Notes under the pieces: generated by a model
Databases searched by the model: none
Told to the model about the DNA's origin: nothing
Seen by the model: the letters and a program-made list of their open reading frames with translations, nothing else
Program-made: the position numbers and the translations under genes
Source: a virus
Reading direction: 5' to 3' (one strand)
UHGV virus genome: UHGV-0021788
Length of the DNA stretch: 64,000 bases
Shown here: piece after piece, positions 1 to 64,000 of the stretch
How positions within the stretch are numbered: the first letter of the stretch is position 1
Layout: each line of letters opens with the position of its first letter

Positions 1-760
1 AATAAAATGGAAAAAAGATGATATAATTTGTTATGTTGAAAAAGAAAAGGAAAAATTTATAGATTTTATAGAATATAATGGTTTCAATTCTACTATTAAA
101 ATATTATGCGAAAAGCATGGAGAATACAAAATTAGATTCGACCATTTCATAGAAGGTCAAAGATGCCCTATATGTAAAGAATCTAAAGGAGAAAAGAAAA
201 TAAGAGAAAATTTAGAAAAACTTAATATTGAATTTGAACACCAATATACTTTCAAGGACTGTAAATGTTATAAAGAATTGCCATTTGATTTTTATTTACC
301 TCAATATAATATGGTTATAGAATATGACGGAGAACTACATTATCAAATAGTTGATTATTTTGGTGGATTAGATAAATTTATAAATATCAAAATAAGAGAT
401 ACTATTAAAACTGAGTATTGCAAAAATAACAATATTAAACTTATAAGAATACCATATTGGAATTTTAAAAATATTGAAAAAATAATTTGTCAAGAATTTA
501 ATTAAATAAATATGAATAAACTTCAACGACTATTGAAATAATTGTAAGAACCTTATCAGAGGTTCTTTTTGATTGCAATTAAAGTAAAGTACTCTTAAGT
601 AAGAGGAAGTAGAGAATGTCTTATTTAATTAATGTAAGATGAAGTAGAAAATGTCTTATTTAATTAATGTAAGATAATGATATAGTCTCAACGTTTAGCG
701 AAAGCTAAAGAAGTTCATAAGAGAACTGCGTAAGAATAACGAACTTATGTGAAGATATTG
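1..760 (+). mobile_element. Group I intron, class 1, 3' portion only; the 5' end and upstream exon lie before the window. It carries a homing endonuclease ORF.
   Basis: R element cttcaacgacta at about 521-533 and S element gatatagtc at about 679-687. A hairpin sits at 549-570 and a 34-nt tandem duplication at 607-675. The downstream reading frame opens at about 761. The 3' architecture matches the six other copies in the window. Confidence 0.7.
2..505 (+). CDS. Intron-encoded homing endonuclease, 5'-truncated at the window edge. Zn-ribbon repeat N-terminal part plus Vsr-like PD-(D/E)XK (DUF559/EDxHD-type) C-terminal domain.
   Basis: The frame is open from position 2. The C-terminal motif is LPFDFYLP..IEYDGxxH..IKLIRIPYW, and a CPxC motif lies upstream. 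It is paralogous to the ORFs at 3276, 8823, 24878, 50246 and 52385. Confidence 0.7.
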   Translation: MKWKKDDIICYVEKEKEKFIDFIEYNGFNSTIKILCEKHGEYKIRFDHFIEGQRCPICKESKGEKKIRENLEKLNIEFEHQYTFKDCKCYKELPFDFYLPQYNMVIEYDGELHYQIVDYFGGLDKFINIKIRDTIKTEYCKNNNIKLIRIPYWNFKNIEKIICQEFN

Positions 761-1974
761 CTATGGGGGAAGATTGTATACTTAGTATGAATTTTTCCAA
801 AGAAGATGGTGAATATAAAGAATATTTATCTTCTGTTGAAAAATTAAATAAATTATTAAAATGTCAAAGAGAGGAGGGATTAAGTGTGGATGTAAATAAA
901 GAAACTTCTACTGTTGAAAACAAAGAAGAATTTGCTGAAGAAAATAAAGACGAAGAAGTTTGTCCTACTTGTGGAAAAAATCCTTGCGAATGCAAAAAAG
1001 AAAATCATGCAGTTAATGATGATGAAGAAGATAAAGCAGATGACAAAGTAGATGATGATGAAGAAGAAGATAAAGACAAGGATAAAGAAGATGAATCTTG
1101 TAAAAAGAAAAATCATGCAACTGAAGATAAAGCAGATGATGATAAAAAAGACGATAAAGAAGATGATAAATCTGACGATGACAAAGATGAAGAAGAAGAT
1201 GATGATAAATCAGATGAAGAAGACAAAGATAAAGAAGATGAATCTTGTAAAAAGAAAAATCATACAGTAGAAGATGACAAAGCAGACTTTGGACTTTCTT
1301 TAAATAATACATTTAAAGCCATAAGAAAGCAATTAGAATCTTACACTTACGAATATGTGAGCTATTGGGGTGACACTTATACTTGGAGAAAATATTATGT
1401 AGTAGAATTAATCCCTGAAGATTCAGTTGTTGTTATAGAAGATGAAGAAGAAAATGAATTCTATGGAATAACTTATTCTATAAATAATGATGATGTTGCT
1501 TTAGATTTGGATAATAAAGTATTATATATTCAAGAATGGAGAGCCAAAGAAACTAGTTCTGCTAGATTTGAAAATACTGATAAAAAAGAAAAATATACTA
1601 CTAAAGATGAAGTATATCAAGCAGTTGGAAAAGAATTAAAAGAACTTAGACAATTTAAAGCTGATATAGAAGCTCAAGAAGAAAAAGCTCAATTCGATGA
1701 AAAAGTTAATAATATTTTATCACAATTTGAATTCAGTGAAGAAGAAACTTCTGATTTAGTAGAAAAAGTTTATAACAAATCAATTAATTTAGATATGTTT
1801 GAAACTTGCTTATTTGCTTTAGAAGCTAAAAAGAATAGAGCTGAAAAAGAAAAATTTGCTAAAATAGAAAAAGAAAACAGTTTAAATATAGTTGATTCTA
1901 AAAAAGAAGAACAAGCAAAACCAAAATCAAGATTTGATTATCTATTAAAAGAATTTGGAAATAAAAATAAATAA
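761..1974 (+). CDS. Exon 2 of a head-morphogenesis gene (scaffold-like). It has an acidic D/E/K repeat region and a CPTCGKNPCEC motif. Exon 1 lies outside the window.
   Basis: The reading frame opens directly after the intron 3' end. The product is highly acidic and repetitive (DDKxDDKEDD repeats). It lies immediately upstream of the capsid genes. Confidence 0.45.
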
Positions 1975-1994
1975 TAAAAGGAGCATGAAAAAAC

Positions 1995-2519
1995 ATGGAT
2001 GTAAAAAATATAGTTAGATTAGACATAATCGAAGGTAAACCAAGAACATTCGTTTATGATAAAAACTTAGAAAATGGATTTTTCCTAGAAATAGATGGAA
2101 AAGCTGAAAATACTGTATTAGGAGTTCAAGCTGATTATGAAGCTTATAAAGTTAAATTAGCTACTGCTGATACTAAAAGAGCTAATTTATTATTCCATTG
2201 CAGTGTTGCAAACCAATATGATGAAAGAAAATTACCTTGTGAATTTGAATTAGAAGCAGGTAGACCAGGAAGAGGATATCAACCAGTTTTAGGTGACATA
2301 GTTACTATACCAGAAAAATTAGTTGCCGATACTGTAGTTGAAAAAGACGAATTAAAATTAGGAGCAGATGGTAAATTAGCTAAAGCTTCTACTGGTGATA
2401 CTGTATTAGCTGTTGTTGAAGCTAAAGAAGACATAGTAATACCTATGTATAAATATGAATTTGGAAAACAAGGTGTAGACGATGCAGTACAAAAATCATT
2501 AGTAATAAGATTTGTATAA
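1995..2519 (+). CDS. Hypothetical head protein, possibly a decoration or scaffold-associated protein.
   Basis: A 174-aa ORF with an AGGAG RBS, lying between the scaffold-like gene and the MCP. Confidence 0.4.
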   Translation: MDVKNIVRLDIIEGKPRTFVYDKNLENGFFLEIDGKAENTVLGVQADYEAYKVKLATADTKRANLLFHCSVANQYDERKLPCEFELEAGRPGRGYQPVLGDIVTIPEKLVADTVVEKDELKLGADGKLAKASTGDTVLAVVEAKEDIVIPMYKYEFGKQGVDDAVQKSLVIRFV

Positions 2520-2562
2520 AATATAAAATATAAAATAAATAAAATATAAGATAAAAAGGAGA

Positions 2563-3020
2563 ATGAGACGAATGTCAGAATTAAATATAACTGATGTAAG
2601 AGATATGGCTTACAGTCTATATAAAGGTAAAACTGCTAATTTTGATGCTGAATCTGCAAATGAAGCTATCAAAAATATAATACTTAAAACAGCTGGATGT
2701 GAAGATGGTTGGGATATGTATAAATTCATGGATAACAAATACAAAGTATTTGCTATAATGAGAGAAATATTAACACCAGTTGTAGCTGAAAATGTTTTAG
2801 CAAGATTTGAATCTTGGGTAGACATAGAAGACATAGCTTTAGGTGATACTAAAGACTTTGAAATAATGAATCAAGAATTATTTGAAATAGGATATGTAGC
2901 TGATGGTACTTCTGAATTAAGAAGACAAAACTTAACTCATGGTAAAATCACTATGACTGGTTTCCAATTAGGAGCTAAATTATATACTGAATTTGACGAT
3001 TTTAGAAGGGGTAACTTAGT
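2563..3020 (+). CDS. Putative major capsid protein, exon 1.
   Basis: A strong RBS is present. The frame is interrupted by the intron; the apparent stop at 3025-3027 is intron sequence. The frame rejoins exon 2 at 4346. Position in the module and the joined size of about 340 aa fit an MCP. Confidence 0.5.
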
Positions 3021-4345
3021 TTACTAGACAGCCCCCTATGTTTGTAAAAAGCATAGCAAATCCTTTTAATTGCTGGAAACTCCTAAAGCTCAATTCACTA
3101 CAACGTAGAGTTAAAACTCAAGCGTGAATGTTACGAAAGTAGAAAAAAGTAATTGAGATTACCCAAGGTTAAATCCTAAAGGTGAATGAATGGACAATCA
3201 GCAGGGAAGATTTTGATTAACACTTAATTTTTTATAAGTTTATGAGTATAATATAAATAAATGGAGGTGATGAAAATGGCAAGAAAGATTTGGAATGAAA
3301 TTACAATAAAAGAATTTATAGAAAATGAAACAAATTATAAATTCATATCAATAGTTAAATTAAACGGAATGAAATCAATGGTATTAGTATGGTGTGGTAA
3401 TCCTAATCATAAGCCTTATAAAGTTCGATTTGATGCATTTAAAGGTACTTCTAAAAAAGAAGGAACGAGATGTGAACAATGTAGAAGAGAAAAAGATACC
3501 ATTTGGACTAAAGATGAAATTATAAAATATGTAGAATCTCAAGATTATAAATTTATAAGATTTGTAAAATTTAATAAATATGCAAGTACAATAGAAATTC
3601 AATGTAATAAAGGACACGAATCATATGAAACATACTTTAGTAATTTCTATAATAATAGAAGATGTTTTCAATGTCATATAATATGGTCTAAAAAAGATAT
3701 TATTAATTTTGTAGAATCTCAAGATTATAAATTTATAAGATTTATAACATATGAAAAAAATAATAGTTTAATAGAGATAAAGTGTCCTAAAGGACATATG
3801 AATCAAGTTAGATTTAGAAAATTTAAAGAAGGAACTAGATGCCCAAAATGTAATAAATCTAAAGGTGAGGAAAGAGTAAAAGATATATTAAAAGAAATGT
3901 GTATAGATTTTAAATCACAATACAAATTCAAAGATTGTAAATGTAAAAAAGAGTTGCCATTTGATTTTTACATACCTTCATTAAATATTGCAATAGAATA
4001 TGATGGAATACAACATTTTGAAATATTACCACATTGGGGTGGCATTGATAAACTTATAGAAACTAAAATACATGATGAAATAAAAACACAATATTGTAAA
4101 AGAAAAAGAATAAAACTTATTAGAATTCCTTATTGGGAATTTAAAAATATAGAAAATATACTTATAAAAGAATTAGTGTTAAATTAGAATAACCTTCAAC
4201 GACTAGAGCATAAGCTCGTACACTCAAGTGAGTGGAAATGGAGGATGCCTAGAAATAGGTAGTGATATAGTCTTGTCTCATGTGAAAGCATGAGTAGTTC
4301 ATAAGAGAACGGATTAGGAGTAACGACCCTAGTTGAAAATAAACG
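3021..4345 (+). mobile_element. Group I intron, class 1, with HEG, inserted in the putative MCP gene.
   Basis: P2 hairpin ctatg...catag at 3036-3056, P at 3067-3078, Q (aatcagcagg) at about 3192-3203, R (cttcaacgacta) at 4194-4205, S (gatatagtct) at 4264-4273. The 3' end ...tgaaaataaacG lies at 4345. The exon phases match (2 nt + 1 nt). Confidence 0.8.
3276..4187 (+). CDS. Intron-encoded homing endonuclease with Zn-ribbon repeats and a Vsr-like/DUF559 (EDxHD-type) domain.
   Basis: Repeated CxxC-containing modules (RCEQC, CFQC, CPKC) are followed by LPFDFYIP..IEYDGIQH..IKLIRIPYWEF. The likely start is the ATG at 3276, after GGAGGTG. Confidence 0.75.
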   Translation: MARKIWNEITIKEFIENETNYKFISIVKLNGMKSMVLVWCGNPNHKPYKVRFDAFKGTSKKEGTRCEQCRREKDTIWTKDEIIKYVESQDYKFIRFVKFNKYASTIEIQCNKGHESYETYFSNFYNNRRCFQCHIIWSKKDIINFVESQDYKFIRFITYEKNNSLIEIKCPKGHMNQVRFRKFKEGTRCPKCNKSKGEERVKDILKEMCIDFKSQYKFKDCKCKKELPFDFYIPSLNIAIEYDGIQHFEILPHWGGIDKLIETKIHDEIKTQYCKRKRIKLIRIPYWEFKNIENILIKELVLN

Positions 4346-4913
4346 CAGAACTGATTTTGCTGAATGGATAAGTAGATTAGGAAAATCTTTTGAAGTTAAA
4401 ATAGGTGAATATATAGTTAGAGGTATAGAAGATGCTTACACTAGCTTAGGTGCTAAATTTGGTGTAACTGGTGCATACCAAGATGAAAAAATGGTTGAAT
4501 TAATAGAAAGAGTTGAAGCCAAAACTGGACAAAAAGCTACTATATACGGAACTAAATCTGCTTTAGCTAAATTAAGAACTGGTGCAGATGGAGCATTCCA
4601 AGCTTACTTATCAGATAGTGACAAAGAAAACATAAGTAAAACTGGTAGAGTTGGAGATTACTATGGAACTCCTGTTGTTGAAATACCTCAATCAGTTAAC
4701 AGAAAAGACGAATTTATGTTAAATAATAAAATGCTTTATGTAATACCTAATGGAACTAAAATAATAAAATTATTATTTGAAGGCGATGTAGATGTTATAG
4801 AAGTATCTGACCCAGCAGTAAGAAAAGATATGCAATTTGAATATATGTTCATGAGAAGAATACAATTAGGTGTTTGTAAAGCTTCTGTTTATGGAATATA
4901 CAAAATGAACTAA
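4346..4913 (+). CDS. Putative major capsid protein, exon 2.
   Basis: The frame opens at 4305. It joins exon 1 to read ...RRGNLV/RTDFAEWISRLG... Confidence 0.5.
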
Positions 4914-4930
4914 TTTATAAATAGTAAAAA

Positions 4931-4960
4931 AGGGAGGATATAATTCTCCCTCGTATAATT
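4931..4960 (+). terminator. Putative rho-independent terminator after the capsid gene.
   Basis: agggag-gatataatt-ctccct stem-loop followed by a T-rich tract. Confidence 0.4.
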
Positions 4961-4978
4961 ATTTAAAGGAGAGATAAT

Positions 4979-5569
4979 ATGCGTGAAAGAAAAAAAGATA
5001 GATTAGATAAAAAAACAATCAGTGAAATGAAAAGAGATTTAAAGGATGCAGATATAACAATTAAAAATAATTCTATATTTGAAGTTGTTCTTAGAAGTGA
5101 TAAAAATGGTGGAAGCTATATATCTTTAAAACCAACCGAAGAAGAAGATATAACTTTTAGTGATTTACAAAGTATAGTAAAAAAACAAAAGAGTTTATTT
5201 GAAGATTTTTCAGTTTTAATAGAAGATGTATATTGTCCAGATAATGATAATATTGGTATAGAAGAATTAGAACAAATAGTAGGATTAGGAAGAATTAAAA
5301 AAGGCATGGAAGAAATCCCTGATGAAGAGTATTTTGATGATTTACTTTCAGCAGACTGTAGTACAGATGAGTTTTTCTATGAAGTGGATAAAATGAAGAT
5401 TCAAGTAATTAATAGATTAATTGAAAGAGCTATTTATTTATATAAAGAAAAAGAATTTTCTAATAACTTTAAAATGTCTTATTTAGAGAAAAAACTTGGT
5501 GTACAAAATGTTTTTGATGATGTGGATAGAAGTATGAAGAAGATACAATCAGATGTAGATAGATTATAA
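4979..5569 (+). CDS. Hypothetical head-tail connector or head-completion protein.
   Basis: A 196-aa ORF with an RBS, lying between the MCP and the tail genes. Confidence 0.35.
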   Translation: MRERKKDRLDKKTISEMKRDLKDADITIKNNSIFEVVLRSDKNGGSYISLKPTEEEDITFSDLQSIVKKQKSLFEDFSVLIEDVYCPDNDNIGIEELEQIVGLGRIKKGMEEIPDEEYFDDLLSADCSTDEFFYEVDKMKIQVINRLIERAIYLYKEKEFSNNFKMSYLEKKLGVQNVFDDVDRSMKKIQSDVDRL

Positions 5570-5585
5570 GAAGGAGGTGTTCATA

Positions 5586-6044
5586 ATGACACCTGTTTCA
5601 AACATATATGCAAGAATATCAGTTCTTATTGAGGATTCGAGATATTGCAAAATATCTGATGAAGAAATTGAGTTTATATTTGAAAAATATATAGAAACTG
5701 CAATTGTTCTTTTTAAAGAATTAAATAAAAAATATAAACCTAGAGTAGTAGAAGATGAATTTGGCGAAAAATTTATTAAGAAAACTATAAATTCTGATGA
5801 TGAAGATTTAGATTTAGAAGAAGAAGTTATATTAGCTCATGGTATGATAATATCATGGCACAATAGTGTAGTTCTTAGAGATAGATTCTTAAAACAAAAT
5901 CTTAATACAAGCGATTTCCAACAATTATCTAATGCTACAATGTTAGCTAATAATGAAGTCTTACATGAAAGAATTCAAAAAGATTTCATTAAAATGAGGA
6001 TAAGATACAGAAATAGAGATTGGTCAGGTGATGGATTTGAATAA
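5586..6044 (+). CDS. Hypothetical head-tail joining protein.
   Basis: AAGGAGGTG RBS; the probable ATG at 5586 is preferred to the track's GTG at 5577. Confidence 0.35.
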   Translation: MTPVSNIYARISVLIEDSRYCKISDEEIEFIFEKYIETAIVLFKELNKKYKPRVVEDEFGEKFIKKTINSDDEDLDLEEEVILAHGMIISWHNSVVLRDRFLKQNLNTSDFQQLSNATMLANNEVLHERIQKDFIKMRIRYRNRDWSGDGFE

Positions 6045-7008
6045 TAAAGATTATCTTCAAATATTTAGAAGAAGAATGTATACTAATAGAGTTTGTAATC
6101 CATCAGAAGCAGGAACACTGGAAGCTAGAGAAACCTTCGATGATTTAATAGATAATAAACTTGCACCAACTGTACATACAGTTCCTTATGTAAAAAGAGA
6201 TAATGTTGGAAAAAGTACTAAAGATTGTGAGATTAATGTTTTGGTTGAAGATACTTCTAAGAATGACCAAAAAACAAATGATGAAAAATACTTTAGTTTT
6301 AAATGGGAAATGGATGTTAATAGTGGAGATATATTATTTTGGCATGGATTATGGTGGGTAATGTATCATGAAGAAAAGAGAGCAGTATTATCACATAAAA
6401 CTTTTACAGCTAAAAAATGTAATTTTTCATATGATTTTGATTTTCATGGAAAAAGATATATCGTACCAATGTTAGTAACAAACTTAACATTATATAGCGA
6501 TGGTTTAAAAGACAAAGTTTATATGTCTAATGAAGATGGTAAGAGAAGATTAACTTTTACAGATAATGAATTAACAAAACCACTTGATTGTGGTCTTAAA
6601 ATAATGGTTAGTGGTAAAGTCTTTGAAATTACTCATATAGATGATTTCAGTAGACCAGGTGTAAAAGATTGTATTATCGGACAAATTTTTTCAACATCAC
6701 TGGATGATAAAAAGAATAATCATGCTTATAATAAAGTAAATGATATAATTGATGAAAGTGGAATTATAGGTCTTGATTATATATATTTAGGTGGTAATGA
6801 AGTTTATACAACAAATGAAGAAGTTATCAGATGGGAAATAGAAGCAAAAGATAACTGTGTTTACATAGATACTAAATATAGTGGCAAAGGTTGTAGGATA
6901 ATTTGTACGGATGATATTGATTATATAGGCACTAAGGTTAAATTAAAAATAATAAGAAGAAATCAAGAAGATATAATTAAAGAAATTTTAGTGAAGGGGA
7001 TGTTTTAG
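6028..7008 (+). CDS. Hypothetical structural protein (326 aa).
   Basis: It overlaps the upstream gene by 17 nt, indicating translational coupling. Confidence 0.35.
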   Translation: MMDLNNKDYLQIFRRRMYTNRVCNPSEAGTLEARETFDDLIDNKLAPTVHTVPYVKRDNVGKSTKDCEINVLVEDTSKNDQKTNDEKYFSFKWEMDVNSGDILFWHGLWWVMYHEEKRAVLSHKTFTAKKCNFSYDFDFHGKRYIVPMLVTNLTLYSDGLKDKVYMSNEDGKRRLTFTDNELTKPLDCGLKIMVSGKVFEITHIDDFSRPGVKDCIIGQIFSTSLDDKKNNHAYNKVNDIIDESGIIGLDYIYLGGNEVYTTNEEVIRWEIEAKDNCVYIDTKYSGKGCRIICTDDIDYIGTKVKLKIIRRNQEDIIKEILVKGMF

Positions 7009-7011
7009 AAT

Positions 7012-7512
7012 ATGGCATTATATGGTTATACGAATAAAGTGTTAGCTGAGATTTATGCACATTTAATGAAACACCCAGAGCTAACAAAATTCTTATATTA
7101 TACTGATAATGAATATAAAGAAAAAGATATACTAGAACAAGAAAAACCAACAATTAGTGATATAGCAAATAAAAAAATATTTATGTATAAAAGAGTAGAA
7201 GAAACAGTTAAAGATGCTGGTGCTTATATGTTTATAGATGTATATAGAATTACTCCTACAAAAATTGGGGGTAAGATTAGAGAAGTAACTTTTACAGTAG
7301 ATATATTAGTTCATCAAGATTGTGTTGATACAATGAATGGTAATAGAGCAATTTGTATATTATGTGCCCTAGAAGAATCATTAGGTGAGTATGTAAAAAA
7401 ACATTCCATTGGTTCTATTGATTTAATTAGGGTTGCACCTATATTAGGTATAATTAAAGAATTTATTGGATATCAAATGCAATTTAAAGCATATGGATTC
7501 AATGGAGATTAA
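7012..7512 (+). CDS. Hypothetical head-tail or tail-completion protein.
   Basis: Tightly packed, 166 aa. Confidence 0.35.
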   Translation: MALYGYTNKVLAEIYAHLMKHPELTKFLYYTDNEYKEKDILEQEKPTISDIANKKIFMYKRVEETVKDAGAYMFIDVYRITPTKIGGKIREVTFTVDILVHQDCVDTMNGNRAICILCALEESLGEYVKKHSIGSIDLIRVAPILGIIKEFIGYQMQFKAYGFNGD

Positions 7513-7515
7513 TAT

Positions 7516-8340
7516 ATGAAAAAGGTAAAAGAAGAAAAATTATATTTTGGTATACCTATAAAGTTTAACAATGAAGTTACTTTATATCAACCAACTTTAA
7601 AAGATATAATTTATAGTGATTTATCTTTTGAGGCTCTAGTAGAACCATTTATGTCTTTAGATAAAAGAAATTTTGAATCAGAAGAAGAAAATAGTGAATT
7701 AAATAATTTTGATATGTTTTTTATTCAAATATTTACTTCTTATCTATCTGTACTTAAAAATGGTGAAAATATCACTTTACAAGAATGGTTAGATTCAGAA
7801 ATCTCTAAAGGCTTAGTAATTAATAGGCTTGTAAAAGTTATTAAATTTTTGTTCAAGACTGATGATGTTCAAGTTTCAATATGTGAAAATATCATTGATA
7901 AATTGGATGATAATTATATTTTAATCAATAAGTCTTATAAAATAAATAGAAACAACTATGAGGACTTTAAATGGATAATCTGTGATATCTTTGATACAGA
8001 TATGAAAGTAGAAAAAAAACGTCCTCAAACTGAAGAAGAAGATGAACTTGCTAAAAGATTCGCTAAGAAGAAAGCAAGTTATGAGAAACAATATGGTAGA
8101 GAAGCTAGAGAAGGTAGAAATAAAGACCATTTAACAATTTATACTCTAGTTAACTACATAGTAAATAATAAAAATTCTCAATACACTTATGAAAGTATAC
8201 AAGATTTAACAATATATCAAATTAAAAATACTTTCAAATATTATCAAAATCAAGAAAGTTATGATATAGATATCAGATATAGAACTAGTGGTAATTTTAA
8301 AATAGATAAAAAAAGTGAACATTGGTTCTTTGATAAATAA
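7516..8340 (+). CDS. Hypothetical structural protein (274 aa).
   Basis: Tightly packed, immediately upstream of the major tail gene. Confidence 0.35.
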   Translation: MKKVKEEKLYFGIPIKFNNEVTLYQPTLKDIIYSDLSFEALVEPFMSLDKRNFESEEENSELNNFDMFFIQIFTSYLSVLKNGENITLQEWLDSEISKGLVINRLVKVIKFLFKTDDVQVSICENIIDKLDDNYILINKSYKINRNNYEDFKWIICDIFDTDMKVEKKRPQTEEEDELAKRFAKKKASYEKQYGREAREGRNKDHLTIYTLVNYIVNNKNSQYTYESIQDLTIYQIKNTFKYYQNQESYDIDIRYRTSGNFKIDKKSEHWFFDK

Positions 8341-8373
8341 AATATAAAATAATAAAAAGAAAGGTGATTATAA

Positions 8374-8560
8374 ATGGCTACACTTTTTGCTATAAAAGAT
8401 GCTATAGATTTAAAAATAACTAAAAAAGGTGAACAAACAGTTTTCACTACAATAGACTATTTAAATGATTGTCAAATAGAAATGGACTCAGAACAAGTAT
8501 ATGCACTTAAAAAAGGAGATAACTACATATCATTCTCAAGTGGTAGAACAGGAATAACTT
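8374..8560 (+). CDS. Putative major tail (tube) protein, exon 1.
   Basis: AAAGGTG RBS. The frame is interrupted by the intron and resumes at 9700. Confidence 0.5.
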
Positions 8561-8771
8561 ATTAATAATAAAACGTTCCCTATGTTTGTAAAAAGCATAG
8601 CAAATCCTTTTAATTGCTGGAAACTCCTAAAGCTCAATTCACTAAAACATAATCTGAAAATGATAAGTGTGAATGTTACGAAAGTAGAAAAAAGTAATTG
8701 AGATTACCCAAGGTTAAATCCTAAAGGTGAATGAATGGACAATCAGCAGGTAAGATTTATATTTATTTTAC

Positions 8772-8800
8772 TTTACTTTTAATAATTAAATTTGTATAAT
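8772..8800 (+). promoter_or_regulatory. Intron-internal sigma-A-like promoter for the HEG: TTTACT-17-TATAAT.
   Basis: tttact, a 17-nt spacer, then tataat, followed by a GGAGGTG RBS and the ATG at 8823. The same cassette precedes the other HEGs. Confidence 0.5.
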
Positions 8801-8822
8801 ATAAGTAAATGGAGGTGGCAAA

Positions 8823-9536
8823 ATGGGAGTTATTAAATATGATTATGATTTCGTTAAAAAATATATCGAAAGTTTTAATTATAAATTATTAAGTGATTAT
8901 ATTGGTATACATGATAAAATAACATTAAAATGTCCTAAAAACCATATTTATAAAACTTCATTTAATAGTTTTTATAGTAACAACTGTAGATGTGGAAAAT
9001 GTAAAAATTTAGAAACAGCAAATAAGAGAAAATATTCAATTGAATACGTTAAAGAATATTTAAATTTATTTGGATATAAATTATTAACAGAAAACTATAT
9101 TAACAATAAACAAAAATTAAAAATAGAATGTGAAAAGGGACACATTTTCTATATGAGTTTTAGTAAATTTAAAAATGCAAAACAAAGATGTCCAGTGTGC
9201 AAAATGTCAAGTGGCGAACAAGAAATTTATAGAATATTACATAAATATTTTGATGACATTGAAATACAATATAAATTTAATGACTGTAAAGATAAAAAAA
9301 GACTTCCATTTGATTTTTATTTACCTCAATATAATTGTTGTATAGAATTTGATGGTATTCAACATTTTGAATATCAGCCACATTTTGGAACTTATTCTAA
9401 ATTTTTAAAACAGCAAAAAAGAGATGAAATAAAAACAGAATATTGTAAAAAAAATAATATAAAATTAATAAGAATAGCTTATTATGAATTTGATAAAATA
9501 GATGAAATTATAAAAAATGAATTAAAAGTAAAATAA
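8823..9536 (+). CDS. Intron-encoded homing endonuclease with a Zn ribbon and a Vsr-like/DUF559 (EDxHD-type) domain.
   Basis: CPKNH, CGKC and CPVC motifs are followed by LPFDFYLPQYNCCIEFDGIQH...IKLIRIAYYEF. Confidence 0.75.
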   Translation: MGVIKYDYDFVKKYIESFNYKLLSDYIGIHDKITLKCPKNHIYKTSFNSFYSNNCRCGKCKNLETANKRKYSIEYVKEYLNLFGYKLLTENYINNKQKLKIECEKGHIFYMSFSKFKNAKQRCPVCKMSSGEQEIYRILHKYFDDIEIQYKFNDCKDKKRLPFDFYLPQYNCCIEFDGIQHFEYQPHFGTYSKFLKQQKRDEIKTEYCKKNNIKLIRIAYYEFDKIDEIIKNELKVK

Positions 9537-9699
9537 TAAATATGAATAAACTTCAACGACTATCCCTAAATGGGAGTACACTCAAGTGGGTGGAAATGGA
9601 GGATACCTAGAAATAGGTAGTGATATAGTCTACTCTTACATGAAAATGTAAGCAGTCGAAAGACGGTATGAGATTAACGACCTCATGCGAATGTTAAGG

Positions 9700-10070
9700 C
9701 ATTGACAATGAATTGTCAAGTAATGGACGATGACTTCTTATGTATGATGCTTGGTGCTACTAAAAGTTCAGATGGTAAAATATCTGTAACATCTTCAGTT
9801 CCAAACCAAAGTTATACAGCAGAAGGTACTTTTAGAACTACTTCATTAGCTGGAGACCAATACAAAAAAATAAAATTCTACAACTTAAAAGCACAAGTTT
9901 CAGCTGACTTAACTTTATCTGCTTCTGATGTTTCTGAATTCTCATTAAAATTAGATATAATGGCAGATGATACTGGTAAAATATTAGATATAGAAAACAC
10001 TACTGGTGGTATATCTGCTGGATTTAATGAACCAGAAGTTGTTTCTATAAAAACTAAAGCTGATAAATAA
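9700..10070 (+). CDS. Putative major tail protein, exon 2.
   Basis: The frame opens at 9678. The joined product of about 186 aa is typical of siphovirus tail tube proteins. A strong terminator follows. Confidence 0.5.
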
Positions 10071-10091
10071 TTAAATATATACTTGATAAAT

Positions 10092-10127
10092 GGTGAGAGA
10101 TAACTACTATCTCTTACCATTTTTTTT
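10092..10127 (+). terminator. Rho-independent terminator after the major tail gene.
   Basis: ggtgagagata-actact-tatctcttacc stem followed by a T8 tract. Confidence 0.6.
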
Positions 10128-10173
10128 ATGCCCTAATAGTCTTATTTTAGATATGTAAAATAAAAAGAAGGAG

Positions 10174-10728
10174 ATGATTTTTGTGGATAGATTAGCATTC
10201 ACAAGCGATTTAATCGCAGACGATATAAGATGTAAATTAAAAGTTATAAGTAAAGAGGATGGTGAACCTAGCTATATAACTGTATGGAATATTAAAGGTG
10301 AAAGAAGACAAGAAGTATTAAATGAATTAAATACTATTATGGAATTACATAATGAAGATGATGAAAAATTATTTAATATGTTTTATACTAACCTTATCTT
10401 AGAATTTACTGATTTAGTAATGGATACTGATGATGTATTATTTTTATTAAATGATAGTACATTAGCTGGAAAAATGTTAATGCAAGAATTTAATGATATG
10501 ATATATGAAATACAATATGAAATAGCTATGGATAACTTACAACAAACTAGAAATTTAGCTATGGCTTTAATAACTCAAACTGCAATAGATGAAATGAATT
10601 ATGCACAAGAAAGAGTAGACAGAGCTAAAGATAAAAGAGATAAAAATATTTTTATAGATTTAGAAAAAGAAAAAAGAGAAAAACATCTTGCCTGTAAAAG
10701 AAAAGGAAATAAAAAATATAAAAAATAG
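10174..10728 (+). CDS. Putative tail assembly chaperone.
   Basis: It sits immediately upstream of the TMP and has an acidic/basic tail. An alternative start is the GTG at 10183. Confidence 0.45.
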   Translation: MIFVDRLAFTSDLIADDIRCKLKVISKEDGEPSYITVWNIKGERRQEVLNELNTIMELHNEDDEKLFNMFYTNLILEFTDLVMDTDDVLFLLNDSTLAGKMLMQEFNDMIYEIQYEIAMDNLQQTRNLAMALITQTAIDEMNYAQERVDRAKDKRDKNIFIDLEKEKREKHLACKRKGNKKYKK

Positions 10729-10731
10729 GAT

Positions 10732-11157
10732 GTGATTGAATTGGTTTTTGATTCAATGGGACAACTAGAAGCATATGTATTAAGGGCAATGAATGATTGT
10801 GCTAAATTAAGTGCAGATAAAATGTTAGATATAATGACAGAAGAATTAGAAAATAGAGTTTATGATAATTATTCACCTAACATATATGTAAGAACAGGTG
10901 ATTTGATGAATACACCTCAAGTAATTTCTGCTAATTCAACTGGAATGCATACTGAATTTGTAGATAATGGTGGTTGGTTTAGTTTAGTAGGTGCAACAAA
11001 AGGGCAACATTTCTTTGCTTTAGAAGGATTAGAAGGTGGTCATTCTTGGGGAAGAGAAGCAACGAATGCTTACCCATTTGCTTACACTAGATGTCTTTCT
11101 GAAATACCAGATTATTATAGAAAATGTTTAGTGGCATTTGGGATACCAATAGTTTAA
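10732..11157 (+). CDS. Putative chaperone extension ORF (gpT-like). It is in the same frame as the upstream ORF and separated from it only by a TAG.
   Basis: 10174 and 10732 are in the same phase, with a single TAG at 10726-10728 between them. The position is that of the canonical G/GT pair before the TMP. Confidence 0.4.
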   Translation: MIELVFDSMGQLEAYVLRAMNDCAKLSADKMLDIMTEELENRVYDNYSPNIYVRTGDLMNTPQVISANSTGMHTEFVDNGGWFSLVGATKGQHFFALEGLEGGHSWGREATNAYPFAYTRCLSEIPDYYRKCLVAFGIPIV

Positions 11158-11191
11158 TCAATCTATTAATAAGAAAGAGTGGTGGTAATTA

Positions 11192-14100
11192 GTGAGCGAA
11201 TTTGATATAAGAATTGGTACGCAACTAGATACTAGTAAAGCGTTACAAGAATTAATGGAATTTGTCAAAAAATATGACAATAAAGAAAAGATAAATATAG
11301 ACATAGGTCAATCAAAAGGTGCTAATAATGTAAAGAATACAACTAAAGCTATGAAAGAAATGCAAAAAATAGCTAAGACATTAGGAAATACAAAGATTGA
11401 CGTAGGTAGTAACATAGGTAAAGCAACCAATGAAGCTACCAAATCATTAGAAAATAGTATAGATAAACAAGCCAAATCTATTGCTAAAATAACTAGTGGT
11501 GCACAAAGAGATTTAACTAAAGATGCTCAAAAGGGTATTGAAAATAGTCTTAAAGGTATTACTACAGAAATGAAGAATACCCAAAGAAATGTCGACAAGA
11601 TGATTGGTACTCTTGAACGAGCTAAGAAGGTTGAATTAATAGACCAAAAAGGTTTAGATGAAGGATTAGCTAAATTAAAAGATATGAAAGCTAACCTTAG
11701 AATAGACAATGTTGGTGATGTAGAGAAAAAATTAGGCGAAGTAGCAAATGACTATAAAAGATTAATGTCAGATGCAACTAAAGAAGCATTTAATAATGTT
11801 GAAGTATCAGGATTATTAGAGGATTTAAAAGTTGTTAGAGAAGCTATGTCAGCTAAAAACATGGACTTAACTGGTGTTGATACTTTAATTTCTAAAGCTA
11901 AACAACTTACTTCTTTAAGTGTTGACCAAATGTTAAAACAATATAAAGAGTTAAGACAAGTATTTAGTAAAGAATTAAAGATACCATTAGGTTTAAATGG
12001 TGTAATGAATGCTGAAACTGCAATTAAAAATGTTTTAGATTATAAAAACAAATTAACTGCTAAAATTTCAGTTGAAACAAATTCAGAGCAAGTAGATATT
12101 TTAAGAGATAAAATAGTAAGATGTGATGAAGTTGTTAAACAACTTGAAGGAGACTTAAATTTAGTAGGTAGAAGTACAGCATTAAACTTAATGGAACAAT
12201 CCAATGAAAGAGAATTAGATACATTAAGTGCTAAGTTAAAGAGATGTAAGAATGATTATGCTAACTTAGAAAAAGAAAGACAAAGATTAAATAGAGATAG
12301 TAGATACATTGGAACAGAAGATTTAAGTAATATAGAAAAACAATCATTAGCTATAAAGAAAGCTCTTGATAGTTTAAATATTGGAAATTTAAATACAGAT
12401 AAAATAAATAAAGTTACTGGCGATATAAATAATTTAAGAAAAACAATAGAATTAACTGGTAATTCAGCTAAAAAATTAGATATAGAAGCAACAGTTAAAG
12501 TAGATATGAAAACTGCTCAAGACCAATTAAATGGTATGTATTCTGCTTTAATAAAATCTAATAAATCTACCGTAATGGTTAAAAAATATAAAGATGAATT
12601 AGAAGGATTATTTGATTTATCTAAAACTAATCCAGGTGTAGCATTAGATAAAATAAGTGGTTTTATAGAAAAAGTAAATAAAGAAGCAAGTAATAAAGGT
12701 TTAGGTAAGATAACTGGTGGTTTAGACCAATATAAACAATATTTAAAAGATTATGAAACATTAGTTAAAAAGGCTAGTGGTACTACAGATATTGGTTTTG
12801 CAAAAGCTTACAAATCAGAAGTTACACAAATAGAAAAAGCATTAGACCAATTAGAAAGTGGATTTAATCAAACTCAAAAATCTATGGCTAAAGCTTTAAG
12901 ATTAGAATCAATTAATAAGAACACTCAAGAGTTTACTAATCAAGTTGAAAAATCTATTAAGAAAACTCAAGAATATAAAAAAGAGTTACAAACTCTTAAT
13001 AAAGATGTAAATTTTGATGGTCTTACTTCTAAATTAGGTCAAAAAGTCAAAGAAGAATTTGACGGAATGATTAACAAAACTAATCAATTAGAAAAAAGAC
13101 TTGGTAATATGTTATCATCAGGTAACATAAATACTACTGAATTATCTAAATTAAAATCAGAACTTGAAAGTACTTTTTCTGGTCTTTCTAAACTTAAAGA
13201 TACTAGTATTAAAATTAAAACTGATGAAACTATATCAGGACTTAATAAAATTAAAAAAGATTTAGAATCATTAGGTCAAGATACTAGTCAAATAGAAAGA
13301 GTTATTAATGCATTAAAACAACTTAAAGCTAATTTCAGTGGTGGTACAGCAGGTTATAAAGAATTAGCTAATGGAATAAAAGCTATTGGAAAAGATAATA
13401 ACTTGGAAAAACTAAATAGTTCTTTAGAAAAATCAACTAAAAAATTTAATAACTTAGCTAAGGTTGTTGGAGAATTAAAGGTTAAAAATATAGGAAATAT
13501 AGACCAAGGTGCTTTTCAATCTTTAGACAGTCAAGTTGCACGAATACAATCTCATATAGAAGGTTTAAATAAAAAAGATATATCTTTAATAGATGTTAAA
13601 AAGGTTGAAGCTGAAGTAAATGAATTAAGCAACTGTGTAGAAAAAACGAGTAGTGAATTAACTCAGTATAGTAGATATTTAGAAGAATATAAAAGATTAT
13701 CTAGCCAAGCAGGTAAAACAAATGATGTTAATTTAGCTACAAAATATCAACAAGAAGCAGAAGGTATAAAAGGTGTATTAACTCAATTAGAAAGCGAATT
13801 TACACAAGCTCAAAAATCTATTGCTCAAGGATTAAAAACAGATGCCTTCTCAAATGCTAATGAAAAAATGTCTTCTGAAATTAATAAAACAATTAATACA
13901 GTTGATGGTCTTAAAGAAAAACTTAATTCATTAAATAAAGATGTACATTTTGAAAATATGACATCTGAATTAGGTAAAGGATTAAATGACCAATTTAATA
14001 CTTTAACTAGTAAAGGTGAAGAATTAAAAAATAAATTAAGTAAAATATTAGCATCTGATAATGTGGATATTTCTGCTTTAAGTAAAATTAAAAAAGAAAT

Positions 14101-16323
14101 AAATGAGTTTGCAAGTGAAGTTAATAATTTAAAAAATTCTGCAATGGATAATGTTATTAGAGAATCTTTTGATAACATTAAAATACCTAATTTAAATAAA
14201 CAACTAGAAGCAGTTAAAGATTTAATGTCACTTAAAAATATGGATACTAGTGGTATAGATGCCTTAATAGAAAGAACTAAAAAACTATCAAGCTTAAGCG
14301 TAGATAAAATAGGTCAAGAATTTAAGGAAATACAAAATGCACTTGGTAAAGAAATTAATTTACGTTTAGGTACTAGTGGTATTAAAGATATAGAATCTGC
14401 ATTAAAAGTCATATTACAATATAGAAATGAATTAAAAAATAAAATAGCAGTAGAAACAGACCCATCAAAAGTAAAAGACCTTAATAGTCAATTAGAAAAA
14501 ACTGAAAGCATAATAGAAAAACTTAAAGGTCAAACAAGTAATGGGCTTGGTGCAAGTTTAATTGGTGATGCTGACAAAAACAATTTGAAACAATTAGAAG
14601 ATACTGCTGATAAATTAAAGAAAACATTCTCTAATTTAGAAAACGAAGTAAATAAATTAAACAATGAAGCATTGAATAAAGTTGACATAAGTCAATTAAG
14701 AGAAATGAATGAAGTTGTTAATGATGTAAAGAAAAATTTAGCATCTATTGGAGAAGGAAATGTTAATGTTAATTCAATAAATAAAACAGCACAAGACATA
14801 GAAAAATTAAAAGGACTAATAGAAAACACTAAAAAGACAATTAGTGATATGAAATTGGAAGTTTCATTTAATGTTAAATCAAATGAAGCAGAACAATATT
14901 TAGCAGGTTTTGAATCAGCATTATTAAGATTAGGTAAATCAACCAGTGGAATAAATGCTTTAAAGAGTGAATTTGAAAGTATAAAAAATTCAGCTAATGG
15001 AAATTTAAGTAGTGCCATAAAAATGATTGATGACTTTATTAACAAATTAAAACAAATGGGTAGTAAACAAGGCTTAGGCAACATAAGTGGTACTATGTCT
15101 CAATATAAACAATATACTAAAGAATTACAACAAGCCATGAGTGGGGCATTAAAATCTAGTGGTTCTGATACAGCTAAAGGATTTGAACAACAAGCTGAAC
15201 GAATAAAGAGTGCTATAAAACGTTTGGTTGCAAGTTTCAAAGAATCACAAAGAGAATCGGCTAATGCTTTTAATGGTAGTACATTTAGTGGTTTTTCTTC
15301 TAAATATGAAGCTGAAATAAATAAAGTTGAAAAAAGCATAAACAGATTTAAATCATCAATGCAAAACTTAGATAAAGCTGTAAACTTTAAAGGCTTTCAA
15401 ACAAATTTAGGTAAAGGTTTATCTGAAGAATTTGACCAAATAATGGCGAAAGCTGAACAATTAAGGGATAAATTAAAGAGTGCATTATCTTCTGGTACAT
15501 TTGATATAAGTGAAATAAATAGAATAAAAGATGAATTAAAACAAGTTGAACAAGAAGCAGATTCATTAAAACAAAAATCTATAGTATTAAAATGTGCTGA
15601 AAGTATAACAGAATTAGAAAGACTTAGTGGTAAGATAAAAGATATAGGTGGAGACACATCAAAAATAGAAGAATTAAAAAATAAATTTGTTACACTTGGT
15701 ACAGGTATAAGAGAAGGTACTACAGGAATAGATGATGCAATTTCTAAATTAAAATCCTTATCTTCCGAAGCACAAAGAACTGCTAGTTCTTTTGAATCAA
15801 CTACTGGTAAAATAGGTTCTTTTGGTTCTAAAATACAAGGTTTCTTTAGTTCTATAAAGAATTCATTTAGTACTTTTACTATTGGTAATTTAATGGCTGA
15901 TGGTATAAATCAAGCTGTTTATCAAATAAAAGATACTATAACAGGTTTAGATGAAGCAATGGCTGAATTTAAAAGGGTTGCTCCTGATAACTTTAGTTTA
16001 AATACATCTAATTTACAAAGTGTTGCTAATGAAGCAAGAGAAATAGGTATTAGTGTTGGACAATCAGTAGAAGATGTTATCACTGGAATGAGTACTGCAT
16101 TACAAGCAGGTGCAGGTGATATTAAAACAGCTTCTGAAATAGCTAAGAGTTCTGCTATATTCCAAAATGTTACAGATATGAGTGCAAAGGGTGCTTCAAA
16201 AGCTATTTCTTCAATGGTTAACCAATATTATGATATGGATTCAGCATTAAATCAAGTTGACCACGGTGTAGGTAAATCCGTAAAAGGGTACAACAACCTA
16301 ACCGAAGCGATGGATTTGGTAAT
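11192..16323 (+). CDS. Tail tape measure protein, exon 1.
   Basis: A long coiled-coil-rich ORF. The track's C-terminal DLPFILEII residues are intron read-through. The conserved TMP core (FSTFTIGNLMADGINQAVYQ...) lies near the exon end. Confidence 0.7.
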
Positions 16324-16595
16324 TGATTTGCCGTTTATATTAGAAATAATATAAATTATTAGAGGGCAAAATCGGTGAAGACTAAGTTTTTATAAATATG
16401 TTGATACCGAGATAACTTATTAGATTGCGAAAGGCTAATAAGTATTGTAGAGCATAGGAATTGAATAAATATAATATTCCCAAGAGTGCCCTCCATTCTA
16501 ACGTAAAAAGACGAGGATGAAAATATATGCCATACTGAGCTAGAATTGACTAGCTGATGAAAATGAGGGAAACCTCCAGAGCATAAGATAAAAAG
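16324..16595 (+). mobile_element. Intron-like element, class 2 (ORF-less, about 270 nt), inside the TMP gene.
   Basis: Noncoding in all frames. It shares attgccgt...attagaggg...atcggtgaag.ctaagt...ataccgag...tctaacgt.aaa...tgaaaatatatgc...ataaaaaG with the element at 17397-17750. The flanking exon ends are similar (gaagc.at.g.tggtaat). Confidence 0.55.
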
Positions 16596-16629
16596 CTTAT
16601 GGATAATAACAATAGAAATTACGCTGGTT
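16596..16629 (+). CDS. Possible 34-nt TMP mini-exon between two introns, encoding (I)LWIITIEITLV. This is uncertain.
   Basis: It is the only frame that bridges exon 1 (phase 2+1) to the next exon at 17010. The alternative is a composite intron spanning 16324-17009. Confidence 0.3.
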
Positions 16630-17009
16630 AGAATTAGCCAGGCTATATGGAAACATGTAGTACAAATCTCTTTTGAATTGCTGGAAAGGACTTAGAGCCT
16701 ATTGAACTACAACGTAGATGGAAACATCAAGCGTGAATGTTTAAAAATCAATAGGATTGTTTAATCAGCAGGTAAGATTCTAAGTAATAATTTTATATTA
16801 TTATATGAATAAACTTCAACGACTATCCCTTGGATGTTGAAATACATCAATAGGAGTACGGCTCAAGTGATTGGAGTGGGTGAGAATCCCTTAAATGGAA
16901 GTGGAAGAGGACTTATAAAGGTTCAAGATATAGTCTACTCTCGTAGGAAATCTACGAGCAGTCCTTTTTTGGACGGTATATGTGTAGCGAACATATATGA
17001 ATATTAAGG
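16630..17009 (+). mobile_element. Group I intron, class 1, ORF-less, inside the TMP gene.
   Basis: P at 16676-16687, Q at 16763-16772, R at 16814-16825, S at 16926-16935. Only about 40 nt separate Q from R, where the other copies carry a promoter and HEG. The 3' end reads tgaatattaaGG. Confidence 0.75.
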
Positions 17010-17396
17010 AATAACTTTGCGATTTCATCTGATGGTGTAACAGAAGCATTACAACGTGGTGGTTCTGTATTATCTAACTATGGAGTAGATTTAAAAGATT
17101 CTATTGCAATGATAACTGGGGCAAATGAATCTTTACAAGACCCCGCTCGTATAGGTAATGGTTTAAAATCTATAGCAATTAACCTTTCAGGTATTAAAAC
17201 AAATGCAAAAACAGGTGCTCTTGAATTAAATAAAACAGCAAAAGCATTGCAAGAAACTGCTAAGATAGATATATTTACTGATAGTACTAAAACACAAGTT
17301 AAAGATGTTGTTACTATAATGGATGAAGTAAAAGATAAATGGGCTTCTTTAACTGATGTTGAACAAAAAGGATTGTCAGAAGCTATAGCTGGTAAT
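17010..17396 (+). CDS. Tail tape measure protein, exon 3.
   Basis: The frame opens at 17001. It contains the conserved TMP core (NNFAISSDGVTEALQRGGSVLSNYGVDLKDSIAMITGANESLQDPARIGNGLKSIAINL). The track's ORF at 17109-17402 is the same frame. Confidence 0.65.
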
Positions 17397-17750
17397 ATGT
17401 AAGATTAGTAAATTTATATAAATTTTTATAAAATACAAAAATCTTAAAATTGCCGTCTTTGATAGAAATATTAAAGATAATTAGAGGGATGTATCGGTGA
17501 AGCCTAAGTCGAAAGATATGGTAATACCGAGGGTATCTTAACAGAGAATATCCGTAACGCATAGGGAGTGAGCGATATTGTTAGCAATAACCTCCCCACG
17601 AGCTTCCTCCACGATTATATATAGGATAATCACTTATAGATGTTGCTACTATAAGTTCTAACGTTAAACGAGAGTGAAAATATATGCTGGACTTATGAGA
17701 AATCATAAGAAGTGGATGTGTGAATCGACACACTATTAATAGATAAAAAG
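17397..17750 (+). mobile_element. Intron-like element, class 2 (ORF-less), inside the TMP gene.
   Basis: A paralog of 16324-16595. It is noncoding. The downstream frame opens at 17748, so exon 3 joins exon 4 at a codon boundary. Confidence 0.55.
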
Positions 17751-20700
17751 CTCCACGATAACAAATCGAAAACCCAAGCCGGTGTATTCCAAGCATTGAT
17801 GACAGGTTGGGAAAGAGTTCGTCAATTCCAAAAAGAATACAATGAAGGTTGGATGATAGGTTCAGCCCAAAGAGAAAATGAAATCTTTATGGATTCCATT
17901 GCTGGTAAAATGAATACTTTAAAAGAAAATCTTAAAGGATTATTAACTAGCAATGTTACAACAGATATGTTTAAAGGTCTATTAGATGGTGCTAATAAAG
18001 TAGTAGAAGCAGTAGGAAAAATAAGTTCAAGCTTAGGTAAAATTGGTTCAGCTGGTGCTTTAGTAGGTATTTCATCTTTCGTAAAAACTTTAGCAAATTT
18101 GGATAAAGCTAAAACAATAGGTGGTGGTTTTACAGGATTTGATAAAGTTTTAGAAGTAATACAAGGTACTGCTGTTACTTCTTCTGGTGAAATAAAAACA
18201 CTAGGCGATAGTTTTAAAGAATTAGGTGTTAAGACAACTCTATCTAAAGTAGCATTAGGATTATTTAAAGGTGTATTAATGGGTATTGCATTTACTGCTG
18301 TTGTTAAAGGAATAGATGCTATGGTAAAAGCATGGGATAATTATATTCATGCAACAGAAAATGCAGTAAAGGCTTCTAAGGAAAGACAAGATGGATTTAG
18401 AGATGAAGCACAAACATTAAGTACTAAAAAATCAAGTCTACAAGAAATAGCTAAAGAATATGATAATTTAAATAATAAATCTGATAAAACTGCTGAAGAT
18501 TTAACTAGATTAAATGAATTAAAACAACAAATAGGACAAATAGCTCCTGACCTTGTTAAAGGATATGATTCAGCAGGTAATCCAATATTAAATCTTACTA
18601 CTAGTATGCAAGGTTATATAGCTGAATTAGATAAAGCAATTGCTAAACAACGAGAATTATATAATTATGAAACTAAAAAACAAGCACAAGAATACATGAA
18701 GAAAAATGACACTAAAAATGGTGCTCAAGACCCAGATAGGAATTCTTATGAAACTGAATTAAATCATCTTCAAAATGCAAATGATAGAAAAACTAGAGAA
18801 GAAAAAAGATATACTGGTAGCTTAAAAAATATTATTAAAGATAGAAATAAATATAGAGAAGACCAAGAAAAAAGCATTAATGAAAGATTAGAAAGGATTA
18901 GAAACGCACAAACAGAAGTTAATAATAGAGATGCTACAATTGAAGATAATTATGTTAACGAATTTAATAAGAAAACCAAATTAGCTGAAAAAGAACAAAA
19001 TAAATTTGCTACCTTTATGAAAGGGTTAAATTGGGGTACTTATGGCGAAGCAGAAGCCAATAGAATGTCTAAAGGTTTACAAAAATTATCTGAAAAGACT
19101 GCATTCACAACTCAAGAGATGACAAAAGGATTATCAGGTAGTCTATCAAAAAAAGTTTCAGAAGAAATTTCTAAAGTAAATGCAGAATTCAAAAAAACAA
19201 ATGCTGTAAATGAATGGGGAAAAGGTTTAAGAAAAATAGCTAATGAAACAGGAAAATTTGATTTTTCAAATTGGAGTAATTACTTATCAGAAGTTCAAAC
19301 TCGTTTTGAACAAGGAGTAAGTACTAATGAACAATATACACATTCATTAGGAATTATGGCTGATGCTATGGAAGATTTAACTGGTATAGATTCAGATGTA
19401 TTCTTACCAGCTTTAAAAGGTGGAGCAGATTTAGAAGAAGCCTTTAAATCAGCAACTGAAGGCTTAAATGGTTTTATGAGTGCTTATGGTTCTTCTACTG
19501 CAAAATTACAACAAGGTGATTCATTTGCTAAAAAATTAGAATCTCAATTTAAAGAACTTCAAAATTTTGAAACTGAATTTGAAGGTCAATATGAGATGCA
19601 AGGTAAAGTTAGTGTAGATTGGTTAGTAGAACAAAAAGATAATGAAGATTTACCTAAGCAATTAAGAACTATAATAGATGCAGTAACAAAAGATGGAGAA
19701 GTAACAGAAGTAGAAGAAAAATTAGTATTAGCTTGTGAAACAGAAATAAAAGATAAAGGTAAATTAGAACAAAGCACAATAGATGCAATAAATCAAGTTA
19801 TGGATGGAACATGGGATGTAAATAAAACTATTGAAATAGGTGGTATGGAATTTACATCATCTGAAATAAGAGAATTAATGTCATTGGCAGACCAATTAGG
19901 TATATCTTTAGAAGGTTTAAATATTGGTGATACAGGATTAGAAGGAGAAAATCAAAAAGCTCAAGCATTAAAAGATACAATAGATTCAATTACAGATAGA
20001 GATATAAAAGTAGCAATAGAAGCAGAAGGATTTGAGAATTCAGACCAAGTTAACAACATAATGACAGTTATTGACCAAATAGATGGAAAACAAGCCAAAG
20101 TCGATTTTATAGCAGATGCTTCTCAATACTTTATGGAAAATGATAGTGTTGAATCAGCAATAAAAGCTATGCCTGATGAAATAAAACTTAAATATAATAT
20201 TGGTGTTGAAGGCGATGAAAGACTAGAAGGAATACAAAGTAGACTTGAAAAATTACCAAAAGATATTAGAACTATGGTATATGCTCAAACATATGGTGTT
20301 GAAAATGTTGAAATGCTAGAAAACATAGTAGATGCTTTTGGTGGAAAAACTGCAACAGCAATATTACAGTTAGATGGTATAGATGAAGCTCTTAGAAATG
20401 CTAGTACATTTGAGGAACAATTAAAAATAATTGGAGATTTTATATGTCAACCTGGAGTAGAAATAGAAGGTAAAGATGACATAATTAAAACAATTGATGA
20501 AATATTAAAGAAATTAAAAGAAACAGATGAAAAAGAAAGTAATCCTAAAATAAATGTAGAAGGAGATACTTCTGGTGCAGAGAAAGTAGAAAAAGAAGTA
20601 GACAATGTAGGCAATAAAAAAGGTACTGCTAAAGCAGATGTGGATGGAGATACTTCTGGTGCAGAGAAAGTAGAAAAAGAAGTAGACAATGTAGATGGTA

Positions 20701-23700
20701 AAGAAGGTACTGCTAAGACAAAAATAGAAGGAGATACTTCTGGAGCTGAAAAAGTAAAGAAAGAAGTAGATAATTTAGCTGTCAACAAAAAAGGTACGGT
20801 TACTTTATTAGTAAATGGTCAAGAAAAAATAGCTGAAGCTAAAGTTGTCAAAGGTCAATTAGAAGTAGATGGTAAAGCAGTTACAAGTATTTCTGTTAAT
20901 GGTAAAGACCAATTACCAATAGCTATTAATGAAAAAGGTCAATTAGAAGTAAATGGTCAAGCTATAACTGATGTAACTGTAAAAAATGGAGACCAATTAA
21001 AATTAACAAGAAATGAAAAAGGTCAATTAGAAGTAAATGGTCAAGCTATAACTGATATCAAGGTATATGGGAAAGAAAATGTTAAAGATGCAAAAAAAGA
21101 TGTTGATGATTTAACCAAAGATAATAAAAATGTTAGTATTAACATTGATGTTTCATTAAAAGAAACTGTTGGTGAAATATTATCAAGATTTGGATTAAAT
21201 AAGAAAACAGAAAATGTTGAAATTAATGTAACATGTAATGATAATGCAACTCCAGTATTAGAAAAAATAATGGCAAGACAAGATAAAACTATACAAATAA
21301 AAGTAGACTGCCAAGATAATGCAACATCTAAAATAAACAGTATAGCTAAAATAGGAAATAAAACTGTAACAGTTACAATAAATTGTCAAGATAATGCAAC
21401 ATCTAAAATAAACAGTATAGCTAGTATGGGTAATAAATCTGTAACAGTTACAATAAATTGTCAAGATAATGCAAGTTCTACAATAAATAGAGTTACAAGT
21501 GCACCTTCTTCTAAAGCAATAAATGTTGTAGTAACTTGTACAAATGGTGGAGCAGTTCTTAATACTCTTTCTCAATTAGCTAGTAAAGTAATACCTAGTA
21601 AAAAATTTACTATAAACTGTACAGATAGTGCTAGTAGTGTAGTAAGTAGAGTTAATGGTTTAAAAATATCTGATAAGAAATTTACTATAAATTGTACAGA
21701 TAATGCAACTGCTAAAATAAATAAAGTTATTAGTAAAAAAATACCAAATAAATCATTTACTATAAGTTGTACTGATAATGCTAGTAGTAAATTAAGTAGT
21801 ATTATAAGTAAAATAAGTAATATTCGTAGTAAATCAGTAACAATTACTACTAATCATGTAAGCACAGGCGACCATTCATCTGTTGGTGAACCAACAATTG
21901 TTGATTTACAACCTCAACCATTTAGTAGTACTCAAGCTTCTAATCCTCAAGTGCAATCATTAGGAGAACAAGTTCAAGTATTAAGCGATAGTGTGCAACA
22001 ACAAACTGACAACAATAATGAAGTTAGCGTAATGGCTAAGAAAACATATAAAGCTAATATTGATACAGGTTTAACAGTAAGTGCAGTTAAATATAATATT
22101 GATTTATTAACTAACATGACTAATATGCTTAAAAAATTAGGAACTCAAGTTGATATATTAAAAGCTAAACAAGAAAGAACTTGGGGTACTGCAAGTGCTA
22201 AGTTACTTAGAAATCAAATTTCTTTACTAACTAAACAACAAGATTTAACTAAAATAAATATTAAAAACATGGAAGGTATGGCTAAAAAACTTAAAGGTAG
22301 TTTACAAAAACAAGGATTTAAGTTTAAAGATGATGGAACTATAAGTAATTACAATAGTAAGCTTATAAAAATGCAAAAAAATGTTGAAAGTTTAGAGAAA
22401 GCTGAAAAAGCACTAGAAGACCAAATAAGTAAAACTGAAAAACAAATTTCAAAATCTGAAAAGAAATCTTCAAGTAAGAAGAAATCAACTAGTAAGAAAA
22501 AGAAAAGTACTAGTAAGAAAAAGAGTACGAGCAAAAAGAAGAAAACTTCAAGCAAGAAGAAATCAACTAAGAAAAAGAGCACTAAGAAGAAAACTACTAA
22601 GAAGAAGAGTGCTAGTAGAAGCAATAGAAAAACTACATCAAGTAAAGCTAGTAAAAAGAAGACTACTAAGAAGAAAAAATCAACTAGTAAGAAAAAAAGT
22701 ACATCAACTAAGAAGAAGAGTACTAAAAAGAGTACTAAAAAGAAGACTACTTCTAAGAAGAAATCAACCACTAAGAAGAAAAGTACATCTTCAAGCAAGA
22801 AATCAAAAGCAACTAAAGCATTAGAAAAGAAAAAGAGCGGATTAGAAAAGAAAAAGGATGCAATAAGCAAACAATTAGAAAAAGCACAAAAAGAATTATC
22901 AGAAACTCAAAGCAAATTAAATGAATATTATAATTTACAATTTAGTGAAATTCCTGAAGCTCAACAACAATGGGAAGAATATGCTAATGCTATAGCAGAA
23001 GCTAAGGCAGAAATAATTAGATGTGAATTAGAAGCTAAAACATTCTTTAAGACAGTTAAGATGGAAATGAAAGATGCTATGATTAGCAGAAATGAAACTT
23101 GGGCAGATACATTTATGTTGAAGGCTGATTTAAGTAGTTGGTCTAAAGCAATAGGATATATTAAAGAAGCTAATAAATTATTAGCAAAAAATCAACAACA
23201 TCAACAATCAAAATTAGAAACAGCTCAAGCAAGAGCAGAAGATAACAAGGCATTTTTAAAGAAACAAGGATTTAAATTTGATAAAAATGGATATGTAACA
23301 GGTGCTGAAAAAACTTTACAAAAACTTAAAAAGAAGAAATCATCACAAGAATATGATGCTATAAAAGAAGCATTTGATAGTTATGTTGATGATATGTATG
23401 AAAATATTCCCAAAGCTGAAAATGAATGGTGGAAATTAGAACAGGAAATAAAAGAAAATGAAAGACAAATAAAAGAAACTACTAAATCTATGAATGATTT
23501 AGTTAATTCAGCTAAAGTAGATAAATTAACTAGACAATTTGATGTACTTTCAAATACTTTAGATATATTAGACCTTAAAATGGAACGTGCTTATGGAGCT
23601 AATAAAATAGACTATATGAAACAACAACTTGATATATTATCTAATATGAAAAGTAAGAATCAAGAAATCATTAATCAAAATACTGAGTTATTAAATAATA

Positions 23701-24611
23701 GTAAGAAACAATTAGTTAAATATGGCATTACATTTGATGAAGATGGCAATATAGACAATCTATCAAAAGCATTGAAAAAATTAGATAATCTACAAGATAT
23801 GGAAGATTTAAAAGATTTAGCTGATGAATATAATGATTATAAAGATTCAATAGATGATGCTAGTAAATCAATTGAAGAAGAAACTAATAAACAACTTGAA
23901 TTAAAAGATTCAATGATGGAAATTAGAGAAGAAATGAGAAAACTTAGAGATGATGCATGGGTTAAAACTTATGAAAATGGTCTAAAAGTTATTCAAAATC
24001 GTATTGATACAATAGATTCTTTATTAGATTTAGAAGATGAAAATCAATTTAGTTTACTAAATCAAAAAATTGAAGAATATAAGAATTTAACTAAAGCGAC
24101 TGAGGATAGTTTGGCTTATCAAAAACATAGAAAAATCACTATGCAAAAAACATTGATTGATTATGGTTTCACTATTAATGATGATGGTACAATAGATGGA
24201 ACTGCTAATAAATTAGAACAACTTAAAAATACATTATCTGAAACTGAATTTGGTATAGTAAGTGATACATTAGAAGATTATTTTGATACTGCTTTAGATA
24301 CAATTCCTGAATTAGAAAGAGAATTAATAAAATATCAAAAAGATTTAAAAGATATACAAAATACTAAACTAGAAAAGACTAAAACTATTGAAGAAAAAAT
24401 TACTGAAATATATAACGATGAAATAGATAAAAGAACTAAAAAGATACAAGAAGAAGCAGAAGCACAAACTAAAGCACTTAATAAAGCCAAAGAATCTTAT
24501 CAGAGATGGAGAGACGAAGTTGACTATAAAGATGATTATAATAAACAATTAAAAACTGTTGAAGATTTACAAAAGAAAATAGAAATAGCAAAACGAGATG
24601 ACAGCCTAACT
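17751..24611 (+). CDS. Tail tape measure protein, exon 4. It contains hydrophobic segments, tandem peptide repeats and a lysine/serine/threonine basic tract.
   Basis: Continuous frame from 17748 to 24611. Internal tandem repeats lie at about 20560-20775, 20826-21065 and 21306-21500. The lysine/serine/threonine tract lies at about 22456-22815. Confidence 0.65.
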
Positions 24612-24825
24612 GGGTAATGTTGCCCTAGTCGTAAAGTAATTTGCGACTGAAAATAGATTTAATTGCAGGTAATCCCTAAAGCTCTACACCACAATATATC
24701 TGAAAAGAATATATGAAGGTACGAAAGTAGAAAAAACGTAGAGATTCTCATATGGTTAAATCCTAAGTGAGAGTAACAATGGGTGTTCATGCAAGGAAGA
24801 TTCTAAATTAAATTATTTTAAATAT

Positions 24826-24854
24826 TTTACTTTTAATAAAATAAGCAGTATAAT
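24826..24854 (+). promoter_or_regulatory. Intron-internal promoter for the HEG: TTTACT-17-TATAAT.
   Basis: -35-like tttact, a 17-nt spacer, then tataat, followed by an AAGGAAGGGG RBS and the ATG at 24878. Confidence 0.45.
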
Positions 24855-24877
24855 ATAAATAAGGAAGGGGTGAAATT

Positions 24878-26002
24878 ATGAAAACTAAGTGGACAAAAGA
24901 AGCAATAATAAAATATATAGAGGAACAAGATTATATTTTTATAAATTTTATAAAATTTGATAAATTAAGCTCAAGAATATTAATAAGATGTAATAATAAA
25001 AAGCATAAACCATATGAAGTTACTTTTGCTAATTTCAAAACTGGGAAAAGATGTCCAAAATGCAGTGAAATAAAAAGAAGAAAAAAAAGAACAATATGGA
25101 ATAAAGAAAAAATAATTGATTTTGTAGAAGATAATAACTATGAATTTATTGAATTTGTTAAATTTGATAAAATTGAAAGTATAATTAAGGTATGGTGTAA
25201 AAATTTAAAACATGAACCATATAATGTTAAATTTGCAAATTTTAAAAATGGACAAAGATGTAGAAAATGTTCTGATGAAATAAAAAGTAAAAAATTTTCG
25301 CATAATTATGAATATGTCAAAGAATATATTGAATCATTTGGATATAAAATGTTATCAAACGAATATATAAATTTACATAGCGAAATAAAAATATTATGTG
25401 ACAAACATGGGATATATAAGACAACATTTCAATTATTTAAAATGGCGAAATATAAATGCCCAAAGTGTTCGGATGAACATAGAGGAGAATATCATAAATT
25501 AAATTATGAATATATTAAAGAATATATTGAATCATTTGGATATGAAATATTATCAAATGAATATATAAATATGAAAACAAATATATTGGTAAAGTGTCCA
25601 AATGGTCATAAATCATATTTTACTAATTTTGATAGGTTTAAAAGAGGAGACAGATGCCCTTATTGTAACGAATCTAAAGGTGAGAAAAAAATTAATGAGA
25701 TTTTAAATAAATATAATATGAATTTTAAATCACAATATAAATTTAATAATTGTAAAAGTAAAAGAGAATTACCATTTGATTTTTATATATCTGATTTAAA
25801 TATAGCGATAGAATATGATGGAATACAGCATTATAAAATAATAGAATATTTTAGTGGACTTGATGGTTTCATAACCACTAAAATACATGATGTTATAAAA
25901 ACAAGATATTGTGAAGATAATAATATAAAATTAATTAGAATACCGTATTGGGAATATGATGATATAGAAAGTATATTAATAAAAGAACTTAATTTAAAAT
26001 AA
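24878..26002 (+). CDS. Intron-encoded homing endonuclease with four Zn-ribbon modules and a Vsr-like/DUF559 domain.
   Basis: Repeated W.K..II.F.E...Y.FI.F.K......I...C modules, with CPKC repeated three times. The C-terminal part reads LPFDFYISDLNIAIEYDGIQH..IKLIRIPYWEY. Confidence 0.75.
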   Translation: MKTKWTKEAIIKYIEEQDYIFINFIKFDKLSSRILIRCNNKKHKPYEVTFANFKTGKRCPKCSEIKRRKKRTIWNKEKIIDFVEDNNYEFIEFVKFDKIESIIKVWCKNLKHEPYNVKFANFKNGQRCRKCSDEIKSKKFSHNYEYVKEYIESFGYKMLSNEYINLHSEIKILCDKHGIYKTTFQLFKMAKYKCPKCSDEHRGEYHKLNYEYIKEYIESFGYEILSNEYINMKTNILVKCPNGHKSYFTNFDRFKRGDRCPYCNESKGEKKINEILNKYNMNFKSQYKFNNCKSKRELPFDFYISDLNIAIEYDGIQHYKIIEYFSGLDGFITTKIHDVIKTRYCEDNNIKLIRIPYWEYDDIESILIKELNLK

Positions 26003-26177
26003 TTTAACATGAATAACCTTCAACGACTAGAATGCGAATTCGTAGGGTGTAAGTGATTGACACTCGAAAAGGTCTACCCTTAATATTAAGGTGAAGAAAT
26101 AGTCTAGTCTCATATGAAAGTATGAGCAGTTCATAAGAGAACGGTATATGTTTAGCGAACATATATGAATATAAGCG

Positions 26178-26795
26178 CAAAAACGTTTAGCTGATTTGAT
26201 GAAGGAATTAAAAGAAGAACAAGAAAATCTTGAAGATTTAGTTCAAGACAAAATAGATTCGGATATAAATAACATGTTTGATGACCAAATAGACAAGATA
26301 GAAGAAAATTCTGATGAAGAAGTTAAGAATTTGGAAAAAACATGGTCAGAAAGCAAAATAGCTGAAATGGTTAAACAAGCACTCGATACTGGAGTCTTTA
26401 CAGATATTGATGGAAATATCAAAACTCTTCAAACAGCATTAATGGATTTTGCTAATACAAGTTCTGATTATTTTGGAGTTATGGGTAGTTCATTAAAGAA
26501 AGAATTATTAGACAATCTTAATGTAGCATTGGAAACTATGAAAGAACTTCAAAAAATGTCAGATAATTATACAGCTCCTAATATAGATTATAGTAATACG
26601 GTACTTCCAAAAGATAGTACTATTAATACTTCTCCACAAGTTTCTAGTAATGTTGAAACTAATAATATTACAATTGGAGATACAAATATTACAATTCAAG
26701 GTAGTGCAGATAATGTTACTTTAGGAAAAGTAGATGAAATGTTAAAAGATTACAAAGCAAGTATTTGTAAGGAAATTGTTAAAAATATGAAATAA
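26178..26795 (+). CDS. Tail tape measure protein, terminal exon.
   Basis: The frame opens at 26175. The join reads ...KRDDSLT/QKRLADLMKELKEEQ... A terminator follows. Confidence 0.55.
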   Translation, partial: QKRLADLMKELKEEQENLEDLVQDKIDSDINNMFDDQIDKIEENSDEEVKNLEKTWSESKIAEMVKQALDTGVFTDIDGNIKTLQTALMDFANTSSDYFGVMGSSLKKELLDNLNVALETMKELQKMSDNYTAPNIDYSNTVLPKDSTINTSPQVSSNVETNNITIGDTNITIQGSADNVTLGKVDEMLKDYKASICKEIVKNMK

Positions 26796-26802
26796 ATTTA
26801 CG

Positions 26803-26840
26803 AAGGAAGGGTTAAAATATAACTCTTCCTTCTTATTTTA
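26803..26840 (+). terminator. Rho-independent terminator after the TMP gene.
   Basis: gaaggaagggtt-aaaatat-aactcttccttc followed by ttatttta. Confidence 0.5.
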
Positions 26841-26871
26841 TATATGTAAGATAAAAGAAAGGAGAAAGAAT

Positions 26872-27582
26872 ATGGCAAAGCCTGATTATTTAAAATTTAA
26901 AATATGTAGTACTTGTAAAAACATATTGCATATAAGTAAATTTAATAAAAATAAAAAATGTAAATATGGGGTTTCATCTCGATGTAGAGAATGTGATAGA
27001 AAATATCATAAAAAATATTATGAGAATAATAAAGAAAAAATAATAGAAATAAATAAAGAATATTATAAGGATAATAAAGAAAAAATTTTAGAATATCATA
27101 AGGAATATTATGAAGACAATAAAGAAGAAATCTATAAAAGAACAAGACAATATGCAATTGATAATAAAGAGAAATCTAATGAATATAAAAGAAAATATAA
27201 AAAAAATAATCCTGATAAAATATTTAATGATAGTATAAAAAGAAGATTAAATGAAAAAACACAAGGTAACGGAATCACTAAAGAACAATGGTATGAAATG
27301 ATGAAATTTTTTGATTGGAAATGTGCTTATAGTGGAGAATATATAGGTGGAAATAATGATAATAGAACCATAGACCATATTGTACCTTTAAACAATAGTG
27401 GAGAACATGAAATTTGGAATTGTGTACCTATGTATCAACCTTACAACAGTGGGAAACGTGATAGAAATATGTTAGAATGGTATTTAAAACAAGAATATTT
27501 CTCAATAGAAAAATTAACTAAAATATATGAATGGAGAATATATGCATATAATAAATGGGGTGATGATATAAATGGCAAGTAG
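26872..27582 (+). CDS. Free-standing HNH endonuclease with an N-terminal Zn finger.
   Basis: CSTC...CREC motif, a KEYY repeat, and DHIVPLNNSGEHEIWNCVP..N (the HNH motif). Confidence 0.7.
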   Translation: MAKPDYLKFKICSTCKNILHISKFNKNKKCKYGVSSRCRECDRKYHKKYYENNKEKIIEINKEYYKDNKEKILEYHKEYYEDNKEEIYKRTRQYAIDNKEKSNEYKRKYKKNNPDKIFNDSIKRRLNEKTQGNGITKEQWYEMMKFFDWKCAYSGEYIGGNNDNRTIDHIVPLNNSGEHEIWNCVPMYQPYNSGKRDRNMLEWYLKQEYFSIEKLTKIYEWRIYAYNKWGDDINGK

Positions 27583-28354
27583 TTTTTGGAATGGTAGCTT
27601 TTATTTCAATAATGTATATTCTGAAACTTTCAATGTTGTAATAATTGATTTTGATAGTTCGGATAGACTAAAACAAATAGGAAGTACAATTAATATAGAA
27701 TTAAATGAAGAAAATACACTTAATGGAAAAAAGAGTTATATTGAAGGAACTCGCACTTCTGAAAATATAATTTTACAATTAATGAAAAAAAATGGTGATA
27801 TATGGAGTGATGGAGATATAATCAATGTATATAATTGGTTATTCCAAAAAGATTTTAAAAAATTCCAAACAGTAGATTATTCTAGTGGATATAATCTATG
27901 TTATTATTTAAAAGCAGTAAGTTTTTCAAAATTTTTAACTCCTGATTTTAGGGGTTATTTAGAAATAGAATTTATGAGTTATGCTCCTTATTGCTATTCT
28001 ATACCAACAAACAGACTTAGTTTGAGTGCCAATGGTCAATCAGGTGTTTTATTTAATTATAGTAATCTATATGAAACATATAAACCAAAAATTAAAATAA
28101 CTGCTTCAAATAGTGATAGTATTAAAATATTAAATAATACAAATGGTACTTTTGTAGAATTAAGTGGATTAAACAATGGAGAAATGGTTACGGTAGATTG
28201 TGCTATGGGAACTGTAATAAACAGTGGTGGAGCTAATAGATTTGAAACATTAAAAAATTATAATTTATTAGAATTAGATAAAGGAAATAATAATATAACA
28301 CTTACTGGAAGTGCAAATATAGAATTTATTTGCGAATTTCCTGTAATTATATAG
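27572..28354 (+). CDS. Distal tail protein (Dit, siphovirus tail family).
   Basis: About 260 aa. It directly follows the TMP and has a beta-rich Dit-like composition. The start overlaps the end of the HNH gene. Confidence 0.5.
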   Translation: MASSFWNGSFYFNNVYSETFNVVIIDFDSSDRLKQIGSTINIELNEENTLNGKKSYIEGTRTSENIILQLMKKNGDIWSDGDIINVYNWLFQKDFKKFQTVDYSSGYNLCYYLKAVSFSKFLTPDFRGYLEIEFMSYAPYCYSIPTNRLSLSANGQSGVLFNYSNLYETYKPKIKITASNSDSIKILNNTNGTFVELSGLNNGEMVTVDCAMGTVINSGGANRFETLKNYNLLELDKGNNNITLTGSANIEFICEFPVII

Positions 28355-28365
28355 TAGGTGATTAA

Positions 28366-30051
28366 ATGAAAATAAGAGGTGCTAAAGATTCATACAATCT
28401 AATATTAAGTAAAATGAATGGAAAAAAATTAGGTATCATACCTTGTTCTATTATAGAAAGTATGCAAAAGGGTGTTAAAACTGTTAGTGAATTTACATTT
28501 TCAGTTAATAAATATTATGGTGAAAATAATGAAATAAATCCTCTGTACGATGAACTTAAAACAGAAAGATTTATATTTTTAGATGAAGATGAATGTTATG
28601 TAATAAAAAATATAAGTGAAGAAAATGAGAAGAAAAAAACTATAACAGCTTATTCGAGAGAAAAAAAATTATTTAAAAATATAGCAGAATTTGAGGATAT
28701 TACACTAACATTAAAAACTCCATATGCTGATATAGAAGGTTGTTTTAGTTTAGATGAATTATTATATGATGCAACTGGTTGGCATGTTGGATATGTAAGT
28801 CCTAAAGTTTTATATAAATCAAAAGAAACAATATTGGATAATGTTACAGGGGAAATAATAGTAGAATTGACAAAGGAAGAAAAATTAAGATACCAAGAAA
28901 GTGTATCGTCAAATTGGTATGATTTTATTAATGATGATATATCAGAACAATTTGAATGTTTTCCTGTATTTAACAGCTATGATAAAACAGTTGATTTATA
29001 TGATGATGAAGAATTAGGTAATGACCCTAATTTAATGTTGTCTTATGACAATTATCTTAAGAGTATGGAAAAAGAAGATGATACAGAAGATATTACAACT
29101 GTATTAATATTATCAGGAAATGATGATTTAACTATAAGTGAAGTTAATCCTAGTGGTGATACTTATGTGGAAAATTTTTCATATTTTATGGAAAATGAAG
29201 AAATGAGTACTGAATTAATAAATGCATTAAATAAATATTATCAAATGGTAAATGTAAGAGCAGTAACATGGAATCAATTGAGAACAGAAAAAGAAGAAAA
29301 AACTGCTACATTAACACAGAAGAAAAATAGATTATTAATAGTTTATGCACAAATGAAATCTATTGAATTTACTATGAAACAAACTACTGATGAAAAGTTT
29401 AATGCTCAACAACAAGAAAGATTAGTAAAACTAAATGATGAAAAAGTATTATTAGAAAAAGAAGTAACGGAATTAGATGAAAACATTAGAAATATAGATG
29501 CTTCAATAGAAAATATAAATAAATTATGTAAGAAAAAATATGCAACTGATGAAAATGGTGTATTGATATTTACCGAGAGTTTATTGAATGAATTAAAAGA
29601 TTTTATATATCAGGATACTTATAGTAATGATTCTATTACAGATGGATTAACCTTAATGAGAATAGGTAAAAAACAATTAAAAGAAAGTTGTTATCCTACT
29701 AAAACTTGGACTATTGATTCTGTTAATTTTATTGAAAAATTAATTGATAATGGTTTTAGACAACATTGGAATGGAGAATTAGGCTTAGGAGATATGATAG
29801 TATTAAAAGGTGAAGAAACGATTGAAGTTGTATATTTAATAAATTATACACAAAATTTTAAAGATAAAACAATCGAATTACAATTATCTAATAAAAAAGA
29901 TGAAAATACATTTTCACTATCAATAGGTGAGAGATTAACACAAGGTAAAGAGGCTTATGAAATAGCTAAAAAAAGTAGAAGTACTATTAATAGAGTAAAT
30001 AAGAATAGAGTAGGACTTAATTATGACAAGATTAATAAAAAAATTTTATAG
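28366..30051 (+). CDS. Tail-associated (Tal-like) baseplate hub protein.
   Basis: 561 aa, lying in the Tal position after Dit. A coiled-coil segment sits in its middle. Confidence 0.45.
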   Translation: MKIRGAKDSYNLILSKMNGKKLGIIPCSIIESMQKGVKTVSEFTFSVNKYYGENNEINPLYDELKTERFIFLDEDECYVIKNISEENEKKKTITAYSREKKLFKNIAEFEDITLTLKTPYADIEGCFSLDELLYDATGWHVGYVSPKVLYKSKETILDNVTGEIIVELTKEEKLRYQESVSSNWYDFINDDISEQFECFPVFNSYDKTVDLYDDEELGNDPNLMLSYDNYLKSMEKEDDTEDITTVLILSGNDDLTISEVNPSGDTYVENFSYFMENEEMSTELINALNKYYQMVNVRAVTWNQLRTEKEEKTATLTQKKNRLLIVYAQMKSIEFTMKQTTDEKFNAQQQERLVKLNDEKVLLEKEVTELDENIRNIDASIENINKLCKKKYATDENGVLIFTESLLNELKDFIYQDTYSNDSITDGLTLMRIGKKQLKESCYPTKTWTIDSVNFIEKLIDNGFRQHWNGELGLGDMIVLKGEETIEVVYLINYTQNFKDKTIELQLSNKKDENTFSLSIGERLTQGKEAYEIAKKSRSTINRVNKNRVGLNYDKINKKIL

Positions 30052-30066
30052 GAAGGAGTTGGTTTA

Positions 30067-33000
30067 ATGTTATTACCTAACATTCCTGCAACGACATATA
30101 TATCTTGGACTGGATTAGTAATAATTGATAAATCAGATAATACACCATACATAGTAAATGATGGTAAATCTTGTATGAAGTATATATATTGGGATATGAA
30201 TGATAATCCATATGTATTAAAAGAAAGTAATGAATGGATAAAAGAAACAGCAACTAAAAAAATGATATATATAAATGAAAATGGTATAGGAACACAAGTT
30301 CCCCATGATGATTATGATATTTATTATAATGATACTGGTAATGGAAGTTCTTCTCAATTAACAGGTGAAGCATTAGGTAAATATAATGAATTAAATGGAA
30401 AATATATGACAATAAAAGAAGATGTAGATGGGATTAAACAAGTATTAGGTTCTACTGAAAGTGGTTCAGGTTCTTTAGTTGAAAGGGTTAATAAAATAGA
30501 AAAAACTGCTGAAGAAACTAAAGAAACAATATCCACTGTTGAAAAAAACTTTAGTAATAACAAAGAGTTAGAAGAATTAAGAAATAATATAAACGTTTCA
30601 ATGATAAATCTGGGTGAAACATTAGCTCAATACGAAGAATTGATAACAAAAGTATCAGAAGATATGGAAGTTTCATCTGATGAAAAAATAGATATATCAG
30701 CTATACAAAACCAATTACTAGATAATTATACTGTTATGTCACAATATCATCAAGTTTTAATTGAAAGATTAAAAAGTTCAGAGGAAGATAATACTGATAC
30801 AATAAATAATTTAAATAAAAATTTAGATGCATTAAATACTTCTATTAATAATTTAAATTCATTAGTTAATGATTCTATAAGTGATAATACAATAGTTCCT
30901 AGTGAAATTACTACTATGTTAAATGCAATAGCTAATGTGGCTGTAAAAAATACTCAATATAAAAATGCAGTATCAGATGCAATATTATTAGGCATAGGTG
31001 GTAAATTAGTAGAAAGTATTTTAGATATAAGAAAAACTTCTAATAATTTTAGTCAAACAATATCTAAAATGGAAGAAGATATTGATGGTAAAACAGGTTT
31101 AAAAGTTTTAGTTCAAAAAAATGCCACTGCAATTAAACAAACTGCTGATAATTTAACTTTGAATTATGTTAAGTATAATGAAACTACTTCTCAATTAACT
31201 ATTGGAGATAATGTAATCAAACTAGATGCTGGAAAAGTATTAATGACAGGAACATTAACTTGGGATAGTTTGGACGATTCAGCTAAAAAGAACTTAAAAG
31301 GTGAAGCAGGTTCTGCTCAATATATAATGTTAGTTGGAGACCAAATATTTAAATACGATAAAGATGGAAATCCTAATGTTTCAGCAATAACTTTAAATGT
31401 TCAAGTATCCAATATACAAAATCCTGTATTCGACTGGTATTATAGAGATGCTAAAGTATCTAGTGAATGGACAAATATACCTAGCAATTCTAACTTAAGT
31501 TCATTTATATTAAAACATGATGACCCAATATGGGGAAATAATTCAAATTCTATCACTATAAAAGTGGTATGTGGTGATTACACAGATGAAATGACTATTG
31601 TAAAATTACACGATGGTGTAATTGGTGAAGATGCTAAATCAGTATCAATTAATGGTAACCAATTATTTAGATACAAAGGTGGTTTTACAGAAACCCCAAA
31701 TCCAACTTCAATCACATTAACTGCTACTAGAAATAATATATCAGCTGATAAAACTTCAAGATGGTATTATAGAGTTTCTGAAAGTGATGATTGGACAGAA
31801 ATAACTTCATCAAAAAACGCAAATACTTTAATAGTAAATCATGATAGTTATTTTGGTGATTCAAAAATATTAATGATAAGATATGAAGTAGAAACTTATT
31901 ATGATATTATGACATTAGCAAAAATCACTGATGGTGCAGATGGATATGCAGTATTATTAACTAATGAAAATCATAGCGTTCCTTGTGATGAAAATGGTAA
32001 TTATACGTTTGAAGCAATAAGTACTGCTTATACTTATGTAAAAGTTTATAAAGGATTATTAGAAGTTACTTCATTTAATTTAGAGAGAATAGATGATGGT
32101 TGTACTTCTGTTTATAGTAATGGAACAAGAAGATTAGATGTAACTTCATTGTCTAAAAATATAGCTACTGTTACATTAAATATAACAGTAGATGGAAATA
32201 CCTTCCAAAAAGTAATGACTATAACTAAATCAATTAAAGGAGAAAAAGGCGAAGAAGGTACAGGTGTTAATATAATTGGTAAACTAGAAAATAAAGACCA
32301 ATTACCTACAACTGGTAAACCTGGAGATGCTTATGTTATAGATGGTTTATTATATGTTTGGTTAGAAGAAAATAATGGTTGGTCAGATGGTGTACCTTTT
32401 AGAGGAGAACAAGGTATCCCAGGTAAAAATGGTACTGACGGAAGAACCACTTATTTACATATAAAGTACAGTAACGATGGTAAAACATTTACAGATAATA
32501 ATGGAGAAGACACTGGAGATTGGATAGGACAATATACAGATTACATTGAAACTGATTCAACTAATTTTGCTGATTATAAATGGAAAAAGATAAAAGGTGA
32601 AGATGGAGAAAAAGGTATAGTTGCAAACTTAACTAATGATACTCATATAGTGCCTATTGAATCCGATGGTACTTTTGGAGAGGATTCTTTTAAAGGTTGT
32701 TCTACTAAGATAACTTTATCTTATGTTGGACAAGAATTAATCAATGGAGTTTCATATAGTGCTAAACCTAATAGCGATATAGAAGGTACTTTAGATACAA
32801 AAACAGGGACTTATACAGTTACAAATTGGACAGGAGAAGCAAAAGGTACTTATGTTGATTTAATAGCTATTTATGATGGAGTATCATATACAAAAAGATT
32901 TACAATTAACAGAGCAAAAAATCCTTTAGATGCATATACTGTTGTATTAACAAATGAAGCACATATATTTCCTGGTGATATATCTAATGCTTTGGCAAGT

Positions 33001-36000
33001 TTTACTACTTGTGATGTCTTAGTATATAGAGGAGACCAATTAGTTAAGGCTACTATTGGAACAATAGAAAATATACCTAAAGGAATGACAATCACTATTG
33101 ATAATAACAATACAATTACTCCTACTTTGAATATAAATGTTAATACTAATTTAACTGAAAATGGTGAATTAAGTATACCTATTACAGTTGGATTATTAAA
33201 GTTTACTAAAACATTTACTTATTCAATATCTTTTAAAGGTATGCAAGGAATTCCAGGTACTCCTGGTAAAGATGGTAAAGATGGGAATTCAGTAAGAGTA
33301 TTGGGAAGATATGATAGTAAAGAACAATTAGATTCTGCTCATCCTACTGGAAATGAAAATGGTGACGGGTATATAATTGATAAAGATTTATGGGTATGGA
33401 CAGAAAATCAGTTTATAAATGTTGGTCAATTCCAAGGTGAAGATGGTACTTCTACATATGTACACATTAGATATTCTAATGATGGAGTAACTTTTACTGG
33501 TAGTAATGGTGAAGAAGTTGGTACTTGGATGGGTATGTATGTAGATAATATTGAAGAAGATTCAACAGTATTTTCAAAATATAAATGGAAAAAAATAGAA
33601 GGTTCGGATGCTAAATTATTATCATTATCTGCAAGTAGACAAACAATAGCTTTTAATAGTGATAATACATTAAAAGATAATGCTGAAATAGTATTAACAG
33701 CTAATCAACAAAATTTTAATGATACTATAACATGGTCTACTTCACCAAATGTAGAATTAGGTAGTAGTGGTAATAATAGAACATTGAATCCAACAATATT
33801 TACAAATAATAATCAAATAAAGATAACAGTAACCGGTGGAGGTTTAACTGATAGTATTACAATAGTAAAAGTATTAGATGGACAAAAAGGTTCAGATGGT
33901 ACTTCAGTTAAAATATTAGATTCTTATAATAGTAAAGAAGAATTAGACCAAGCTCATCCTACTGGAAATGAAAATGGTGACGGATATATAATTGACAAAG
34001 ATTTATGGGTATGGAATGGTAATGAATTTATAAATGTTGGTCAAATAAAAGGAAATGATGGACAAAACGGTCAAGATGGTCTAAACGGTACTTCAGCTTA
34101 TGTACATATAAAATATTCTAATGATGGTGGTATAACATTCACTAATAATAATGGTGAAGATACTGGGGATTATATGGGTGTATATACAGATGAGATTGAA
34201 GCAGACAGTACAAATCCTTCTGATTACAATTGGAGCTTGACTAAAGGTAATGATGGTTGGGATGCTTATACTGTTATATTAACAAATGAATCTCATACAT
34301 TTGCAGGTAATTCATCAACTGCCCTAGTTGGTTCTGCAAACTGTGGTATTATAGGTTATAAAGGTGGTACTCAAGTAGCTACAACAATAGGCAATATTAC
34401 AGGAATGCCAAAAGGTATGAGTGTATCAATAACAAATAACGGCACAACAAATGCTTATTTTATAGTTACAGTAGCTAATAGTATGTCAACAAGAAATGGT
34501 ACATTAACAATTCCTATTACAATTGATGGAATAACATTTACAAAAAGATTTACTTATGCTTTATCATTAAATGGTGAAAATGGTACAGATGGTACTAATG
34601 GTTCAGATGCCAGATTGTTATCATTATCAGCAAATAGACAAGCGATAGCATTTGATAAAAATAATTCTCCTAAAGATTCAACAGTTATAACTCTAACTGC
34701 TAATCAACAAAATTATAACGATACTATAACATGGTCTACAAGTCCAAATGTTACTTTAAGTGGAGATGGAAACACAAGAACTTTATCGGTTAATAACTTT
34801 ACTAATAATTTAAAAATATCTATTACTATTAAAGCAGGTGACTTAAGTGATACCATAACATTAGTTAAAGTAATAGATGGTGTAGATGGTATAGATGGTT
34901 CTGACGGAACTGATGGTGTAGATGGATGTACTATTAACTTAACTAATGACAATCATAGTTTCGTAGCTAATGCAGAAGGACAAATTGAAATGCAACAAGC
35001 TGTTACTACAACAGTTATAGCCTATAAAGGTAGTGAGATTGTAACTCCTAGTTTTGGTACAATGCCAACTGTTAATGGTTTAAAAATCACAAGAGATGGA
35101 TTAACTATAACGGTAGTTGCTTTGGTTGGAAGTACGCTTGCTTCAAATGGCTCATTTAATATTCCTGTAATAATTGATGGAATAACTTTTAATAAAGCAT
35201 TTAGTTATAGTAAAGTAAAATGCGGTGATGACGGAGCAGATGGATATACTATAATATTAACTAATGAAAATCATACTTTCCCTTGTGAAAATAATGGAAA
35301 TATCGAAACAGCTATTACTACAACAACACAAGTAAAAGTTTATCAAGGTACTAAAGAAATAACACCTACTATTGGTACTTTACCTACTGTAGATGGATTA
35401 ACATTGAGTAAAAGTGGAACAACAATAACTATTACTGCTACAACAGGTAATAAATTGGCTTCATCTGGTAGTTTTAGTGTTCCGATTGTAATTAATGATG
35501 TTACTTATTATAAAGTATTTAGTTGGGCTAAAGCATTTAAAGGTAACGCAGGACAAGATGGTAAAGCAGATTTACCAACTTGGATTACAGAATGGGATAC
35601 TGGTAAAACTACAATTAATGGTTCAACTGTATTAACTCCTAAAATCTTTGCAGGTACAGTTAGTAATGGATTGCCAACTGGTGTTGCTATGGGTAAAAAT
35701 GTATTTGGAACTAGTGGTAGTTATAGTGGTGTTAATGGTATAGTTGGATATAAGAGTGGTACTAAAACTTATGAATTCAACACTAATGGAGAAGTATTAA
35801 TAGGTAATAAAAATGCTTCACATATTAGTTGGGATGGTAGTAATTTAGAAATAGTAAGTGGTAGTAGTCCAGTTGCCAGTAAAGATGATGTTGACAAAGT
35901 AAATCAAAAAATTAATGAAATTAAAGAAAACGTAGATGATTACACAATAGTTATAACTAAGGATACAATAGTAACTAAATGTGATATAAATGGAAACATA

Positions 36001-36009
36001 ATAGATTAA
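30067..36009 (+). CDS. Giant tail fibre or receptor-binding protein (1980 aa) with collagen-like Gly-X-Y segments and three roughly 115-aa repeated modules.
   Basis: GEKGEEGTG, GEQGIPGKNGTDG, GMQGIPGTPGKDGKDG and GNDGQNGQDGLNG. Repeat modules lie at about 32225-32600, 33235-33600 and 33880-34260. Ig-like repeats read LSLSA.RQ.IAF...TWSTSPNV. Confidence 0.6.
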   Translation: MLLPNIPATTYISWTGLVIIDKSDNTPYIVNDGKSCMKYIYWDMNDNPYVLKESNEWIKETATKKMIYINENGIGTQVPHDDYDIYYNDTGNGSSSQLTGEALGKYNELNGKYMTIKEDVDGIKQVLGSTESGSGSLVERVNKIEKTAEETKETISTVEKNFSNNKELEELRNNINVSMINLGETLAQYEELITKVSEDMEVSSDEKIDISAIQNQLLDNYTVMSQYHQVLIERLKSSEEDNTDTINNLNKNLDALNTSINNLNSLVNDSISDNTIVPSEITTMLNAIANVAVKNTQYKNAVSDAILLGIGGKLVESILDIRKTSNNFSQTISKMEEDIDGKTGLKVLVQKNATAIKQTADNLTLNYVKYNETTSQLTIGDNVIKLDAGKVLMTGTLTWDSLDDSAKKNLKGEAGSAQYIMLVGDQIFKYDKDGNPNVSAITLNVQVSNIQNPVFDWYYRDAKVSSEWTNIPSNSNLSSFILKHDDPIWGNNSNSITIKVVCGDYTDEMTIVKLHDGVIGEDAKSVSINGNQLFRYKGGFTETPNPTSITLTATRNNISADKTSRWYYRVSESDDWTEITSSKNANTLIVNHDSYFGDSKILMIRYEVETYYDIMTLAKITDGADGYAVLLTNENHSVPCDENGNYTFEAISTAYTYVKVYKGLLEVTSFNLERIDDGCTSVYSNGTRRLDVTSLSKNIATVTLNITVDGNTFQKVMTITKSIKGEKGEEGTGVNIIGKLENKDQLPTTGKPGDAYVIDGLLYVWLEENNGWSDGVPFRGEQGIPGKNGTDGRTTYLHIKYSNDGKTFTDNNGEDTGDWIGQYTDYIETDSTNFADYKWKKIKGEDGEKGIVANLTNDTHIVPIESDGTFGEDSFKGCSTKITLSYVGQELINGVSYSAKPNSDIEGTLDTKTGTYTVTNWTGEAKGTYVDLIAIYDGVSYTKRFTINRAKNPLDAYTVVLTNEAHIFPGDISNALASFTTCDVLVYRGDQLVKATIGTIENIPKGMTITIDNNNTITPTLNINVNTNLTENGELSIPITVGLLKFTKTFTYSISFKGMQGIPGTPGKDGKDGNSVRVLGRYDSKEQLDSAHPTGNENGDGYIIDKDLWVWTENQFINVGQFQGEDGTSTYVHIRYSNDGVTFTGSNGEEVGTWMGMYVDNIEEDSTVFSKYKWKKIEGSDAKLLSLSASRQTIAFNSDNTLKDNAEIVLTANQQNFNDTITWSTSPNVELGSSGNNRTLNPTIFTNNNQIKITVTGGGLTDSITIVKVLDGQKGSDGTSVKILDSYNSKEELDQAHPTGNENGDGYIIDKDLWVWNGNEFINVGQIKGNDGQNGQDGLNGTSAYVHIKYSNDGGITFTNNNGEDTGDYMGVYTDEIEADSTNPSDYNWSLTKGNDGWDAYTVILTNESHTFAGNSSTALVGSANCGIIGYKGGTQVATTIGNITGMPKGMSVSITNNGTTNAYFIVTVANSMSTRNGTLTIPITIDGITFTKRFTYALSLNGENGTDGTNGSDARLLSLSANRQAIAFDKNNSPKDSTVITLTANQQNYNDTITWSTSPNVTLSGDGNTRTLSVNNFTNNLKISITIKAGDLSDTITLVKVIDGVDGIDGSDGTDGVDGCTINLTNDNHSFVANAEGQIEMQQAVTTTVIAYKGSEIVTPSFGTMPTVNGLKITRDGLTITVVALVGSTLASNGSFNIPVIIDGITFNKAFSYSKVKCGDDGADGYTIILTNENHTFPCENNGNIETAITTTTQVKVYQGTKEITPTIGTLPTVDGLTLSKSGTTITITATTGNKLASSGSFSVPIVINDVTYYKVFSWAKAFKGNAGQDGKADLPTWITEWDTGKTTINGSTVLTPKIFAGTVSNGLPTGVAMGKNVFGTSGSYSGVNGIVGYKSGTKTYEFNTNGEVLIGNKNASHISWDGSNLEIVSGSSPVASKDDVDKVNQKINEIKENVDDYTIVITKDTIVTKCDINGNIID

Positions 36010-36022
36010 GGAAGGTGATATA

Positions 36023-38098
36023 ATGGCAAATCTTTCAATTATTGGTAGTCCTTCGACTACCAATAATAACCTTATAGTTAGTTATAGTACGGATATTTCA
36101 GATATCACTAATATAGAAATTAGTAATAATGGAAGCAATTATATAAGTGCCACAACTTTTTCAAATAGTTCTGCAACCTTTGATGTATCTAGTTGGAAAA
36201 ATGGTACTTATAATTCATGTACTTTAAGGGTTACATATGGTAAAACTGGAGAAGAAACTCAGTTACTTATTAATAATATAGGAAATATAACACAAACAGT
36301 AGGAAATTCATTTTATATAAAATATAGCACAAATAAAGCAGTAACAAAACATGAAGTTTCATGGGATGGTGGAAGCACGTTCCACGATAAAACAAGTGAT
36401 GTAACTTCTAGTGGTAATAATTATTCTTTTAAACACGATGATAAAGCTAGTGCTGGAACTTATAGGATGGCTATAAGGGTAACTACTTCAAGTGGAGAAA
36501 CTAAAACAAGTAATATATTTACAGTAACTATAACTTCAGGAGTGTCAGTAGATACTTATTATACTGTTAAATATAACTTAAATAATGCTAGTAGTTCTAA
36601 TACAAATACAACTGTTAAAAAAGGTTCTAGTTATTCTACTACCATTTCTCCTGCAAGTAACTATAGAATAAAAACAATATATTGCGTAATGGGTGGTACT
36701 GATATAAGTAGTTCAACTGTTAGTGGTAATAATATTAATATACCTAATGTTACAGGCGAAATCAATATTACTGTTACAACAGAAGCAATTTCAAGTGGAG
36801 GCACAGATACTTATTATCCTGTTAATTATCATTTACATAATGCTACTAGTACCAACTCAGCTACTTCAATTAAAAAAGGTTCTAGTTACTCTACTACCGT
36901 TGCTCCTGAAAATGGTTATAGAATAACTAAGATATACTGTGTAATGAATGGTGATGACATAAGTGATTCAACAGTTAGTGGTAACAATGTCTACATAGGT
37001 AATGTTATAGGAGAAATTCATGTTACTGTATATACAGAAGCAATTTCTGGTACTAAGATTTATACAGTAACTAGAAATGTAACTAATTGTACATCAACAG
37101 GAAGTGATACTTTAGATACTTCAATAACTACAACATTCCAAAGTGTAGTTGCACCTAATGATGGATGTGTATTAAAAACTTTAACTGTAAGTATGGGTGG
37201 AGTTGACTATACTAATGGTCTTGATGTTATAACGGATATGGAATGGAATGGAAAACCTGCCAAACTAATAACTATTAAAAACGTAAATGGTAATATAGTT
37301 ATTAATGCAGTTGCTGAAAAAGAAAGCACTAAACCTGATATACCTGATACACCAATTGTAGATGATACTTTAGAAATATTACCTTCATGTACATATGTTG
37401 ATATTGCTGAAGGTGGAAGTAAAACAATATACTTTAAATTATCAAATAAACCTACATCAAGTACAACTATAAATATTTCTTCATCATCTTCTTATTTAAC
37501 ACTTTCTACAAGTCAATTAACTTTTACTGCTAATAATTATCATATTGCTCAATCTGTAAATGTAACTTCTATTAGTGATAACAATAAAACTGATGATATA
37601 TATAATATAACCGTATCAGCAAATGGCTTAACAAGTAAAACAATAACAGTAGATGTTATAGATAGTGCTAATAGTAATTTTGAAGTAATTTATGACAATG
37701 GTACTTTAGTGAACGGAGCTTCATTCTCATTAAGTAATGCGGTTAACAATGGAACTTATATAAGTACTAATCAAAGTCAAGATGTTAGTGTTGGTATAAG
37801 CAATCATCCATTAAGTCTTAATAAAAATGATAAAGTACATGTAGTTTTAGGATTAGGAACAAGTGACCCATCATCAATTTATTCTTTACGTAGTTTAATT
37901 TTAGGCGATGGTTCTGCTAATAATATAAGTAATTCTAATATGATTAATGAAGTGCAAATAAATGAAGCGTTATCAAGCGATGGTAAAGTAGATACTTACT
38001 GGACTATTGCTGGTAATTTATCAAATATAACTTTAACATTCACATGTTATTTCGCACGAGTTAATATTTATAAAATTTATATAGAAAGAGGGAAATAA
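36023..38098 (+). CDS. Tail fibre or cell-wall-binding protein with an FN3/Ig-like module and two B-repeat (InlB/Flg_new-like) modules.
   Basis: The FYIKYSTNKAV.KHEVSWDGG...YRMAIRVTTSSGET module is shared with the next gene. Two repeats read TDTYY.V.Y.L.N..S.N..T..KKGSSYSTT..P..GYRI..IYCVM.G.DIS.STVSGN. Confidence 0.5.
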   Translation: MANLSIIGSPSTTNNNLIVSYSTDISDITNIEISNNGSNYISATTFSNSSATFDVSSWKNGTYNSCTLRVTYGKTGEETQLLINNIGNITQTVGNSFYIKYSTNKAVTKHEVSWDGGSTFHDKTSDVTSSGNNYSFKHDDKASAGTYRMAIRVTTSSGETKTSNIFTVTITSGVSVDTYYTVKYNLNNASSSNTNTTVKKGSSYSTTISPASNYRIKTIYCVMGGTDISSSTVSGNNINIPNVTGEINITVTTEAISSGGTDTYYPVNYHLHNATSTNSATSIKKGSSYSTTVAPENGYRITKIYCVMNGDDISDSTVSGNNVYIGNVIGEIHVTVYTEAISGTKIYTVTRNVTNCTSTGSDTLDTSITTTFQSVVAPNDGCVLKTLTVSMGGVDYTNGLDVITDMEWNGKPAKLITIKNVNGNIVINAVAEKESTKPDIPDTPIVDDTLEILPSCTYVDIAEGGSKTIYFKLSNKPTSSTTINISSSSSYLTLSTSQLTFTANNYHIAQSVNVTSISDNNKTDDIYNITVSANGLTSKTITVDVIDSANSNFEVIYDNGTLVNGASFSLSNAVNNGTYISTNQSQDVSVGISNHPLSLNKNDKVHVVLGLGTSDPSSIYSLRSLILGDGSANNISNSNMINEVQINEALSSDGKVDTYWTIAGNLSNITLTFTCYFARVNIYKIYIERGK

Positions 38099-38100
38099 GT

Positions 38101-41100
38101 ATGGCGAATACAATAAATTCTACTAACAATCTCACATCCACAAAAATACCTGAATTATATATTAGATATTTCAATCCTAAACAAAAAGTTAATGAAACGA
38201 TAAGCATTAAATATTATGTATCTGATAGCACTCAAGCTGAGTATTTGAATAAAGATGATAGTAAAACTTTTACAACTATTGTTAAAATAAAAGATAAAAC
38301 ATATAATAAAACTACTAAAGCAGGAGAATATTCAATAGATATAGGTTCGATTGCTAATACTGGAGAAACTTATTTTAGTATTTATACTATAGATGATAAT
38401 GGAGTAGCAAGTATTGAACAATTTTTTGATATACTAATAGTTAATGATTCATACAATCAAGTGAATAATTATAATATGACAACTGCTGATTTATCTACAT
38501 ATAATATTACTGTTGGTGAAACTGCTAGCATAGCACAAGCTAAGACAAATAATACAGGATTGAATAACTTATTTAAAGCAGTTAAAAATAATGGTCATAA
38601 TAAGATTACTATGTTAAATAAAGTTTATATGTTAGATTATCATTCTGATAAAGTAGTTTTACCTGATAATTTCACAGTAGATATGAATGGAGCAACATTT
38701 AAAGCAACTCAATGTAATGATATTAACGTATCAAATTTAGTAGATTTAAAAGATTGTTTTGATTCTCATGTTAAAAATGGTAAATTAATTGGCAATTATG
38801 ATGGATTTGATTTCGAAGCAACAAAGACTAATACAAATTATAATATACCTGGTGAAGGATTAGCAGTTGCAGAAATTAATGGGGCAAGATATTCATCTTT
38901 TGAAGATATGGAAATGGGATATTCAGTTGGATACAATTTAGGTGTATTTGGTGGTAAACTAGCTGGATATGTAGGAACTCCTGGTCAATTAGCCTTCCCA
39001 AATGCATATTATATAAATGACCAAGGTAATACAGTTAGTAGTTCCACTATGAGTACAACAGAATTAATTGATATTTCAACATTATTAGATAGAGGTGAGA
39101 TACAATGTAATGTGTACTTAGGATATGGAGGATTAGCTTTAAACAAAGCAGAATTGTTTTTTCATTTTTATGATAGTCATTCTGCATATAAGACAACAAT
39201 AAAAACAAGACAGTATCAAGTAGTTAAAATACCAAGTGGTTCAAAATCTATGAGAATTACTGGTTTCACTTCAACTACAACATCATCAGGTATGACAATA
39301 TGTCATACAGGTGGTGCTACAAATTGTGAATTAATTAATATAAAATCACATAATACAAGAACATGTGCAATGCACCCTGGTATATACAATCATTTACTTA
39401 TAAAGAATTGTTCGTTTAACTATGTTGCTGACGAGAACGAATACAAAGTAACAAAATTAGCGTTAGATTTTGAAGATGGATATGAGAACGGTAAAAATTT
39501 ATTTTTCATAAATAATGAAGTTTATAATGGAACATCTGCTCTAACAATTCAAAGAGCTTTCAATAGTAATGTTATTAATTGTAGAAACTTTGGATTAGAC
39601 ATTAGAGGGCATATAAAAGGTGGTCTTTTTAAAAATAATTTCTTTAATGATGGAAGTATTTATACAACTAGTTTTGAATCTCAATCACACATTAAATTAC
39701 ACAATAATACATTTTTAAAAGTATTGAAATTTTTAAAATGGGATGATAAGGGAGATTATAGTACAATAGGTTTAACTAAGTTAGACTGTAAACAAAGTTA
39801 TCAAAATAATTCTAATATCAATGTAATAATTGATAAAGCAGTTGAAAGTAGTGGTAGTAGTGGAGGAGGAACTACTCCAACTGCATTAACTATAAGCAAT
39901 ATTTCAAATATTACACAAACTGCTAACACAGAATTTTATATTCAATATTCAACAAATAAAGCAGTAGTAAAACATGAAGTCTCATGGGACGGAGGAAATA
40001 TGTTCTATGATAAAACAAGCGATGTAACTTCTAGTGGAACAAGTTACAAGTTTAAACATGATAGCTCAGGTAATGCGGGAACTTATAGAATGGCTATAAG
40101 AGTTACTACTTCAAGTGGAGAAACCGTAACAAGTAATATATTTACTGTCACTTTAGAGAGTAAACCTGAAAGCGGTACTATAGGAAACATGACATATGGA
40201 AAAGGTATAGACTCAACTACTCACCTTATAAAAGACGATGCAGTGTGTTGGGCAACAGTTAATCCAGTAACAGTAGAACAAGGTGCTACTTACACATTAC
40301 AAATGGATGCTACATGGGTATGGGCATTTGCTTACGATGATAATGATAACTTTGTTAAAGATTTGTTTGATACATCAGGTGATAATAATGTTAAGTATAC
40401 ATTCACTGCACCTACAAATAAAATAAGATATAGATGTTATGACCCTAATAAGTATTTAACATATTGTAATTTAACTAAAATAAGTAGTGGAAGTACAGAT
40501 ACTTATTATACAATCAGATATTATTTACATGACTCTACTAGTTCTAACACAAGTACTTCTATCAAAAAGGGTTCTAGTTATTCTACAACTATCACTCCTA
40601 AAAATGGTTATAGAGTAAATTCGATATCTTGTATGATGGGTGGTAATGATGTAAGTAATTCGGTCGTTAGTGGTACTGCTGTTAATATACCTAATGTTAC
40701 AGGTGATGTTTCTGTTCTTGTAGATACTGAAGCGATTGGTGATACAAATACTTACTATACAGTTCATTATCATTTATCTGATTCTAGTAGTACTAATTTA
40801 ACTACATCTGTTAAAGAAGGTTTTAGTTATTCTACTACTATTATTCCTAATGATGGATATAGAATAAAAACAATATATTGTATAATGGGCGGTACTGATA
40901 TAAGTAGTTCAACAGTTAGTGATAATAAGGTTAAAATATCTAATGTTACTGGTGAAATTTATATTACTGTTATAACGGAAGCAATTTCTACACCAGAACC
41001 TGGCACTATAGGTAATATGACTTATGGAAAAGGTATAAATCAAAGTACTCATGTTATAACTGATAATACTGAATGTTGGGCAACAGTTAAGGCAATAACA

Positions 41101-43737
41101 GTTGAGAAAGGTGCAACTTATACATTACAAATGGATGGTACTTGGGTATGGGGCTATGCATTTGATGATAGTGATAATTATGTTAGTGAATTGTTTACAA
41201 GTAATGGTAATAACAACTACAAATATACATTTACTGCACCTACAACTAAAATAAGATATGGATGTTATGACCCAGGTAAATATTTAACTTATTGTAATTT
41301 AACTAAAACTTCAGGTGGTACTGAAACATTAACTATAAGTAATATAGCAAACATAACACAAACTGCTCAAACAGAATTCTATATTGAATATAGTACTAAT
41401 ATAGCAGTAGCAAAACATGAAGTCTCATGGGACGGAGGAAATATGTTCTATGATAAAACAAGTGATGTAGAGGCAAGTGGAACAAGATATAGATTTAAAC
41501 ATGATAATAAAGCTAGTGCTGGAACTTATAAAATGGCTATAAGGGTAACAACTTCATCAGGTGCTACAAAAACAAGTAATGTATTTACAGTAACATTAGT
41601 AGACAAGAACCAATTAACTTTTACTCAATATAAGAGACTTAATGATGGCGTGATAACAGATACTACAGATGGAACTTATTATACTACATTAAACTATATA
41701 AATGTAACCGCTGGTAAATCTTATACTTTAAATCTTAATAAAGCTAATTATGTATGTATTTGCTATTATAACTCATCAAATTCTTATGTATCTTACGCTG
41801 AAGGCAATACGGATGATTGGTCAAATAAAGCCTTATCATATACATTTACTATACCATCAAATATAACAAAGATGTTAATATGTGCCACTGGTGATTCAAG
41901 TACTGCTATTACAGGTACATTAAAAGAAAATAGTAGTTCCGGTACAGATACAAGTGGATTATTAGACTCTACTGGTGCTTATGTAATAGATGACTTCTCA
42001 AGTAATAGTATAGATTCACGTAAATGGAAATATGAATTAGGATATGTTAGAAATAATGAAACTCAAAGATATACAAATACTAATGCTGAAGTCAATAATG
42101 GTATATTAGCATTAAGAGGTAAAAAAGCAAGTGATGGTTCTTGGACATCAGCATCTATAATTTCTAAAGGACATTTTGCTTTTATGTATGGTAAAATAGT
42201 AGCTAGAGTTAAAGCTTGTAATTACAATGGTTCTTTCGGTGCATTTTGGACACTAGGAGATAGTTTTGAGTTTGGTTATAAAGAATGGAGTAGCCCAGAT
42301 ACTTTAGGTGAATGGTGGGCTTATTGTGGTGAATTTGACGTAATGGAATTCTATAGTGGCAAACTAACTTGTGGTACATTCTTCAATGAAAAAGAAGAAA
42401 GTGGTCGTGTATGGTATAATAATTATCCTACTGGTGATTGGCATGAGTTTGCAATGCAATGGAATACAGATGGTAGTTTGATTTTCTCTATTGATGGACA
42501 TGAGTTGAGTAGAACAAATGCTACTGATAATAGAGCATTCCATATACCTCACTTTATTTTACTTAATCAGGCAATTGGTGCTAGTGGAGGTACTCCTGAT
42601 AGTAATACTACTGAAATAACTCAATATGTAGATTGGGTTAAATATTATCCTTTAAGTACAAATAATCTAGTTGAAAATTCATCTAATTTCTATTTAGAAG
42701 CTACAGATTTTAATGATAATTCTCATAATTGCGTTGTTAGACCAAAATTCAATGATAATTGTATAAACAAATCTATAACATGGCAATCTAGTAACTCAAG
42801 TCTAGTAAGTTGTCATAGTGGATTATGTGCTACTTATTCAGGAGCTAATGGTGAAGTAGTAATTACAGGAACTTCACATTCGGGTGTATCGAAACAAATC
42901 ACATTAACTGTATCTAATGGTACATTAAGAGCTAAGAATTCAGGTGGTAATACTGGTGGTGGAGGTGATTCCTCTAATACTGAATATGCTACATCATGTA
43001 CATCATCTTACATTTTAGATAAGATGTATCCAATGCCACAGCCTCACGAAGCATTACCAAGTGGTGTAACAAGTGATTGGGCTACTCAATCTCGTTGGGA
43101 AAATCAACAAAGACCTACTGCAATAGCACATAATTGTGGTCAATCAGGTTGTCCAGGAGCAGTACAATTTAGAGCATTGGGTGCTTGGGCAAATGTTTAT
43201 AGAGTTAAAAATACAGGTTTTAGTGCAAATACTGGGGTAGAAATGAGAAATATAAAAGTTTATGGATGGTATAACGGTCAATGGGAAAAAATACAAGATT
43301 TACCAGTGCCAGATGGAAATTTCTATGCTGAAAGTTTTTTCGACGATAGTAATCAATATTTTAGTGACAGTATAAAAACTACAAGCACTAGTAAAACTAT
43401 AATTTTAAGAGAAGCTAATAAAATTAATGGAGAGAACTGTATGTATCACCCATTTAGTAAGATTAAAAACTTTGACACAAAATATCAATATGTATATACA
43501 TGTATTGATTTAAGAAAAGTGAAATGGAATGAAAGTGGTACAGATGATAGAGATAGTTCACATTACTGTGCATCTTGTGGCGGTGACTGGTGGTTAGCTG
43601 AGGGATTAACTTTTGATAGTAGTTGGCAACACAACAAAGGTATAGCTCAACCTAAAATAATTGAAATTACAAAAGAGTGGAGAAGATTCTCAATGACTAC
43701 TGTTCCACAAAATTGGACAAATGGATTCCCACAATAG
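38101..43737 (+). CDS. Multidomain tail spike or depolymerase (1878 aa): N-terminal domain, pectate-lyase-like beta-helix, FN3-like modules, B-repeats, a GH16 family beta-glucanase domain and a Big_2-like domain.
   Basis: The GH16 catalytic motif GEFDVMEF (ExDxxE) lies at about 42328-42351, within a ConA-like domain at about 41990-42640. Beta-helix signature LPDNFTVDMNGATFKATQCNDINV. Big_2-like ITWQSSNSSL...ITLTVSNG. Confidence 0.6.
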   Translation: MANTINSTNNLTSTKIPELYIRYFNPKQKVNETISIKYYVSDSTQAEYLNKDDSKTFTTIVKIKDKTYNKTTKAGEYSIDIGSIANTGETYFSIYTIDDNGVASIEQFFDILIVNDSYNQVNNYNMTTADLSTYNITVGETASIAQAKTNNTGLNNLFKAVKNNGHNKITMLNKVYMLDYHSDKVVLPDNFTVDMNGATFKATQCNDINVSNLVDLKDCFDSHVKNGKLIGNYDGFDFEATKTNTNYNIPGEGLAVAEINGARYSSFEDMEMGYSVGYNLGVFGGKLAGYVGTPGQLAFPNAYYINDQGNTVSSSTMSTTELIDISTLLDRGEIQCNVYLGYGGLALNKAELFFHFYDSHSAYKTTIKTRQYQVVKIPSGSKSMRITGFTSTTTSSGMTICHTGGATNCELINIKSHNTRTCAMHPGIYNHLLIKNCSFNYVADENEYKVTKLALDFEDGYENGKNLFFINNEVYNGTSALTIQRAFNSNVINCRNFGLDIRGHIKGGLFKNNFFNDGSIYTTSFESQSHIKLHNNTFLKVLKFLKWDDKGDYSTIGLTKLDCKQSYQNNSNINVIIDKAVESSGSSGGGTTPTALTISNISNITQTANTEFYIQYSTNKAVVKHEVSWDGGNMFYDKTSDVTSSGTSYKFKHDSSGNAGTYRMAIRVTTSSGETVTSNIFTVTLESKPESGTIGNMTYGKGIDSTTHLIKDDAVCWATVNPVTVEQGATYTLQMDATWVWAFAYDDNDNFVKDLFDTSGDNNVKYTFTAPTNKIRYRCYDPNKYLTYCNLTKISSGSTDTYYTIRYYLHDSTSSNTSTSIKKGSSYSTTITPKNGYRVNSISCMMGGNDVSNSVVSGTAVNIPNVTGDVSVLVDTEAIGDTNTYYTVHYHLSDSSSTNLTTSVKEGFSYSTTIIPNDGYRIKTIYCIMGGTDISSSTVSDNKVKISNVTGEIYITVITEAISTPEPGTIGNMTYGKGINQSTHVITDNTECWATVKAITVEKGATYTLQMDGTWVWGYAFDDSDNYVSELFTSNGNNNYKYTFTAPTTKIRYGCYDPGKYLTYCNLTKTSGGTETLTISNIANITQTAQTEFYIEYSTNIAVAKHEVSWDGGNMFYDKTSDVEASGTRYRFKHDNKASAGTYKMAIRVTTSSGATKTSNVFTVTLVDKNQLTFTQYKRLNDGVITDTTDGTYYTTLNYINVTAGKSYTLNLNKANYVCICYYNSSNSYVSYAEGNTDDWSNKALSYTFTIPSNITKMLICATGDSSTAITGTLKENSSSGTDTSGLLDSTGAYVIDDFSSNSIDSRKWKYELGYVRNNETQRYTNTNAEVNNGILALRGKKASDGSWTSASIISKGHFAFMYGKIVARVKACNYNGSFGAFWTLGDSFEFGYKEWSSPDTLGEWWAYCGEFDVMEFYSGKLTCGTFFNEKEESGRVWYNNYPTGDWHEFAMQWNTDGSLIFSIDGHELSRTNATDNRAFHIPHFILLNQAIGASGGTPDSNTTEITQYVDWVKYYPLSTNNLVENSSNFYLEATDFNDNSHNCVVRPKFNDNCINKSITWQSSNSSLVSCHSGLCATYSGANGEVVITGTSHSGVSKQITLTVSNGTLRAKNSGGNTGGGGDSSNTEYATSCTSSYILDKMYPMPQPHEALPSGVTSDWATQSRWENQQRPTAIAHNCGQSGCPGAVQFRALGAWANVYRVKNTGFSANTGVEMRNIKVYGWYNGQWEKIQDLPVPDGNFYAESFFDDSNQYFSDSIKTTSTSKTIILREANKINGENCMYHPFSKIKNFDTKYQYVYTCIDLRKVKWNESGTDDRDSSHYCASCGGDWWLAEGLTFDSSWQHNKGIAQPKIIEITKEWRRFSMTTVPQNWTNGFPQ

Positions 43738-43752
43738 GAGAGTGATAAAATA

Positions 43753-45591
43753 ATGAGTAGTTATATAAGTAATTCGTTTTCAGTATCGGTCAATAGACCG
43801 ACTACTGGAACAATTGAACCCGTATCAACCGTTAACATATACAAAAATGAAAAAATGTTACAAGCTGTAAGTGGTACACCAGGAGACGGAGAGTATAAAG
43901 TTACAATAACAAATACAACAAATTGTAGTGCTAGTATAAAATCTGATAATAAAACTATATTATTAAATTCTGTAACAGGAAATAATGGTACAATAGAAAT
44001 ATCAGTAAATATTGAAAATAAAAAAACATATAGTAAAACTATTTCTGTTGCTAATGTTAATGATACATCTGTTTTAAGTAGTAATTTTAGTAGAATTGAA
44101 CAAACTGCTAATAAAATAAGTTGGCTAGTAAAAAGTGGTACTAGTTCAAGTAATATGACATTAACAGATGAAGCACTGGATATTATTTCAAAAAATATTA
44201 ATATTACAGGTACAGTTACTTTTTCTAGTTTAGATAGTTATACTCAAAATAGAATAAATAGTTCATATAATTTGACTTCAGATTGGTCATATGGAGGAAC
44301 AACTACAATTAATGGTGCTAAAATACAAACAGGTACAATAACTGCTGACCAAATAAGTGCTAATGCAATTAAAGGTAAGAATATTACAGGTGGTACAATA
44401 AATATAGGTAGTGGTACATTTGTAGTTAATAAAAATGGTCAAATCATTGCAAGAACAGAACCTAACTCAAAAGGTCAATATTTGGAAATGAATAGTTCAA
44501 GTTATAAAATTTATAATGGTTCTAAAACTGTTGCTATGACTTTAGGATTTAGAGATGTTACATTTGAAAATGGTAATACTTCTACATCAACACCTTGTAT
44601 ATATTTAGGGGCAGATGGTATAAATAATCAAGGTGGTAGTAGTTATACTGCTGGAACAGGTAGATATTTTGGTAGAATAATGGCTACTGATAGTCATACT
44701 TCAATGTCAAATACTCACGTTGGTGTTCCTTTGATGGAAATAAATTTCAACAGTAGATATACAGATTCTGATACAGGAAATGCAATTGCAAGTCAAATGA
44801 GATTTTTTGGTGATGGTGATATGATAATAGCTCCAGTTTGTGACCTTCAAATAAGAACCCATCAAAAAGATAATATGGTATCAAAAGGTGGTTCAGAATA
44901 TGAAGTAGCTTACTTTGCTTCAAGTTCATCTGAATGGTATTCTGGATTTATGAGAACTTATGCTGTGACAAATAATTTCAATAGTAAAGGTTTGTTCTTA
45001 GGAGATTATTATATGAGTTCTTCTGGTAATGGTTATAATTCTAGTCTAGGTGATTTTGTTAGTGCAGTTCTTGTAAAAGCAGGTAAAACAAGTTCAGGAG
45101 ACAAAATGAGAACATTTAGACCTCATACTGACAATGTTGCTTTATTGGGTACTGGTGGTTATAGATGGGCAAAACTTTATTGTGGTAATAGTTCAATAAA
45201 TACTTCCGACAGAAGATGTAAAACAAATATAAATTATCTTACTTCTGATAATGCAAAAGTTGCAAGTAAACCATTATTTAATGAAGATGAAATATGGAAT
45301 TTTGTAAAAGATATTGATTTTGCAACATATAACTTTATAGATAATGAAACAGGAGGAGCAAAAGAAGATAATCAAATAGGATTTATTTTACAAGATTTAA
45401 TTCAAGCTTATCCTGATTTAACCAATTCTTTATTATTGGATAAAGGTAGTTATGATGTAGAAGAAGGCGAAGATGACACAATAGTTCCTATGTTAGGATA
45501 CAATAGTGGAAACTATGTTAATTTATTGGGTTGTGCTTTAAAACAAGCATTACAAAGAATAGAGAAATTAGAAGAACAAATAAATAAATAG
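43753..45591 (+). CDS. Tail fibre with a C-terminal intramolecular-chaperone, auto-proteolytic domain (peptidase S74-like).
   Basis: C-terminal TSDRRCKTNINYL...QIGFILQDLIQAYPDL...LGCALKQALQRIEKLEEQI. Confidence 0.55.
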   Translation: MSSYISNSFSVSVNRPTTGTIEPVSTVNIYKNEKMLQAVSGTPGDGEYKVTITNTTNCSASIKSDNKTILLNSVTGNNGTIEISVNIENKKTYSKTISVANVNDTSVLSSNFSRIEQTANKISWLVKSGTSSSNMTLTDEALDIISKNINITGTVTFSSLDSYTQNRINSSYNLTSDWSYGGTTTINGAKIQTGTITADQISANAIKGKNITGGTINIGSGTFVVNKNGQIIARTEPNSKGQYLEMNSSSYKIYNGSKTVAMTLGFRDVTFENGNTSTSTPCIYLGADGINNQGGSSYTAGTGRYFGRIMATDSHTSMSNTHVGVPLMEINFNSRYTDSDTGNAIASQMRFFGDGDMIIAPVCDLQIRTHQKDNMVSKGGSEYEVAYFASSSSEWYSGFMRTYAVTNNFNSKGLFLGDYYMSSSGNGYNSSLGDFVSAVLVKAGKTSSGDKMRTFRPHTDNVALLGTGGYRWAKLYCGNSSINTSDRRCKTNINYLTSDNAKVASKPLFNEDEIWNFVKDIDFATYNFIDNETGGAKEDNQIGFILQDLIQAYPDLTNSLLLDKGSYDVEEGEDDTIVPMLGYNSGNYVNLLGCALKQALQRIEKLEEQINK

Positions 45592-45641
45592 ATTAAAGTC
45601 TTATAAATATAATGTAAAATAAAAATAAAGGAGAGATATTA

Positions 45642-45803
45642 ATGGATATAAAACTTGAAATTGCTTTTCAACAAGCAATGGAGGAAATAGCAAATTTAAA
45701 TCAAAGAGTGATTCTTGAAAAAAGTTTAAGAATACAAGTAGAAGAAGAAAATAAAGAATTAAAAGAAAAAATAGAAAAATTAGAAAAAGATAATCCTCAA
45801 TAA
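45642..45803 (+). CDS. Small coiled-coil protein (53 aa).
   Basis: AAGGAGAG RBS with an ATG. It is not in the ORF track because it is shorter than 60 aa. Confidence 0.35.
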   Translation: MDIKLEIAFQQAMEEIANLNQRVILEKSLRIQVEEENKELKEKIEKLEKDNPQ

Positions 45804-45827
45804 ATATAAATAAAAGAAGGTGATAAA

Positions 45828-46304
45828 ATGGCTGACAATTTTATCAAAAGAGAAGTAGATATAGTAGTAAAGGGCAATACTGCTTCTCTTAATGAAAATA
45901 TATATCTATATCCTAGAGATAGATATATAGACATATATTTTACAATAAAAGATGTTGGATTTGCATTTGGTAATATCAATGGTAATTATGCTGAAAATGC
46001 AAGTTATGCTAGAGTAAAATATATAAGAAAAGATAAAACCACTCAAGGTGTTGTTTCACCTAGCATTTTAAATGTTGTTGATGGTAAGGTCAAATTATCT
46101 ATAAATGATGATTTTATGTGTAAAGAAGTAAATGGAGAACACGTTGAAATAACTCCAGGAGTATATTTATTACAAATACTTTTATATGATAATTCAGAAG
46201 GACATGGAAGAATAACAATACCACCTGTTGAATTTGAAATATTAGAACCTATTTTCCCAGATGATGAAAGCATAGAAACACTTTCTCTAAAGGTAGATGA
46301 ATAA
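45828..46304 (+). CDS. BppU-like (baseplate upper protein N-domain) protein, short paralog.
   Basis: Its N-terminal domain is paralogous to the next ORF (IYLYPRDRYIDIYFTIKD / IFLFQNDKNIDLIFTIKN; GRITIPPVEFEILEPIF / GRITIPEIEFVVLDPIFF). Confidence 0.4.
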   Translation: MADNFIKREVDIVVKGNTASLNENIYLYPRDRYIDIYFTIKDVGFAFGNINGNYAENASYARVKYIRKDKTTQGVVSPSILNVVDGKVKLSINDDFMCKEVNGEHVEITPGVYLLQILLYDNSEGHGRITIPPVEFEILEPIFPDDESIETLSLKVDE

Positions 46305-46306
46305 TT

Positions 46307-47581
46307 ATGGCTTTAATAAAAAAATATATAAATCTTACAGTAGATGGTGATAAGGCTCATGTAGACCAACCAATATTTCTATTTCAAAATGATAAAAATA
46401 TTGATTTAATATTTACTATAAAAAATTTAAAATTTGATTTTGTTAGAAATATTCAAAAAGAAGAAGATTTAGTTGAATCAATTGGAGCTACTTATTTTAG
46501 AGTTAAAGTATTAAAACCTGATAAAGATGATGTAGATAAAGAATATACAACTGATTTATTTAAAATAAAAGATAATAAAATTATATTTAATATAGATGAT
46601 ACTTTTATATTTGATAAAAAAGATGAAGATGGGAATTTACCATCTTCAGAAAATGATAAAATAGGTATATATAAATTACAGATACAATTATATGATAACG
46701 CAAATGGTAGAATTACAATACCTGAAATTGAATTTGTTGTATTAGACCCTATATTTTTTGACCCAGAAACAGATGGAATTATAGGTGGTGACATCGGAGA
46801 CTCAACCATAGGTAAACCAAGTGAAATAACAGGATTGGTTGATTGGGTAAAAGGTCAAATAATAAGTGCAGAAAGAATGAATGCAATTCATCGTTATCTT
46901 GAAAAACTTCAAAATCAAATAGATAACATTGATTTAAGCGATAAAGATATATATGCGAAAAATGTACATTATGAAAATGAACAGTTTACAAACGTACAAG
47001 ATGCCTTAGATAGCTTATTATATAAAGCTCCTCAAGTTAATTCATTATCTTCAAATATAGGTACTACTGTTGAAATGGGTACTATGCTTTCTAGTGTAAC
47101 TTTTACATGGTCTTATAATAAATCAATAGTTTCGCAATCATTTGCAGGGGTAACATTGGATTCAAATATAAGAACTTACACTTATACAAAAGGAATATAT
47201 AATAATGTTACTTTAACATTAACTGCAAATGATGGAAAAAATAATTGTAGTAGAAATATAAGTTTTACTTATGCAAATCGTATTTTTTATGGGGTATCTG
47301 ATACAACTACTTATAATGTTAACTTATTAAAATCATTATCAAATACATTAAGTAATAATAGAAATAGAAGTTTTACTGTTAATCCAATAAACAATCAACA
47401 TATTATATATGCAATACCTAGTAGATTAGGTGAATGTAAATTTTCAGTTAATGGTTTTGAAGGTGGTTTTCAAAAAGTATCCACTATAAAATATACAAAT
47501 TCACAAAATTACACAGAAGATTATTATATTTATAGGTCAGATAACCCGAATTTAGGAAAAACAACAGTTGTTGTAAATTAG
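46307..47581 (+). CDS. BppU-like baseplate or receptor-binding protein.
   Basis: It shares an N-domain with 45828-46304 and has a C-terminal beta-rich domain. Its start overlaps the upstream stop. Confidence 0.4.
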   Translation: MALIKKYINLTVDGDKAHVDQPIFLFQNDKNIDLIFTIKNLKFDFVRNIQKEEDLVESIGATYFRVKVLKPDKDDVDKEYTTDLFKIKDNKIIFNIDDTFIFDKKDEDGNLPSSENDKIGIYKLQIQLYDNANGRITIPEIEFVVLDPIFFDPETDGIIGGDIGDSTIGKPSEITGLVDWVKGQIISAERMNAIHRYLEKLQNQIDNIDLSDKDIYAKNVHYENEQFTNVQDALDSLLYKAPQVNSLSSNIGTTVEMGTMLSSVTFTWSYNKSIVSQSFAGVTLDSNIRTYTYTKGIYNNVTLTLTANDGKNNCSRNISFTYANRIFYGVSDTTTYNVNLLKSLSNTLSNNRNRSFTVNPINNQHIIYAIPSRLGECKFSVNGFEGGFQKVSTIKYTNSQNYTEDYYIYRSDNPNLGKTTVVVN

Positions 47582-47597
47582 GAGGTGATAGTTAACA

Positions 47598-47678
47598 ATG
47601 GCTATTGAATTAATTTCAACTATAATTCCTAAAAATAGTGGGAATTTTGCTATTGTTCTCACCTGTCAAATGATATAA
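47598..47678 (+). other. Short ORF with a strong RBS. It is probably the true N-terminus of the next gene, displaced by a -1 frame change (programmed frameshift, pseudogene or sequencing error).
   Basis: TAGGAGGTGATAG RBS followed by ATG. The ORF (MAIELISTIIPKNSGNFAIVLTCQMI) overlaps the upstream open part of the 47750 frame, which is open from 47639. Confidence 0.35.
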
Positions 47679-47749
47679 AAGGTGGATTACATTCAGTAAA
47701 AACAATAGCTGAAAGAGATAATATACCTCTTGAAAGATTAGAAGAAGGT

Positions 47750-48697
47750 ATGTTATGTTATGTAAAAGATACGGAAAAGTATTATAATTGGAAAAATAGT
47801 ATTTGGTCAGAATTTAGTGGAGGCGGTTCTGGCAATTTACTAATTTATAGAGTTGATAATTTTAACGATATGAATTCTATTAATACAAAAAATCTTGAAT
47901 ATGGAAGTTTATGTCATGTATTAAATGATGAAAACTTAAGATATATGTATTATTATGGTAAAGAGGGTTGGCAATCAATCAGCCATAAATATAAAGTGTG
48001 GATAGGTAAAGAACCACCAAATGATAAAAACTCTCTTTGGGTTGACACAAGAATGATGGAATTAGATTTATCAACAGGTCAAGAATCAAGTATACCTCAA
48101 TCTGTTAAATATTTAATAAATGTAATTAGTAATCTATCTAATGAAATTATCAATCTAACAGCAAAAGTAAACATATTAAATAATGAAATAGAAACTATTA
48201 AAAAGCAAATTGGTAGTGGTGGAATTATTACTGATAATAATATATATCTTACTACTGAAGACGATAAGATTATTACAACAGAAGATGGAATTCCTATTTT
48301 ATATGAAGAAAGTAAAGGTAACAGTGGAGGTTCAGGCGGTGGTACTGGTGGTGAAGATAAACCTCCTATTGATAACAACACCTATATTGTTACTGAAGAT
48401 GATAAAATCATTACTACTGAAGATGGAATTCCTATTTTATATGAAGAAAGTAAAGGTGGTAGTGGAGGAGGAACTACTCCTAGTGTTGATAATAATACTT
48501 ATATTACAACTGAAGATGGTAAAGTTATTACAACAGAAGATGGAAAACTTATATTACATGAACAAAGTAAAGGCAACAGTGGTGGTACTACAGGAGATAC
48601 AGATAAAACAGATAAAAATACTTATATAATTAGTGAAAATGGTAAAATAATAATTACCGAGAATGGTAAAGCTATTATACCAGAAAATAAAAAATAA
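47750..48697 (+). CDS. Tail fibre-like protein with four or five tandem roughly 40-aa repeats (NTYI.TEDDKIITTEDGIPILYEESKG.SGG).
   Basis: Repeats lie at about 48230-48690. The frame is open upstream of the annotated ATG, back to 47639. Confidence 0.45.
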   Translation: MLCYVKDTEKYYNWKNSIWSEFSGGGSGNLLIYRVDNFNDMNSINTKNLEYGSLCHVLNDENLRYMYYYGKEGWQSISHKYKVWIGKEPPNDKNSLWVDTRMMELDLSTGQESSIPQSVKYLINVISNLSNEIINLTAKVNILNNEIETIKKQIGSGGIITDNNIYLTTEDDKIITTEDGIPILYEESKGNSGGSGGGTGGEDKPPIDNNTYIVTEDDKIITTEDGIPILYEESKGGSGGGTTPSVDNNTYITTEDGKVITTEDGKLILHEQSKGNSGGTTGDTDKTDKNTYIISENGKIIITENGKAIIPENKK

Positions 48698-48702
48698 AGG
48701 AG

Positions 48703-49975
48703 TTGGATATATTGGAAACTATTAAGAAAAGTGCATTTCAAGAAATTGGTATTCTTAATGATAATGATTATTTTGATATAGTTACTAATACAAATGTTAA
48801 TAGAAGAATTAAATTTTCAGCAATGAAAGAAGCTATAAATAATAGTGTTAATTCTTATGTCGATGTTAAAGCAAAAAATGGAAAAATTTTCAGATTAACT
48901 GTTAATAATGAAGGGGAAATAATTTGTCAAAATGCTGAAGCATATACTGCTACTGCTCCAGAAAAAACTGAAAGTGGTAGATTTGCTGGTTTAATGATAA
49001 ACATGATATATGGTGGTGGAAATAATAAAAATAATACTGCTTGTTCACATCACTTTATAGAATTATATAATCAAAGTACTAGTAGTATGGATTTAAATTT
49101 AAAAGGACTTTATTTATCTGTTAAAAGTAATACAGGTGATTGGCAATCTCTTGCATTAGAGGGTATAATACCTTATCAACATTCATTCCTTGTAAGATGT
49201 AATCAAGTTTCTAATCCTGTACTATTAGGTACTAGATGTAAAATAGATACATATGACCAAGAATGGAATATAGATTTAACTGATGTAGGATTTAGTGCTT
49301 ATTTATCAATAGGAACACCTACAACTGTTAATCCAGCTAATGCAGATGGTAATATGAATAAAGAAGTTGGATATATAGACTTAATGGGTGCTGGTGGAAC
49401 ACAAGAAACACAAGGAGTTAAAGCTTTTGAAACTGCCTATCCAATGTTGATGACTAAAGATATAGGTTGTAGAAGACTTGACTTTGCTGATACAGATAAT
49501 AATCAAAAAAACTGTAGAGCAATAAATTGGAAAACTTGTGATGTAAGTGTCTATAAACCTAGAAGTGTATCAGATGGTAAATGGGACTTATACTTTAACA
49601 AAGCAAAACTAAAATCTACAATGCCTAATCTAATAAATATGTGTTATGGACAAGATGGTTCTAAAACTAGAACATTTACTTTCCAAACTGTATTAACTGA
49701 TGAAGGTTATATTAAATGGAGAAAATACGGAGAATTAAAATGGAATAAAAAACCTACTACTAAAGAAATAATAACTCACTATGATTGTGATGCTACTTTA
49801 CATAGAGTTTTTATTACTGATTTACAACCTGGAATTTATGAATATCAATGTGGTTCTGAAGGTGCATGGAGTGATATAAGTACTTTTGAAGTAAGAAATT
49901 ATGCACAAACTGCTGATAAAAGTAATTTTGTACATAACGATATAAAAATGTTATGGACTACAGACCAACAAGCAT
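48703..49975 (+). CDS. Purple-acid-phosphatase-like metallophosphoesterase tail protein, exon 1 (N-terminal domain plus the PAP N-domain).
   Basis: HRVFITDLQPGIYEYQCGSEGAWSDISTFEV matches the Pur_ac_phosph_N pattern. The real start is possibly the TTG at 48712. The frame is interrupted by the intron at 49976. Confidence 0.5.
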
Positions 49976-50194
49976 GGACTAACATATAGTCCCTATATTA
50001 AGTGATTAGTATAGTAAATCCTTTGAATTGCTGGTAAATCCTAAAGCCTTATAAACTACAACATGATTAGAAATAATGAGTGTGAATGTTACGAAAGTAG
50101 AAAAAATTATAAGGATAACATATGGTTAAATCCTAAGTGTTATATACAATGGAAGCTCAGCAGGTAAGATTCTAAATTAAATTATTTTAAATAC

Positions 50195-50223
50195 TTGACT
50201 TTTAATAAGATAAATTGTATAAT
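50195..50223 (+). promoter_or_regulatory. Intron-internal promoter for the HEG: TTGACT-17-TATAAT.
   Basis: Consensus -35 and -10 elements with a 17-nt spacer, followed by a GTGAGGTGA RBS. Confidence 0.55.
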
Positions 50224-50245
50224 ATAAGTAAAGTGAGGTGATAAA

Positions 50246-51160
50246 ATGGGAAGAAAGAAAACACATGAGGAATTTATGAAAGAGTTTTATGAAAAAAATC
50301 CTAATGCTAAAAATATAGAAATATTAGGAAAATATGAAGGTAGAAAAGTAAAAATTTTATGTATGTGTAAAATAGATAACTATAAATGGCATACAACTCC
50401 TAATGGATTATTGGGAAGTAAAAATATTAAACCAAATGGATGTCCGAAATGTGCTGGAAAAATAAAAAAAACACATAAACAATTTATAGAAGAAATGAAT
50501 GAAATAAATCCAAATATTAAAATATTGGGGCGTTACATAGATGCTAAAACTAAGATAGAATGTGAATGTAAAATAGATGGATATAAATGGGAAGTTGAAC
50601 CAACTAATTTGCTACAGAAAAGAGGATGTCCAAAATGTGCTAATAAAATACCTAGAGAACATGATGATTTTGTTAAAGAATTAAATAACATCAATCCTAA
50701 TATAAAAATAATAGGTAAATTTATATCTACTAGAACTAAAATAGAATGTGAATGTAAAATAGATGGATATAAATGGGAAGCTGAGCCAAGACATCTTTTA
50801 GGAAATCATGGATGTCCAAAATGTAATGATTCTATTGGAGAAAAAATAACTTATAATATATTAAATAAATTAAATATAAAAAATATAAGACAATACAAAT
50901 TTAAAGATTGTAAATTTTATAAATGTCTTCCTTTTGATTTTTATTTGCCACAATATAATTGTTGTATTGAAATTGATGGTAAGCAACATGAGAATATAGT
51001 CAAATGGTTTGGTGGGTTAGATGGTTTTATAGATAGAAAAATTAGAGATACGGTTAAAGATATATATTGTAAGAATAATGGAATAAAATTAATTAGAATT
51101 ACATATAAAGATATAAATGAAATAGAAAAAATAATTTGTCAAGAACTTAATTTAAATTAA
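50246..51160 (+). CDS. Intron-encoded homing endonuclease with three Zn-ribbon modules and a Vsr-like/DUF559 domain.
   Basis: CPKC repeated three times. The C-terminal part reads LPFDFYLPQYNCCIEIDGKQH..IKLIRITYKDI. Confidence 0.75.
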   Translation: MGRKKTHEEFMKEFYEKNPNAKNIEILGKYEGRKVKILCMCKIDNYKWHTTPNGLLGSKNIKPNGCPKCAGKIKKTHKQFIEEMNEINPNIKILGRYIDAKTKIECECKIDGYKWEVEPTNLLQKRGCPKCANKIPREHDDFVKELNNINPNIKIIGKFISTRTKIECECKIDGYKWEAEPRHLLGNHGCPKCNDSIGEKITYNILNKLNIKNIRQYKFKDCKFYKCLPFDFYLPQYNCCIEIDGKQHENIVKWFGGLDGFIDRKIRDTVKDIYCKNNGIKLIRITYKDINEIEKIICQELNLN

Positions 51161-51319
51161 TTTAATATGAATAAACTTCAACGACTAAGTATCCTAGTAG
51201 TCTAGGTAGTGGAGGATACCCTTATTGGGTAATGATATAGTCTGCTCTCATGGGAAACCATGAGCAGTTTTTATGTAAAAAAACGGATAGAATAGTAACG
51301 ATATTCTATTGAACATAAG

Positions 51320-52155
51320 GTGTTGAGGAATCACAAGCTACTAATGTTTGTTTCCAAAATATAAGTGAATGGGAAAAAGGTACTGATTTTGATTTTCATT
51401 TAAATACAGGCGACATTTCGCAAAATGCAAACAGAAGTTTTGAGTGGAGATACCACTATAAATATGCAGATGACCTAATAAGAACTATGTGTCATCAAAT
51501 AACTTGTGGGAATAATGACTTAATAGATAAGAAATATTCAGATGCATTTACATGGTACATGACACCAGAAGATTATTTCTTACCAGACCAAATAGATAGT
51601 GGTTCAGGTGTTATGGTTAATAATCCTAATAAATGTACTTTTAATTCATGTCATAGTTTTGACTTAGGATATGTACATTTTGTTTGTTTAAATAGTAATA
51701 AAGATTATTCTATGTTTAATGAAAATGAAGGTGAAAAAATAGATGATTGGATACAAAGAGAATGTGCATGGTTAGATGCAGATTTAACTAGAGATGAATC
51801 TAATGCTAAAACAAGATGGGTAATATGTTATATGCATTACGCACCTTTTACAGTATCTAGACCTGACTGGATACAAAGATTTGTTCCTGTATTTGAAAAA
51901 CATAGAGTACATTTAGTATTATGTGGTCACAACCATACAAACTCAAGAAGTATTGTAGTTAGAAGTGGTTATGATGGAGACCCAAATAAAGCAAGCTATG
52001 ACCCTAAAGGTCAAAAAACAGCTGAAGAAGAAACAGCTTTAGGACATGGTACTATAAATCATAATGAAGATTTAAAAAATGGTACTCTTTACCTAATGAT
52101 TAATGCAACTGGATTCAAGAATACAGGTAAAGAAAGTATACAAAATCCTTATCCT
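51320..52155 (+). CDS. Metallophosphoesterase catalytic domain, exon 2.
   Basis: GDISQNA, the GNHE-like LCGHNHTN (GHxH) and YMHYAPF are calcineurin-like phosphoesterase motifs. The frame opens at 51319. Confidence 0.55.
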
Positions 52156-52332
52156 TGGTAAAAAAATATTGCCACTTTACATAGTAATATGTAATGACAA
52201 ACTCATTGAATTGCTGGGACGACCTTAGAGCCTTAATGCCACAATATAAGAGAAATCATTATATGAAGGTTTAAAAAGTTTAAGGATTGGTTAATCAGCA
52301 GGTAAGATTCTAAATTAAATTATTTTAAATAC

Positions 52333-52361
52333 TTGACTTTTAATAAGATAAATTGTATAAT
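52333..52361 (+). promoter_or_regulatory. Intron-internal promoter for the HEG: TTGACT-17-TATAAT.
   Basis: Identical to the cassette at 50195-50223. Confidence 0.55.
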
Positions 52362-52384
52362 ATAAGTAGAGTGAGGTGATAAAT

Positions 52385-53299
52385 ATGGGTAAAAAGAAAA
52401 CACATGAGGAATTTATGAAAGAGTTTTATGAAAAAAATCCTAATGCTAAAAATATAGAAATATTAGGAAAATATGAAGGAAACAATAAACCTATTAAATG
52501 TCGTTGCAGAATAGATGAATACGAATGGTATCCAAGACCTTGTCATTTATTGGGAAATAAAAATGCTAAACCTACTGGTTGTCCTAAGTGTAGTGGAAAA
52601 GCAAAAAGAACAAATGAAGAGTTTATTAAGGAAATATATATAATAAACCCTAATATAGAAATACTTAGTGAATATAGTGGAGTTAGTAATTTAATAGATT
52701 GTCGTTGTAAAATAGATGATTATGAGTGGTCATCAATTGCTGATAATTTATTACATGGACATGGTTGTCCTAAATGTGGAGGACAAATAAAAAAGGAACA
52801 TGAAGAGTTTGTAAAAGAAATGGAAGAAATAAATCCCAATATAGAAATACTTGGGGAATACAATGGAGTTCATGAATATATTTTATGTGGATGTAAAATA
52901 TGTAATCATGAATGGACAACTCGTCCTCATGAATTATTAAATGAATACGGATGTCCTTCTTGTAATATATCTCGAGGAGAATTTAAAATAAAAACTTTAT
53001 TAGAAAAATATCAAAAACAATATAAATATCAATATAAATTTAAAGATTGTAAATTTTATAATGAATTACCTTTTGATTTTTATTTACCTGATTATAATAT
53101 TGCAATAGAATATGATGGAGAACAGCATTATAAAATAATTAAACAATTTGGTGGAATAAATAGATTAATAGATAGTAAAATAAGGGATACTGTTAAAACT
53201 GAATATTGTAAAAATAATAACATAAAACTTATAAGAATACCTTATTGGAATTATAAAGATATAGAAAATATACTTATAAAAGAACTTAATTTAAAATAA
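52385..53299 (+). CDS. Intron-encoded homing endonuclease with a Zn ribbon and a Vsr-like/DUF559 domain.
   Basis: CPKCSG, CPKCGG and CPSC motifs. LPFDFYLPDYNIAIEYDGEQH..IKLIRIPYWNY. The ATG at 52385 follows a GTGAGGTGA RBS. Confidence 0.75.
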   Translation: MGKKKTHEEFMKEFYEKNPNAKNIEILGKYEGNNKPIKCRCRIDEYEWYPRPCHLLGNKNAKPTGCPKCSGKAKRTNEEFIKEIYIINPNIEILSEYSGVSNLIDCRCKIDDYEWSSIADNLLHGHGCPKCGGQIKKEHEEFVKEMEEINPNIEILGEYNGVHEYILCGCKICNHEWTTRPHELLNEYGCPSCNISRGEFKIKTLLEKYQKQYKYQYKFKDCKFYNELPFDFYLPDYNIAIEYDGEQHYKIIKQFGGINRLIDSKIRDTVKTEYCKNNNIKLIRIPYWNYKDIENILIKELNLK

Positions 53300-53475
53300 T
53301 TTAACATGAATAAACTTCAACGACTATCCTGTAATGGAGTAGGGTTCAAGCGAACTCGAAGTAGTGAGCATCTTAATAAAGATGAAGATATAGTCTAGTC
53401 TCATGGGAAACCATGAGCAGTTTTTGTGCGTAAAAACAAAACGGGTTAGGTGTAGCGAACCTAATTGAATATAAC

Positions 53476-53690
53476 GGGTATGGATTAAGAACTTCACATC
53501 CAACACAACCAACTTATGCAACATTAACTATAGGTTGGGATAAGATAGAATATAAATGCTATAAGATAATGAACACATTAAGTAAAGATAGAAACGGAAA
53601 TACAATAGTAGTGCCTTATGGTAGTCAAACTAAAGAATTGTATGATAGTTGTACTCTTAATTGGAGAGCAAAAGGTCAAACACTAATATA
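53476..53690 (+). CDS. Metallophosphoesterase, exon 3 (C-terminal, about 71 aa).
   Basis: The frame is open from 53434 to the TAG at 53688-53690. It joins exon 2 at a codon boundary (..NPYP/GYGLRTSHPTQ..). Confidence 0.4.
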
Positions 53691-53704
53691 GGTGGTGATA
53701 GTTT

Positions 53705-56377
53705 ATGCCTAATAGAATTTGGAGTGAAGAAAAAAAAGATTGGATAATAGTCGATGAAACAAATTTAGCTACAAATATAGAAGTAATGGATATCAAAGAG
53801 TACTATCATAAAAAGAAAACAGAAGAAGAAACAAAAGATGATGAATTTTTAAGTGTTGAAAAATGCTTAGAACAAATAGGGGATAAAATAAATAATGGTG
53901 ATATAGGTGCTATAGGTGAAATAAAAGATAAAGTACAAGATTTGGATGACAGAGTAACCTATATTGAAGAAAACGGTGGTGGTGGAGGAGGTGGCTCTTC
54001 CATGCCTACCGTTAAACTTCTTAGTGATAGTTATTATGCTATACCAACCGATGGAGAATTAAATATTTATTATAACTTTACTTCTCCAAATATAGGATTT
54101 GGTACAGCATTTATAAGTTTAGACTATGGAACAGCTGAACAGTTATCAGTTGCACAAGGTCGTAATTTTTATACTGTAAAAAACTTAGAAAAAGGTGAAC
54201 ATAGACTAGATATATATGTAACTGATATAACAGGTTTATTCTCGAATACAGTTACAGTAACAATAGTTGTTGGTGGACTTGAATTAACTTCTAATTTTGA
54301 CGATAGTACGGATTTATCCTTAGAGGATTATATTAGAATAAGATATGTTATCTCAACAATATCTTCTAAGCCAATTGAAGTGTCTATTGAAATAGATGGT
54401 AAACTAACAAAAGCAGAAGGTATAATTGGTCAAAATATATTGGAAGTTGGACAGTTTAGTTCATTAGGGGTTCATACAGTTAAAATATCAGCCGTCAGTG
54501 GTGATTTAGTATCAAACCAATTAGTATTTAATTTAGTTGTAGCCGATTCAGAAAATCTTTATGTATCTACTACTTTTCCTGATAATTATACTATACAAGT
54601 AGGTAAAAACCTACAAATTGATTATAGAAATAGTATGGTAAATCAAAATAGATTTATTACTCATATGCTTATAAATGGTACTGAAGTAGATACGGTAACA
54701 TCTTATTCAGGATATAACTATTGGAACGTTGGGTCTAATTTAGAGATAGGTTTATATACTTTAACATTATATTCTACTACATCCGATGGTGCATATACAT
54801 CAAATTATTTAACATGGGTAATAGATGTTGTTTCAGAAGACTATGTTCCCTTTAAGGTTGTAACAGATGGGTTATTATGTAATTTTGATGCTAATGGTAA
54901 TCAACAAACATCTTCTAGTAGAAACATATGGAAAGACGATAGTGGAAACGACGTTAAATGTGAATTGTTTAATTTCAACTATTCTACAAATGGTTGGATA
55001 GATAACAGTTTAGTATTTAATGGTAAAACATATGCTAAAATAGATTTTTCTCCTTTTAGTGATAATATCAAAAATGGTATGACAATTGATATGTTATTTA
55101 AAGTAAAAAATGTTGGTGATATAGACGGAAAAGTATTATGGTGTAAAAATCCAATTACACCTTACCAAGGTTTTTATATAAATACTTATGAGGCAAATTG
55201 TCGTTCTGCCAACTCAAGAATAGTTAGTAACCAATTTCAAGATGACACATGGACTAGAATAACATGGGTTATTAATAGAGAAGATTTGACAATGATAGCT
55301 TATGTAAATGGTATCATAACGAAACCTGTATATATAACAGATACAGAAAACTTTAGAATGGAAAAAGATATTTATCTAGGTGTATCATTTGACGAAGTAG
55401 ATAACAATTTAGATAATGATGGTAATCCAATACCTCACTATGCATCTTGTTCTATAAAAACATTTAGAATATATGATAGAGCATTAACTGATGAAGAAAT
55501 ATTACAAAATCATATTGCCGATATAAAAGATAAAGAAAAACAATTGGAAATAAGAGAAAAGAACTATGGTGATAGTACAATGCCTATCATAAAATTTGAA
55601 GGTAATGTAGAAGGTATGGATGGTAGTATCTATAAATTATTAACAATAGATTATAATGACCCATTAGACCCATCTAAACGTTTTAGACAAGAACAATGTA
55701 GAGTAAAATGGCAAGGTACTTCTTCACTAGAATATCCAGTAAAAAACTATACAATAGAACTTAGAAGTGGTGGTAACGTTTGGGAATATGCTCCTAAAGA
55801 CAATTGGCTACCAGAAAAAAGATATACTTTGAAGGCTTCGTTTATGGATAGTTCTACATATAATAACGTTGGTTCTTCTAAATTAATTTATGATTACTTT
55901 AGAAAATCTAATATGTTTTATCCACAAGAAATTAAAAATCCTAAAACTAGAGCAGTAATAGATGGTTTCCCAGTTAGACTTTATATTAATGGGGAATCAA
56001 AAGGTATATATATGTTCAATATAGATAGATATGCTGAAAACAATTATGGATTTTCTGGGGAATCATCAATTGTATCTTATGAAATAGCTGTCAACTCTGA
56101 AAGTGGTGCTGGTGCTTTCGCATCAGATGCTTGGTCAAGTATACGTTCTGAATTTGAAATGAGATATCATTATGCTGGAGATGAAAGTGTTGTATGTGAA
56201 ACTGTTATGGAAAATGGTGTACCAACTACTGTTTTAAAAGCAGGTTTTCATTCAGAATTACAAAATTTAGTTTCATGGGTATTAAATTCTACTATAGAAG
56301 AGTTTAGAAGTGAATTAAAAGAACATTTTGAATTAAACTTTTTAATAGATTATTATCTATGGGTTCTATGTTTGGGT
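53705..56377 (+). CDS. Giant host-interaction protein, exon 1: a Gly-rich linker, Ig-like region, LamG (ConA-like) domain and the N-terminal part of a CotH-like domain.
   Basis: LamG-like NSLVFNGKTYAKIDFSP...TWTRITWVINRED..AYVNG. CotH-like KRYTLKASFMDSSTYNNVGSSKLIYDYF...VRLYINGESKGIYMFNIDRY. The RBS resembles that at 47598. Confidence 0.55.
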
Positions 56378-56469
56378 TAATACAATGGCTCAAGTAAAAC
56401 TTTCTCTGATTAATGGCGAACACCCTAGTAGAAAAGGGCAACGCTCAAGAAGATTTATTTAACAATATT

Positions 56470-56498
56470 TTGACTTTTAATAAAATAAGTAGTATAAT
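56470..56498 (+). promoter_or_regulatory. Intron-internal promoter for the GIY-YIG HEG: TTGACT-17-TATAAT.
   Basis: The same cassette (ttgacttttaataaaataagtagtataatataa) as the Vsr-like HEGs. Confidence 0.5.
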
Positions 56499-56519
56499 AT
56501 AAATGAAAGGGGTGATACT

Positions 56520-57230
56520 ATGAGTGAAAATAAATATTATGTTTATGAATGGATTAGATTAGACACAAATGAACCATTTTATGTAGGTAAAGGTTGTGGA
56601 GATAGATGGAGGAATTTATATAGGGATTACAATCCTCGTTTTATGAATATAATAAATAAAGTACCAGTAGCAGTATCAATATTAATAAATAATTTAACAG
56701 AAAAGGAATCTTTTGATTTTGAATGTTATTATATATGGTTATATAAAGATATTATAGGATATGATATATGCAATATAAATGAAGGTGGGGAAGGTCAAAG
56801 TTTATGTGGTGAAGCTAATGGTTTTTATGGTAAACATCATTCAGAAGAAACTAAAAAATTATTAAGTGAACAACATAAAGGCATGACTTATTCTCAAGAG
56901 ACAAAAAATAAATTGAGTGCTATGAGAAAAGGTGAAGGGAACGCTATGTGGGGACGTAGAGGAGAATTATCTCCGCATTGGGGTAAAAAATATTCAGAAG
57001 AAAGAAAAAATAATATTAGTAAAGCAATGGGTACTTCTGTAAAGTGTATTGAATTAAATATAGAATTTAATAGTCTTAATAAAGCAGAAAAATATATGAT
57101 TAAAGAATATGATATTAAATTTTCTCATAAAACTTTAAAAGCTACGATAGAAAAAAGAAGAAAAAAAGATTGGTATGGAGAAATAGAAATTAATGGAGAA
57201 TTAATTAAACTTCATTGGGAATATTGTTAA
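56520..57230 (+). CDS. GIY-YIG homing endonuclease with NUMOD3 repeats (I-TevI-like).
   Basis: YVYEWIRLDTNEPFYVGKGCGDRW (the GIY-YIG motif). Repeated GKHHSEETKKKLS / SQETKNKLS / SEERKNNIS (NUMOD3). Confidence 0.75.
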   Translation: MSENKYYVYEWIRLDTNEPFYVGKGCGDRWRNLYRDYNPRFMNIINKVPVAVSILINNLTEKESFDFECYYIWLYKDIIGYDICNINEGGEGQSLCGEANGFYGKHHSEETKKLLSEQHKGMTYSQETKNKLSAMRKGEGNAMWGRRGELSPHWGKKYSEERKNNISKAMGTSVKCIELNIEFNSLNKAEKYMIKEYDIKFSHKTLKATIEKRRKKDWYGEIEINGELIKLHWEYC

Positions 57231-57446
57231 ATAAAATCACTTGCAACGACTGAGTGAGAAAGGCTTAAAGATTAATTCTTTAAGTAAGCAACAGTCTGAA
57301 CTTGCGAATATAATTTCTACAAAAAACAAATCGCAGAAGAGGGGTCATCGGTAATCAGACCGATTAAAGAAGAACCCCTCTCGCCAACTTAGGTTGGTCA
57401 GTAGCCGAAAGGTGAAAGTAACAGAATGCTAGTAGACAACTTGGGT

Positions 57447-57691
57447 TTAATGATTTTGGCTCAAGTATAAAATTCTCTCTGATTAATGGCGAACACCCTA
57501 GTAGAAAAGGGCAACGCTCAGGAAGATTTATAAAATCACCTGCAACGACTGAGTGAGAGAACACTTATTTAAGTGAAGCAACAGTCTGAACTGCAAATAT
57601 AATTTCTACAATAACAAATTGCAGAAGGAAGTTGAAGTGCTTCCTCGCCAACTCAAGTTGGTCAGTAACCGAAAGGTGAAAGTAACAGAAT
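57447..57691 (+). mobile_element. Intron-like element, class 3, ORF-less. It is a tandem near-copy of the preceding element without the endonuclease.
   Basis: The 5' and 3' blocks are near-identical to 56388-56460 and 57345-57424. A putative mini-exon of about 19-22 nt lies at 57428-57446. Confidence 0.45.
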
Positions 57692-57745
57692 TGAAAAATA
57701 TGGTTTTAACAACTTTCGGTATGAATGCTGAAGGTAACGTAATTT
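57692..57745 (+). CDS. Putative short CotH exon (LKNMVLTTFGMNAEGNVI).
   Basis: This frame is open only here. The peptide continues a CotH-like core when joined to WYDADSELG of the next exon. Confidence 0.35.
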
Positions 57746-58001
57746 GGTATCCATCCTTTGACATAGGAGGATGTAAAACTCTCTTTAATTGACTTGGAAG
57801 TCCTGAAGAGGACGACAGGGGGCAAGTTTAAATACAGCCTGAACGACTAAACAAGAGAGCATTATCATATTGATAATGATGTGATAGTCTGAACTCTAGT
57901 AATAACTTGTTTTAATGAAACTAGAGAAGGAAATCCGAAGTGTTTTCCTCGCCATAAAATATTATGGTCAGTAGCTTAGGAATAAGTGAAAGTAACAGAA
58001 T
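57746..58001 (+). mobile_element. Intron-like element, class 3, a divergent third copy, ORF-less.
   Basis: It has the same 3' terminus (cctcgcca....gtcagta.c...gtgaaagtaacagaa) and an analogous 5' block (gtaaaactctctttaattgacttgg). A tggtat repeat occurs at both junctions. Confidence 0.45.
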
Positions 58002-61000
58002 GGTATGATGCAGACTCAGAGTTGGGTTTAACCAACGATGGTGAGTTAAGATACGGTTCAGGTATCGACACTTTAACAGATAATTTCAATACTTCTGATT
58101 CTAAATTATGGACTAAATTACTAGAAGCTTTCCCAGATGAAGTACAAGCAAGATATATCTATATGAGAAGTAATGGATTTATGACTTATGAAAATATTAT
58201 AAAATATTATGAAAATATAGCAGATACAATTGGTCAAACATTCTATAATGAAGATGCAAGACTTAAATATATTAATGAAGATAATAAATCATTTATTTAT
58301 ATGTGTAATGGTTCAAGACTTGAACATACAAAAAGATGGTTAAGCGAACGTATTGTATATATGGATAGTAAATTTAACTATGGTGATTTCTTATTATCTT
58401 CTACTATACGTTCAAATGTTTCCGGTGAGGTATCATTAAAAGTAAAAACATATTCACCTCAATGGGTAGAAATATCTTTCTCAGATAGTGCTACAGGTAC
58501 AACAAGACAATGGTGTAGTAAAGATAAATGGTATACATTTATAAATACCATTGAAAATGCCGTCGACAACAATATCACCATTAGAGGTGTAACTAATATA
58601 ATGTATTTACAAGGATTAGAAAATTTAAATGTATCTTCTTTACTTGTATCAAATGCAAAAGGTTTATGTGAAATTGATATTCATGGTTCTAAACGTATTC
58701 AAAGATTGGAACTAGGTAACAATATCATGTTACAAAAACTTAATTGTAAAGATTGTATTAATTTAGGTATTGATGATAACTATAAAGTTGTTAACTTGGA
58801 AAAATGTATCAACTTAAAATATCTTGATTTATCTAATACTATGATAGGTACACTTCAATTAAATAAAGATGGTGGTGCATTAGAATATTTAGATTTATCT
58901 GAAACAGAATTAACTTATTTAACTTGTAACCATCAAGAATATTTACCTGAAATAAAATTAGATGGTTGTAAAAATCTATCATCTGTTACTATTAATGGTT
59001 GTAATGCATTAACAAGATTGAGTTTACCTAATACTAAATTAGCTGAATTTACTGTAACAGATTGTAATAGTTTAAATTACCTTGATATATCATATACTGG
59101 TTATTTAGTAAAATTAGATTTAACAGGTTGTAGTAGTTTAACTACTTTAATAATGTCAGGTATAGCAAATAATAAATTTACTGAATTAGATGCGAGAACA
59201 TTAACAAAATTAACAACATTAGATGTGTCTAAATGTTATTTCTTAAATAATATAAGATTTGCTAATGGATATAATGCTTTAACATCTGTAAACTTCCAAC
59301 AAAGTGGGATTAAGACTTTACAGTTTGGAAATAATGAAAAACCTCCTTATTTAGATTTATCTCCATTTAATTTAACAGAAGTTAATTTCTATAACTGTAC
59401 TGAAATAGAATATATTAAAAATATAAAATTATATGCTACAAAATCCATAGAACCTTTTTATAATTGTGTTAATTTACACACTATAGAAGGTACTATAAGT
59501 TTAACTGATGATTTAGGAAGAAGTTTTTATAATTGTAAAAAACTAGTTAATTTACCTACTTTAGATTTAAGTAGAGTTAAAACAGCTTCGGATTCCTTTA
59601 TGCATTGTGAGTCTTTAACTTATGACCAATTACTAGAAATTTTAGGTAAGATGAATAATTGTCAAAGTTTTTATAGAACTTTCCAAAACTGTTTAGCTAT
59701 GGAACATGACGGTTGGGAAAAAGCTTTATTCGATAAGATACCAAAAGCAACTTATTTTTATTGGACATTCTCAGATACTCCAATAAGCGGACAATTAGAG
59801 CAAGGAATCTTTGATAGTTTATTAGATTTACAAACTGTAGATGGATTATTTAGCGGTGGTAAGGCAAAAGGTTATATTCCAGCCAATCTATTCAAATATA
59901 ATACAAAATTACAAAATCTTTGGAATCTATTTAATGGATGTAAAGAATTAGAAACTGCTACTAATATAGTAAACATGTTTACCACTACAGTAGATTTAAG
60001 AGGTATAGAGGGATTATTTAGTGGTTGTACTAATGCTTTTATGAAACTAAGTGATACATGGTTTGCAAATTGTCCAGAGCTACAAAATATGGATTATGCT
60101 TTTGCAAATTGTACAAACTTAATTGGTTCTATAGCTGAAAATCCTCATATGATAAAAAATAAATCTAAATTAACAACAGCAGAACATACCTTCCTTAATT
60201 GTACAGGCATAAGTGGTGATTTACCTGATGATTATTTTGTTGGGTGTACTGCTTTACAAGAAATACAAGGACATTTTCAAGGATGTACTGGTCTAACAGG
60301 AACTCCTAAAACTGAATCATGGATAGATTGTGAAAATATAACTAATGCTTCATATTTATATGCAGGATGTACTGGTTTAGGTGGTATAGCAGGTGCTACT
60401 CAAGAAATACCTAAAGATTTCTATAAAAGAAAATATAGACTTATAGATATATCTGGTATGTGGCAAGGTTGTAATCAACTACAATTTTCTCTAATGCCAT
60501 TAAAAGAAGATAAGTTAGGTGAGGATGGAGCTGTTATAGAAAAAGGGGACGACCCTTGGTTTGTTGATTGTAGACAGTTAGCGAAAATAAATTATCTATT
60601 TGATGGTTGTAGTAATTTATCATCTGTAATACCTTCTAGGTTATTTGAAGTTTGGGATGAAAAAGGCGAAGTAATGGATACACTTATAACAGAAGCTAAA
60701 GCGGTATTTAAAAATTGTCAATTACTTACAGATGAAATACCAGAAAATCTATTTGAAAAATTTATTAAAGTTAGAGATTTAACTGAATTTTTCTATCAAT
60801 GTAGAAGTTTAACTGGTGGTATTCCTGATACATTATTTTCTAATTGTTATTCTTTAGTTTATGCTAATAGAATGTTTATGCGTTGTGGTAAATTAGGAAA
60901 ATATGCAGACCAAGTAACAGAAGAAGAGCCATATTTCTGTAATGAAGAACTATTTTGGAACTGTCCTAACCTATTGGAAATATCTCAATTATTCCATATG

Positions 61001-61396
61001 TATGATGGATGGGGAACTTCTCTAAGAGGAGACATACCTCCATTGTTATTTAGAGCTAATCCTAAATTACAAAATATAAATAATGCCTTTGCTGGTTGTA
61101 GTCTTTTAACTGGTGGGTTGGATGGGCAACTATTTGTTAGAAATGCTAAATTAAAAACTGCTAGAGAAACTTTCCACGGTTGCTCAGGTTTAAATGGAGA
61201 AATGAGTGGAGCGTTATTTACCTCTACTAATAATCCACTTTTAACAGATTTCTATCAAACCTTTCAAAATTGTAAAAATATACAAGGTACTGCACCTTCA
61301 TTATGGACACAATTCTCTAATGCAAATGGTGGAGGATGTTTTAATGGATGTACTAAATTAAGTAATTATGCAGATATACCTTCACAATGGAAATAA
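58002..61396 (+). CDS. Giant host-interaction protein, last exon: the CotH C-terminal part plus an extensive BspA-type leucine-rich repeat region.
   Basis: The frame is open from 57986. LRR_5-like repeats (F.gCt.L.g.i......f..C..L) run through about 59300-61300. A strong terminator follows. Confidence 0.55.
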
Positions 61397-61408
61397 AAGT
61401 CTTATTAT

Positions 61409-61447
61409 ACTCATGTAAAGAGTTATTTCTTTACATGAGTTTTTTTA
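61409..61447 (+). terminator. Rho-independent terminator.
   Basis: actcatgtaaag-agttattt-ctttacatgagt followed by T7. Confidence 0.65.
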
Positions 61448-61470
61448 TTTAAAATTAAGGAGATGATAAA

Positions 61471-61857
61471 ATGAGAGTAAATTTAACAATAGATAATAAA
61501 GATAAAATTATTGAATTTCATTATAAGAAGGTGAAAGGAAATATTACAATTAAATTCATTGACGATGATACTGGTGAAGTTATAAAAACAAAAATATTAT
61601 CTGATTTAGAACTTGGTACACATAATATAAAACCTACAGAAATAGAAGGATACAAATTCGTAGGGGAAGAGATTGTTGAAGAAATAGAAGAAGATGAAGA
61701 AGATTATGATGAAGAATACGATGAAGATGAAATAGATGATGAAGAATATGACGAAGAGATAGAAGAAGATGATGATGAAATAGAAGAATTAGAAGACGAC
61801 GAATTAGATTCTATTAAAAAATTTGTAGATGGATTAAGTGGAAAGGATGGGAAATAA
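61471..61857 (+). CDS. Small protein with a poly-D/E C-terminal tail.
   Basis: AAGGAG RBS. The acidic tract EEIEEDEEDYDEEYDEDEIDDEEYDEEIEEDDDE. Confidence 0.45.
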   Translation: MRVNLTIDNKDKIIEFHYKKVKGNITIKFIDDDTGEVIKTKILSDLELGTHNIKPTEIEGYKFVGEEIVEEIEEDEEDYDEEYDEDEIDDEEYDEEIEEDDDEIEELEDDELDSIKKFVDGLSGKDGK

Positions 61858-62241
61858 ATGGATAATAAAGAATTATTAGAACAATTAAAAAAGTGCCTTA
61901 GTATATGTGATAGTTTAAAAGCTGAGAAAGAAGAATTAATACAACAATTAGAAGAAGAAAAACAAACAAATGAACAATTATCTAAAACTTTAGTTGAAGC
62001 AAATAATGCAGTTGTTGAAACAATAGATGTCTTAGGTAAAACGAATAATTCTATTATGGAATTTAAAGAAGGCGTTTTAAATTATCAAGCTTATGTAACA
62101 GTTTCATTAGATAATATGTATAAAAAGGTTAATAGTATCATAGAAAATGAAGAAGTAAGAAAAGAAGATTTAAGTAAATTTAAAGACGAAGTAGAAAATG
62201 TAATAAAAGAATTAGAAGAATTAAATAAAGAATTAAGCTGA
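61858..62241 (+). CDS. Coiled-coil protein (127 aa).
   Basis: The start overlaps the upstream stop (ATAAATG). Confidence 0.4.
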   Translation: MDNKELLEQLKKCLSICDSLKAEKEELIQQLEEEKQTNEQLSKTLVEANNAVVETIDVLGKTNNSIMEFKEGVLNYQAYVTVSLDNMYKKVNSIIENEEVRKEDLSKFKDEVENVIKELEELNKELS

Positions 62242-62251
62242 GGTGAATTCA

Positions 62252-63163
62252 ATGGATAAAAAAGAAAAAGAAGATGATAAAAAAGTAGATGTGCTTAGCA
62301 GTTCTTTATCAACAACAGTTAAGAAAAATTATGCAATGGAACAAAGTAAAATTAAATTATTTTGGAATAAAGGAATTACTGGAGAAGGAATAAAGGTTGG
62401 AATAGTTGATACAGGTTTACAATTAGACCATCCTATGTATAATGGAAAAATATTATGTGGTAAAAATTTCTCTAATGATGGTAATTCTGAAGATAATTTA
62501 TCTAGTAATCATTATCATGGAACTGCCGTAACATCTTTAGTATGTGGCGATTATATGAATTATCAAGCTTATGGTATAGCACCTGATTGTAAAATTGTAA
62601 TAGGTAAAGCTATGAATGACAAAGGTGTAGGTAATGCTACTAATATAGCTAATGCAATAACATATTGTGTACAACAAGGAGTAGATATAATAAATTGTTC
62701 TTTAGGATGCGTAGATGATACACAAGTATTGAGAAATGCCGTAAATTTAGCAGTTTCAAATGGCATATCAATAGTTTGTGCTAGTGGTAACGATGGACAT
62801 AATGATACAGATGGGAGTATTAGAGAAGTAAGATACCCAGGTGCTTATGGTGAGAGTATTTGTGTAGGTGCAATAGATATAAATTTTAAGGTAACTGATT
62901 TTAGTAATTCAAATGAATTTGTTGATGTTGTAGCACCAGGGCAAGATATATTATGTGCTTATCCTGGTGATAAGTATGCTATAATAAGTGGAACTTCATT
63001 TGCTACACCTATAATAAGTGGAATATTAGCATTACTTAAACAAAAGTTTAGAATAGACTTTAAAAGAGACCCAGTTGAATCAGAATTATATGGTATGTTA
63101 TTAAAATATACCAGAGAGATTAAAGGAGTTCCAAGAAGTATGCAAGGGAATGGTTATCCCTGA
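62252..63163 (+). CDS. Subtilisin-like serine protease (peptidase S8).
   Basis: Catalytic triad motifs VGIVDTGL (Asp), HGTAVTS (His) and GTSFATP (Ser). The ATG at 62252 follows a GAGGTGA RBS. Confidence 0.7.
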   Translation: MDKKEKEDDKKVDVLSSSLSTTVKKNYAMEQSKIKLFWNKGITGEGIKVGIVDTGLQLDHPMYNGKILCGKNFSNDGNSEDNLSSNHYHGTAVTSLVCGDYMNYQAYGIAPDCKIVIGKAMNDKGVGNATNIANAITYCVQQGVDIINCSLGCVDDTQVLRNAVNLAVSNGISIVCASGNDGHNDTDGSIREVRYPGAYGESICVGAIDINFKVTDFSNSNEFVDVVAPGQDILCAYPGDKYAIISGTSFATPIISGILALLKQKFRIDFKRDPVESELYGMLLKYTREIKGVPRSMQGNGYP

Positions 63164-63215
63164 CCTTAGTATACGCAGGGAAAAAATTATAAAATAAACA
63201 GAAAGGAGAAATAAA

Positions 63216-64000
63216 ATGTTTGATAAAGATAATAAATTTGGATTTATTAATAATAATGAATCTAATAATAATGTAGAAGGGTTGAATAAAGTTAAAACTG
63301 ATATTACTAATATTAAAAGTGATGTAGATGAACTTAATACGCAATATAAAGATATTGCGACTAACAAAGCAGATAAAACTACTACTGCAAATATACAACA
63401 ACAAGTAAATAATCTTGTATTAGGAGCAGTGGGGGACGGAAATAATGCTGAAGTAGTTCAAGCTAGAGGTTCTTATACTACTTTAAACGCAAGATTAGAC
63501 AGTTCTGATAAAGGCAAACTTAATAAAATAGATTTTGTTGTAGATAAATACAATGATAATTATACAGCAATAGATGAATCCACTTTAAAATTTAATGTTG
63601 GTTATAATTTTAGCACTGACGGAGAAATGAGCAAATTAACAAATCAGGATTGGTGGTGTGTGTCTGATTATATACAACTTCCAAATAAAGGATATTTAGA
63701 AGTGAAAGGATATAGTGACCGTACTACACCAACTGCAATTGTTGTATATAATTCTAGTAAAGAAATAGTTGAAAAAATAAAGACTAAAAACCCCGACGAT
63801 GTCGGTAGTACTTTCCCGTGGGAAAAAGTAATTATATCAAAAGAGATTAATCCTGAATATTCATATGTACGAGTTTTAGGAAATTATTATAATGGGAGTT
63901 ACCGTAGACCAGCTTATGCAAATGAATACACTTGTCAAAATATACAAACAAATAGATATAAACCATATAGTGCAGGTACTATATTCTTTACTGTTAATGT
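63216..64000 (+). CDS. Phage structural or tail-fibre-like protein, 3'-truncated at the window end.
   Basis: GAAAGGAG RBS. The frame is open to the end of the window. The N-terminal AEVVQARGSYTTLNARLD motif is typical of phage fibre or appendage N-termini. Confidence 0.45.
   Translation, partial: MFDKDNKFGFINNNESNNNVEGLNKVKTDITNIKSDVDELNTQYKDIATNKADKTTTANIQQQVNNLVLGAVGDGNNAEVVQARGSYTTLNARLDSSDKGKLNKIDFVVDKYNDNYTAIDESTLKFNVGYNFSTDGEMSKLTNQDWWCVSDYIQLPNKGYLEVKGYSDRTTPTAIVVYNSSKEIVEKIKTKNPDDVGSTFPWEKVIISKEINPEYSYVRVLGNYYNGSYRRPAYANEYTCQNIQTNRYKPYSAGTIFFTVN

Follow-up and report, generated by a model that had tools for sequence, protein, structure and literature searches.

Twelve group I introns of three lineages in the head-and-tail module of an uncultured Firmicutes phage

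Why should the reading frames of structural genes in one stretch of phage DNA stop, and then resume further on in matching phase? The stretch analyzed here, referred to below as the window, comprises 64,000 nt of the virus genome UHGV-0021788. We are confident that it represents the head-and-tail module of an uncultured SPbeta/phiCD211-like phage from low-GC Firmicutes, and that it has been colonized by 12 mobile group I introns belonging to three lineages. The genome of the phage is put at about 170–200 kb. Exactly 12 introns are present, 11 complete and one (I1) truncated by the start of the window, and a systematic search of the window found no further group I introns. They add up to 10,053 nt, or 15.7% of the window—about one per 5.3 kb—and they interrupt five structural genes that lie wholly inside it, as well as a sixth, for a head/scaffold protein, of which exon 2 is included. 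The initial annotation, made from the sequence, had proposed at least 12 intron-like elements in three classes. All 12 are there, close to where they had been placed and with no extra ones, and the list of genes and the number of introns in each were correct. The boundaries fared less well: several were off by 1–18 nt when compared with intron-less alleles, the 3' end of intron F2b, for example, being 17768 rather than 17750, 18 nt further on.

When the introns are excised in silico, continuous genes result that match intron-less homologs. Once spliced, all five genes read through in frame without a stop, as had been predicted from the phase of the fragments: major capsid protein (335 aa), tail tube protein (183 aa), tape measure protein (4329 aa), phosphoesterase (776 aa) and CotH-LRR protein (2049 aa). 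Every intron site is spanned by uninterrupted homologs or alleles in related contigs, and each junction agrees; the proposal that these are single, interrupted genes thus holds, and uninterrupted versions of the capsid, tape measure and phosphoesterase genes, comparison with which had been suggested as a check, were all found. With limits set from intron-less alleles, 12 of 12 introns end in G (omegaG). What we observe directly are RNA cores (from models of sequence and structure), DNA insertion limits, frame restoration, presence/absence polymorphism and endonuclease families; self-splicing, at exactly these junctions, we infer for all 12 introns. Three of the exons are micro-exons, of 13, 18 and 66 nt.

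All features lie on the plus strand. The window opens within I1 (1..760), a family-1 intron of the head/scaffold (YonD_N-like) gene, of which just the 3' part is included. Here the C-terminal part of an endonuclease ORF (2-505) is followed by R (526), S (682) and omegaG (760), and the family-1 model matches at 514-616 and 630-720. Exon 2 (761..1974), placed by tblastn of a 591-aa homolog from contig L019 and by the junction sequences, begins with CT, completing an Ala codon started in the off-window exon 1; the L019 protein is uninterrupted across the site (PGAMGTEC). The two exons of the capsid gene (2572..3011 and 4346..4913) were placed by alignment with intact YonB-family capsid proteins, of which there are more than 100 of 330–336 aa. 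Between them lies I2 (3012..4345; 1334 nt; family-1 model 101 bits), with an endonuclease ORF (3261-4187) in the P6 loop that matches phrog_559 (E 9e-65). The intron-less alleles L002, L013 and L017 link 3011/3012 to 4346/4347, and an intron-less allele occurs at 98% identity. The tube gene (exon 1, 8374..8554; exon 2, 9700..10070) aligns with an intact 194-aa YomU-like tube protein in L019, with which the junction, GRTG-T-LTMN, agrees. It is interrupted by I3 (8555..9699; 1145 nt; 101 bits; endonuclease ORF 8823-9536).

The tape measure gene carries four introns, and was reconstructed from intron-less alleles. Exon 1 (11192..16320) is followed by F2a (16321..16615), a family-2 intron of 295 nt with no ORF; a 13-nt micro-exon, AAATTACGCTGGT (16616..16628); and I4 (16629..17009), a family-1 intron of 381 nt, also with no ORF, that scores 64 bits with the family-1 model. 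Both introns are missing from the L004 allele, which reads AMDLV-NYAG-NNFA and has the same 13 nt in frame. Exon 3 (17010..17393) ends at F2b (17394..17768), a family-2 intron of 375 nt and, again, no ORF, which the L003 allele lacks (AIAG-KTQAGVF). Exon 4 (17769..24614) and exon 5 (26178..26795) flank I6 (24615..26177), a family-1 intron of 1563 nt (113 bits) with an endonuclease ORF at 24878-26002. The L023 allele has no I6 (SLTG-QKRLADL), and L022 has an I6 ortholog without the ORF.

The phosphoesterase has a continuous homolog in L010 and L045. Its exon 1 (48703..49979) encodes a Pur_ac_phosph_N domain and its exon 2 (51321..52159) a Metallophos domain, both recognized by Pfam; exon 3 (53477..53691) was placed by homology. 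I7 (49980..51320; 1341 nt; family-1 model 110 bits; endonuclease ORF 50246-51160) separates the first two, at a site where L045 reads QQAWT-VEE; because U is present on both sides, limits of 49981-51321 are equally possible. I8 (52160..53476; 1317 nt; 97 bits; endonuclease ORF 52376-53299) separates the second and third, where L045 reads NPYPW-W-Y, and its ends are canonical, with U ahead of the 5' junction and omegaG. The CotH-LRR gene begins with an exon (53705..56377) that stops within the CotH domain, covering positions 2-182 of 322 in Pfam CotH and 16-852 of 1813 in phrog_9915. Three family-3 introns then follow in close order, all recognized by the family-3 model and none found in L045: 3a (56378..57428; 1051 nt), 3b (57447..57693; 247 nt, no ORF) and 3c (57760..58003; 244 nt, no ORF). 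They are separated by micro-exons of 18 nt (57429..57446), encoding LVDNLG, which is part of a continuous ORF in L045 (VLG-LVDNLG-KNS), and of 66 nt (57694..57759), encoding KNMVLTTFGMNAEGNVIWYPSF, in agreement with KNSVWTTFGMNAQGNVIWYPSF in L045. Exon 4 (58004..61396) supplies the rest of CotH followed by leucine-rich repeats; it is in the same frame, is contiguous with the CotH part in L045, and matches positions 874-1531 of phrog_9915, such that both halves of the gene match one PHROG profile.

The three sequence classes all belong to group I. The seven family-1 members share core strings, AATTGCTGG..CCTAAAGC, AATCAGCAGG, TTCAACGACTA (R) and GATATAGTC (S), together with P9 hairpins. A covariance model of the 3' core, trained solely on non-orthologous introns from related contigs, matches exactly these seven at 40–113 bits (E 4e-7 to 4e-23); below E = 0.01 it otherwise finds just another piece of I1 and, weakly and across families, F2b. 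Rfam behaves less simply. Scans of the whole window gave no match, to any endonuclease-bearing copy or elsewhere, and nor did a scan of the 3.7-kb stretch that holds I7 and I8, two endonuclease-bearing introns. Presented with I4, however, RF00028 scores 68.9 bits (E 6e-17), above its curated gathering threshold of 50 bits, and it scores the ORF-less orthologs of I6 in L022 and of I1 in L013 at 54.0 and 53.7 bits. The Rfam search proposed in the initial annotation therefore failed on the window and succeeded on ORF-less copies, and for this reason the absence of an Rfam hit, offered there as a refutation, is not a safe one. The endonuclease-bearing copies are assigned to group I by the homology of both of their halves to the ORF-less ones. 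Support for the P3–P8 core of family 1 comes from two sources, the Rfam alignment of I4 and the common core strings.

Families 2 and 3, presented initially as classes of their own, are real intron elements, but they are further group I lineages rather than a separate kind of element. The two members of family 2, neither with an ORF, match RF00028 below the gathering threshold (F2a, 37.1 bits, E 2e-7; F2b, 28.2 bits, E 9e-5). RF00028 gave no match to the three members of family 3, and we built a covariance model from 18 independent, unrelated IMG/VR sequences, instead. This scores 3c at 167.4 bits (E 1e-42), 3b at 130.5 bits (E 5e-33) and 3a at 67 bits, the latter's 3' half giving 67.4 bits and its 5' half 11.8 bits. 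Among the 18 relatives, a P3-P4-P5-P6-P7-P8 topology with a P3/P7 pseudoknot accounts for 41 pairs, 98.9% of them paired, against about 40% (37–46%) when the structure is slid as a control. Compensatory change is seen in 18 of the pairs, including some in P3, P5, P6, P7 and P8, and so family 3 has a group I core whose pseudoknot is supported by covariation.

Seven of the 12 introns contain endonuclease genes: six of family 1, in the P6 loop, and 3a, whose ORF (56520-57230), also in the P6 loop, has NUMOD3 motifs and a GIY-YIG-like N-terminus. The ORFs match phrog_559, phrog_9084 and phrog_7140, annotated as homing or intron-encoded nucleases, with E-values down to 1e-76. Those of I7 and I8, two of the five complete family-1 endonucleases, have treble-clef zinc fingers, CapR, and a PD-(D/E)XK-like C-terminus. 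Most of the genes are preceded by a predicted TTGACT-17-TATAAT promoter and a ribosome-binding site of their own. Relatives with 91–98% DNA identity lack I2, F2a and I4, F2b, or I6, and have introns at other sites; intron sets differ among close relatives, with at least eight additional insertion sites, and variants with and without the ORF occur. Relatives also turn up in bacterial MAGs, and in one, L013, a GIY-YIG gene is inserted between two others shortly before the tape measure gene begins.

Introns that encode endonucleases and are optional among close relatives would be mobile, or homing, introns. Each would be transcribed within its host gene, the RNA would fold into a P1–P9 ribozyme and excise itself by two guanosine-dependent transesterifications, and one continuous reading frame would again be formed. 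During mixed infection, the endonuclease would cut the intron-less allele and repair would copy the intron in; copying of this kind would explain why close relatives have different intron sets at many sites. Homing, and use of the predicted promoters, we infer from sequence, as we do self-splicing.

Five of the introns appear, from their sequences, to have a 5' cut displaced by one base from the usual position. In I1, I2, I3 and I6, the first base of the intron is a U that pairs with a G of the guide sequence, and I7, which is ambiguous, probably starts in the same way; the exons upstream consequently end not in U but in G, A or C (G, G, A, G and C in the five). If the excised unit starts with the guide-paired U, then the 5' cut must lie one nucleotide further upstream than is canonical. 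F2a, I4, F2b, I8, 3a, 3b and 3c keep the canonical exon-terminal U. Group B IStrons, such as BcISt1, are the only elements for which such an offset has previously been reported: the element itself contributes the U of its U-G pair, and comparison with element-less alleles shows an exon ending in a base other than U, as experiment confirmed for BcISt1 (Tourasse et al. 2014, PMC4227781). The offset introns here would likewise own the guide-paired U and leave exons with non-U ends. An IStron has an IS200/605-type transposon at its 3' end, and its insertions follow a fixed target (PMC4227781). The window introns, in contrast, have no transposase, have a homing endonuclease in P6 or no ORF, and vary in the last exon nucleotide.

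Might the offset be merely apparent, the introns splicing canonically after U and after G to give proteins slightly different from those of intron-less relatives, or else being cut at the 3' end one base past the G? We think this unlikely. I6 does have a canonical solution in the window, adding one Ser (U + CG after G26175), but in its L022 ortholog G26175 is replaced by A, and there the solution is unavailable. Ambiguity exists for I7 and for two introns of relatives, where U flanks both sides; I2 and I3, however, have no canonical in-frame solution, and the sole one for I1 requires a cut 7 nt beyond the expected omegaG and, judging from the codons, replaces three conserved residues. With a cut one base past the G, I6 would acquire a UAA stop, and conserved Ala/Thr would become Val/Ile in I1, I3 and an L003 intron. 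The 3' tail GAAGAUAUUG is common to I1 and a canonical L003 intron, which fixes omegaG, and the same procedure applied to the lysK intron returns the canonical solution.

A real offset invites another doubt: classical rules predict poor 5' cleavage for five introns that lack an exon-terminal U. The elements might then be decayed relics that do not splice, and the contigs defective prophages with broken structural genes, as the presence of relatives in MAGs could also suggest. We consider this very improbable. All 12 insertions keep the frame exactly, and the catalytic cores stay conserved both between sites and between diverged relatives. The unusual junction is found in at least five places independently, namely in I1, I2, I3, I6 and an L003 intron, with P1 pairing preserved; intron-bearing alleles, for example, have exon AGG, which fits the guide sequence, where intron-less alleles have AGA. 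Several independent contigs of 173–204 kb bear such introns, too. Least credible of all, and already contradicted, is the idea that the interrupted ORFs are separate genes and the spacers intergenic DNA with free-standing endonuclease genes, which, as in L013, do exist in this phage group: the fragments, once joined in frame, correspond to single proteins of relatives to the residue, and both Rfam and independent models score group I cores in the spacers, five of which lack any ORF. Two other kinds of element were considered and rejected: IStrons, there being no transposase ORF and the P6-loop ORFs matching homing-endonuclease PHROGs; and inteins, the host frame being closed by stop codons in the insertions, five of which have no ORF.

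Self-splicing, mobile group I introns thus remain our reading, and the introns resemble IA introns of other phages (T4 td/nrdB/sunY, Twort orf142, phage K lysK/pol, SPO1/Bastille DNA polymerase). The R (UUCAACGACUA) and S (GAUAUAGUC) elements match; the endonuclease ORF occupies a loop on a peripheral helix; the genes interrupted are conserved coding genes; and the introns are optional among relatives. I4 aligns at 76–79% with the 3' core of the staphylococcal phage K lysK intron and with PBS1/AR9 introns, and family 2 resembles elements of crAss-like phages, Clostridium phages and AR9. Classical IA-type phage introns number one to five per genome of 130–170 kb, and occupy mostly genes of DNA metabolism. 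The window, in contrast, packs 12 into 64 kb, every one in a virion gene; a single tape measure gene accounts for four, and a 1.6-kb stretch of CotH domain for three. Cluster J mycobacteriophages reportedly have one or two introns per genome, rather than 12 in one module. There, too, group I introns lie within structural genes, those for capsid and tail (PMC3706429).

Further parallels come from intron-rich huge phages, the Jug phages of Bacteroides (Sci Adv 2026, PMC12880540) and, in a survey of their introns, the Bastillevirinae (NAR 2025, PMC11878797), which also have many group I introns, in essential genes, with several endonuclease families. Jug genomes average 18.5 introns, mostly elements of ~206 nt, and metatranscriptomes support splicing of 37 of the 76 checked, in three genomes (PMC12880540). 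The window differs in being a Firmicutes SPbeta/phiCD211-like siphovirus module, with full-size introns, more than half of which have endonuclease genes. At roughly one intron per 20 kb, Jug phages are the most intron-rich described so far (PMC12880540); at one per 5.3 kb, the window is well above any reported phage among those compared, and the initial claim of a density far higher than in classic intron-bearing phages holds. Because high intron loads have already been published for large phages, the window is an extreme case, not a new phenomenon. Small internal exons, too, have been described, in phiNIT1 (PMC12880540, PMC11878797); those of 13 and 18 nt in the window leave little exon for P1/P10 pairing, and could favor exon skipping.

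All genes in the window lie on the + strand, in DNA of about 27% G+C, and together they make up a head-and-tail module. In related contigs, the neighboring proteins match Pfam YonB (capsid), YonD_N, YomX, YomW, YomV, YomU_Tube and YomN, the set typical of Bacillus phage SPbeta. Among cultured phages, those of the phiCD211 type (Clostridioides difficile, ~131 kb) come nearest, with a capsid identity of only 36%; close relatives are found among IMG/VR contigs of 173–204 kb (91–98% DNA identity), and remoter ones in MAGs labelled Bacilli and Peptostreptococcaceae. When the first 12 kb of the window were compared with cultured phages by megablast, the sole result was a match of 114 nt to an intron core of staphylococcal phages. 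A tRNA scan of the window found none.

A stop-to-stop ORF map bears out the initial annotation: where it listed interruptions, long frames stop and then resume. That the pieces belong to single genes is confirmed by uninterrupted homologs or alleles that span sites in the head, capsid, tube, tape measure, phosphoesterase and CotH-LRR genes. Over 100 uninterrupted proteins of 330–336 aa are homologous to the spliced capsid protein, and the intron of its gene, I2, is missing from one 98% identical contig (L002) and from two IMG/VR relatives, in which window positions 3011/3012 are joined to 4346/4347. A model joining 3020 to 4346 was dropped: the three residues it adds are absent from all homologs. 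Contig L019 encodes both an intact 194-aa YomU-like tube protein, which reads GRTGTLTMN over the site of I3, and an uninterrupted 591-aa YonD_N head protein. The intron in the head gene, I1, is present in five of five close relatives, with or without an endonuclease gene. The tape measure gene is interrupted by four introns: F2a, I4, F2b and I6. L004 lacks the first two and reads AMDLV-NYAG-NNFA, which confirms the 13-nt exon between them; F2b is missing from L003, whose reading AIAG-KTQAGVF sets the 3′ end of that intron at 17768—the element had been given as 17397–17750, correctly as to its presence but not as to this end—and L023 lacks I6 and reads SLTG-QKRLADL. Phosphoesterase, interrupted by I7 and I8, is one continuous protein in L010 and L045, where the two sites read QQAWT-VEE and NPYPW-W-Y. 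Both parts of CotH-LRR match one PHROG profile of 1813 positions, and the Pfam CotH domain is halved by the introns, 3a, 3b and 3c; in L045 the parts are contiguous and share a frame, and they are joined by 27 residues that correspond to the 18-nt and 66-nt exons of the window. At the refined coordinates the spliced genes are all open (335, 183, 4329, 776 and 2049 aa).

The introns themselves fall into three families. In the first, the non-coding flanks of six ORF-bearing spacers and a 380-nt spacer have in common the strings AATTGCTGG..CCTAAAGC, AATCAGCAGG, TTCAACGACTA and GATATAGTC, followed by hairpins. These strings are the conserved core stretches in Rfam's alignment of I4 to RF00028, the Rfam group I intron family, and the P, Q, R and S elements proposed earlier correspond to them. 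An Rfam match, to which the initial annotation had looked for support, was obtained in one search and not in another. The whole window gave none, at the gathering score or even at E≤10, probably on account of Infernal's speed filters. The 1.7-kb stretch 16200–17900 gave three matches to RF00028, at 16619–16958 (68.9 bits; gathering score 50), 16302–16553 (37.1 bits) and 17435–17709 (28.2 bits), and the supposed second family, F2a and F2b, is therefore group I as well. Rfam searches of 49900–53600 (3.7 kb, over I7 and I8), 56250–58100 (family 3) and 63000–64000 found no match. ORF-bearing copies are likely missed because an ORF of ~0.7–1.1 kb is looped out of P6; relatives carry I6 and I1 orthologs that lack the ORF, and for these RF00028 gives 54.0 and 53.7 bits.

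A covariance model of the family-1 3′ core was built from eleven introns of related contigs and a staphylococcal phage, none orthologous to those of the window, and was run with filters off. It finds all seven cores that had been claimed: I6 (113 bits), I7 (110), I3 (101), I2 (101), I8 (97), I4 (64) and I1 (40). Below E=0.01 it gives just two more matches, one to another piece of I1 (24.9 bits) and a weak one across families, to F2b; a weak match at 63386–63476 (E 0.07) was rejected, as an ordinary ORF contains it. A motif scan of the window for more R/S pairs agrees, with no additional elements, and no further interrupted genes are apparent within the window. Judged by similarity to known phage introns, the subgroup would be IA-like.

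Family 3 has a common 3′ tail, GGTCAGTA..GTGAAAGTAACAGAAT, that is present in 55 IMG/VR contigs. An alignment of eighteen non-redundant members, none from the window, supports P3, P4, P5, P6, P7 and P8, including the P3/P7 pseudoknot that characterizes group I. Pairing holds in 98.9% of cells, versus 37–46% with the partners slid; compensatory changes occur in eighteen pairs, and the covariation score is matched by none of 500 shuffles. A covariance model from these eighteen finds 3c (167 bits), 3b (130 bits) and the 3′ half of 3a (67 bits), with the rest at noise. Family-3 introns were also seen in L047, L065 and other IMG/VR loci: with the same tail in tape-measure-like genes of unrelated ~128-kb viral contigs (exon motif FGVELNDLIGYT..), and at one conserved site, between ..AATG and AGACCTGG.., in many aquatic viral contigs. 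By the two covariance models and RF00028, the window thus has 7 + 2 + 3 = 12 introns, in keeping with the original count of at least 12 insertions in three classes.

In seven of the introns an ORF lies within the P6 loop. Five of the family-1 ORFs are complete and match phrog_559, phrog_9084 and phrog_7140 (E 1e-60 to 1e-76), whose annotations are those of homing or intron-encoded nucleases, and all family-1 ORFs, the truncated one of I1 included, have the C-terminal motif PFDFY..IEYDG..H. Pfam treble-clef zinc fingers and CapR occur in those of I6, I7 and I8, and those of I3 and I7 show a weak C-terminal match to PvuRts1I-like/DUF2726 models. A PDB sequence search with the I2 endonuclease gave nothing useful. 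The ORF of 3a has NUMOD3 motifs, and its N-terminus resembles a GIY-YIG motif. Upstream of most of these ORFs, inside the intron, lies TTGACT-17 nt-TATAAT with a Shine–Dalgarno sequence. Such near-consensus promoters with GGAGG-type ribosome-binding sites occur at 50190–50250, 52325–52385, 24835–24880, 8790–8825 and 56470–56522, one kind of cassette serving two unrelated endonuclease families. The promoters are predicted to be in use, and the introns to home.

Close relatives differ at almost every site, so that intron gain and loss, co-conversion and the decay of endonucleases can be studied in this group as a natural system. I2, F2a with I4, F2b, and I6 are each absent from some relative, and I1 and I6 occur both with and without their ORF. 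Close relatives have introns at eight or more further sites in the same module, three of them within 60 nt of the tube gene. In window positions, these sites include three in the tube gene (~8499, ~8519 and ~9808), four in the tape measure gene (~16305, ~17130, ~24491 and ~26395) and one at residue ~712 of CotH; in the coordinates of the relatives, the loci are L002 (5940–7565), L003 (2660–4490), L022 (9177–9527), L023 (6287–7690) and L045 (10537–11716). Over the whole phage group, the module has at least 20 insertion sites. An insertion of ~590 nt at the tape measure start in L013 was rejected as an intron: it is a free-standing GIY-YIG endonuclease gene (14330–14930; window ~11190), situated between genes just upstream of that start and absent from the window.

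Where intron-less alleles delimit the insertions, the last base is G in every intron. F2a, I4, F2b, I8 and 3a–c follow exons that end in U, as expected. The last exon base is G for I1, I2 and I6, A for I3, and likewise not U for an intron of L003. In these five, the insertion's own first base is a U that pairs with the guide-sequence G, and the only good P1 helix includes it (e.g. AGGGG-U with GCCCCCU). In the window, this first U lies at 3012, 8555, 24615 and 49980, and it is found also for I1 in L013, L014 and L015; the exons end in G, A or C. The site at 49980, that of I7, and two introns in relatives have U on both sides and are ambiguous, though they fit the shifted rule. For I6, a canonical U/omegaG intron at 24616–26175 could be drawn at the price of one extra Ser, and was dropped: the codon is absent from the intron-less allele, and the G from the L022 ortholog. 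A 3′ cut placed one base after the G was rejected, since it would create a UAA stop in I6; conserved Ala/Thr at the other sites would change as well. A canonical cut after the U leaves one extra base, and stop codons follow. Applied to the lysK intron of staphylococcal phage A5W, the same procedure returns the canonical solution.

We propose, tentatively and at somewhat less than even odds, that a phage intron lineage with endonuclease-bearing and ORF-less members brings its own U and is excised 1 nt upstream of the canonical 5′ site, whatever the nucleotide at the exon end. If so, its U would release the intron from the need for U in the target, and could explain the colonization of so many sites. 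A 5′ site of this type is documented so far only in group B IStrons, in which the U at the junction is part of the element and the exon ends in G, as confirmed experimentally for BcISt1; the authors of that study single this out, among the thousands of group I introns, as remarkable (PMC4227781). The introns of the window have no transposase and so are not IStrons. Possibly the IStron-type junction is more widespread than has been recognized, and its occurrence at several independent sites makes the last-exon-base-U rule testable outside IStrons. At 2995–3012, in the capsid gene, intron-bearing alleles have AGG GGT and intron-less ones (L002, L013, L017) AGA GGT; with the G of AGG, pairing to the guide sequence is restored, an indication of co-adaptation or co-conversion of the exon.

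That phage genes, structural ones included, can contain group I introns is well known (PMC3706429). Jug phages, with genomes of 360–402 kb, average 18.5 introns each, about half of those checked being supported by reads (PMC12880540), and Bastillevirinae display small internal exons and exon skipping (PMC11878797). Since structural-gene introns and high loads have both been reported, the window is an extreme example rather than a novel phenomenon: extreme in local density, in introns per gene, in how short the internal exons are, and in confinement to virion genes. The high density noted at the outset stands. At one intron per 5.3 kb and 10,053 nt in all (15.7% of the window), this is the densest self-splicing intron cluster we found for any phage.

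All twelve introns are predicted to self-splice, and all are in virion genes, so particle assembly would depend on about a dozen ribozyme reactions—four within one 13-kb tape measure message, and several across exons of just 13–66 nt. The micro-exons, at 16616–16628 (13 nt), 57429–57446 (18 nt) and 57694–57759 (66 nt), each have an intron on either side and are confirmed by an intron-less allele. Hardly any exon is left for P1/P10 pairing, and exon skipping seems possible. The spliced tape measure protein (11192–26795), at 4329 aa, is to our knowledge among the largest known, and implies a very long tail. There is a warning here for annotation: the standard whole-window Rfam scan found none of the twelve introns, and gene callers report genes, those for capsid, tube and tape measure among them, as separate fragments.

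In the head/scaffold protein, 763–1300 encodes a long, acidic, low-complexity stretch of D/E/K repeats, which accounts for spurious antisense ORFs and weak snoRNA-like Rfam noise there. A family-2-like element, 80% identical over parts of F2a, is present in the cultured C. difficile phages phiCD211 (NC_029048.2, 28585–28804) and phiCDIF1296T (19723–19942). It lies under an annotated tape measure or tail protein CDS, and may be an unannotated intron.

Follow-up and report, generated by a model that had tools for sequence, protein, structure and literature searches.

The region 2572-4913 of the window (the whole 64,000-nt stretch of virus genome UHGV-0021788 that was analysed) is very probably a single major capsid protein (MCP) gene of the YonB/SPbeta type, split within the codon for Gly147 by a mobile 1334-nt group I intron of subgroup IA2. 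The source is an SPbeta-like gut phage. Introns that carry homing endonucleases have been described in capsid genes before, and the uncommon feature here would be a shifted 5' splice site, which appears to lie after a G and not after the usual U. A preliminary description of this DNA had proposed a capsid gene split by an endonuclease-containing group I intron. This proposal is borne out by the YonB/HK97 family membership of the product, the covariation-supported fold of the insert and the endonuclease family of its internal ORF.

Exon 1 (2572-3011, plus strand) encodes residues 1-146 and the first two bases of Gly147, and exon 2 (4346-4913, plus strand) contributes the third base of this codon, residues 148-335 and the stop codon; the insertion point is thus between the second and third base of the codon. 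As described before, the upstream frame (ORF 2563-3027) ends inside the insert, at TAG 3025-3027, and the downstream frame stays open from 4305 to its end at 4913. Exon 1 was delimited from homologues, which begin with MSELN and read ...DDFRRG/R... across the junction. Because of this MSELN start and of the ribosome-binding site AAGGAG (2556-2561, plus strand) 10 nt upstream, ATG 2572 is the likely start codon and not ATG 2563, which the same site precedes by 1 nt. The joined product has 335 aa, and 332/335 residues are identical to the uninterrupted homologue P0001 of the same length. The flanking ORFs were found to be two halves of one protein by tblastn, as the joined product gave single-piece matches in 78 GenBank phage records at 93-100% coverage. 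At E<=1e-5 there were 135 metagenomic homologues, the best of them 98-99% identical and uninterrupted. No indel occurs at the junction among the homologues aligned (13 in alignment A1, and 43 in alignment A2, which reaches down to 45% identity). When 24 kb of the window was compared with GenBank phages by megablast, no match was obtained. At the DNA level, six intron-less alleles read AGAAGAGGT/AGA. Compared with the intron-plus allele L003, the pN/pS was 0.23 for exon 1, 0.43 for exon 2 (computed on a codon alignment) and 0.32 for the endonuclease gene. Hence, both exons and the endonuclease gene are under selection, and for the exons this selection is purifying in intron-plus lineages about 20% diverged.

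Several lines of evidence support the product as a member of the YonB/HK97-fold MCP family. PF27364 (YonB) is recorded on P0001, which is 98-99% identical, and on all 120 listed homologues, and phrog_4088 matches the protein over its full length (E=8e-84). The NCBIfam model 'HK97-fold major capsid protein' matched at E=2.4e-7, below its cut-off, and Phage_capsid only at E=0.003 in a Pfam set that lacks PF27364. A sequence search of the PDB with the capsid protein returned no match. The AF2 model of the joined protein (pLDDT 71.9, pTM 0.63) has an HK97 fold: Foldseek against the PDB gave 221 matches at E<=0.001, of which the best 50 were all encapsulin, HK97, GTA or phage capsid proteins (probability 1.00) with modest TM scores of 0.4-0.56. 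The HK97 fold anticipated for the joined protein was thus recovered in the model, all of these best 50 matches being HK97-fold shell proteins. The gene also occupies the expected MCP position, since in the window and its relatives the head module reads YonD-like gene, a 174-aa gene with a weak head-decoration match, YonB, YomX, YomW, YomV and the YomU tube gene. These neighbours (YonD, YomX, YomW, YomV, YomU) are of SPbeta type. In the AF2 model, the insert falls in the turn preceding the long helix of the HK97 fold.

Judged by its predicted secondary structure, the insert (intron I1; 3012-4345, plus strand, 1334 nt, with U3012 as its first base and G4345 as its last) is a group I intron of subgroup IA2, with core helices supported by covariation. 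The core comprises P3-P8 and includes the P3/P7 pseudoknot. The P1 hairpin (3008-3035, plus strand) would pair GGGG (3008-3011) and U3012 with G3031 and CCCC (3032-3035). Beyond the U3012-G3031 wobble it continues with a 3x3 internal loop and a 4-bp extension (3016-3019/3024-3027), and this hairpin is the minimum-free-energy fold (-9.5 kcal/mol). The sister intron I2 has a P1 of the same architecture. Intron-plus capsid alleles have AGG, as against AGA in all six intron-less alleles, which gives P1 one more G-C pair. The 5' half of the ribozyme (3036-3218, plus strand) comprises P2 (3036-3040/3052-3056), the 5' strand of P3 (3061-3066), P4 (3072-3076/3198-3202), P5 (3081-3083/3192-3194), P5a (3089-3095/3151-3157) and the 5' strands of P6 and P6a (3204-3205 and 3210-3214, plus strand). 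The 3' half (4186-4345, plus strand) supplies the P6a'/P6' strands (4186-4194), the R element (4195-4208), P7 (4201-4205/4268-4272), P7.1 (4206-4217), P7.2 (4221-4234), P3' (4240-4245), P8 (4246-4261), the S element (4262-4275), P9 (4277-4294), P9.1 (4297-4310), P9.2 (4313-4333) and a tail that ends in G4345.

Covariation of P2-P9.2 was evaluated in an alignment of 10 related introns (A3). The proportion of paired cells reached 100% in P3, which has four compensatory pairs, 96% in P4, 100% in P5, 87% in P5a and 94% in P8. P7 was invariant in 10/10 introns at 5/5 pairs, while P9, P9.1 and P9.2 were 90-93% paired and, like P8, showed compensatory changes. P7.1 (75% paired) and P7.2 (57% paired) lie in a variable, poorly aligned region. 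Over the whole fold, 87.5% of cells were paired, compared with 32-43% when the partners were slid, and double changes occurred in 45/77 pairs, a count reached by 0/500 shuffles.

Rfam searches of the whole window (at the gathering threshold and in E-value mode) and of 2950-4420 (in E-value mode) gave no group I match. This silence on I1 probably results from the 1-kb ORF insertion: the 912-nt endonuclease gene in a P6a loop of about 970 nt splits the Rfam model RF00028. The ORF-less paralogue I3 (16619-16958), which aligns with I1, scored 68.9 bits with RF00028 (gathering score 50), although this match came only from a targeted 651-nt search. An intein was ruled out, as the internal ORF is not in frame with the exons and has stops on both sides.

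The 3' splice site is best placed after G4345. This terminal G stands directly before the exon 2 base C4346, and the ...UAAACG tail that it closes is homologous in the canonically spliced Kayvirus introns. The exact limits of the I2 and I2' inserts likewise agree with a terminal G. A 3' site at G4325, in the loop of P9.2, is in frame but was rejected as it adds seven residues.

At the 5' end, the U3012-G3031 pair resembles the usual U(-1) paired with the guide G, yet G3011 is the best base for position -1, and G3011/C4346 with U3012 as the first intron base is the best reading of the junction from comparative analysis. It was chosen because the canonical join U3012/C4346 shifts the frame to a stop (its product would read AGAAGGGGTCAGAACTGA), and because of allele comparisons of sister introns and the precedent of the group B IStrons. 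The G3011/C4346 join would read ...AGG GG/C AGA..., in ligated form ...AGAAGGGG-CAGAACUG... and in its longer form AGAAGGGGCAGAACTGA. In I2, GGAA[U..G]CAUUG compares with GGAACATTG in the intron-less L020, and in I2', GGAG[U..G]AUAAC compares with GGAGATAAC in the window, which has the intron-less allele of that site, so that each insert is exactly [U...G] after a non-U base. The Thr codon that the shifted junction restores in I2 is conserved in 6/6 intron-less tube-gene alleles examined, which encode five distinct proteins. The paralogue I6 fits the canonical U(-1) junction exactly when compared with L017; therefore, the shifted rule may not hold for every copy. The intron-less homologues L021 and L022 at the I5 site were too diverged to fix the I5 junction, and a scan of IMG/VR for the exon upstream of intron I4 gave 0 matches. 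Two other explanations of the apparent shift were rejected: ribosomal +1 frameshifting on a canonically spliced mRNA, as the affected genes have no common sequence context, and an overlapping one-base P10 pair with the guide G, as I2' has A at that position.

When this intron is considered alone, G3011/C4346 needs a synonymous T-to-C change relative to the intron-less alleles, and canonical cleavage of the same intron after U3012, with exon 2 from A4347, needs none: its GGT/AGA equals all six intron-less alleles without substitution. Such a junction would also retain the near-universal U at -1, paired with G3031, and would leave the protein as in the preferred model, both joins encoding Gly (RNA junction GGGGU-AGAAC, longer form AGAAGGGGTAGAACTGA). 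However, the intron would then span 3013-4346 and end in C, a non-G terminal base without precedent, whereas the homologous Kayvirus tails end in ...UAAACG with canonical junctions. When extended to the sister introns, the same rule would change the invariant Thr to Ile in I2 and Asp to Val in I2', and would create a UAA stop in I4. Moreover, the corresponding U is removed in the experimental precedent BcISt1. We thus regard cleavage after U3012 as rather unlikely.

The splice at U3020/G4345 suggested in the preliminary description agrees with G3011/C4346 at G4345, but its 5' site is 9 bases too far downstream, G3011 (or at most U3012) being the better-supported position. Although the U3020/C4346 join (...CTTAGTCAGAACTG) would place U at -1 and end the intron in G, it is in frame only because 3020-3011 = 9. 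It would give 338 aa from ATG 2572 (341 from ATG 2563) with Asn-Leu-Val added between G147 and R148, a tripeptide absent from the 13 homologues of A1 and found in 0/43 of A2, even down to 45% identity. U3020 pairs with no G and sits in the tetraloop of the P1 extension, so this site has no P1 of its own and leaves the conserved GGGGU/GCCCC of P1 unused. The U3020 site is accordingly very improbable, and the start at ATG 2572 together with the absence of Asn-Leu-Val explains why the product has 335 aa and not the roughly 340 aa first estimated.

We give hardly any credence to the view that nothing is spliced here, with the locus being a pseudogene in a defective element or encoding two polypeptides around a free-standing endonuclease gene: the ligated junction TTTAGAAGGGGYAGARYWGAYTTTGC had 0 matches in metagenome contigs and Rfam is silent on this locus, but the sequences on either side of the endonuclease gene make up a ribozyme supported by covariation, both exons have remained under purifying selection in the diverged intron-plus lineages, sister introns occupy at least six other genes or sites of the same structural module, and the separate halves of the capsid protein are unlikely to work because the insert interrupts a codon in the turn that precedes the long HK97 helix.

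With G3011/C4346 as the junction, the split capsid gene would be transcribed as one pre-mRNA, in which the intron RNA would fold into P1-P9.2 with the 303-aa endonuclease gene looped out of P6a. Two transesterifications would then excise the intron and join G3011 to C4346, yielding a 335-aa capsid protein colinear with its uninterrupted homologues. The 5' cleavage would be non-canonical, with the wobble base U3012 (paired with G3031) opening the intron as in group B IStron ribozymes.

The P6a terminal loop carries a gene for a putative homing endonuclease of 303 aa (3276-4187, plus strand), within an ORF open from 3261 (308 codons, 3261-4187). Its ribosome-binding site GGAGG (3263-3267, plus strand) is preceded by TATAAT at 3243-3248, and an equivalent block of TATAAT plus ribosome-binding site was found upstream of the paralogous endonuclease genes (family D11). 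The TATAAT may act as a promoter; a promoter and terminator scan gave nothing above chance. The 303-aa protein P0121 is 99% identical to this endonuclease, and PHROG phrog_559 matches it at E=9e-65, which supports its membership in a large family of phage intron endonucleases. The AF2 model (pLDDT 80) suggests that the C-terminal domain folds like the Vsr endonuclease, as the only high-probability Foldseek matches were Vsr 1cw0_A (1.00) and 1vsr (0.99), the former with a TM-target of 0.57, an rmsd of 3.9 over 142 columns and a weak E=0.026. One homologue is labelled 'very-short-patch-repair endonuclease' by its source. The N-terminus consists of CapR/treble-clef zinc-ribbon repeats. Among the paralogues, a PvuRts1I-like_N match at its cut-off and a weak DUF559 match were detected. 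Residues D235, E246, D248, H252 and D272 are invariant in six paralogues. Sequence searches of the PDB with the endonuclease and with a paralogue profile gave spurious zinc-ribbon matches only, and none to 3R3P/I-Bth0305I or Vsr chains. The HNH label of phrog_559 was rejected, as Pfam and NCBIfam scans of the protein and its paralogues found no HNH family and the fold matches Vsr. The endonuclease, with its zinc-ribbon DNA-binding repeats and Vsr-like nuclease domain, would presumably cut the intron-less allele between TTTAGAAGAGGT and AGAACTGAT, and repair of the cut allele would copy the intron in (homing). Its putative target is the intron-less site TTTAGAAGAGGTAGAACTGAT, in place of which the intron-plus exon context is AGG GGC.

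The nearest known ribozymes are those of the group B IStrons (BcISt1 of Bacillus cereus; CbISt of Clostridium botulinum and phages c-st/D-1873), which are likewise IA2 with P7.1/P7.2 and an extended P9. The ORF-less core of I1 is 73.9% identical to the D-1873 ribozyme over 348 columns, and its 5' half is 80% identical to the phage c-st/D-1873 intron over 146 nt. Tourasse et al. (2014, PMC4227781) showed by RT-PCR that the 5' exon of BcISt1 ends in G and that the intron begins with U, the base of a U-G pair next to an internal loop. Similarly, I1 follows a GG-ending site (AGGGG/U) and would begin with U after a 5' exon ending in G, and the U3012-G3031 wobble leads directly into the 3x3 internal loop. 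The IStrons differ in carrying an IS607-type transposon near the 3' end, where I1 instead has a Vsr-like endonuclease in P6a, and in ending in CGG and not ...AACG; in addition, I1 resides in phage late structural genes, and the shifted splice site is experimental for BcISt1 but deduced by comparison for I1. No transposase match was found, the only ORF of the intron being the endonuclease gene. Since it has no IS607-type transposon (ORF A serine recombinase plus ORF B), I1 is a relative of the IStron ribozyme and not an IStron.

The IA2 introns of Kayvirus/Twort-like Staphylococcus phages (tail-tube genes of phiIPLA-RODI and phiSA039) have a core homologous to I1 at 70-75% identity and share its UAAC start, P2 sequence and ...UAAACG 3' tail. 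Like I1, these introns are found in late structural genes, some with endonuclease genes, but have one more U (stem-U/UAAC...) and splice canonically after U. Intron-split capsid genes, called uncommon in the preliminary description, are so within the YonB capsid family but are not new: in mycobacteriophage LittleE, splicing was shown and the capsid is colinear with intron-less relatives (Pope et al. 2013, PMC3706429), and a further capsid intron, of lactococcal phage Tuc2009, is cited there. In LittleE, too, a siphovirus-type MCP gene is interrupted by an intron with a putative homing endonuclease (HNH in the figure legend, LAGLIDADG-like in the text; PMC3706429). However, the LittleE intron is canonical at both ends (U(-1), terminal G), its endonuclease is encoded on the opposite strand, and neither the capsid family nor the high-GC actinobacterial host is related. 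I-Bth0305I of the EDxHD group (Taylor et al. 2011, PMC3239194) is likewise encoded by a phage group I intron and has N-terminal DNA-binding repeats and a C-terminal Vsr-like domain, although its repeats are NUMOD/HTH motifs and not CapR/treble-clef zinc ribbons.

The structural module of the window contains seven homologous introns, six with endonuclease genes and one without. The tape-measure gene has two further unclassified inserts. A targeted Rfam search of the 17380-17810 insert found nothing. At least three diverged lineages (the window, L003-L005 and L018-L020) have the same intron as I1 at the same site, and copies are site-polymorphic among close relatives. It is reasonably likely that I1 belongs, together with five or more sister copies of the 64-kb structural module, to one lineage of group I introns driven by homing endonucleases.

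The correction matters for annotation, as gene callers give two 'hypothetical' ORFs and a mislabelled 'HNH' gene where the corrected join gives a 335-aa capsid protein, and a window-scale Rfam scan missed all introns of this window. For phage biology, the system would be well suited to studies of intron homing, and of marker exclusion when gut phages infect the same cell. For RNA biology, it offers natural, independently evolving ribozymes that appear to cut 5' of the wobble U and could help to test how such an RNA measures out its 5' splice site. To our knowledge, experimental examples of such cutting have so far come from one IStron only. If our reading is true, the shifted choice of 5' splice site, of which a bacterial IStron has provided the one description, would be a general and efficient property of a ribozyme clade, efficient enough for those late genes that a phage expresses most strongly (capsid, tail tube and tape measure), and it would free the intron from requiring a U at its insertion site.

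The capsid region of the window contains three plus-strand reading frames, namely an upstream ORF terminated by TAG (2563-3027), a middle ORF of 308 codons (3261-4187) and a third frame open over 4305-4913. The preliminary description had taken the two outer frames as halves of one split capsid gene, and this was borne out by the joined translation, which matched homologues in single pieces. Such matches, with 93-100% query coverage, were found in 78 GenBank phage records, covering Clostridioides phiCD211-like phages, Brevibacillus phage Sundance and Bacillus phages; the Bacillus homologues are annotated as major capsid protein. Nearly all of the 135 metagenomic homologues (E<=1e-5) are uninterrupted and 330-336 aa long, and the top one (P0001) shares 98-99% identity with the joined protein. 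The start proposed at 2563 was replaced by ATG 2572, as the RBS AAGGAG (2556-2561) lies 10 nt before 2572 and the homologues open with MSELN. In L007, a YonB homologue (2292-3288) was called as two pieces of 203 aa and 85 aa. A group I intron would not fit into the gap of only 128 nt, which may reflect a frameshift or some different interruption.

The capsid homologues are assigned to YonB (PF27364), a recent Pfam family, and phrog_4088 matched the protein end to end (E=8e-84), while the NCBIfam model 'HK97-fold major capsid protein' gave E=2.4e-7, under its cut-off. The surrounding YonD, YomX, YomW, YomV and YomU tube genes constitute an SPbeta-type head-tail module. An AlphaFold2 model built from 44 sequences (pLDDT 71.9, pTM 0.63) gave 221 Foldseek hits against the PDB at E<=0.001, and the best 50 of these were all HK97-fold shell proteins at probability 1.00, comprising encapsulins, GTA, HK97 proheads and phage capsids. 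The joined product is a capsid protein. In the model, the intron insertion falls within the codon of Gly147, in the turn joining helix 138-145 to the long helix 151-177.

The insert (3012-4345) was confirmed as a group I intron. Its R element TTCAACGACTAGAG (at 4195) and S element GATATAGTC (at 4264) contribute the GACUA/UAGUC segments of P7, and the 5' half shares 70-83% identity with introns of Staphylococcus, Listeria, Bacillus, Enterocloster and Clostridium phages; the one from phage D-1873 carries the annotation 'Group I catalytic intron'. Ten introns with ORFs removed (six from the window, three from relatives and one from a Kayvirus) were aligned, and RNAalifold recovered P3, P4, P5, P8, P9, P9.1 and P9.2 with compensatory changes. 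The hand-drawn structure was 87.5% paired over the alignment, compared with 32-43% when partners were slid, and double changes occurred in 45 of 77 pairs, a level reached by 0 of 500 shuffles. Because of P7.1/P7.2 and the three-part P9, the intron was assigned to subgroup IA2.

An endonuclease gene within the intron had also been claimed, and the middle ORF indeed lies in the P6a loop. It starts at ATG 3276 with GGAGG 8 nt before, and encodes 303 aa, the same length as in P0121 (a homologue with 99% identity) and in L003. The family has 695 proteins at E<=1e-10, and a C-terminal block is invariant across six window paralogues: CPxC..GE...QY.F..C...LPFDFY..N..IE.DG..H...D..K..YC...IKLIRI. CapR and treble-clef zinc-finger domains scored above cut-offs among the paralogues, PvuRts1I-like_N at cut-off and DUF559 weakly. 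The only confident fold matches of the AF2 model (pLDDT 80) were E. coli Vsr structures 1cw0 and 1vsr; the PHROG label 'HNH' was unsupported. In architecture the protein resembles the Vsr-like EDxHD family, whose type member I-Bth0305I comes from a phage recA intron (PMC3239194); the DNA-binding repeats differ.

At the 3' end, the proposed terminal G4345 was upheld by the homologous Kayvirus introns in tube genes, whose splicing is canonical (GGUU|UAAC...UAUAAACG|GUUCAG). In P1, exon GGGG (3008-3011) and U3012 pair with G3031-CCCC, followed by a 3x3 internal loop and a 4-bp extension. This pairing is the minimum-free-energy fold, sister intron I2 has the same architecture, and P1 is unambiguous. 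Six intron-less capsid alleles on different contigs read AGAAGAGGT|AGA. Upstream of the junction, in the exon strand of P1, intron-plus alleles carry AGG in place of the AGA of intron-less ones, and P1 thereby gains a G-C pair.

A shifted 5' splice site has been reported for group B IStrons: the target site ends in GG, so G is the last base of the 5' exon, the element begins with U, and the U-G pair is displaced by a single base pair, with an internal loop next to it on the intron side (Tourasse et al. 2014, PMC4227781). The shifted site of BcISt1 was verified by RT-PCR sequencing (PMC4227781). Without its ORF, the capsid intron core shares 73.9% identity (348 columns) with the group B IStron ribozyme found in the C. 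botulinum phage D-1873, an element with the same arrangement, GAGG|U...G-CCUC. This match ties the window introns to the chimeric IStron family. The D-1873 element (2455-4255), the top GenBank match to the core, consists of a group I ribozyme and then an IS-type transposase.

Exact comparisons in two sister introns decided which base is removed. The close relative L020 is without I2 and has GGAACATTG in place of the window's GGAA[TAAC...TTAAGG]CATTG; at the site of I2', the tube-gene intron of L020, that genome reads AAAGGAG[TAATTTG...ACAAAG]ATAAC and the intron-less window AAAGGAGATAAC. In both, the inserted DNA begins with the wobble U and ends with G, and the I2 insert follows an A. The other reading of I2 would exchange a Thr kept in 6/6 intron-less alleles (five distinct protein sequences). 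Because of these comparisons and the group B IStron precedent and homology, we infer that the capsid junction is G3011|C4346. Joining U3012 to A4347 would agree with the intron-less DNA with zero substitutions and leave the protein unchanged; however, it requires a terminal C and fails in I2, I2' and I4. We consider it improbable. The canonical join of U3012 to C4346 gives GGU CAG AAC UGA, a frameshift, and the same one-base excess recurs in sister introns. The originally proposed 5' site, U3020, inserts NLV where every homologue reads ...DDFRRG-R(T/V)DF... (alignments of 14 and 44 sequences), and preserves the reading frame only by falling 9 nt beyond the true site on the 3' side. In contrast to I2 and I2', I6 compared with L017 fits the canonical U(-1) junction exactly, and therefore the shifted rule may not apply to all copies. 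An I5-type intron of L017, an IMG/VR relative (~1660-2997), reads GGAC|AAAAUUU-GUCC with no U at or beside the 5' junction; between the window and L017, the base that follows the stem and the base paired to it change together (window U-A, L017 A-U).

At least six ribozyme copies occur elsewhere in the window, with R elements at 522, 9552, 16815, 26019, 51177 and 53316. The window begins inside a copy of the capsid-type intron (1-760), of which it includes the ribozyme 3' half (R element 522-535, S element 677-690) and, up to 505, the terminal part of a paralogous endonuclease gene. Therefore, ORF 763-1974 probably represents the second exon of the YonD-like gene, which in relatives stands ahead of the capsid gene. 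This ORF contains a very acidic, Asp/Glu/Lys-rich repetitive stretch (979-1275; 25 copies of 12-15-nt periodic repeats, family D1), which may be a scaffold-like region. I2 (8555-9699, endonuclease gene 8823-9536), whose 5' half is nearly identical to that of the capsid intron, splits a YomU-like tail-tube gene (exons 8374-8554 and 9700-10070). The tape-measure gene (11192-26795) has at least four interruptions: ORF-less I3 (16628-17009), I4 (24615-26177) with a 374-aa endonuclease gene, and two mutually alike ORF-less inserts (~16355-16627 and ~17402-17790), which gave no Rfam match and may represent a different intron class. The endonuclease-bearing I5 (49980-51320) and I6 (52159-53478) split one gene spanning 48703-56380, and upstream of the endonuclease genes they share 99% identity across 89 nt, which contain TTGACT-17 nt-TATAAT.

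The capsid intron occupies the identical site in three diverged contig groups: the window, pig-gut L003-L005 and three IMG/VR genomes (L018-L020, 173-204 kb). Between window and L003, pN/pS was 0.23 (exon 1), 0.43 (exon 2) and 0.32 (endonuclease gene), which argues against a pseudogene. Scanning metagenome contigs for the ligated junction found no RNA-level evidence.

Spliced capsid-gene introns with endonuclease genes are known from LittleE, and Tuc2009 is cited (PMC3706429); Vsr-like intron endonucleases and a shifted 5' splice site have precedents as well. We found no description of the combination in which a ribozyme of the group B IStron type owes its mobility to a homing endonuclease rather than to an IS607 element and occurs in many copies in late genes of an SPbeta-like gut phage. 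The interest of the finding depends chiefly on the splice-site geometry that we infer here. Rfam searches of the full 64 kb at gathering and E-value thresholds found 0 group I introns, and only a targeted sub-kilobase search detected one copy (I3; 16619-16958 alone, 68.9 bits, above the gathering score of 50 of RF00028). Automated annotation would overlook every group I intron of the window. In close relatives, tube and tape-measure genes contain homologous introns at sites different from those of the window (L002 5900-6346; L020 6800-8130, reverse strand; L008 18928-20090), and some of the window's copies are absent. Thus, intron positions are polymorphic within this phage group.

Follow-up and report, generated by a model that had tools for sequence, protein, structure and literature searches.

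The window, i.e. the whole 64-kb stretch of phage DNA analyzed, covers structural genes and contains five copies of the block TT(G/T)ACTTTTAATAA-N8-GTATAATATAA (-35 hexamer, 17-nt spacer and TATAAT), each followed by a Shine-Dalgarno (SD) sequence and an ATG codon. These cassettes, all on the + strand, belong to the introns named here i1 (8772..8825; TTTACT 8772-8777, TATAAT 8795-8800, GGAGGTG 8811-8817, ATG 8823), i2 (24826..24880; TTTACT 24826-24831, TATAAT 24849-24854, GGGGTG 24867-24872, ATG 24878), i3 (50195..50248; TTGACT 50195-50200, TATAAT 50218-50223, GAGGTG 50235-50240, ATG 50246), i4 (52333..52387; TTGACT 52333-52338, TATAAT 52356-52361, GAGGTG 52373-52378, ATG 52385) and the class-3 intron i5 (56470..56522; TTGACT 56470-56475, TATAAT 56493-56498, GGGGTG 56509-56514, ATG 56520). 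A scan of the window with a 33-nt consensus (≤3 mismatches) matched exactly these five sites, all of which had been located correctly in the preliminary description, and the consensus had no match in 100 dinucleotide-preserving shuffles of the window (0 expected by chance). The list of introns bearing a homing endonuclease gene (HEG) given there has to be extended by a sixth, i0, with a partly decayed cassette (3224..3278, +; -35-like TTAATT 3224-3229, TATAAT 3247-3252, GGAGGTG 3263-3269, ATG 3276) displaying three mismatches to the consensus. Two of its generalizations hold in part: the 17-nt spacer and TATAAT are constant in the five copies, but TTGACT is replaced by TTTACT at 8772 and 24826; an SD sequence is present at all five, but as GGAGGTG itself in i1, as GAGGTG in i3 and i4, and as GGGGTG in i2 and i5, with 5-6 nt from its end to the ATG. 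The HEG start lies 21-23 nt downstream from the promoter, and within this structural window the promoter was found solely alongside HEGs. Judged by its sequence features, the block would be a complete promoter and ribosome-binding site (RBS).

The i0 HEG (3276..4187, +, 303 aa) encodes zinc-finger repeats and a C-terminal PD-(D/E)XK-type nuclease domain (phrog_559, E = 9e-65), and those of i1 (8823..9536, +, 237 aa) and i2 (24878..26002, +, 374 aa) are also of the PD-(D/E)XK type. The i3 HEG (50246..51160, +, 304 aa) combines DUF4379/CapR zinc-finger repeats with a C-terminal PD-(D/E)XK nuclease domain, which, in isolation, matched PvuRts1I-like_N (29.9 bits, curated cut-off 27) and, weakly, DUF559 and DUF2726; the best PDB fold match of its AF2 model was Escherichia coli Vsr (1vsr; probability 0.87, E = 0.07). 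Its paralogue in i4 (52385..53299, +, 304 aa) is 96% identical to it over the first 55 nt past the ATG. In the i5 HEG (56520..57230, +, 236 aa), the N-terminal domain is of the GIY-YIG type and precedes NUMOD3 repeats (E = 5e-12); homologues with 52-59% identity carry PF01541, and its family profile gave weak PDB matches to GIY-YIG chains and to the I-TevI DNA-binding domain. A seventh HEG, with its stop at 505, is cut by the window start, and its cassette therefore lies outside the window. The cassette is thus common, as previously proposed, to HEGs of unrelated families (those of i0-i4 are PD-(D/E)XK/Vsr-like, that of i5 is GIY-YIG) and to different intron classes; in relatives it also precedes probable HNH HEGs.

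All six copies lie directly 5' of the HEG ORFs of group I introns, between Q/P6 (CAGCAGG-TAAGATTC) and R (TTCAACGACTA), so that the position "just after Q" given earlier corresponds to the P6a loop. In i2, the 5' arm of the P6a long-range helix (TTAAATTATTTTAAAT, 24808..24823, +) ends 2 nt before the -35 hexamer and pairs perfectly over 16 bp with 25992-26007, the HEG stop codon being inside the 3' arm. The corresponding 5' arm of i3 occupies 50177-50192, and the two arms of i4 occupy 52315-52330 and 53289-53304. In i5, comparison with an ORF-less class-3 copy revealed an exact 12-nt inverted repeat bracketing the HEG module (5' arm TTTAACAATATT, 56458..56469, +; 3' arm AATATTGTTAAA, 57220-57231), again with the stop codon within the 3' arm. 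Empty sites are present for both classes. The P6/P6a hairpin at 16773..16817 (+) belongs to an ORF-less class-1 intron (about 16640-17010), a genuine group I intron according to Rfam model RF00028 (58.5 bits, gathering score 50; E = 1.8e-14). The ORF-less class-3 intron, which scored 27.6 bits with RF00028, under the gathering score, has a plain P6 hairpin, CAGGAAGATTT-ATAA-AATCACCTG, at 57519..57542 (+).

The distribution of the promoter was investigated in close relatives of the window and in a scaffold encoding an identical protein, rather than in the window's own contig, with the pattern ACTTTTAATAA-N8-GTATAATATAA, in which 22 bases are fixed and the eight middle spacer bases are free; conservation at the fixed positions among the matches is thus partly imposed by the search. 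Six large phage contigs (147-204 kb) contained 11-29 exact matches per genome, a spacer-relaxed scan identified 79 loci, and the loci overlapping the window shared 91-97% identity with it. Non-intronic, intergenic in-clade promoters made up about 105 of the 143 unique contexts, and 55 of the 110 sites labeled generic had a terminator-like hairpin and T-run within 70 nt upstream. The genes 3' of generic copies include those for an intein-bearing DnaE-like polymerase, an FtsH-like protease, an aminopeptidase, a metallophosphoesterase, TnpB and an antirepressor-like protein, together with many small ORFs. An 18-kb replication module contained eight further copies (≤2 mismatches), all intergenic and on the coding strand; one of its proteins is identical to one from a 206,351-bp contig that also encodes the i5 and i3 HEG proteins of the window. 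The conserved span, 33-45 nt, is longer than sigma-A recognition alone requires; a phage-specific factor or another temporal class may lie behind it. Some intronic copies in relatives have diverged, with an altered spacer, retaining the hexamers and the 17-nt spacing (TTTACA-17-TATAAT in L003, TAGACA-17-TATAAT in L010). SD sequences of the GGTGAT type also precede ordinary genes of the window (8374, 27572, 28366, 36023, 45828 and 53705), and the GGAGGTGA RBS would accordingly be the general extended SD of the phage. Since the 22-base promoter recurs at ordinary genes and the SD is a general one, the cassette appears to be a canonical sigma-A-type promoter of the clade rather than a HEG-specific module, and most of the likeness between cassettes would reflect this promoter and SD consensus.

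We therefore consider it likely that each HEG-bearing intron of the window carries the clade's canonical sigma-A-type promoter in its P6/P6a loop, making the HEG a transcription unit of its own. The promoter, with the consensus TTGACTTTTAATAA-N8-GTATAATATAA(GTAAA), would lie in the terminal loop of the P6/P6a helix, followed about 22 nt further on by the usual phage extended SD, (G/A)G(A/G)GGTGA, and the HEG start codon, giving a unit with a short leader. We infer from these features that the promoter is active and that it is recognized by the same form of polymerase as the phage's non-structural genes, those for replication included; this form is probably the sigma-A holoenzyme of the host RNA polymerase, acting early or in the middle of infection. 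HEG expression would then be independent of the intron-interrupted structural genes. In the pre-mRNA, the complementary arms of 12-16 nt bracketing the module, the 3' arm overlapping the last codons and the stop codon, would close P6a and leave the ribozyme core intact. The likeness of the cassettes would stem mainly from the very strong genome-wide conservation of this promoter class and SD, on top of which recombination has probably shuffled promoter-leader segments among intron modules.

The preliminary description explained the sharing as the exchange of a portable, HEG-specific expression unit between HEGs and introns. As the main cause this is rather unlikely, given that about 105 non-HEG promoters of the clade share the 22 fixed bases (25 of 33 consensus positions, including the three 5' bases of the -35 hexamer) and the first bases of the untranslated leader (UTR; GTAAA), and that the SD is not specific to HEGs. 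A residue of the proposal nevertheless stands. The i5 cassette is 82-87% identical to the class-1 cassettes from the -35 hexamer to the ATG, and this likeness is sharply bounded, the 55-nt flanks scoring 0.51-0.65 where the background is 0.57 ± 0.05. In promoter and UTR, i5 shows 87% identity to i2, whereas the 5' end of its ORF shows 86% identity to a GIY-YIG HEG that is free-standing in relatives and whose own promoter and UTR share just 65% identity with those of i5; the intron is thus a chimera of a class-1-like promoter/UTR and a free-standing-HEG-like ORF. A spacer signature, TAA at positions 3-5 of N8, was found in 20 of 30 class-1 and both class-3 intronic copies, many of which are orthologous and thus non-independent, and in none of the approximately 105 generic in-clade promoters. 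Identical promoters also occur in a class-1 intron (L071) and a class-2 intron (L062). However, the L062 copy differs by 1 nt from a generic promoter (L038), copies in class-2 introns and before free-standing HEGs lack the signature, and the discriminating evidence amounts to about eight spacer and 20 UTR bases, in copies that are often orthologues. From the intronic signature, the nearest-neighbor pattern of the promoters and the i5 chimera, we infer a recombination history in which some exchange of promoter-leader segments among introns is likely, superimposed on the canonical promoter.

The intronic promoters might instead serve the phage itself, as internal promoters that boost or retime transcription of the distal stretches of very long structural operons. 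No terminator was found 3' of the HEG ORFs in the window, so transcripts would enter the 3' exon and the downstream genes, and a class-2 intron of relatives has a solo promoter without an ORF (L097, L101). Such transcripts would, however, lack both a start codon and the 5' exon on reaching the 3' exon, and every copy in the window is coupled to a HEG start by its short spacing and strong SD. Moreover, the GIY-YIG HEG that is free-standing in relatives has carried a copy of its own into a site unoccupied in the window, and in an orthologue of i0 (L005) both the -35 hexamer and the HEG start codon have decayed, making a primary role in phage gene expression improbable.

It is still harder to regard the block mainly as an intron RNA element, either P6a structure or a T4-like hairpin hiding the RBS in read-through pre-mRNA, with the promoter likeness secondary. 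The minimum-free-energy folds of five of six cassettes pair the pyrimidine-rich -35 region (ACUUUU) with the purine-rich SD, a geometry that would resemble I-TevI control (PMC2988022). These pairs are largely G-U, and the folds (-4.4 to -7.3 kcal/mol) are no better than those of shuffled sequences (z -0.78 to +0.75). The true P6a arms are located outside the block, and they vary from one intron class to another. With folds no more stable than those of shuffled sequences, and more than 100 copies of the same sequence outside introns, this reading is disfavored and we judge it very improbable. Finally, chance or convergence of AT-rich sequence and generic sigma-70 hexamers alone, envisaged in the preliminary description as a possible refutation, is itself refuted and has a negligible probability, as the window shuffles gave no match versus five to six observed, identity continues through the spacer edges and leader, and viral, genome and metagenome collections yielded only two independent, unrelated out-of-clade matches to the strict 25-base pattern (a 39-kb phage, L002, and the promoter of a bacterial pth gene in a Firmicutes MAG, L008), against 11-29 per in-clade genome.

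The preferred reading, that of intron-borne nuclease genes each provided with the standard promoter of the phage, describes an arrangement already known from phage T4. The early promoters of T5, SPO1 and other large lytic phages form highly conserved families, which, like the promoters of the clade, combine near-consensus -35 and -10 hexamers, 17-bp spacing and AT-rich flanks with conservation past the hexamers, and occur in many copies per genome, directly after terminators. The clade differs in having at least 22 fixed bases identical at more than 100 sites and in the presence of copies inside self-splicing introns.

[quoted passage not shown] 1988, reviewed in PMC2988022). As in the window, the HEG ORF occupies a peripheral loop of a group I intron and is preceded by an intronic promoter from one of the phage's own standard classes and by an SD of consensus type, some 8 nt before the AUG; different HEG families (GIY-YIG and HNH in T4) have this arrangement in common, and HEG transcription is uncoupled from the interrupted gene (PMC2988022). 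The T4 promoters in question are of the middle and late classes (the latter with TATAAATA) and lie within early/middle genes (PMC2988022), whereas the window has a -35/-10 sigma-A-type promoter inside structural genes presumed to be late. T4 also has a very stable hairpin sequestering the RBS (PMC2988022), whereas the window folds never outperformed shuffled sequences. The T4 promoters overlap operators mimicking the homing site of each HEG (PMC2988022); similar mimicry is unlikely in the window, because one sequence would serve HEGs at five or more different target sites.

In the "fractured genes" treated by Dassa et al. [quoted passage not shown] As here, an upstream element with a phage promoter motif and the RBS is common to HEGs unrelated in family and in locus, and Vsr-like HEGs are also present in group I introns. 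By contrast with the window, the elements described there are hairpins around a T4-type late promoter, TATAAATA, and the HEGs stand alone between the two halves of split inteins; the sections on these elements report no census of the promoter across genomes. The clade presents several of the states predicted by the models compared: ORF-less introns of the same classes, as empty sites, and a free-standing GIY-YIG HEG with its own promoter alongside its intron-borne paralogue, i5. The i5 leader departs from these models in resembling those of class-1 introns rather than that of the free-standing paralogue, implying an extra recombination step.

The blocks that precede the homing-endonuclease genes (HEGs) of the window, each composed of a -35 hexamer, a 17-nt spacer, TATAAT, a leader and a Shine-Dalgarno (SD) sequence directly before the HEG ATG, are recognizable as the canonical sigma-A-type promoter of a phage clade, with its short leader and a standard extended SD. 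The five sites of the preliminary description were all found, in the class 1 introns i1 (-35 at 8772, -10 at 8795, SD at 8811, ATG at 8823), i2 (24826, 24849, 24867 and 24878, in the same order), i3 (50195, 50218, 50235 and 50246) and i4 (52333, 52356, 52373 and 52385), and in the class 3 intron i5 (56470, 56493, 56509 and 56520). A window scan with the 33-nt consensus TTKACTTTTAATAANATAANNNGTATAATATAA, allowing up to 3 mismatches, matched exactly these five sites, and 100 dinucleotide-preserving shuffles of the window yielded zero matches. The -35 hexamer TTGACT, previously attributed to every copy, is present at 50195, 52333 and 56470 (5/6 bases of the sigma-70 hexamer TTGACA), but i1 and i2 have TTTACT (4/6; 8772 and 24826). 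A sixth copy, which had been overlooked, lies at 3224-3278 in intron i0 and precedes a sixth HEG (3276-4187); its -10, leader and SD are conserved, and its -35 has decayed to TTAATT (3/6; 3224). In all six copies the -10 is TATAAT (6/6 bases) and the spacer is exactly 17 bp, an extended -10 TG being found only in i1, i3 and i4; the gap between the SD end and the ATG is 5-6 nt.

Intron i0 splits a gene (2563-3027 and 4491-4913; phrog_4088, window 2563-4913). The window start truncates a seventh HEG: positions 1-760 comprise a HEG 3' end (stop at 505) followed by the 3' half of a class 1 intron, with R at ~515-525, S (GATATAGTC) at ~679, and a 35-nt tandem duplication, GAAGTAGA(G/A)AATGTCTTATTTAATTAATGTAAGAT, at 606-676.

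The window has 28% G+C and contains a phage structural module on one strand, including the tape measure gene (11192-16354) and a minor tail gene (28366-30051). Judged by the tail protein, the nearest isolates are phiCD211-like phages of Clostridioides (37-41% amino-acid identity), followed at a greater distance by SPbeta-like phages. In a megablast search of GenBank phages with 49900-53800, no close relative was detected. Nucleotide identity to the window is 91-97% for the fetched loci that overlap it. The presence of introns and HEGs differs among near-identical phages (the window versus L001, L027, L006, L007, L070 and L092). Three elements found in relatives are absent from the window: an additional intron with an HNH-type HEG (~24490), another with a PD-type HEG (~26394) and, in the intergenic gap at ~63190, a free-standing GIY-YIG HEG of 317-319 aa.

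Within the introns, the cassettes follow the Q/P6 segment (CAGCAGG-TAAGATTC) and precede the R element (TTCAACGACTA), with the S element (GATATAGTC) downstream. The HEG-bearing class 1 introns have P, Q, R and S core sequences in common with an ORF-less class 1 copy at 16640-16958, which scored 58.5 bits against the Rfam model RF00028 (Intron_gpI; gathering score 50). P6/P6a of this ORF-less intron is a plain hairpin (16773-16817), and the intron is therefore an empty site; one ORF-less class 3 copy has a P6 hairpin, CAGGAAGATTT-ATAA-AATCACCTG, at 57519-57542. Comparison with these ORF-less sites locates the HEG module in the terminal loop of P6/P6a. The modules are flanked by complementary arms, TTAAATTATTTTAAAT and ATTTAAAATAATTTAA in class 1 (perfect 16-bp pairing in i2 and i4) and TTTAACAATATT and AATATTGTTAAA in i5 (perfect 12-bp pairing), and the final codons of the HEG, stop included, fall within the 3' arm. 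No group I intron was matched when the full window was scanned with Rfam, either at the gathering score or at E up to 10; the HEG-bearing introns are missed because of their ~1-kb ORF inserts and the search size, and small sub-windows recover introns. Below the gathering score of 50, the two ORF-less class 3 copies directly after i5 gave 27.6 and 23.1 bits against RF00028 and a class 2 element (16330-16553) gave 30.5 bits, these class 2 and class 3 matches having E values of 4e-6 to 1e-3 in small searches; for a second class 2 element (17390-17810), the sub-window search gave zero RF00028 matches.

Several features of these regions can be added. The tape-measure region at 16330-17800 is interrupted by three ORF-less elements: the class 2 element at ~16354-16660 (30.5 bits), the bona fide class 1 group I intron at 16640-17010 (58.5 bits) and the class 2 element at ~17402-17796 (no Rfam match). 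In relatives, a class 2 intron (L097 and probably L101) contains a solo canonical promoter without an ORF, at a position that corresponds to ~16385 of the window and is empty there. A giant gene at 48703-61396, with purple-acid-phosphatase-N/metallophosphatase, laminin-G, CotH and LRR domains, seems to contain at least five introns: i3, i4, i5 and the two ORF-less class 3 introns (~57438-57663 and ~57706-58000). Nothing but micro-exons of roughly 20-60 nt separates i5 and these two from one another. The P6a 5' arm (TTAAATTATTTTAAATA; 24808-24823, 50177-50192 and 52315-52330) occupies the place of the AT-rich upstream tract (tttttaaataattA) of non-intronic promoters, which it resembles, and might double as an UP-like element.

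The earlier statement that the HEGs belong to two unrelated families was borne out. Those of i0-i4 are paralogues with DUF4379/CapR zinc-finger repeats and a conserved C-terminal domain, which in i3 matched PvuRts1I-like_N (29.9 bits; curated cut-off 27) and, weakly, DUF559 and DUF2726. The top PDB match of an AF2 model (pLDDT 78.5) was E. coli Vsr (1vsr), a weak one (probability 0.87, E = 0.07, TM 0.49); a profile of the PD-type HEGs gave zero nuclease matches in the PDB, and the i3 and i5 HEGs, searched as single sequences against the PDB, gave no match. The nuclease is assigned at the level of the restriction-endonuclease-like (Vsr) fold, and not to the narrower Vsr/EDxHD subfamily. The i5 HEG, unrelated to these, has clear NUMOD3 repeats and a visible YVYEW-x10-FYVGKG-x3-R motif. 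Its residues 1-97 had no direct Pfam match to GIY-YIG; homologues with 52-59% identity over 96-99% of its length carry PF01541 (GIY-YIG), and the family profile weakly matched PDB GIY-YIG chains (E = 0.017-0.029), UvrC (E ~0.35) and the I-TevI DNA-binding domain. BLASTP of this HEG against an approximate I-TevI sequence aligned the NUMOD3-like linker alone. HEGs preceded by this cassette in relatives also include some that share the N-terminal zinc-finger modules of the PD-type HEGs but have a C-terminus of HNH type (weak Pfam match to HNH_2, motif visible); counting these, the unrelated HEG families with the cassette probably number three. The HEGs at 4909-5826 of L004 and 2552-3445 of L006 combine the leader and zinc-finger repeats of the window PD-(D/E)XK HEGs (cf. 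50246-51160) with an HNH-type end, a combination suggestive of a catalytic domain swapped on a common DNA-binding scaffold.

The distribution of the promoter was established by motif scans of other sequences. With TAA fixed in the spacer, matches in public collections were almost exclusively intronic and came from human-gut phage contigs of ~150-205 kb, with two unrelated exceptions, in another phage (L002) and in a bacterial pth promoter (L008). With the eight middle spacer bases left free (ACTTTTAATAA-N8-GTATAATATAA), the scan returned 79 loci, and exact matches numbered 29 in contig 156249 (204 kb), 27 in 163643 (198 kb), 25 in 159628 (198 kb), 24 in 160472 (173 kb), 21 in 166499 (147 kb) and 11 in 152729 (174 kb). 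The 143 unique contexts, counted in relatives' genomes after reclassification of three sites, comprised ~35 intronic sites, 3 sites before a free-standing HEG and ~105 ordinary intergenic sites within the clade. A terminator-like hairpin with a T-run lies within 70 nt upstream of 55 of the 110 sites labelled generic. Downstream of generic copies lie many small ORFs and genes that include those for TnpB, an FtsH-like protease, an antirepressor-like protein, an aminopeptidase, a metallophosphoesterase and an intein-containing DnaE-like polymerase. The consensus sequences are tttttaaataattA-TTGACTTTTAATAAgAntaaTAGTATAATATAAGTAAAtaAgatAAa for the generic sites and TTgACTTTTAATAAnAtAAatnGTATAATATAAgTAAag-gagg for the intronic ones. 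A 206,351-bp contig carries the i5 and i3 HEG proteins together with the FtsH-like protein P0230, and scaffold L103 encodes a protein identical to the latter. The 18-kb replication module of L103 (DnaB, a DHH protein, a methyltransferase and PolIII-alpha) has eight promoter copies with up to 2 mismatches, all on the coding strand and in intergenic gaps; none is expected by chance. Within the 64-kb structural window, the promoter was found only with HEGs, and the GGTGAT-type SD is general, being present also before ordinary genes at 8374, 27572, 28366, 36023, 45828 and 53705.

Relatives of the window phage carry several kinds of selfish elements. The putative canonical promoter also precedes an IS605-type TnpB gene (L069 and L087) and an intein-containing DnaE-like/PolIII-alpha gene (L038 and L103, 13530-16505). 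A leader motif, aaagaaTTTGACTTATTTAATATATGTAGGTAATGAGGTGATAA, recurs ~40-70 nt downstream of some generic promoters (L067, L072, L075, L082 and L084) and could represent a regulatory leader or a second promoter in tandem. Another conserved motif, CTTATTTTAnATATGTAArATAAAAG, is partly palindromic and is located at 10141-10166 and 26832-26857, directly after terminators and before structural-gene SDs; it was found in the fetched loci at orthologous sites only and may represent a different (late?) promoter type.

That the cassette functions as a promoter is strongly suggested by the recurrence of copies at classic promoter positions and by intronic copies with diverged spacers that nevertheless retain both hexamers and their 17-nt distance (TTTACA-17-TATAAT in L003 and TAGACA-17-TATAAT in L010). 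In the L005 orthologue of i0, whose HEG is truncated at its 5' end, the -35 has decayed along with the start codon, which points the same way. The i0-orthologous cassettes of L003, L005 and L021 have all lost the -35, with ATG changed to ATA and a HEG truncated at its 5' end, and this looks like a decaying HEG. HEG transcription would probably follow an early or middle schedule, independent of the interrupted genes, because this promoter class is otherwise absent from the structural module and precedes replication and non-structural genes.

The preliminary description took the cassette as a modular expression unit exchanged between HEGs. Since it is the clade's canonical promoter and SD, its sharing by unrelated HEGs is expected and provides no evidence of exchange in itself; the block is mostly the phage's own, as the ~105 ordinary sites indicate, but recombination among promoter-bearing modules is likely, on the basis of ~8 spacer bases and ~20 leader bases in copies many of which are orthologues. 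Intronic promoters constitute a subfamily. TAA occupies spacer positions 3-5 in 20 of 30 class 1 and both (2/2) class 3 intronic copies, and in 2 of 110 generic copies, both from out-of-clade sequences. The nearest in-clade neighbours of the class 3 cassettes (i5 and L009) are class 1 cassettes, not generic promoters. Between the -35 and the ATG, i5 is 87% identical to i2, and over the first 120 nt of its ORF it matches, at 86% identity, the relatives' free-standing GIY-YIG HEG (L070 and L092), which occupies an intergenic site empty in the window (63163-63217) and has a promoter and leader 65% identical to those of i5, with a 14-nt indel. Intron i5 is thus chimeric. A class 1 copy (L071) and a class 2 copy (L062) are identical in sequence, each 1 nt from a generic promoter (L038); these near-generic sequences and the solo class 2 promoter (L097) count against a single closed intronic subfamily.

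A bolder proposal, which we put forward as a rather doubtful one, is that the canonical promoter with its leader (~45 nt), present in 11-29 dispersed copies per genome among relatives, acts as a portable patch of homology for swaps of nuclease ORFs among P6a slots of three intron classes and free-standing intergenic sites. If so, the spacer subfamily, the chimeric i5 and the solo class 2 promoter would be footprints of one promoter-mediated shuffling of HEGs, of which the replacement of PD-(D/E)XK by HNH behind a common leader and N-terminus would be a further footprint, and early-type promoters in late structural genes would time the cutting of co-infecting genomes before host-gene transcription. 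Two other readings, as opposed to that of a canonical promoter, are disfavoured. An SD-hiding, T4-like hairpin would draw on the -35/SD pairing, the minimum-free-energy fold in 5/6 copies (-4.4 to -7.3 kcal/mol), but this pairing is weak and no better than in shuffled sequence (z from -0.78 to +0.75), and the real structural arms are located outside the block. A homing-site mimic or operator of each HEG is judged unlikely, the block being near-identical across HEGs with different targets.

Upstream sequence shared by unrelated HEGs is thus no sure sign of a mobile cassette specific to HEGs; in this case it consists mostly of the host phage's own promoter and SD, which are stringently conserved. 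There is an indication that, in the structural module, intronic and free-standing HEGs are the sole carriers of this promoter, such that their expression schedule probably differs from that of the interrupted genes. The states found, which are empty introns, a promoter on its own, a free-standing HEG and a chimeric HEG within an intron, provide a natural series for the colonisation of introns by HEGs. As a by-product, a promoter consensus of 33-45 nt becomes available for annotating transcription units in an uncultured human-gut phage clade of ~150-205 kb, and an intron-rich clade with a hyper-conserved promoter may merit attention in its own right.

The result leaves the current understanding of intron HEG expression unchanged, its principle having been set by work on T4 in 1988 (reviewed in PMC2988022). 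In the T4 system, as described there, each HEG is further equipped with an operator and a hairpin that sequesters the RBS, and the ORF extends at its 3' end into intron structure (PMC2988022). Dassa et al. (2009) describe conserved hairpin and late-promoter elements common to GIY-YIG and Vsr-like HEGs (PMC2677866). Like both of these, the window elements appear to be autonomous HEG transcription units with a phage-standard promoter, here by sequence alone. Unlike them, they have a promoter of the -35/-10 type, interrupt structural genes and contain no sequestering hairpin detectable against shuffles. A T4-type operator resembling the HEG homing site is argued against by the near-identity of the block across HEGs with different targets. 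The promoter element of T4-type control, an intron-internal promoter of a class used by the phage itself and placed directly upstream of the HEG, is present in the window, as far as sequence can indicate.

Follow-up and report, generated by a model that had tools for sequence, protein, structure and literature searches.

Mobile group I introns with homing-endonuclease ORFs have been described in T4 td, nrdB and nrdD and in the DNA polymerase genes of SPO1 and Bastille (PMC3984707), and such phage introns nearly always interrupt DNA or nucleotide metabolism genes, usually with one to three per gene (PMC11878797). In Staphylococcus phage Twort, three group I introns lie in orf142, a tail tube gene whose splicing was demonstrated experimentally, and a passage of PMC11878797, citing Landthaler and Shub (1999), mentions exon skipping there. 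Thermus phage P74-26 has been credited with the longest tail known, almost 1 µm (PMC10034513). Together with P23-45, it resembles the phage studied here in being a siphovirus with a giant tape measure protein (TMP) and an extreme (here, predicted) tail, but the two Thermus phages are unrelated thermophilic Gram-negative phages. Their TMPs reach ~5,000 aa, and to our knowledge no intron splitting has been reported for them. SPbeta is a large siphovirus with the tube protein YomU and a long TMP, YomI (~2,285 aa), which bears cell-wall hydrolase domains; we know of no intron in its gene. Among cultured phages, the nearest homologue of the TMP core considered here, at 43-47% identity, occurs in the 131 kb temperate Clostridioides siphophages phiCD211 and phiCDIF1296T (NC_029048.2). 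Their TMP annotation consists of two CDSs, of 541 and 2,176 aa, both named 'tail length tape measure protein', with Intron_gpI between them. Our search of the open-access literature found no paper discussing this intron.

The locus described here lies in a window of 64,000 nucleotides (UHGV virus genome UHGV-0021788) from an uncultured, low-GC (~27%) siphovirus of SPbeta/phiCD211-like type. Positions 11192-26795 of this window (plus strand, as for all features below) very probably constitute a single TP901-family TMP gene with four self-splicing group I introns that are mobile among relatives. A sequence-only reading had proposed one giant TMP gene of roughly 4,300 codons, divided into five exons by four introns that fall into two classes, and this proposal holds: the assembled frame comprises 12,990 nt and 4,329 codons with a single stop codon, located at its end, intron-less alleles bridge the junctions, and the intervening segments carry group I signatures, with intron 1 resembling intron 3 and intron 2 resembling intron 4. 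This intron load is unusually heavy for a single viral gene, with four here and four to seven per TMP gene in related phages, over ten sites in all, and the hotspot is a structural gene, unlike the metabolism genes of T4, SPO1 and Bastille. The novelty consists of this scale together with a 13-nt exon between two ribozymes. Twort orf142, a tube gene rather than a TMP gene, has three introns and no reported 13-nt exon; its splicing was shown at the bench, whereas that of the window TMP is deduced from sequence.

Exon 1 (11192..16320; 5,129 nt) starts with a GTG codon downstream of a GGTGG Shine-Dalgarno-like motif and supplies aa 1-1709 together with two bases of codon 1710, comprising a ~790-aa duplicated helical N-terminal extension and the opening half of the TP901-type core; its end is set by the intron-less allele in contig L009. 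Mini-exon 2 (16616..16628) consists of 13 nt, A AAT TAC GCT GGT, which complete Val1710 and encode N-Y-A-G. At this point the intron-less L009 reads GATTTAGTGAATTATGCTGGCAATAAT, with zero gap relative to the spliced window sequence, and NYAGNN is kept in the intron-less TMPs P0008, P0009 and P0016. Exon 3 (17010..17393; 384 nt; aa 1715-1842), with boundaries set by L009 and L008, encodes the remaining half of the TP901/PhageMin_Tail core, ends in ...LSEAIAG and gives a PF10145 match by itself (E 2.8e-12). Exon 4 (17769..24614; 6,846 nt; aa 1843-4124) takes in the region after the core, a single hydrophobic segment, modules of tandem repeats, a tract rich in K/S/T and ~150-aa helical repeats; along its entire length it shares 90.7% identity with the exon in L012 (composition adjustment off). 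Exon 5 (26178..26795; 618 nt including the stop; aa 4125-4329) is collinear with contiguous TMP frames in L008 and L004. Junctions 1, 2 and 3 show zero gaps against related contigs without the given intervening segment and align gap-free with the distant intron-less TMPs P0008 and P0009, and junction 4 in its best placement equals the intron-less alleles in length. Contiguous sequence covers aa 1-1754 in L009 and aa 1755-4198 in L008; given such collinear intron-less relatives at the junctions, the five-segment frame is not due to chance.

These alleles leave two of the eight internal boundaries of the sequence-only reading in place (17010 and 26178) and move the other six: exon 1 ends at 16320 rather than 16323, the mini-exon spans 16616-16628 (13 nt) rather than 16596-16629 (34 nt), exon 3 ends at 17393 rather than 17396, and exon 4 starts at 17769 rather than 17751 and most likely ends at 24614 rather than 24611, with an uncertainty of one codon. 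The earlier coordinates, which give a product of 4,343 aa, likewise keep the frame with a single stop, end every 5' exon in U and every intron in G, and at 24611 offer the sole placement with the canonical U before intron 4. We nevertheless regard them as highly improbable, since the intron-less alleles match the corrected junctions 1-3 exactly and leave no room for an extra 21, 3 and 18 nt, the homology between introns 1 and 3 extends beyond the 3' splice sites so proposed, and a Gly codon present in both intron-less alleles is dropped at junction 4. Moreover, they place ILWIITIEITLV and NLHDNKS in the conserved core, and through these insertions the TIGR01760 match is lost and PF10145 scores 22 bits lower. 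Peptides spanning the corrected junctions would include GYNNLTEAMDLVNYAGNNFAISSDGVTEALQR and GLSEAIAGK, and the two placements of junction 4 would be told apart by DDSLTGQK (24614) and DDSLTQK (24611).

The pieces could in principle be unspliced proteins of 1,720 aa, ~100 aa (a small ORF), 2,273 aa and 199 aa, made independently: ORF callers list them individually, GenBank gives the phiCD211 TMP as two CDSs, and the protein-database entries for relatives are fragments that stop within introns. This is almost certainly not the case, as the first ORF would stop in the middle of the TIGR01760/PF10145 domain, which is whole only after splicing, close relatives have unbroken frames over every break, and the gaps bear group I ribozyme cores. 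The downstream pieces, listed from an in-frame TTG or ATG, also lack convincing start contexts.

Within the single spliced gene, introns 1 (16321..16615; 295 nt) and 3 (17394..17768; 375 nt) form class A of the group I introns, contain no ORF and are 72% identical, with the resemblance extending through ...GATAACAAATCG. The P1 helix of intron 1 pairs G16318-C32, G19-C31, U16320·G30, A21-U29 and A22-U28, and that of intron 3 pairs G17391-C54, G92-C53, U17393·G52, A94-U51 and A95-U50 around a loop of ~54 nt. The terminal G residues are 16615 and 17768, and in-frame stops lie at 16352-16354 and 17400-17402, respectively. Both match Rfam RF00028 below the gathering score of 50 (37.1 bits, E 1.8e-7 and 28.2 bits, E 8.5e-5), and a comparison of five class-A introns, including that of phiCD211, revealed 14 pairs with compensatory changes and conserved helices. 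Intron 1 is missing from L009, where the junction is gap-free, and L008, which lacks intron 3, reads GCTGGAAAAACCCAAGCC with zero gap. The AIAG|K site of intron 3 also holds introns in L009, L011, L012 and the distant L018.

Introns 2 and 4 form class B and share P3/P7 motifs and a 40-nt 3' end. Intron 2 (16629..17009; 381 nt, no ORF) has a P1 of C16624-G42, U25-A41, G26-C40, G27-C39, U16628·G38 and U29-A37, an in-frame UAG directly past the splice site and a terminal G at 17009. It scores 68.9 bits against RF00028 (E 5.3e-17; gathering 50), Bacillus phages AR9, PBS1 and Goe21 contain sequences with 80-86% identity to its 3' half, and it is missing from L009. Intron 4 (24615..26177; 1,563 nt) contains an endonuclease ORF within a peripheral loop. 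Its P1 pairs G24612-C25, G13-C24, G14-C23, U24615·G22 and A16-U21, with an in-frame UAA at 24615-24617. The upstream boundary was placed via intron-less alleles reading ACTGGA|CAAAAACG, and in this most likely placement the last exon base is G instead of the canonical U, with the wobble U of P1 as the first intron base. All relatives read ...ATAAACG|CAAAAACG, which fixes the conserved terminal G at 26177. An Rfam search gave no match for the window copy of intron 4; an ORF-less intron of 374 nt at the same site in L012 scores 59.7 bits against RF00028, above gathering, and aligns end to end, nearly identical, with the part of intron 4 outside the ORF. Intron 4 is absent from contigs 163643 and 156249.

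The ORF in intron 4 (24878..26002; 374 aa) has a ribosome-binding site of its own, AAGGAAGGGG. It matches phrog_559 (E 1.1e-75) as well as phrog_9084 'homing endonuclease' and phrog_7140 'intron encoded nuclease', gives Pfam CapR and DUF4379 treble-clef matches, and carries repeated zinc-ribbon modules at its N-terminus. A sequence search found no solved homologue of this PHROG 559 endonuclease. L011 and L012 have the intron, identical in other respects, but lack the ORF, whose product may be an active endonuclease capable of homing the intron. As in T4, SPO1 and Bastille, a ribozyme core comes together with a peripheral-loop endonuclease ORF, an in-frame stop occurs soon past the 5' splice site, and introns whose presence varies among related phages sit where an essential gene is most conserved; the PHROG 559 type with zinc-ribbon repeats is the form taken by the endonuclease here.

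These features very probably reflect a late structural gene whose primary transcript would carry four group I introns that self-splice in vivo, two ORF-less class-A ribozymes and two of class B, one with a homing-endonuclease gene. The 3' end of the 13-nt exon would form P1 of intron 2, and splicing would join the five exons and restore the unbroken TMP core. Given the in-frame stops 0-11 codons past each 5' splice site, ribosomes on unspliced RNA would drop off before reaching the ribozyme core.

The gene was compared with that of seven related contigs from IMG/VR, of which six are 147-204 kb in length. All carry the same TMP gene with exons ~90-97% identical at the protein level and in frame, and their intron sets differ. 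Two conserved regions hold most intron sites, the core (aa 1705-1842) and a stretch near the C-terminus (aa 4084-4229); conserved, essential sequence of this type is a known preference of both reverse splicing and homing endonucleases. The differing subsets in close phages indicate that the introns are very probably mobile.

A decaying pseudogene in a defective element, with dead introns and no full-length TMP, might be suspected from the modest Rfam scores of introns 1 and 3, the non-canonical base before the intron 4 splice site and the metagenomic origin of all sequences. The probability of this is very small: the five exons remain open and in phase over 13 kb at 27% GC, the seven contigs preserve them around different intron sets, the ribozyme helices show compensatory changes, and phiCD211, a named phage that has been isolated and whose genome record is complete, has the same intron classes in its TMP gene.

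The phiCD211 gene has the same class-A motifs as the window, and in our own reading its TMP core would contain two group I introns, one of them class A, around a 33-nt mini-exon, neither with an annotated ORF, in contrast to the endonuclease ORF of window intron 4. Its one annotated intron (two by our reading, against four here) lies at another site, ~aa 1755-1768 in window numbering; its TMP is ~2,700 aa long, against 4,329 aa; and it is a cultured C. difficile phage of 131 kb, compared with uncultured contigs of 147-204 kb. More distant SPbeta-like contigs also have a TMP split at AIAG|K. The earlier view that an intron-mosaic TMP gene has no close precedent does not stand in light of these contigs and of the two phiCD211 RefSeq CDSs around Intron_gpI.

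The identity of the spliced product as a TMP is supported by its core, which matches TIGR01760 with 68.5 bits (cutoff 28.8; profile positions 18-332 of 349) and PF10145 with 73.1 bits (positions 2-201 of 201) across the junctions, in keeping with the earlier observation that core sequence flanks the first intron cluster. Of the other hallmarks noted earlier, coiled coils and hydrophobic segments, the former find a counterpart in an N-terminal extension predicted at low to moderate confidence to be mostly helical (~88% helix for aa 100-520; AF2, single-sequence, pLDDT 64.5), the latter in one strongly hydrophobic segment at aa ~1999-2030. An internal duplication relates aa ~100-800 to ~890-1590 (26-34% identity), and the TMP probably grew through such duplication of helical modules. 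A Pfam search detected no cell-wall hydrolase domain, in contrast to SPbeta YomI.

That the protein is no length ruler, but a giant multi-domain tail or ejection protein with a TMP-like core whose length says little about the tail, is very improbable. Just ~350 of its 4,329 residues match the TMP model, and its middle contains beta-like tandem repeats (aa ~2,600-3,300) and a basic K/S/T low-complexity tract (aa ~3,405-3,525); however, the exon 1 N-terminus SEFxI..LD aligns with ordinary Peptostreptococcus TMP N-termini, and no other TMP-like gene occupies the canonical position flanked by tube/chaperone genes and Dit/Tal. A small conserved core with repeats is typical of long TMPs (PMC3271669, PMC13585406).

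Read as a ruler, and with the usual TMP scaling of ~0.15 nm per residue, the protein would specify a tail of ~0.55-0.65 µm, an estimate that presumes an extended helical protein over its whole length and may not apply to the beta-like repeats and K/S/T tract. The earlier figure of 600 nm or more is plausible. Given the P74-26 tail of almost 1 µm, the earlier wording 'among the longest' seems justified, but 'the longest' would not be; the P74-26 TMP is longer than this one.

The canonical slot is indicated by two downstream genes, a Dit-like gene (27572-28354; phrog_33 'distal tail protein Dit', E 2.5e-13) and a minor tail or Tal-like gene (28366-30051; phrog_6211 'minor tail protein', E 2e-116). 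Directly past the TMP stop lies a terminator-like hairpin (26802..26832; 13-bp stem, then a T run), weak evidence given that the total hairpin count was not above shuffled expectation. Upstream, two small ORFs (10174..11157; 184 and 141 aa) would be tail assembly chaperones by position, the second matching phrog_11057 of unknown function. Relatives carry SPbeta-type tube and YomN genes upstream of the TMP; the more distant ones (44-50% identity in the aligned core) neighbour matches to the Pfam families YomU_Tube, YonB, YomW, YonD_N and YomN, and in L017 and L018 a weak PF27376 YomN match comes from the ORF directly preceding the TMP gene.

The tape measure protein (TMP) gene of this virus (11192-26795, + strand) is a single gene of five exons interrupted by four group I introns of two classes. 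The window has a GC content of about 27%, its long open reading frames (ORFs) lie nearly all on the + strand, and the ORF listing breaks the gene into collinear pieces at 11192-16354, 17109-17402, 17796-24617 and 26196-26795 (+), with a 374-aa ORF (24878-26002, +) in the last gap. Placement of the P1 helices together with intron-less alleles gave + strand exons at 11192-16320, 16616-16628, 17010-17393, 17769-24614 (the most likely end) and 26178-26795, with a spliced product of 12,990 nt and 4,329 aa. In group I introns the last exon base is near-universally a U in a P1 U·G wobble, and the intron ends in G. The 5' splice sites of introns 1-3 were set after this U; their P1 strings read UUGGU/AA..UUGCC, CUGGU/U..AGCCAG and GCUGGU/AA..UUGCC (slash, splice site), and the sequence and the intron-less alleles give all three the wobble U and the terminal G. 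Homology between introns 1 and 3, the two class-A introns, runs on to ...AACAAUAG/ and ...AACAAAUCG/, which is 20 and 18 nt past the 3' ends placed in an earlier sequence-only reading. The corrected spliced core reads ...AMDLVNYAGNNFAISSDGVTEAL... and ...LSEAIAGKTQAGVFQALM..., with a predicted peptide over junctions 1 and 2 of GYNNLTEAMDLVNYAGNNFAISSDGVTEALQR.

Alleles that lack these introns bridge the junctions. The intron-less Peptostreptococcus TMPs P0008 and P0009 and other metagenomic homologues align without gaps at both places in the core. On related contig 159628 (locus L009) the TMP frame is unbroken over aa 1-1754, and its DNA aligns gap-free with the spliced window over the first two junctions (GATTTAGTGAATTATGCTGGCAATAAT versus GATTTGGT/AAATTACGCTGGT/AATAAC). 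Contig 163643 (L008) has an unbroken frame from aa 1755 to 4198 and is likewise gap-free at junction 3. The window is itself uninterrupted at the sites where these two contigs have introns, so that for each position of the 4,329-codon frame one or more alleles read through without a break. Inteins in place of introns were rejected, since stop codons in frame with the exons occur within the inserts, which fold as RNAs.

The corrected core was recognized by TIGR01760 (68.5 bits, cutoff 28.8; profile positions 18-332 of 349) and PF10145 (73.1 bits, cutoff 33.2; positions 2-201 of 201), which upholds the proposal that the conserved TMP core lies on both sides of the first intron cluster. The sequence-only reading had already recognized one TMP gene with five exons and two intron classes, and its exon starts at 17010 and 26178 stand; its other internal boundaries were moved on the basis of the intron-less alleles and the homology of introns 1 and 3. 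With its original splice, TIGR01760 gave no match and PF10145 fell to 50.7 bits. That interpretation was largely right, with its coordinates corrected and its claim to be without close precedent dropped.

Matches to the group I intron family RF00028 (Rfam gathering score, 50 bits) were found by a sensitive search of 16250-17850: intron 2 scored above gathering (16619-16958; 68.9 bits), and introns 1 (16302-16553; 37.1 bits, E = 1.8e-7) and 3 (17435-17709; 28.2 bits, E = 8.5e-5) scored below it. A search of the whole 64-kb window with default filters at the gathering threshold returned zero Rfam matches, and the score of intron 2 appears only when the 1.6-kb segment is searched. The empty whole-window result is a filter artefact; Infernal speed filters can lose low-GC phage introns. 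Class B is the class that reaches the gathering score, and the covariation figures cover class A, in which 14 of 39 predicted pairs have compensatory double changes among five introns from four sources, including phage phiCD211. In all four introns an in-frame stop lies 0-11 codons past the 5' splice site (16352, 16629, 17400 and 24615), as is known for phage group I introns (PMC3984707). We infer splicing, homing and tail length from the sequence.

The second exon (16616-16628) is only 13 nt long and supplies five P1 pairs to intron 2. Because this exon is flanked by ribozymes of two different classes, the same few bases must serve both: the exon would form P1 of the downstream intron and act as the 3' exon, and potential P10 partner, of the upstream one. 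This dual role would constrain the order of folding and splicing, and would make skipping of the exon, with a frameshift as its outcome, a measurable risk.

Intron 4 (24615-26177) gave no group I match in the Rfam search of 24500-26300, because its 1.1-kb ORF splits the ribozyme. At the same site an insert of about 375 nt is present in two loci on related contigs, L011 and L012; it is near-identical to the window intron and differs from it by the absence of a 1.2-kb segment with the ORF. The ORF-less L012 copy scores 59.7 bits on RF00028, which identifies intron 4 as a group I intron of class B, a peripheral loop of which holds an endonuclease gene; the final 40 nt of the intron nearly match the 3' end of intron 2, the other class-B intron of the gene (16629-17009). 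The ORF (24878-26002) matches phrog_559 (E = 1.1e-75) as well as phrog_9084 and phrog_7140, has its own Shine-Dalgarno sequence (AAGGAAGGGG) upstream of the ATG, and is missing from the otherwise identical intron of L011 and L012. "HNH endonuclease" is the PHROG label, Pfam finding zinc-ribbon/CapR modules only, and a search of solved structures by sequence returned no meaningful homologue. The product is a putative intron-encoded homing endonuclease, and the intron-less target sequence in contig 163643 reads ...TTAACTGGACAAAAACGTTTAGC....

The fourth junction departs from the canonical pattern. All relatives share ...ATAAACG/CAAAAACG as the 3' end of intron 4, so that the conserved terminal G is window position 26177 and exon 5 starts at 26178, and the two intron-less alleles at this site (aa 4124, against five intron-containing ones) read ACTGGA/CAAAAACG. 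An exon 4 end at 24614 is the sole placement that keeps the frame, the protein length and the terminal G; it leaves G24614 as the last exon base and U24615, of the P1 wobble U24615·G24622, as the first intron base. Joining 24614 to 26178 gives ACTGGGCAAAAA, and joining 24611 to 26178 gives ACTCAAAAA. The end at 24611 in the sequence-only reading has a canonical U and loses a Gly codon that is kept in the intron-less alleles. Three other placements were rejected: joining 24615 to 26176 (...TGSQKR) would make G26175 the terminal base, and this base is A in every relative; canonical cleavage after U24615 with the 3' splice site at 26177 shifts the frame by +1, with a stop after five codons (ACTGGGTCAAAAA, a truncated TMP); and a later 3' splice site (UUUAG/) would remove QKRLA, whose nucleotide sequence the intron-less alleles conserve. 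The unusual splice pattern alters the protein by at most one residue.

Intron-less alleles imply the same "G/U...G/" pattern for four class-B introns, namely window intron 4 (24612-24625 and 26170-26180) and those at sites aa 4198, 1705 and 4084 of relatives (L008 17970-18325; L012 16800-18200), in which the last exon base is G (or C) and the P1 wobble U is the first intron base. The canonical rule, a U before the splice site and a terminal G, holds for all class-A and three class-B introns. These allele comparisons raise the possibility, which we advance tentatively and with some doubt, that the class-B introns of this lineage might be natural ribozymes with a 5' splice site one base upstream of the P1 wobble U. 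If so, the gene family would provide a naturally occurring set of splice sites, canonical and non-canonical, all in one ribozyme lineage, and in a gene that is also a ten-site battleground for the spread of introns and endonucleases between co-circulating phages.

Scans of IMG/VR yielded 14 loci on seven contigs; six of these contigs, 147-204 kb in length, derive from sample 3300045988. The TMPs of these relatives are about 90-97% identical to that of the window, and their interruptions differ. The four introns of the window lie at aa 1710, 1714, 1842 and 4124, and the four of contig 163643 at aa 1705, 1754, 4198 and 4229. Contig 159628 has five (aa 1754, ~1767, 1842, 4124 and 4198), contig 152729 has six (aa 1710, 1714, ~1768, 1842, 4124 and 4198), and contig 160472 has seven, at the six sites of contig 152729 and at aa 4084. 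All ten sites lie either within the conserved core or within a C-terminal stretch that is also conserved, and one and the same intron was found both with and without its ORF. These differing intron sets, the clustering at conserved sites and the presence or absence of the ORF indicate that the introns are mobile and probably spread by homing, perhaps with reverse splicing into ..GGU-like sites as a further route. A structural gene with four to seven introns at ten sites in near-identical phages would offer a natural system for homing, intron gain and loss, and strain competition. An apparent recombinant origin of the relatives was dismissed as an artefact: tblastn and blastp with composition-based statistics missed about 1,700 aa of homology in exon 4 owing to a K/S/T tract, and with the composition adjustment off the exon 4 alignment is full length.

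TMPs are largely alpha-helical, repeat-rich proteins with one or more hydrophobic segments, and their length sets that of the tail. The N-terminus of the window protein (SEFDIRIGTQLD) shows homology to those of ordinary TMPs, and a single-sequence model predicts, with modest confidence, about 88% helix over aa 100-520 (pLDDT 64.5). Between N-terminus and core, an N-terminal extension (window 11489-15960; aa ~100-1590) consists of a module of about 790 aa that has been duplicated in tandem (aa ~100-800 and ~890-1590, 26-34% identical) and has a shorter internal period of about 315 aa; the region ahead of the core is much shorter in the Peptostreptococcus TMPs (720-811 aa). To judge from these repeats, internal duplication evidently enlarged the gene. 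The C-terminal 1,100 aa consist of repeats of about 150 aa. Hydrophobic segments had been proposed, and one strongly hydrophobic segment was found (aa ~1999-2030). The middle of the protein has short tandem repeats, looks non-helical, and includes the K/S/T tract, a low-complexity stretch of about 120 aa (KKKSTSKKK...; window ~22455-22817, aa ~3405-3525) where the AT skew also peaks (0.42 at 22001-23000). A rise of 0.13-0.16 nm per residue would give a tail some 560-690 nm long. If the standard ruler relation holds, a tail of about 0.6 µm, built via duplicated large helical modules, would be among the longest of any phage; the tail of P74-26 is nearly 1 µm (PMC10034513).

Among cultured phages, the nearest homologues come from the phiCD211 group of large C. 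difficile siphophages (43-47% identity). Like that of the window, the TMP of phiCD211 is intron-split, being annotated in RefSeq as 541 + 2,176 aa with Intron_gpI between, so that an intron-split TMP is not without precedent. The phiCD211 gene also contains class-A motifs, as the window introns do. The two open-access papers PMC5786514 and PMC4543499, which both name these phages, do not mention this intron, and a literature search found no discussion of it. One Intron_gpI (9720-9985) is annotated in phiCD211 (NC_029048.2), and the sequence at 9409-9998 looks like two introns, a class-A intron (9409-9696) and a second ending in ...UUAAAG, with an apparent 33-nt mini-exon between them (GAAAAAGTAGGTACAGCACTCAAAACAATTGGT, encoding EKVGTALKTIG). 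What is new here is a matter of degree: four introns of two classes, a 13-nt exon and a 4,329-aa TMP and, in close relatives, up to seven introns and ten sites. PMC11878797 gives three introns for the Twort tail tube gene and up to three in Bastillevirinae genes, and poses the question of why phage introns colonise mainly DNA-metabolism genes; the window TMP gene, a structural gene, has four, against a maximum of three per phage gene in the literature found. Gene callers cut this gene into four or more ORFs, and databases hold only fragments ending inside introns, so that the giant TMPs of the group and their implied tail lengths are invisible to automated surveys.

More distant, SPbeta-like relatives (L017, L018 2481-2818 and L019; proteins P0015, P0016 and P0018), on contigs of up to 127 kb, have cores 44-50% identical to that of the window. 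Their TMP (606 + 1,920 aa) has a class-A-like intron at AIAG/K, the site of window intron 3, and the database proteins stop a few residues past AIAGK because gene callers run into the intron. Genes in the modules of these relatives match Pfam families named for SPbeta proteins. Megablast of the locus against phage genomes returned only short intron matches (AR9, PBS1, Goe21 and cr6_1), with no cultured phage closely related in DNA sequence. Part of intron 2 (16838-16962) is 80-86% identical to several places in the Bacillus jumbo phages AR9, PBS1, Goe21 and Internexus, and intron 1 (16328-16611) is 76% identical to replication-module sequence of the human-gut "uncultured phage cr6_1". Among species-representative genomes, matches occurred only in two Bacilli MAG contigs, L021 (3 kb) and L020 (JAEDGC010000002.1, a "Bacilli bacterium" MAG), a 112-kb contig that looks phage-sized and whose TMP core is 71% identical and uninterrupted over core residues 1-221. 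L020 hints weakly at a Bacillota host.

The position of the TMP gene fits the tail module slot after the tube and chaperone genes and before Dit/Tal. Two small ORFs precede it, relatives have YomU_Tube and YomN upstream, and a Dit-like gene (phrog_33, 27572-28354), a minor tail, Tal-like gene (phrog_6211, 28366-30051) and very large fibre genes follow; an exact-sequence look-up of the Dit protein found no record. A free-standing HNH/endonuclease VII-like gene (26872-27582; phrog_1035, E = 8.7e-33) sits between the terminator-like hairpin of the TMP gene and the Dit gene, whose start it overlaps by 11 nt.

Outside the TMP gene the window has at least five more class-B-type introns (~1-600, ~3028-4490, ~8341-9701, ~49990-51300 and ~52200-53450), which with the four in the TMP gene makes nine or more in 64 kb. 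The sequence TTCAACGACTA directly follows the PHROG-559 endonuclease ORFs at 3261-4187, 8823-9536, 50246-51160 and 52376-53299 and also occurs at 522, and three of the four ORFs are preceded by a 5' motif, AATTGCNGGNAA (at 3068, 8612 and 50026). One such intron splits a phrog_4088 gene (2563-3027, profile positions 4-146; 4491-4913, positions 198-331), and another lies between 7516-8340 and 9702-10070 in a virion structural or tube-like gene. A phrog_9915 gene is likewise found in two halves (53705-56380, profile positions 16-852; 57986-61396, positions 870-1531) with a phrog_314 homing endonuclease ORF (56520-57230) between them, and this break (within 53705-61396) is probably another intron or the insertion of a free-standing endonuclease.
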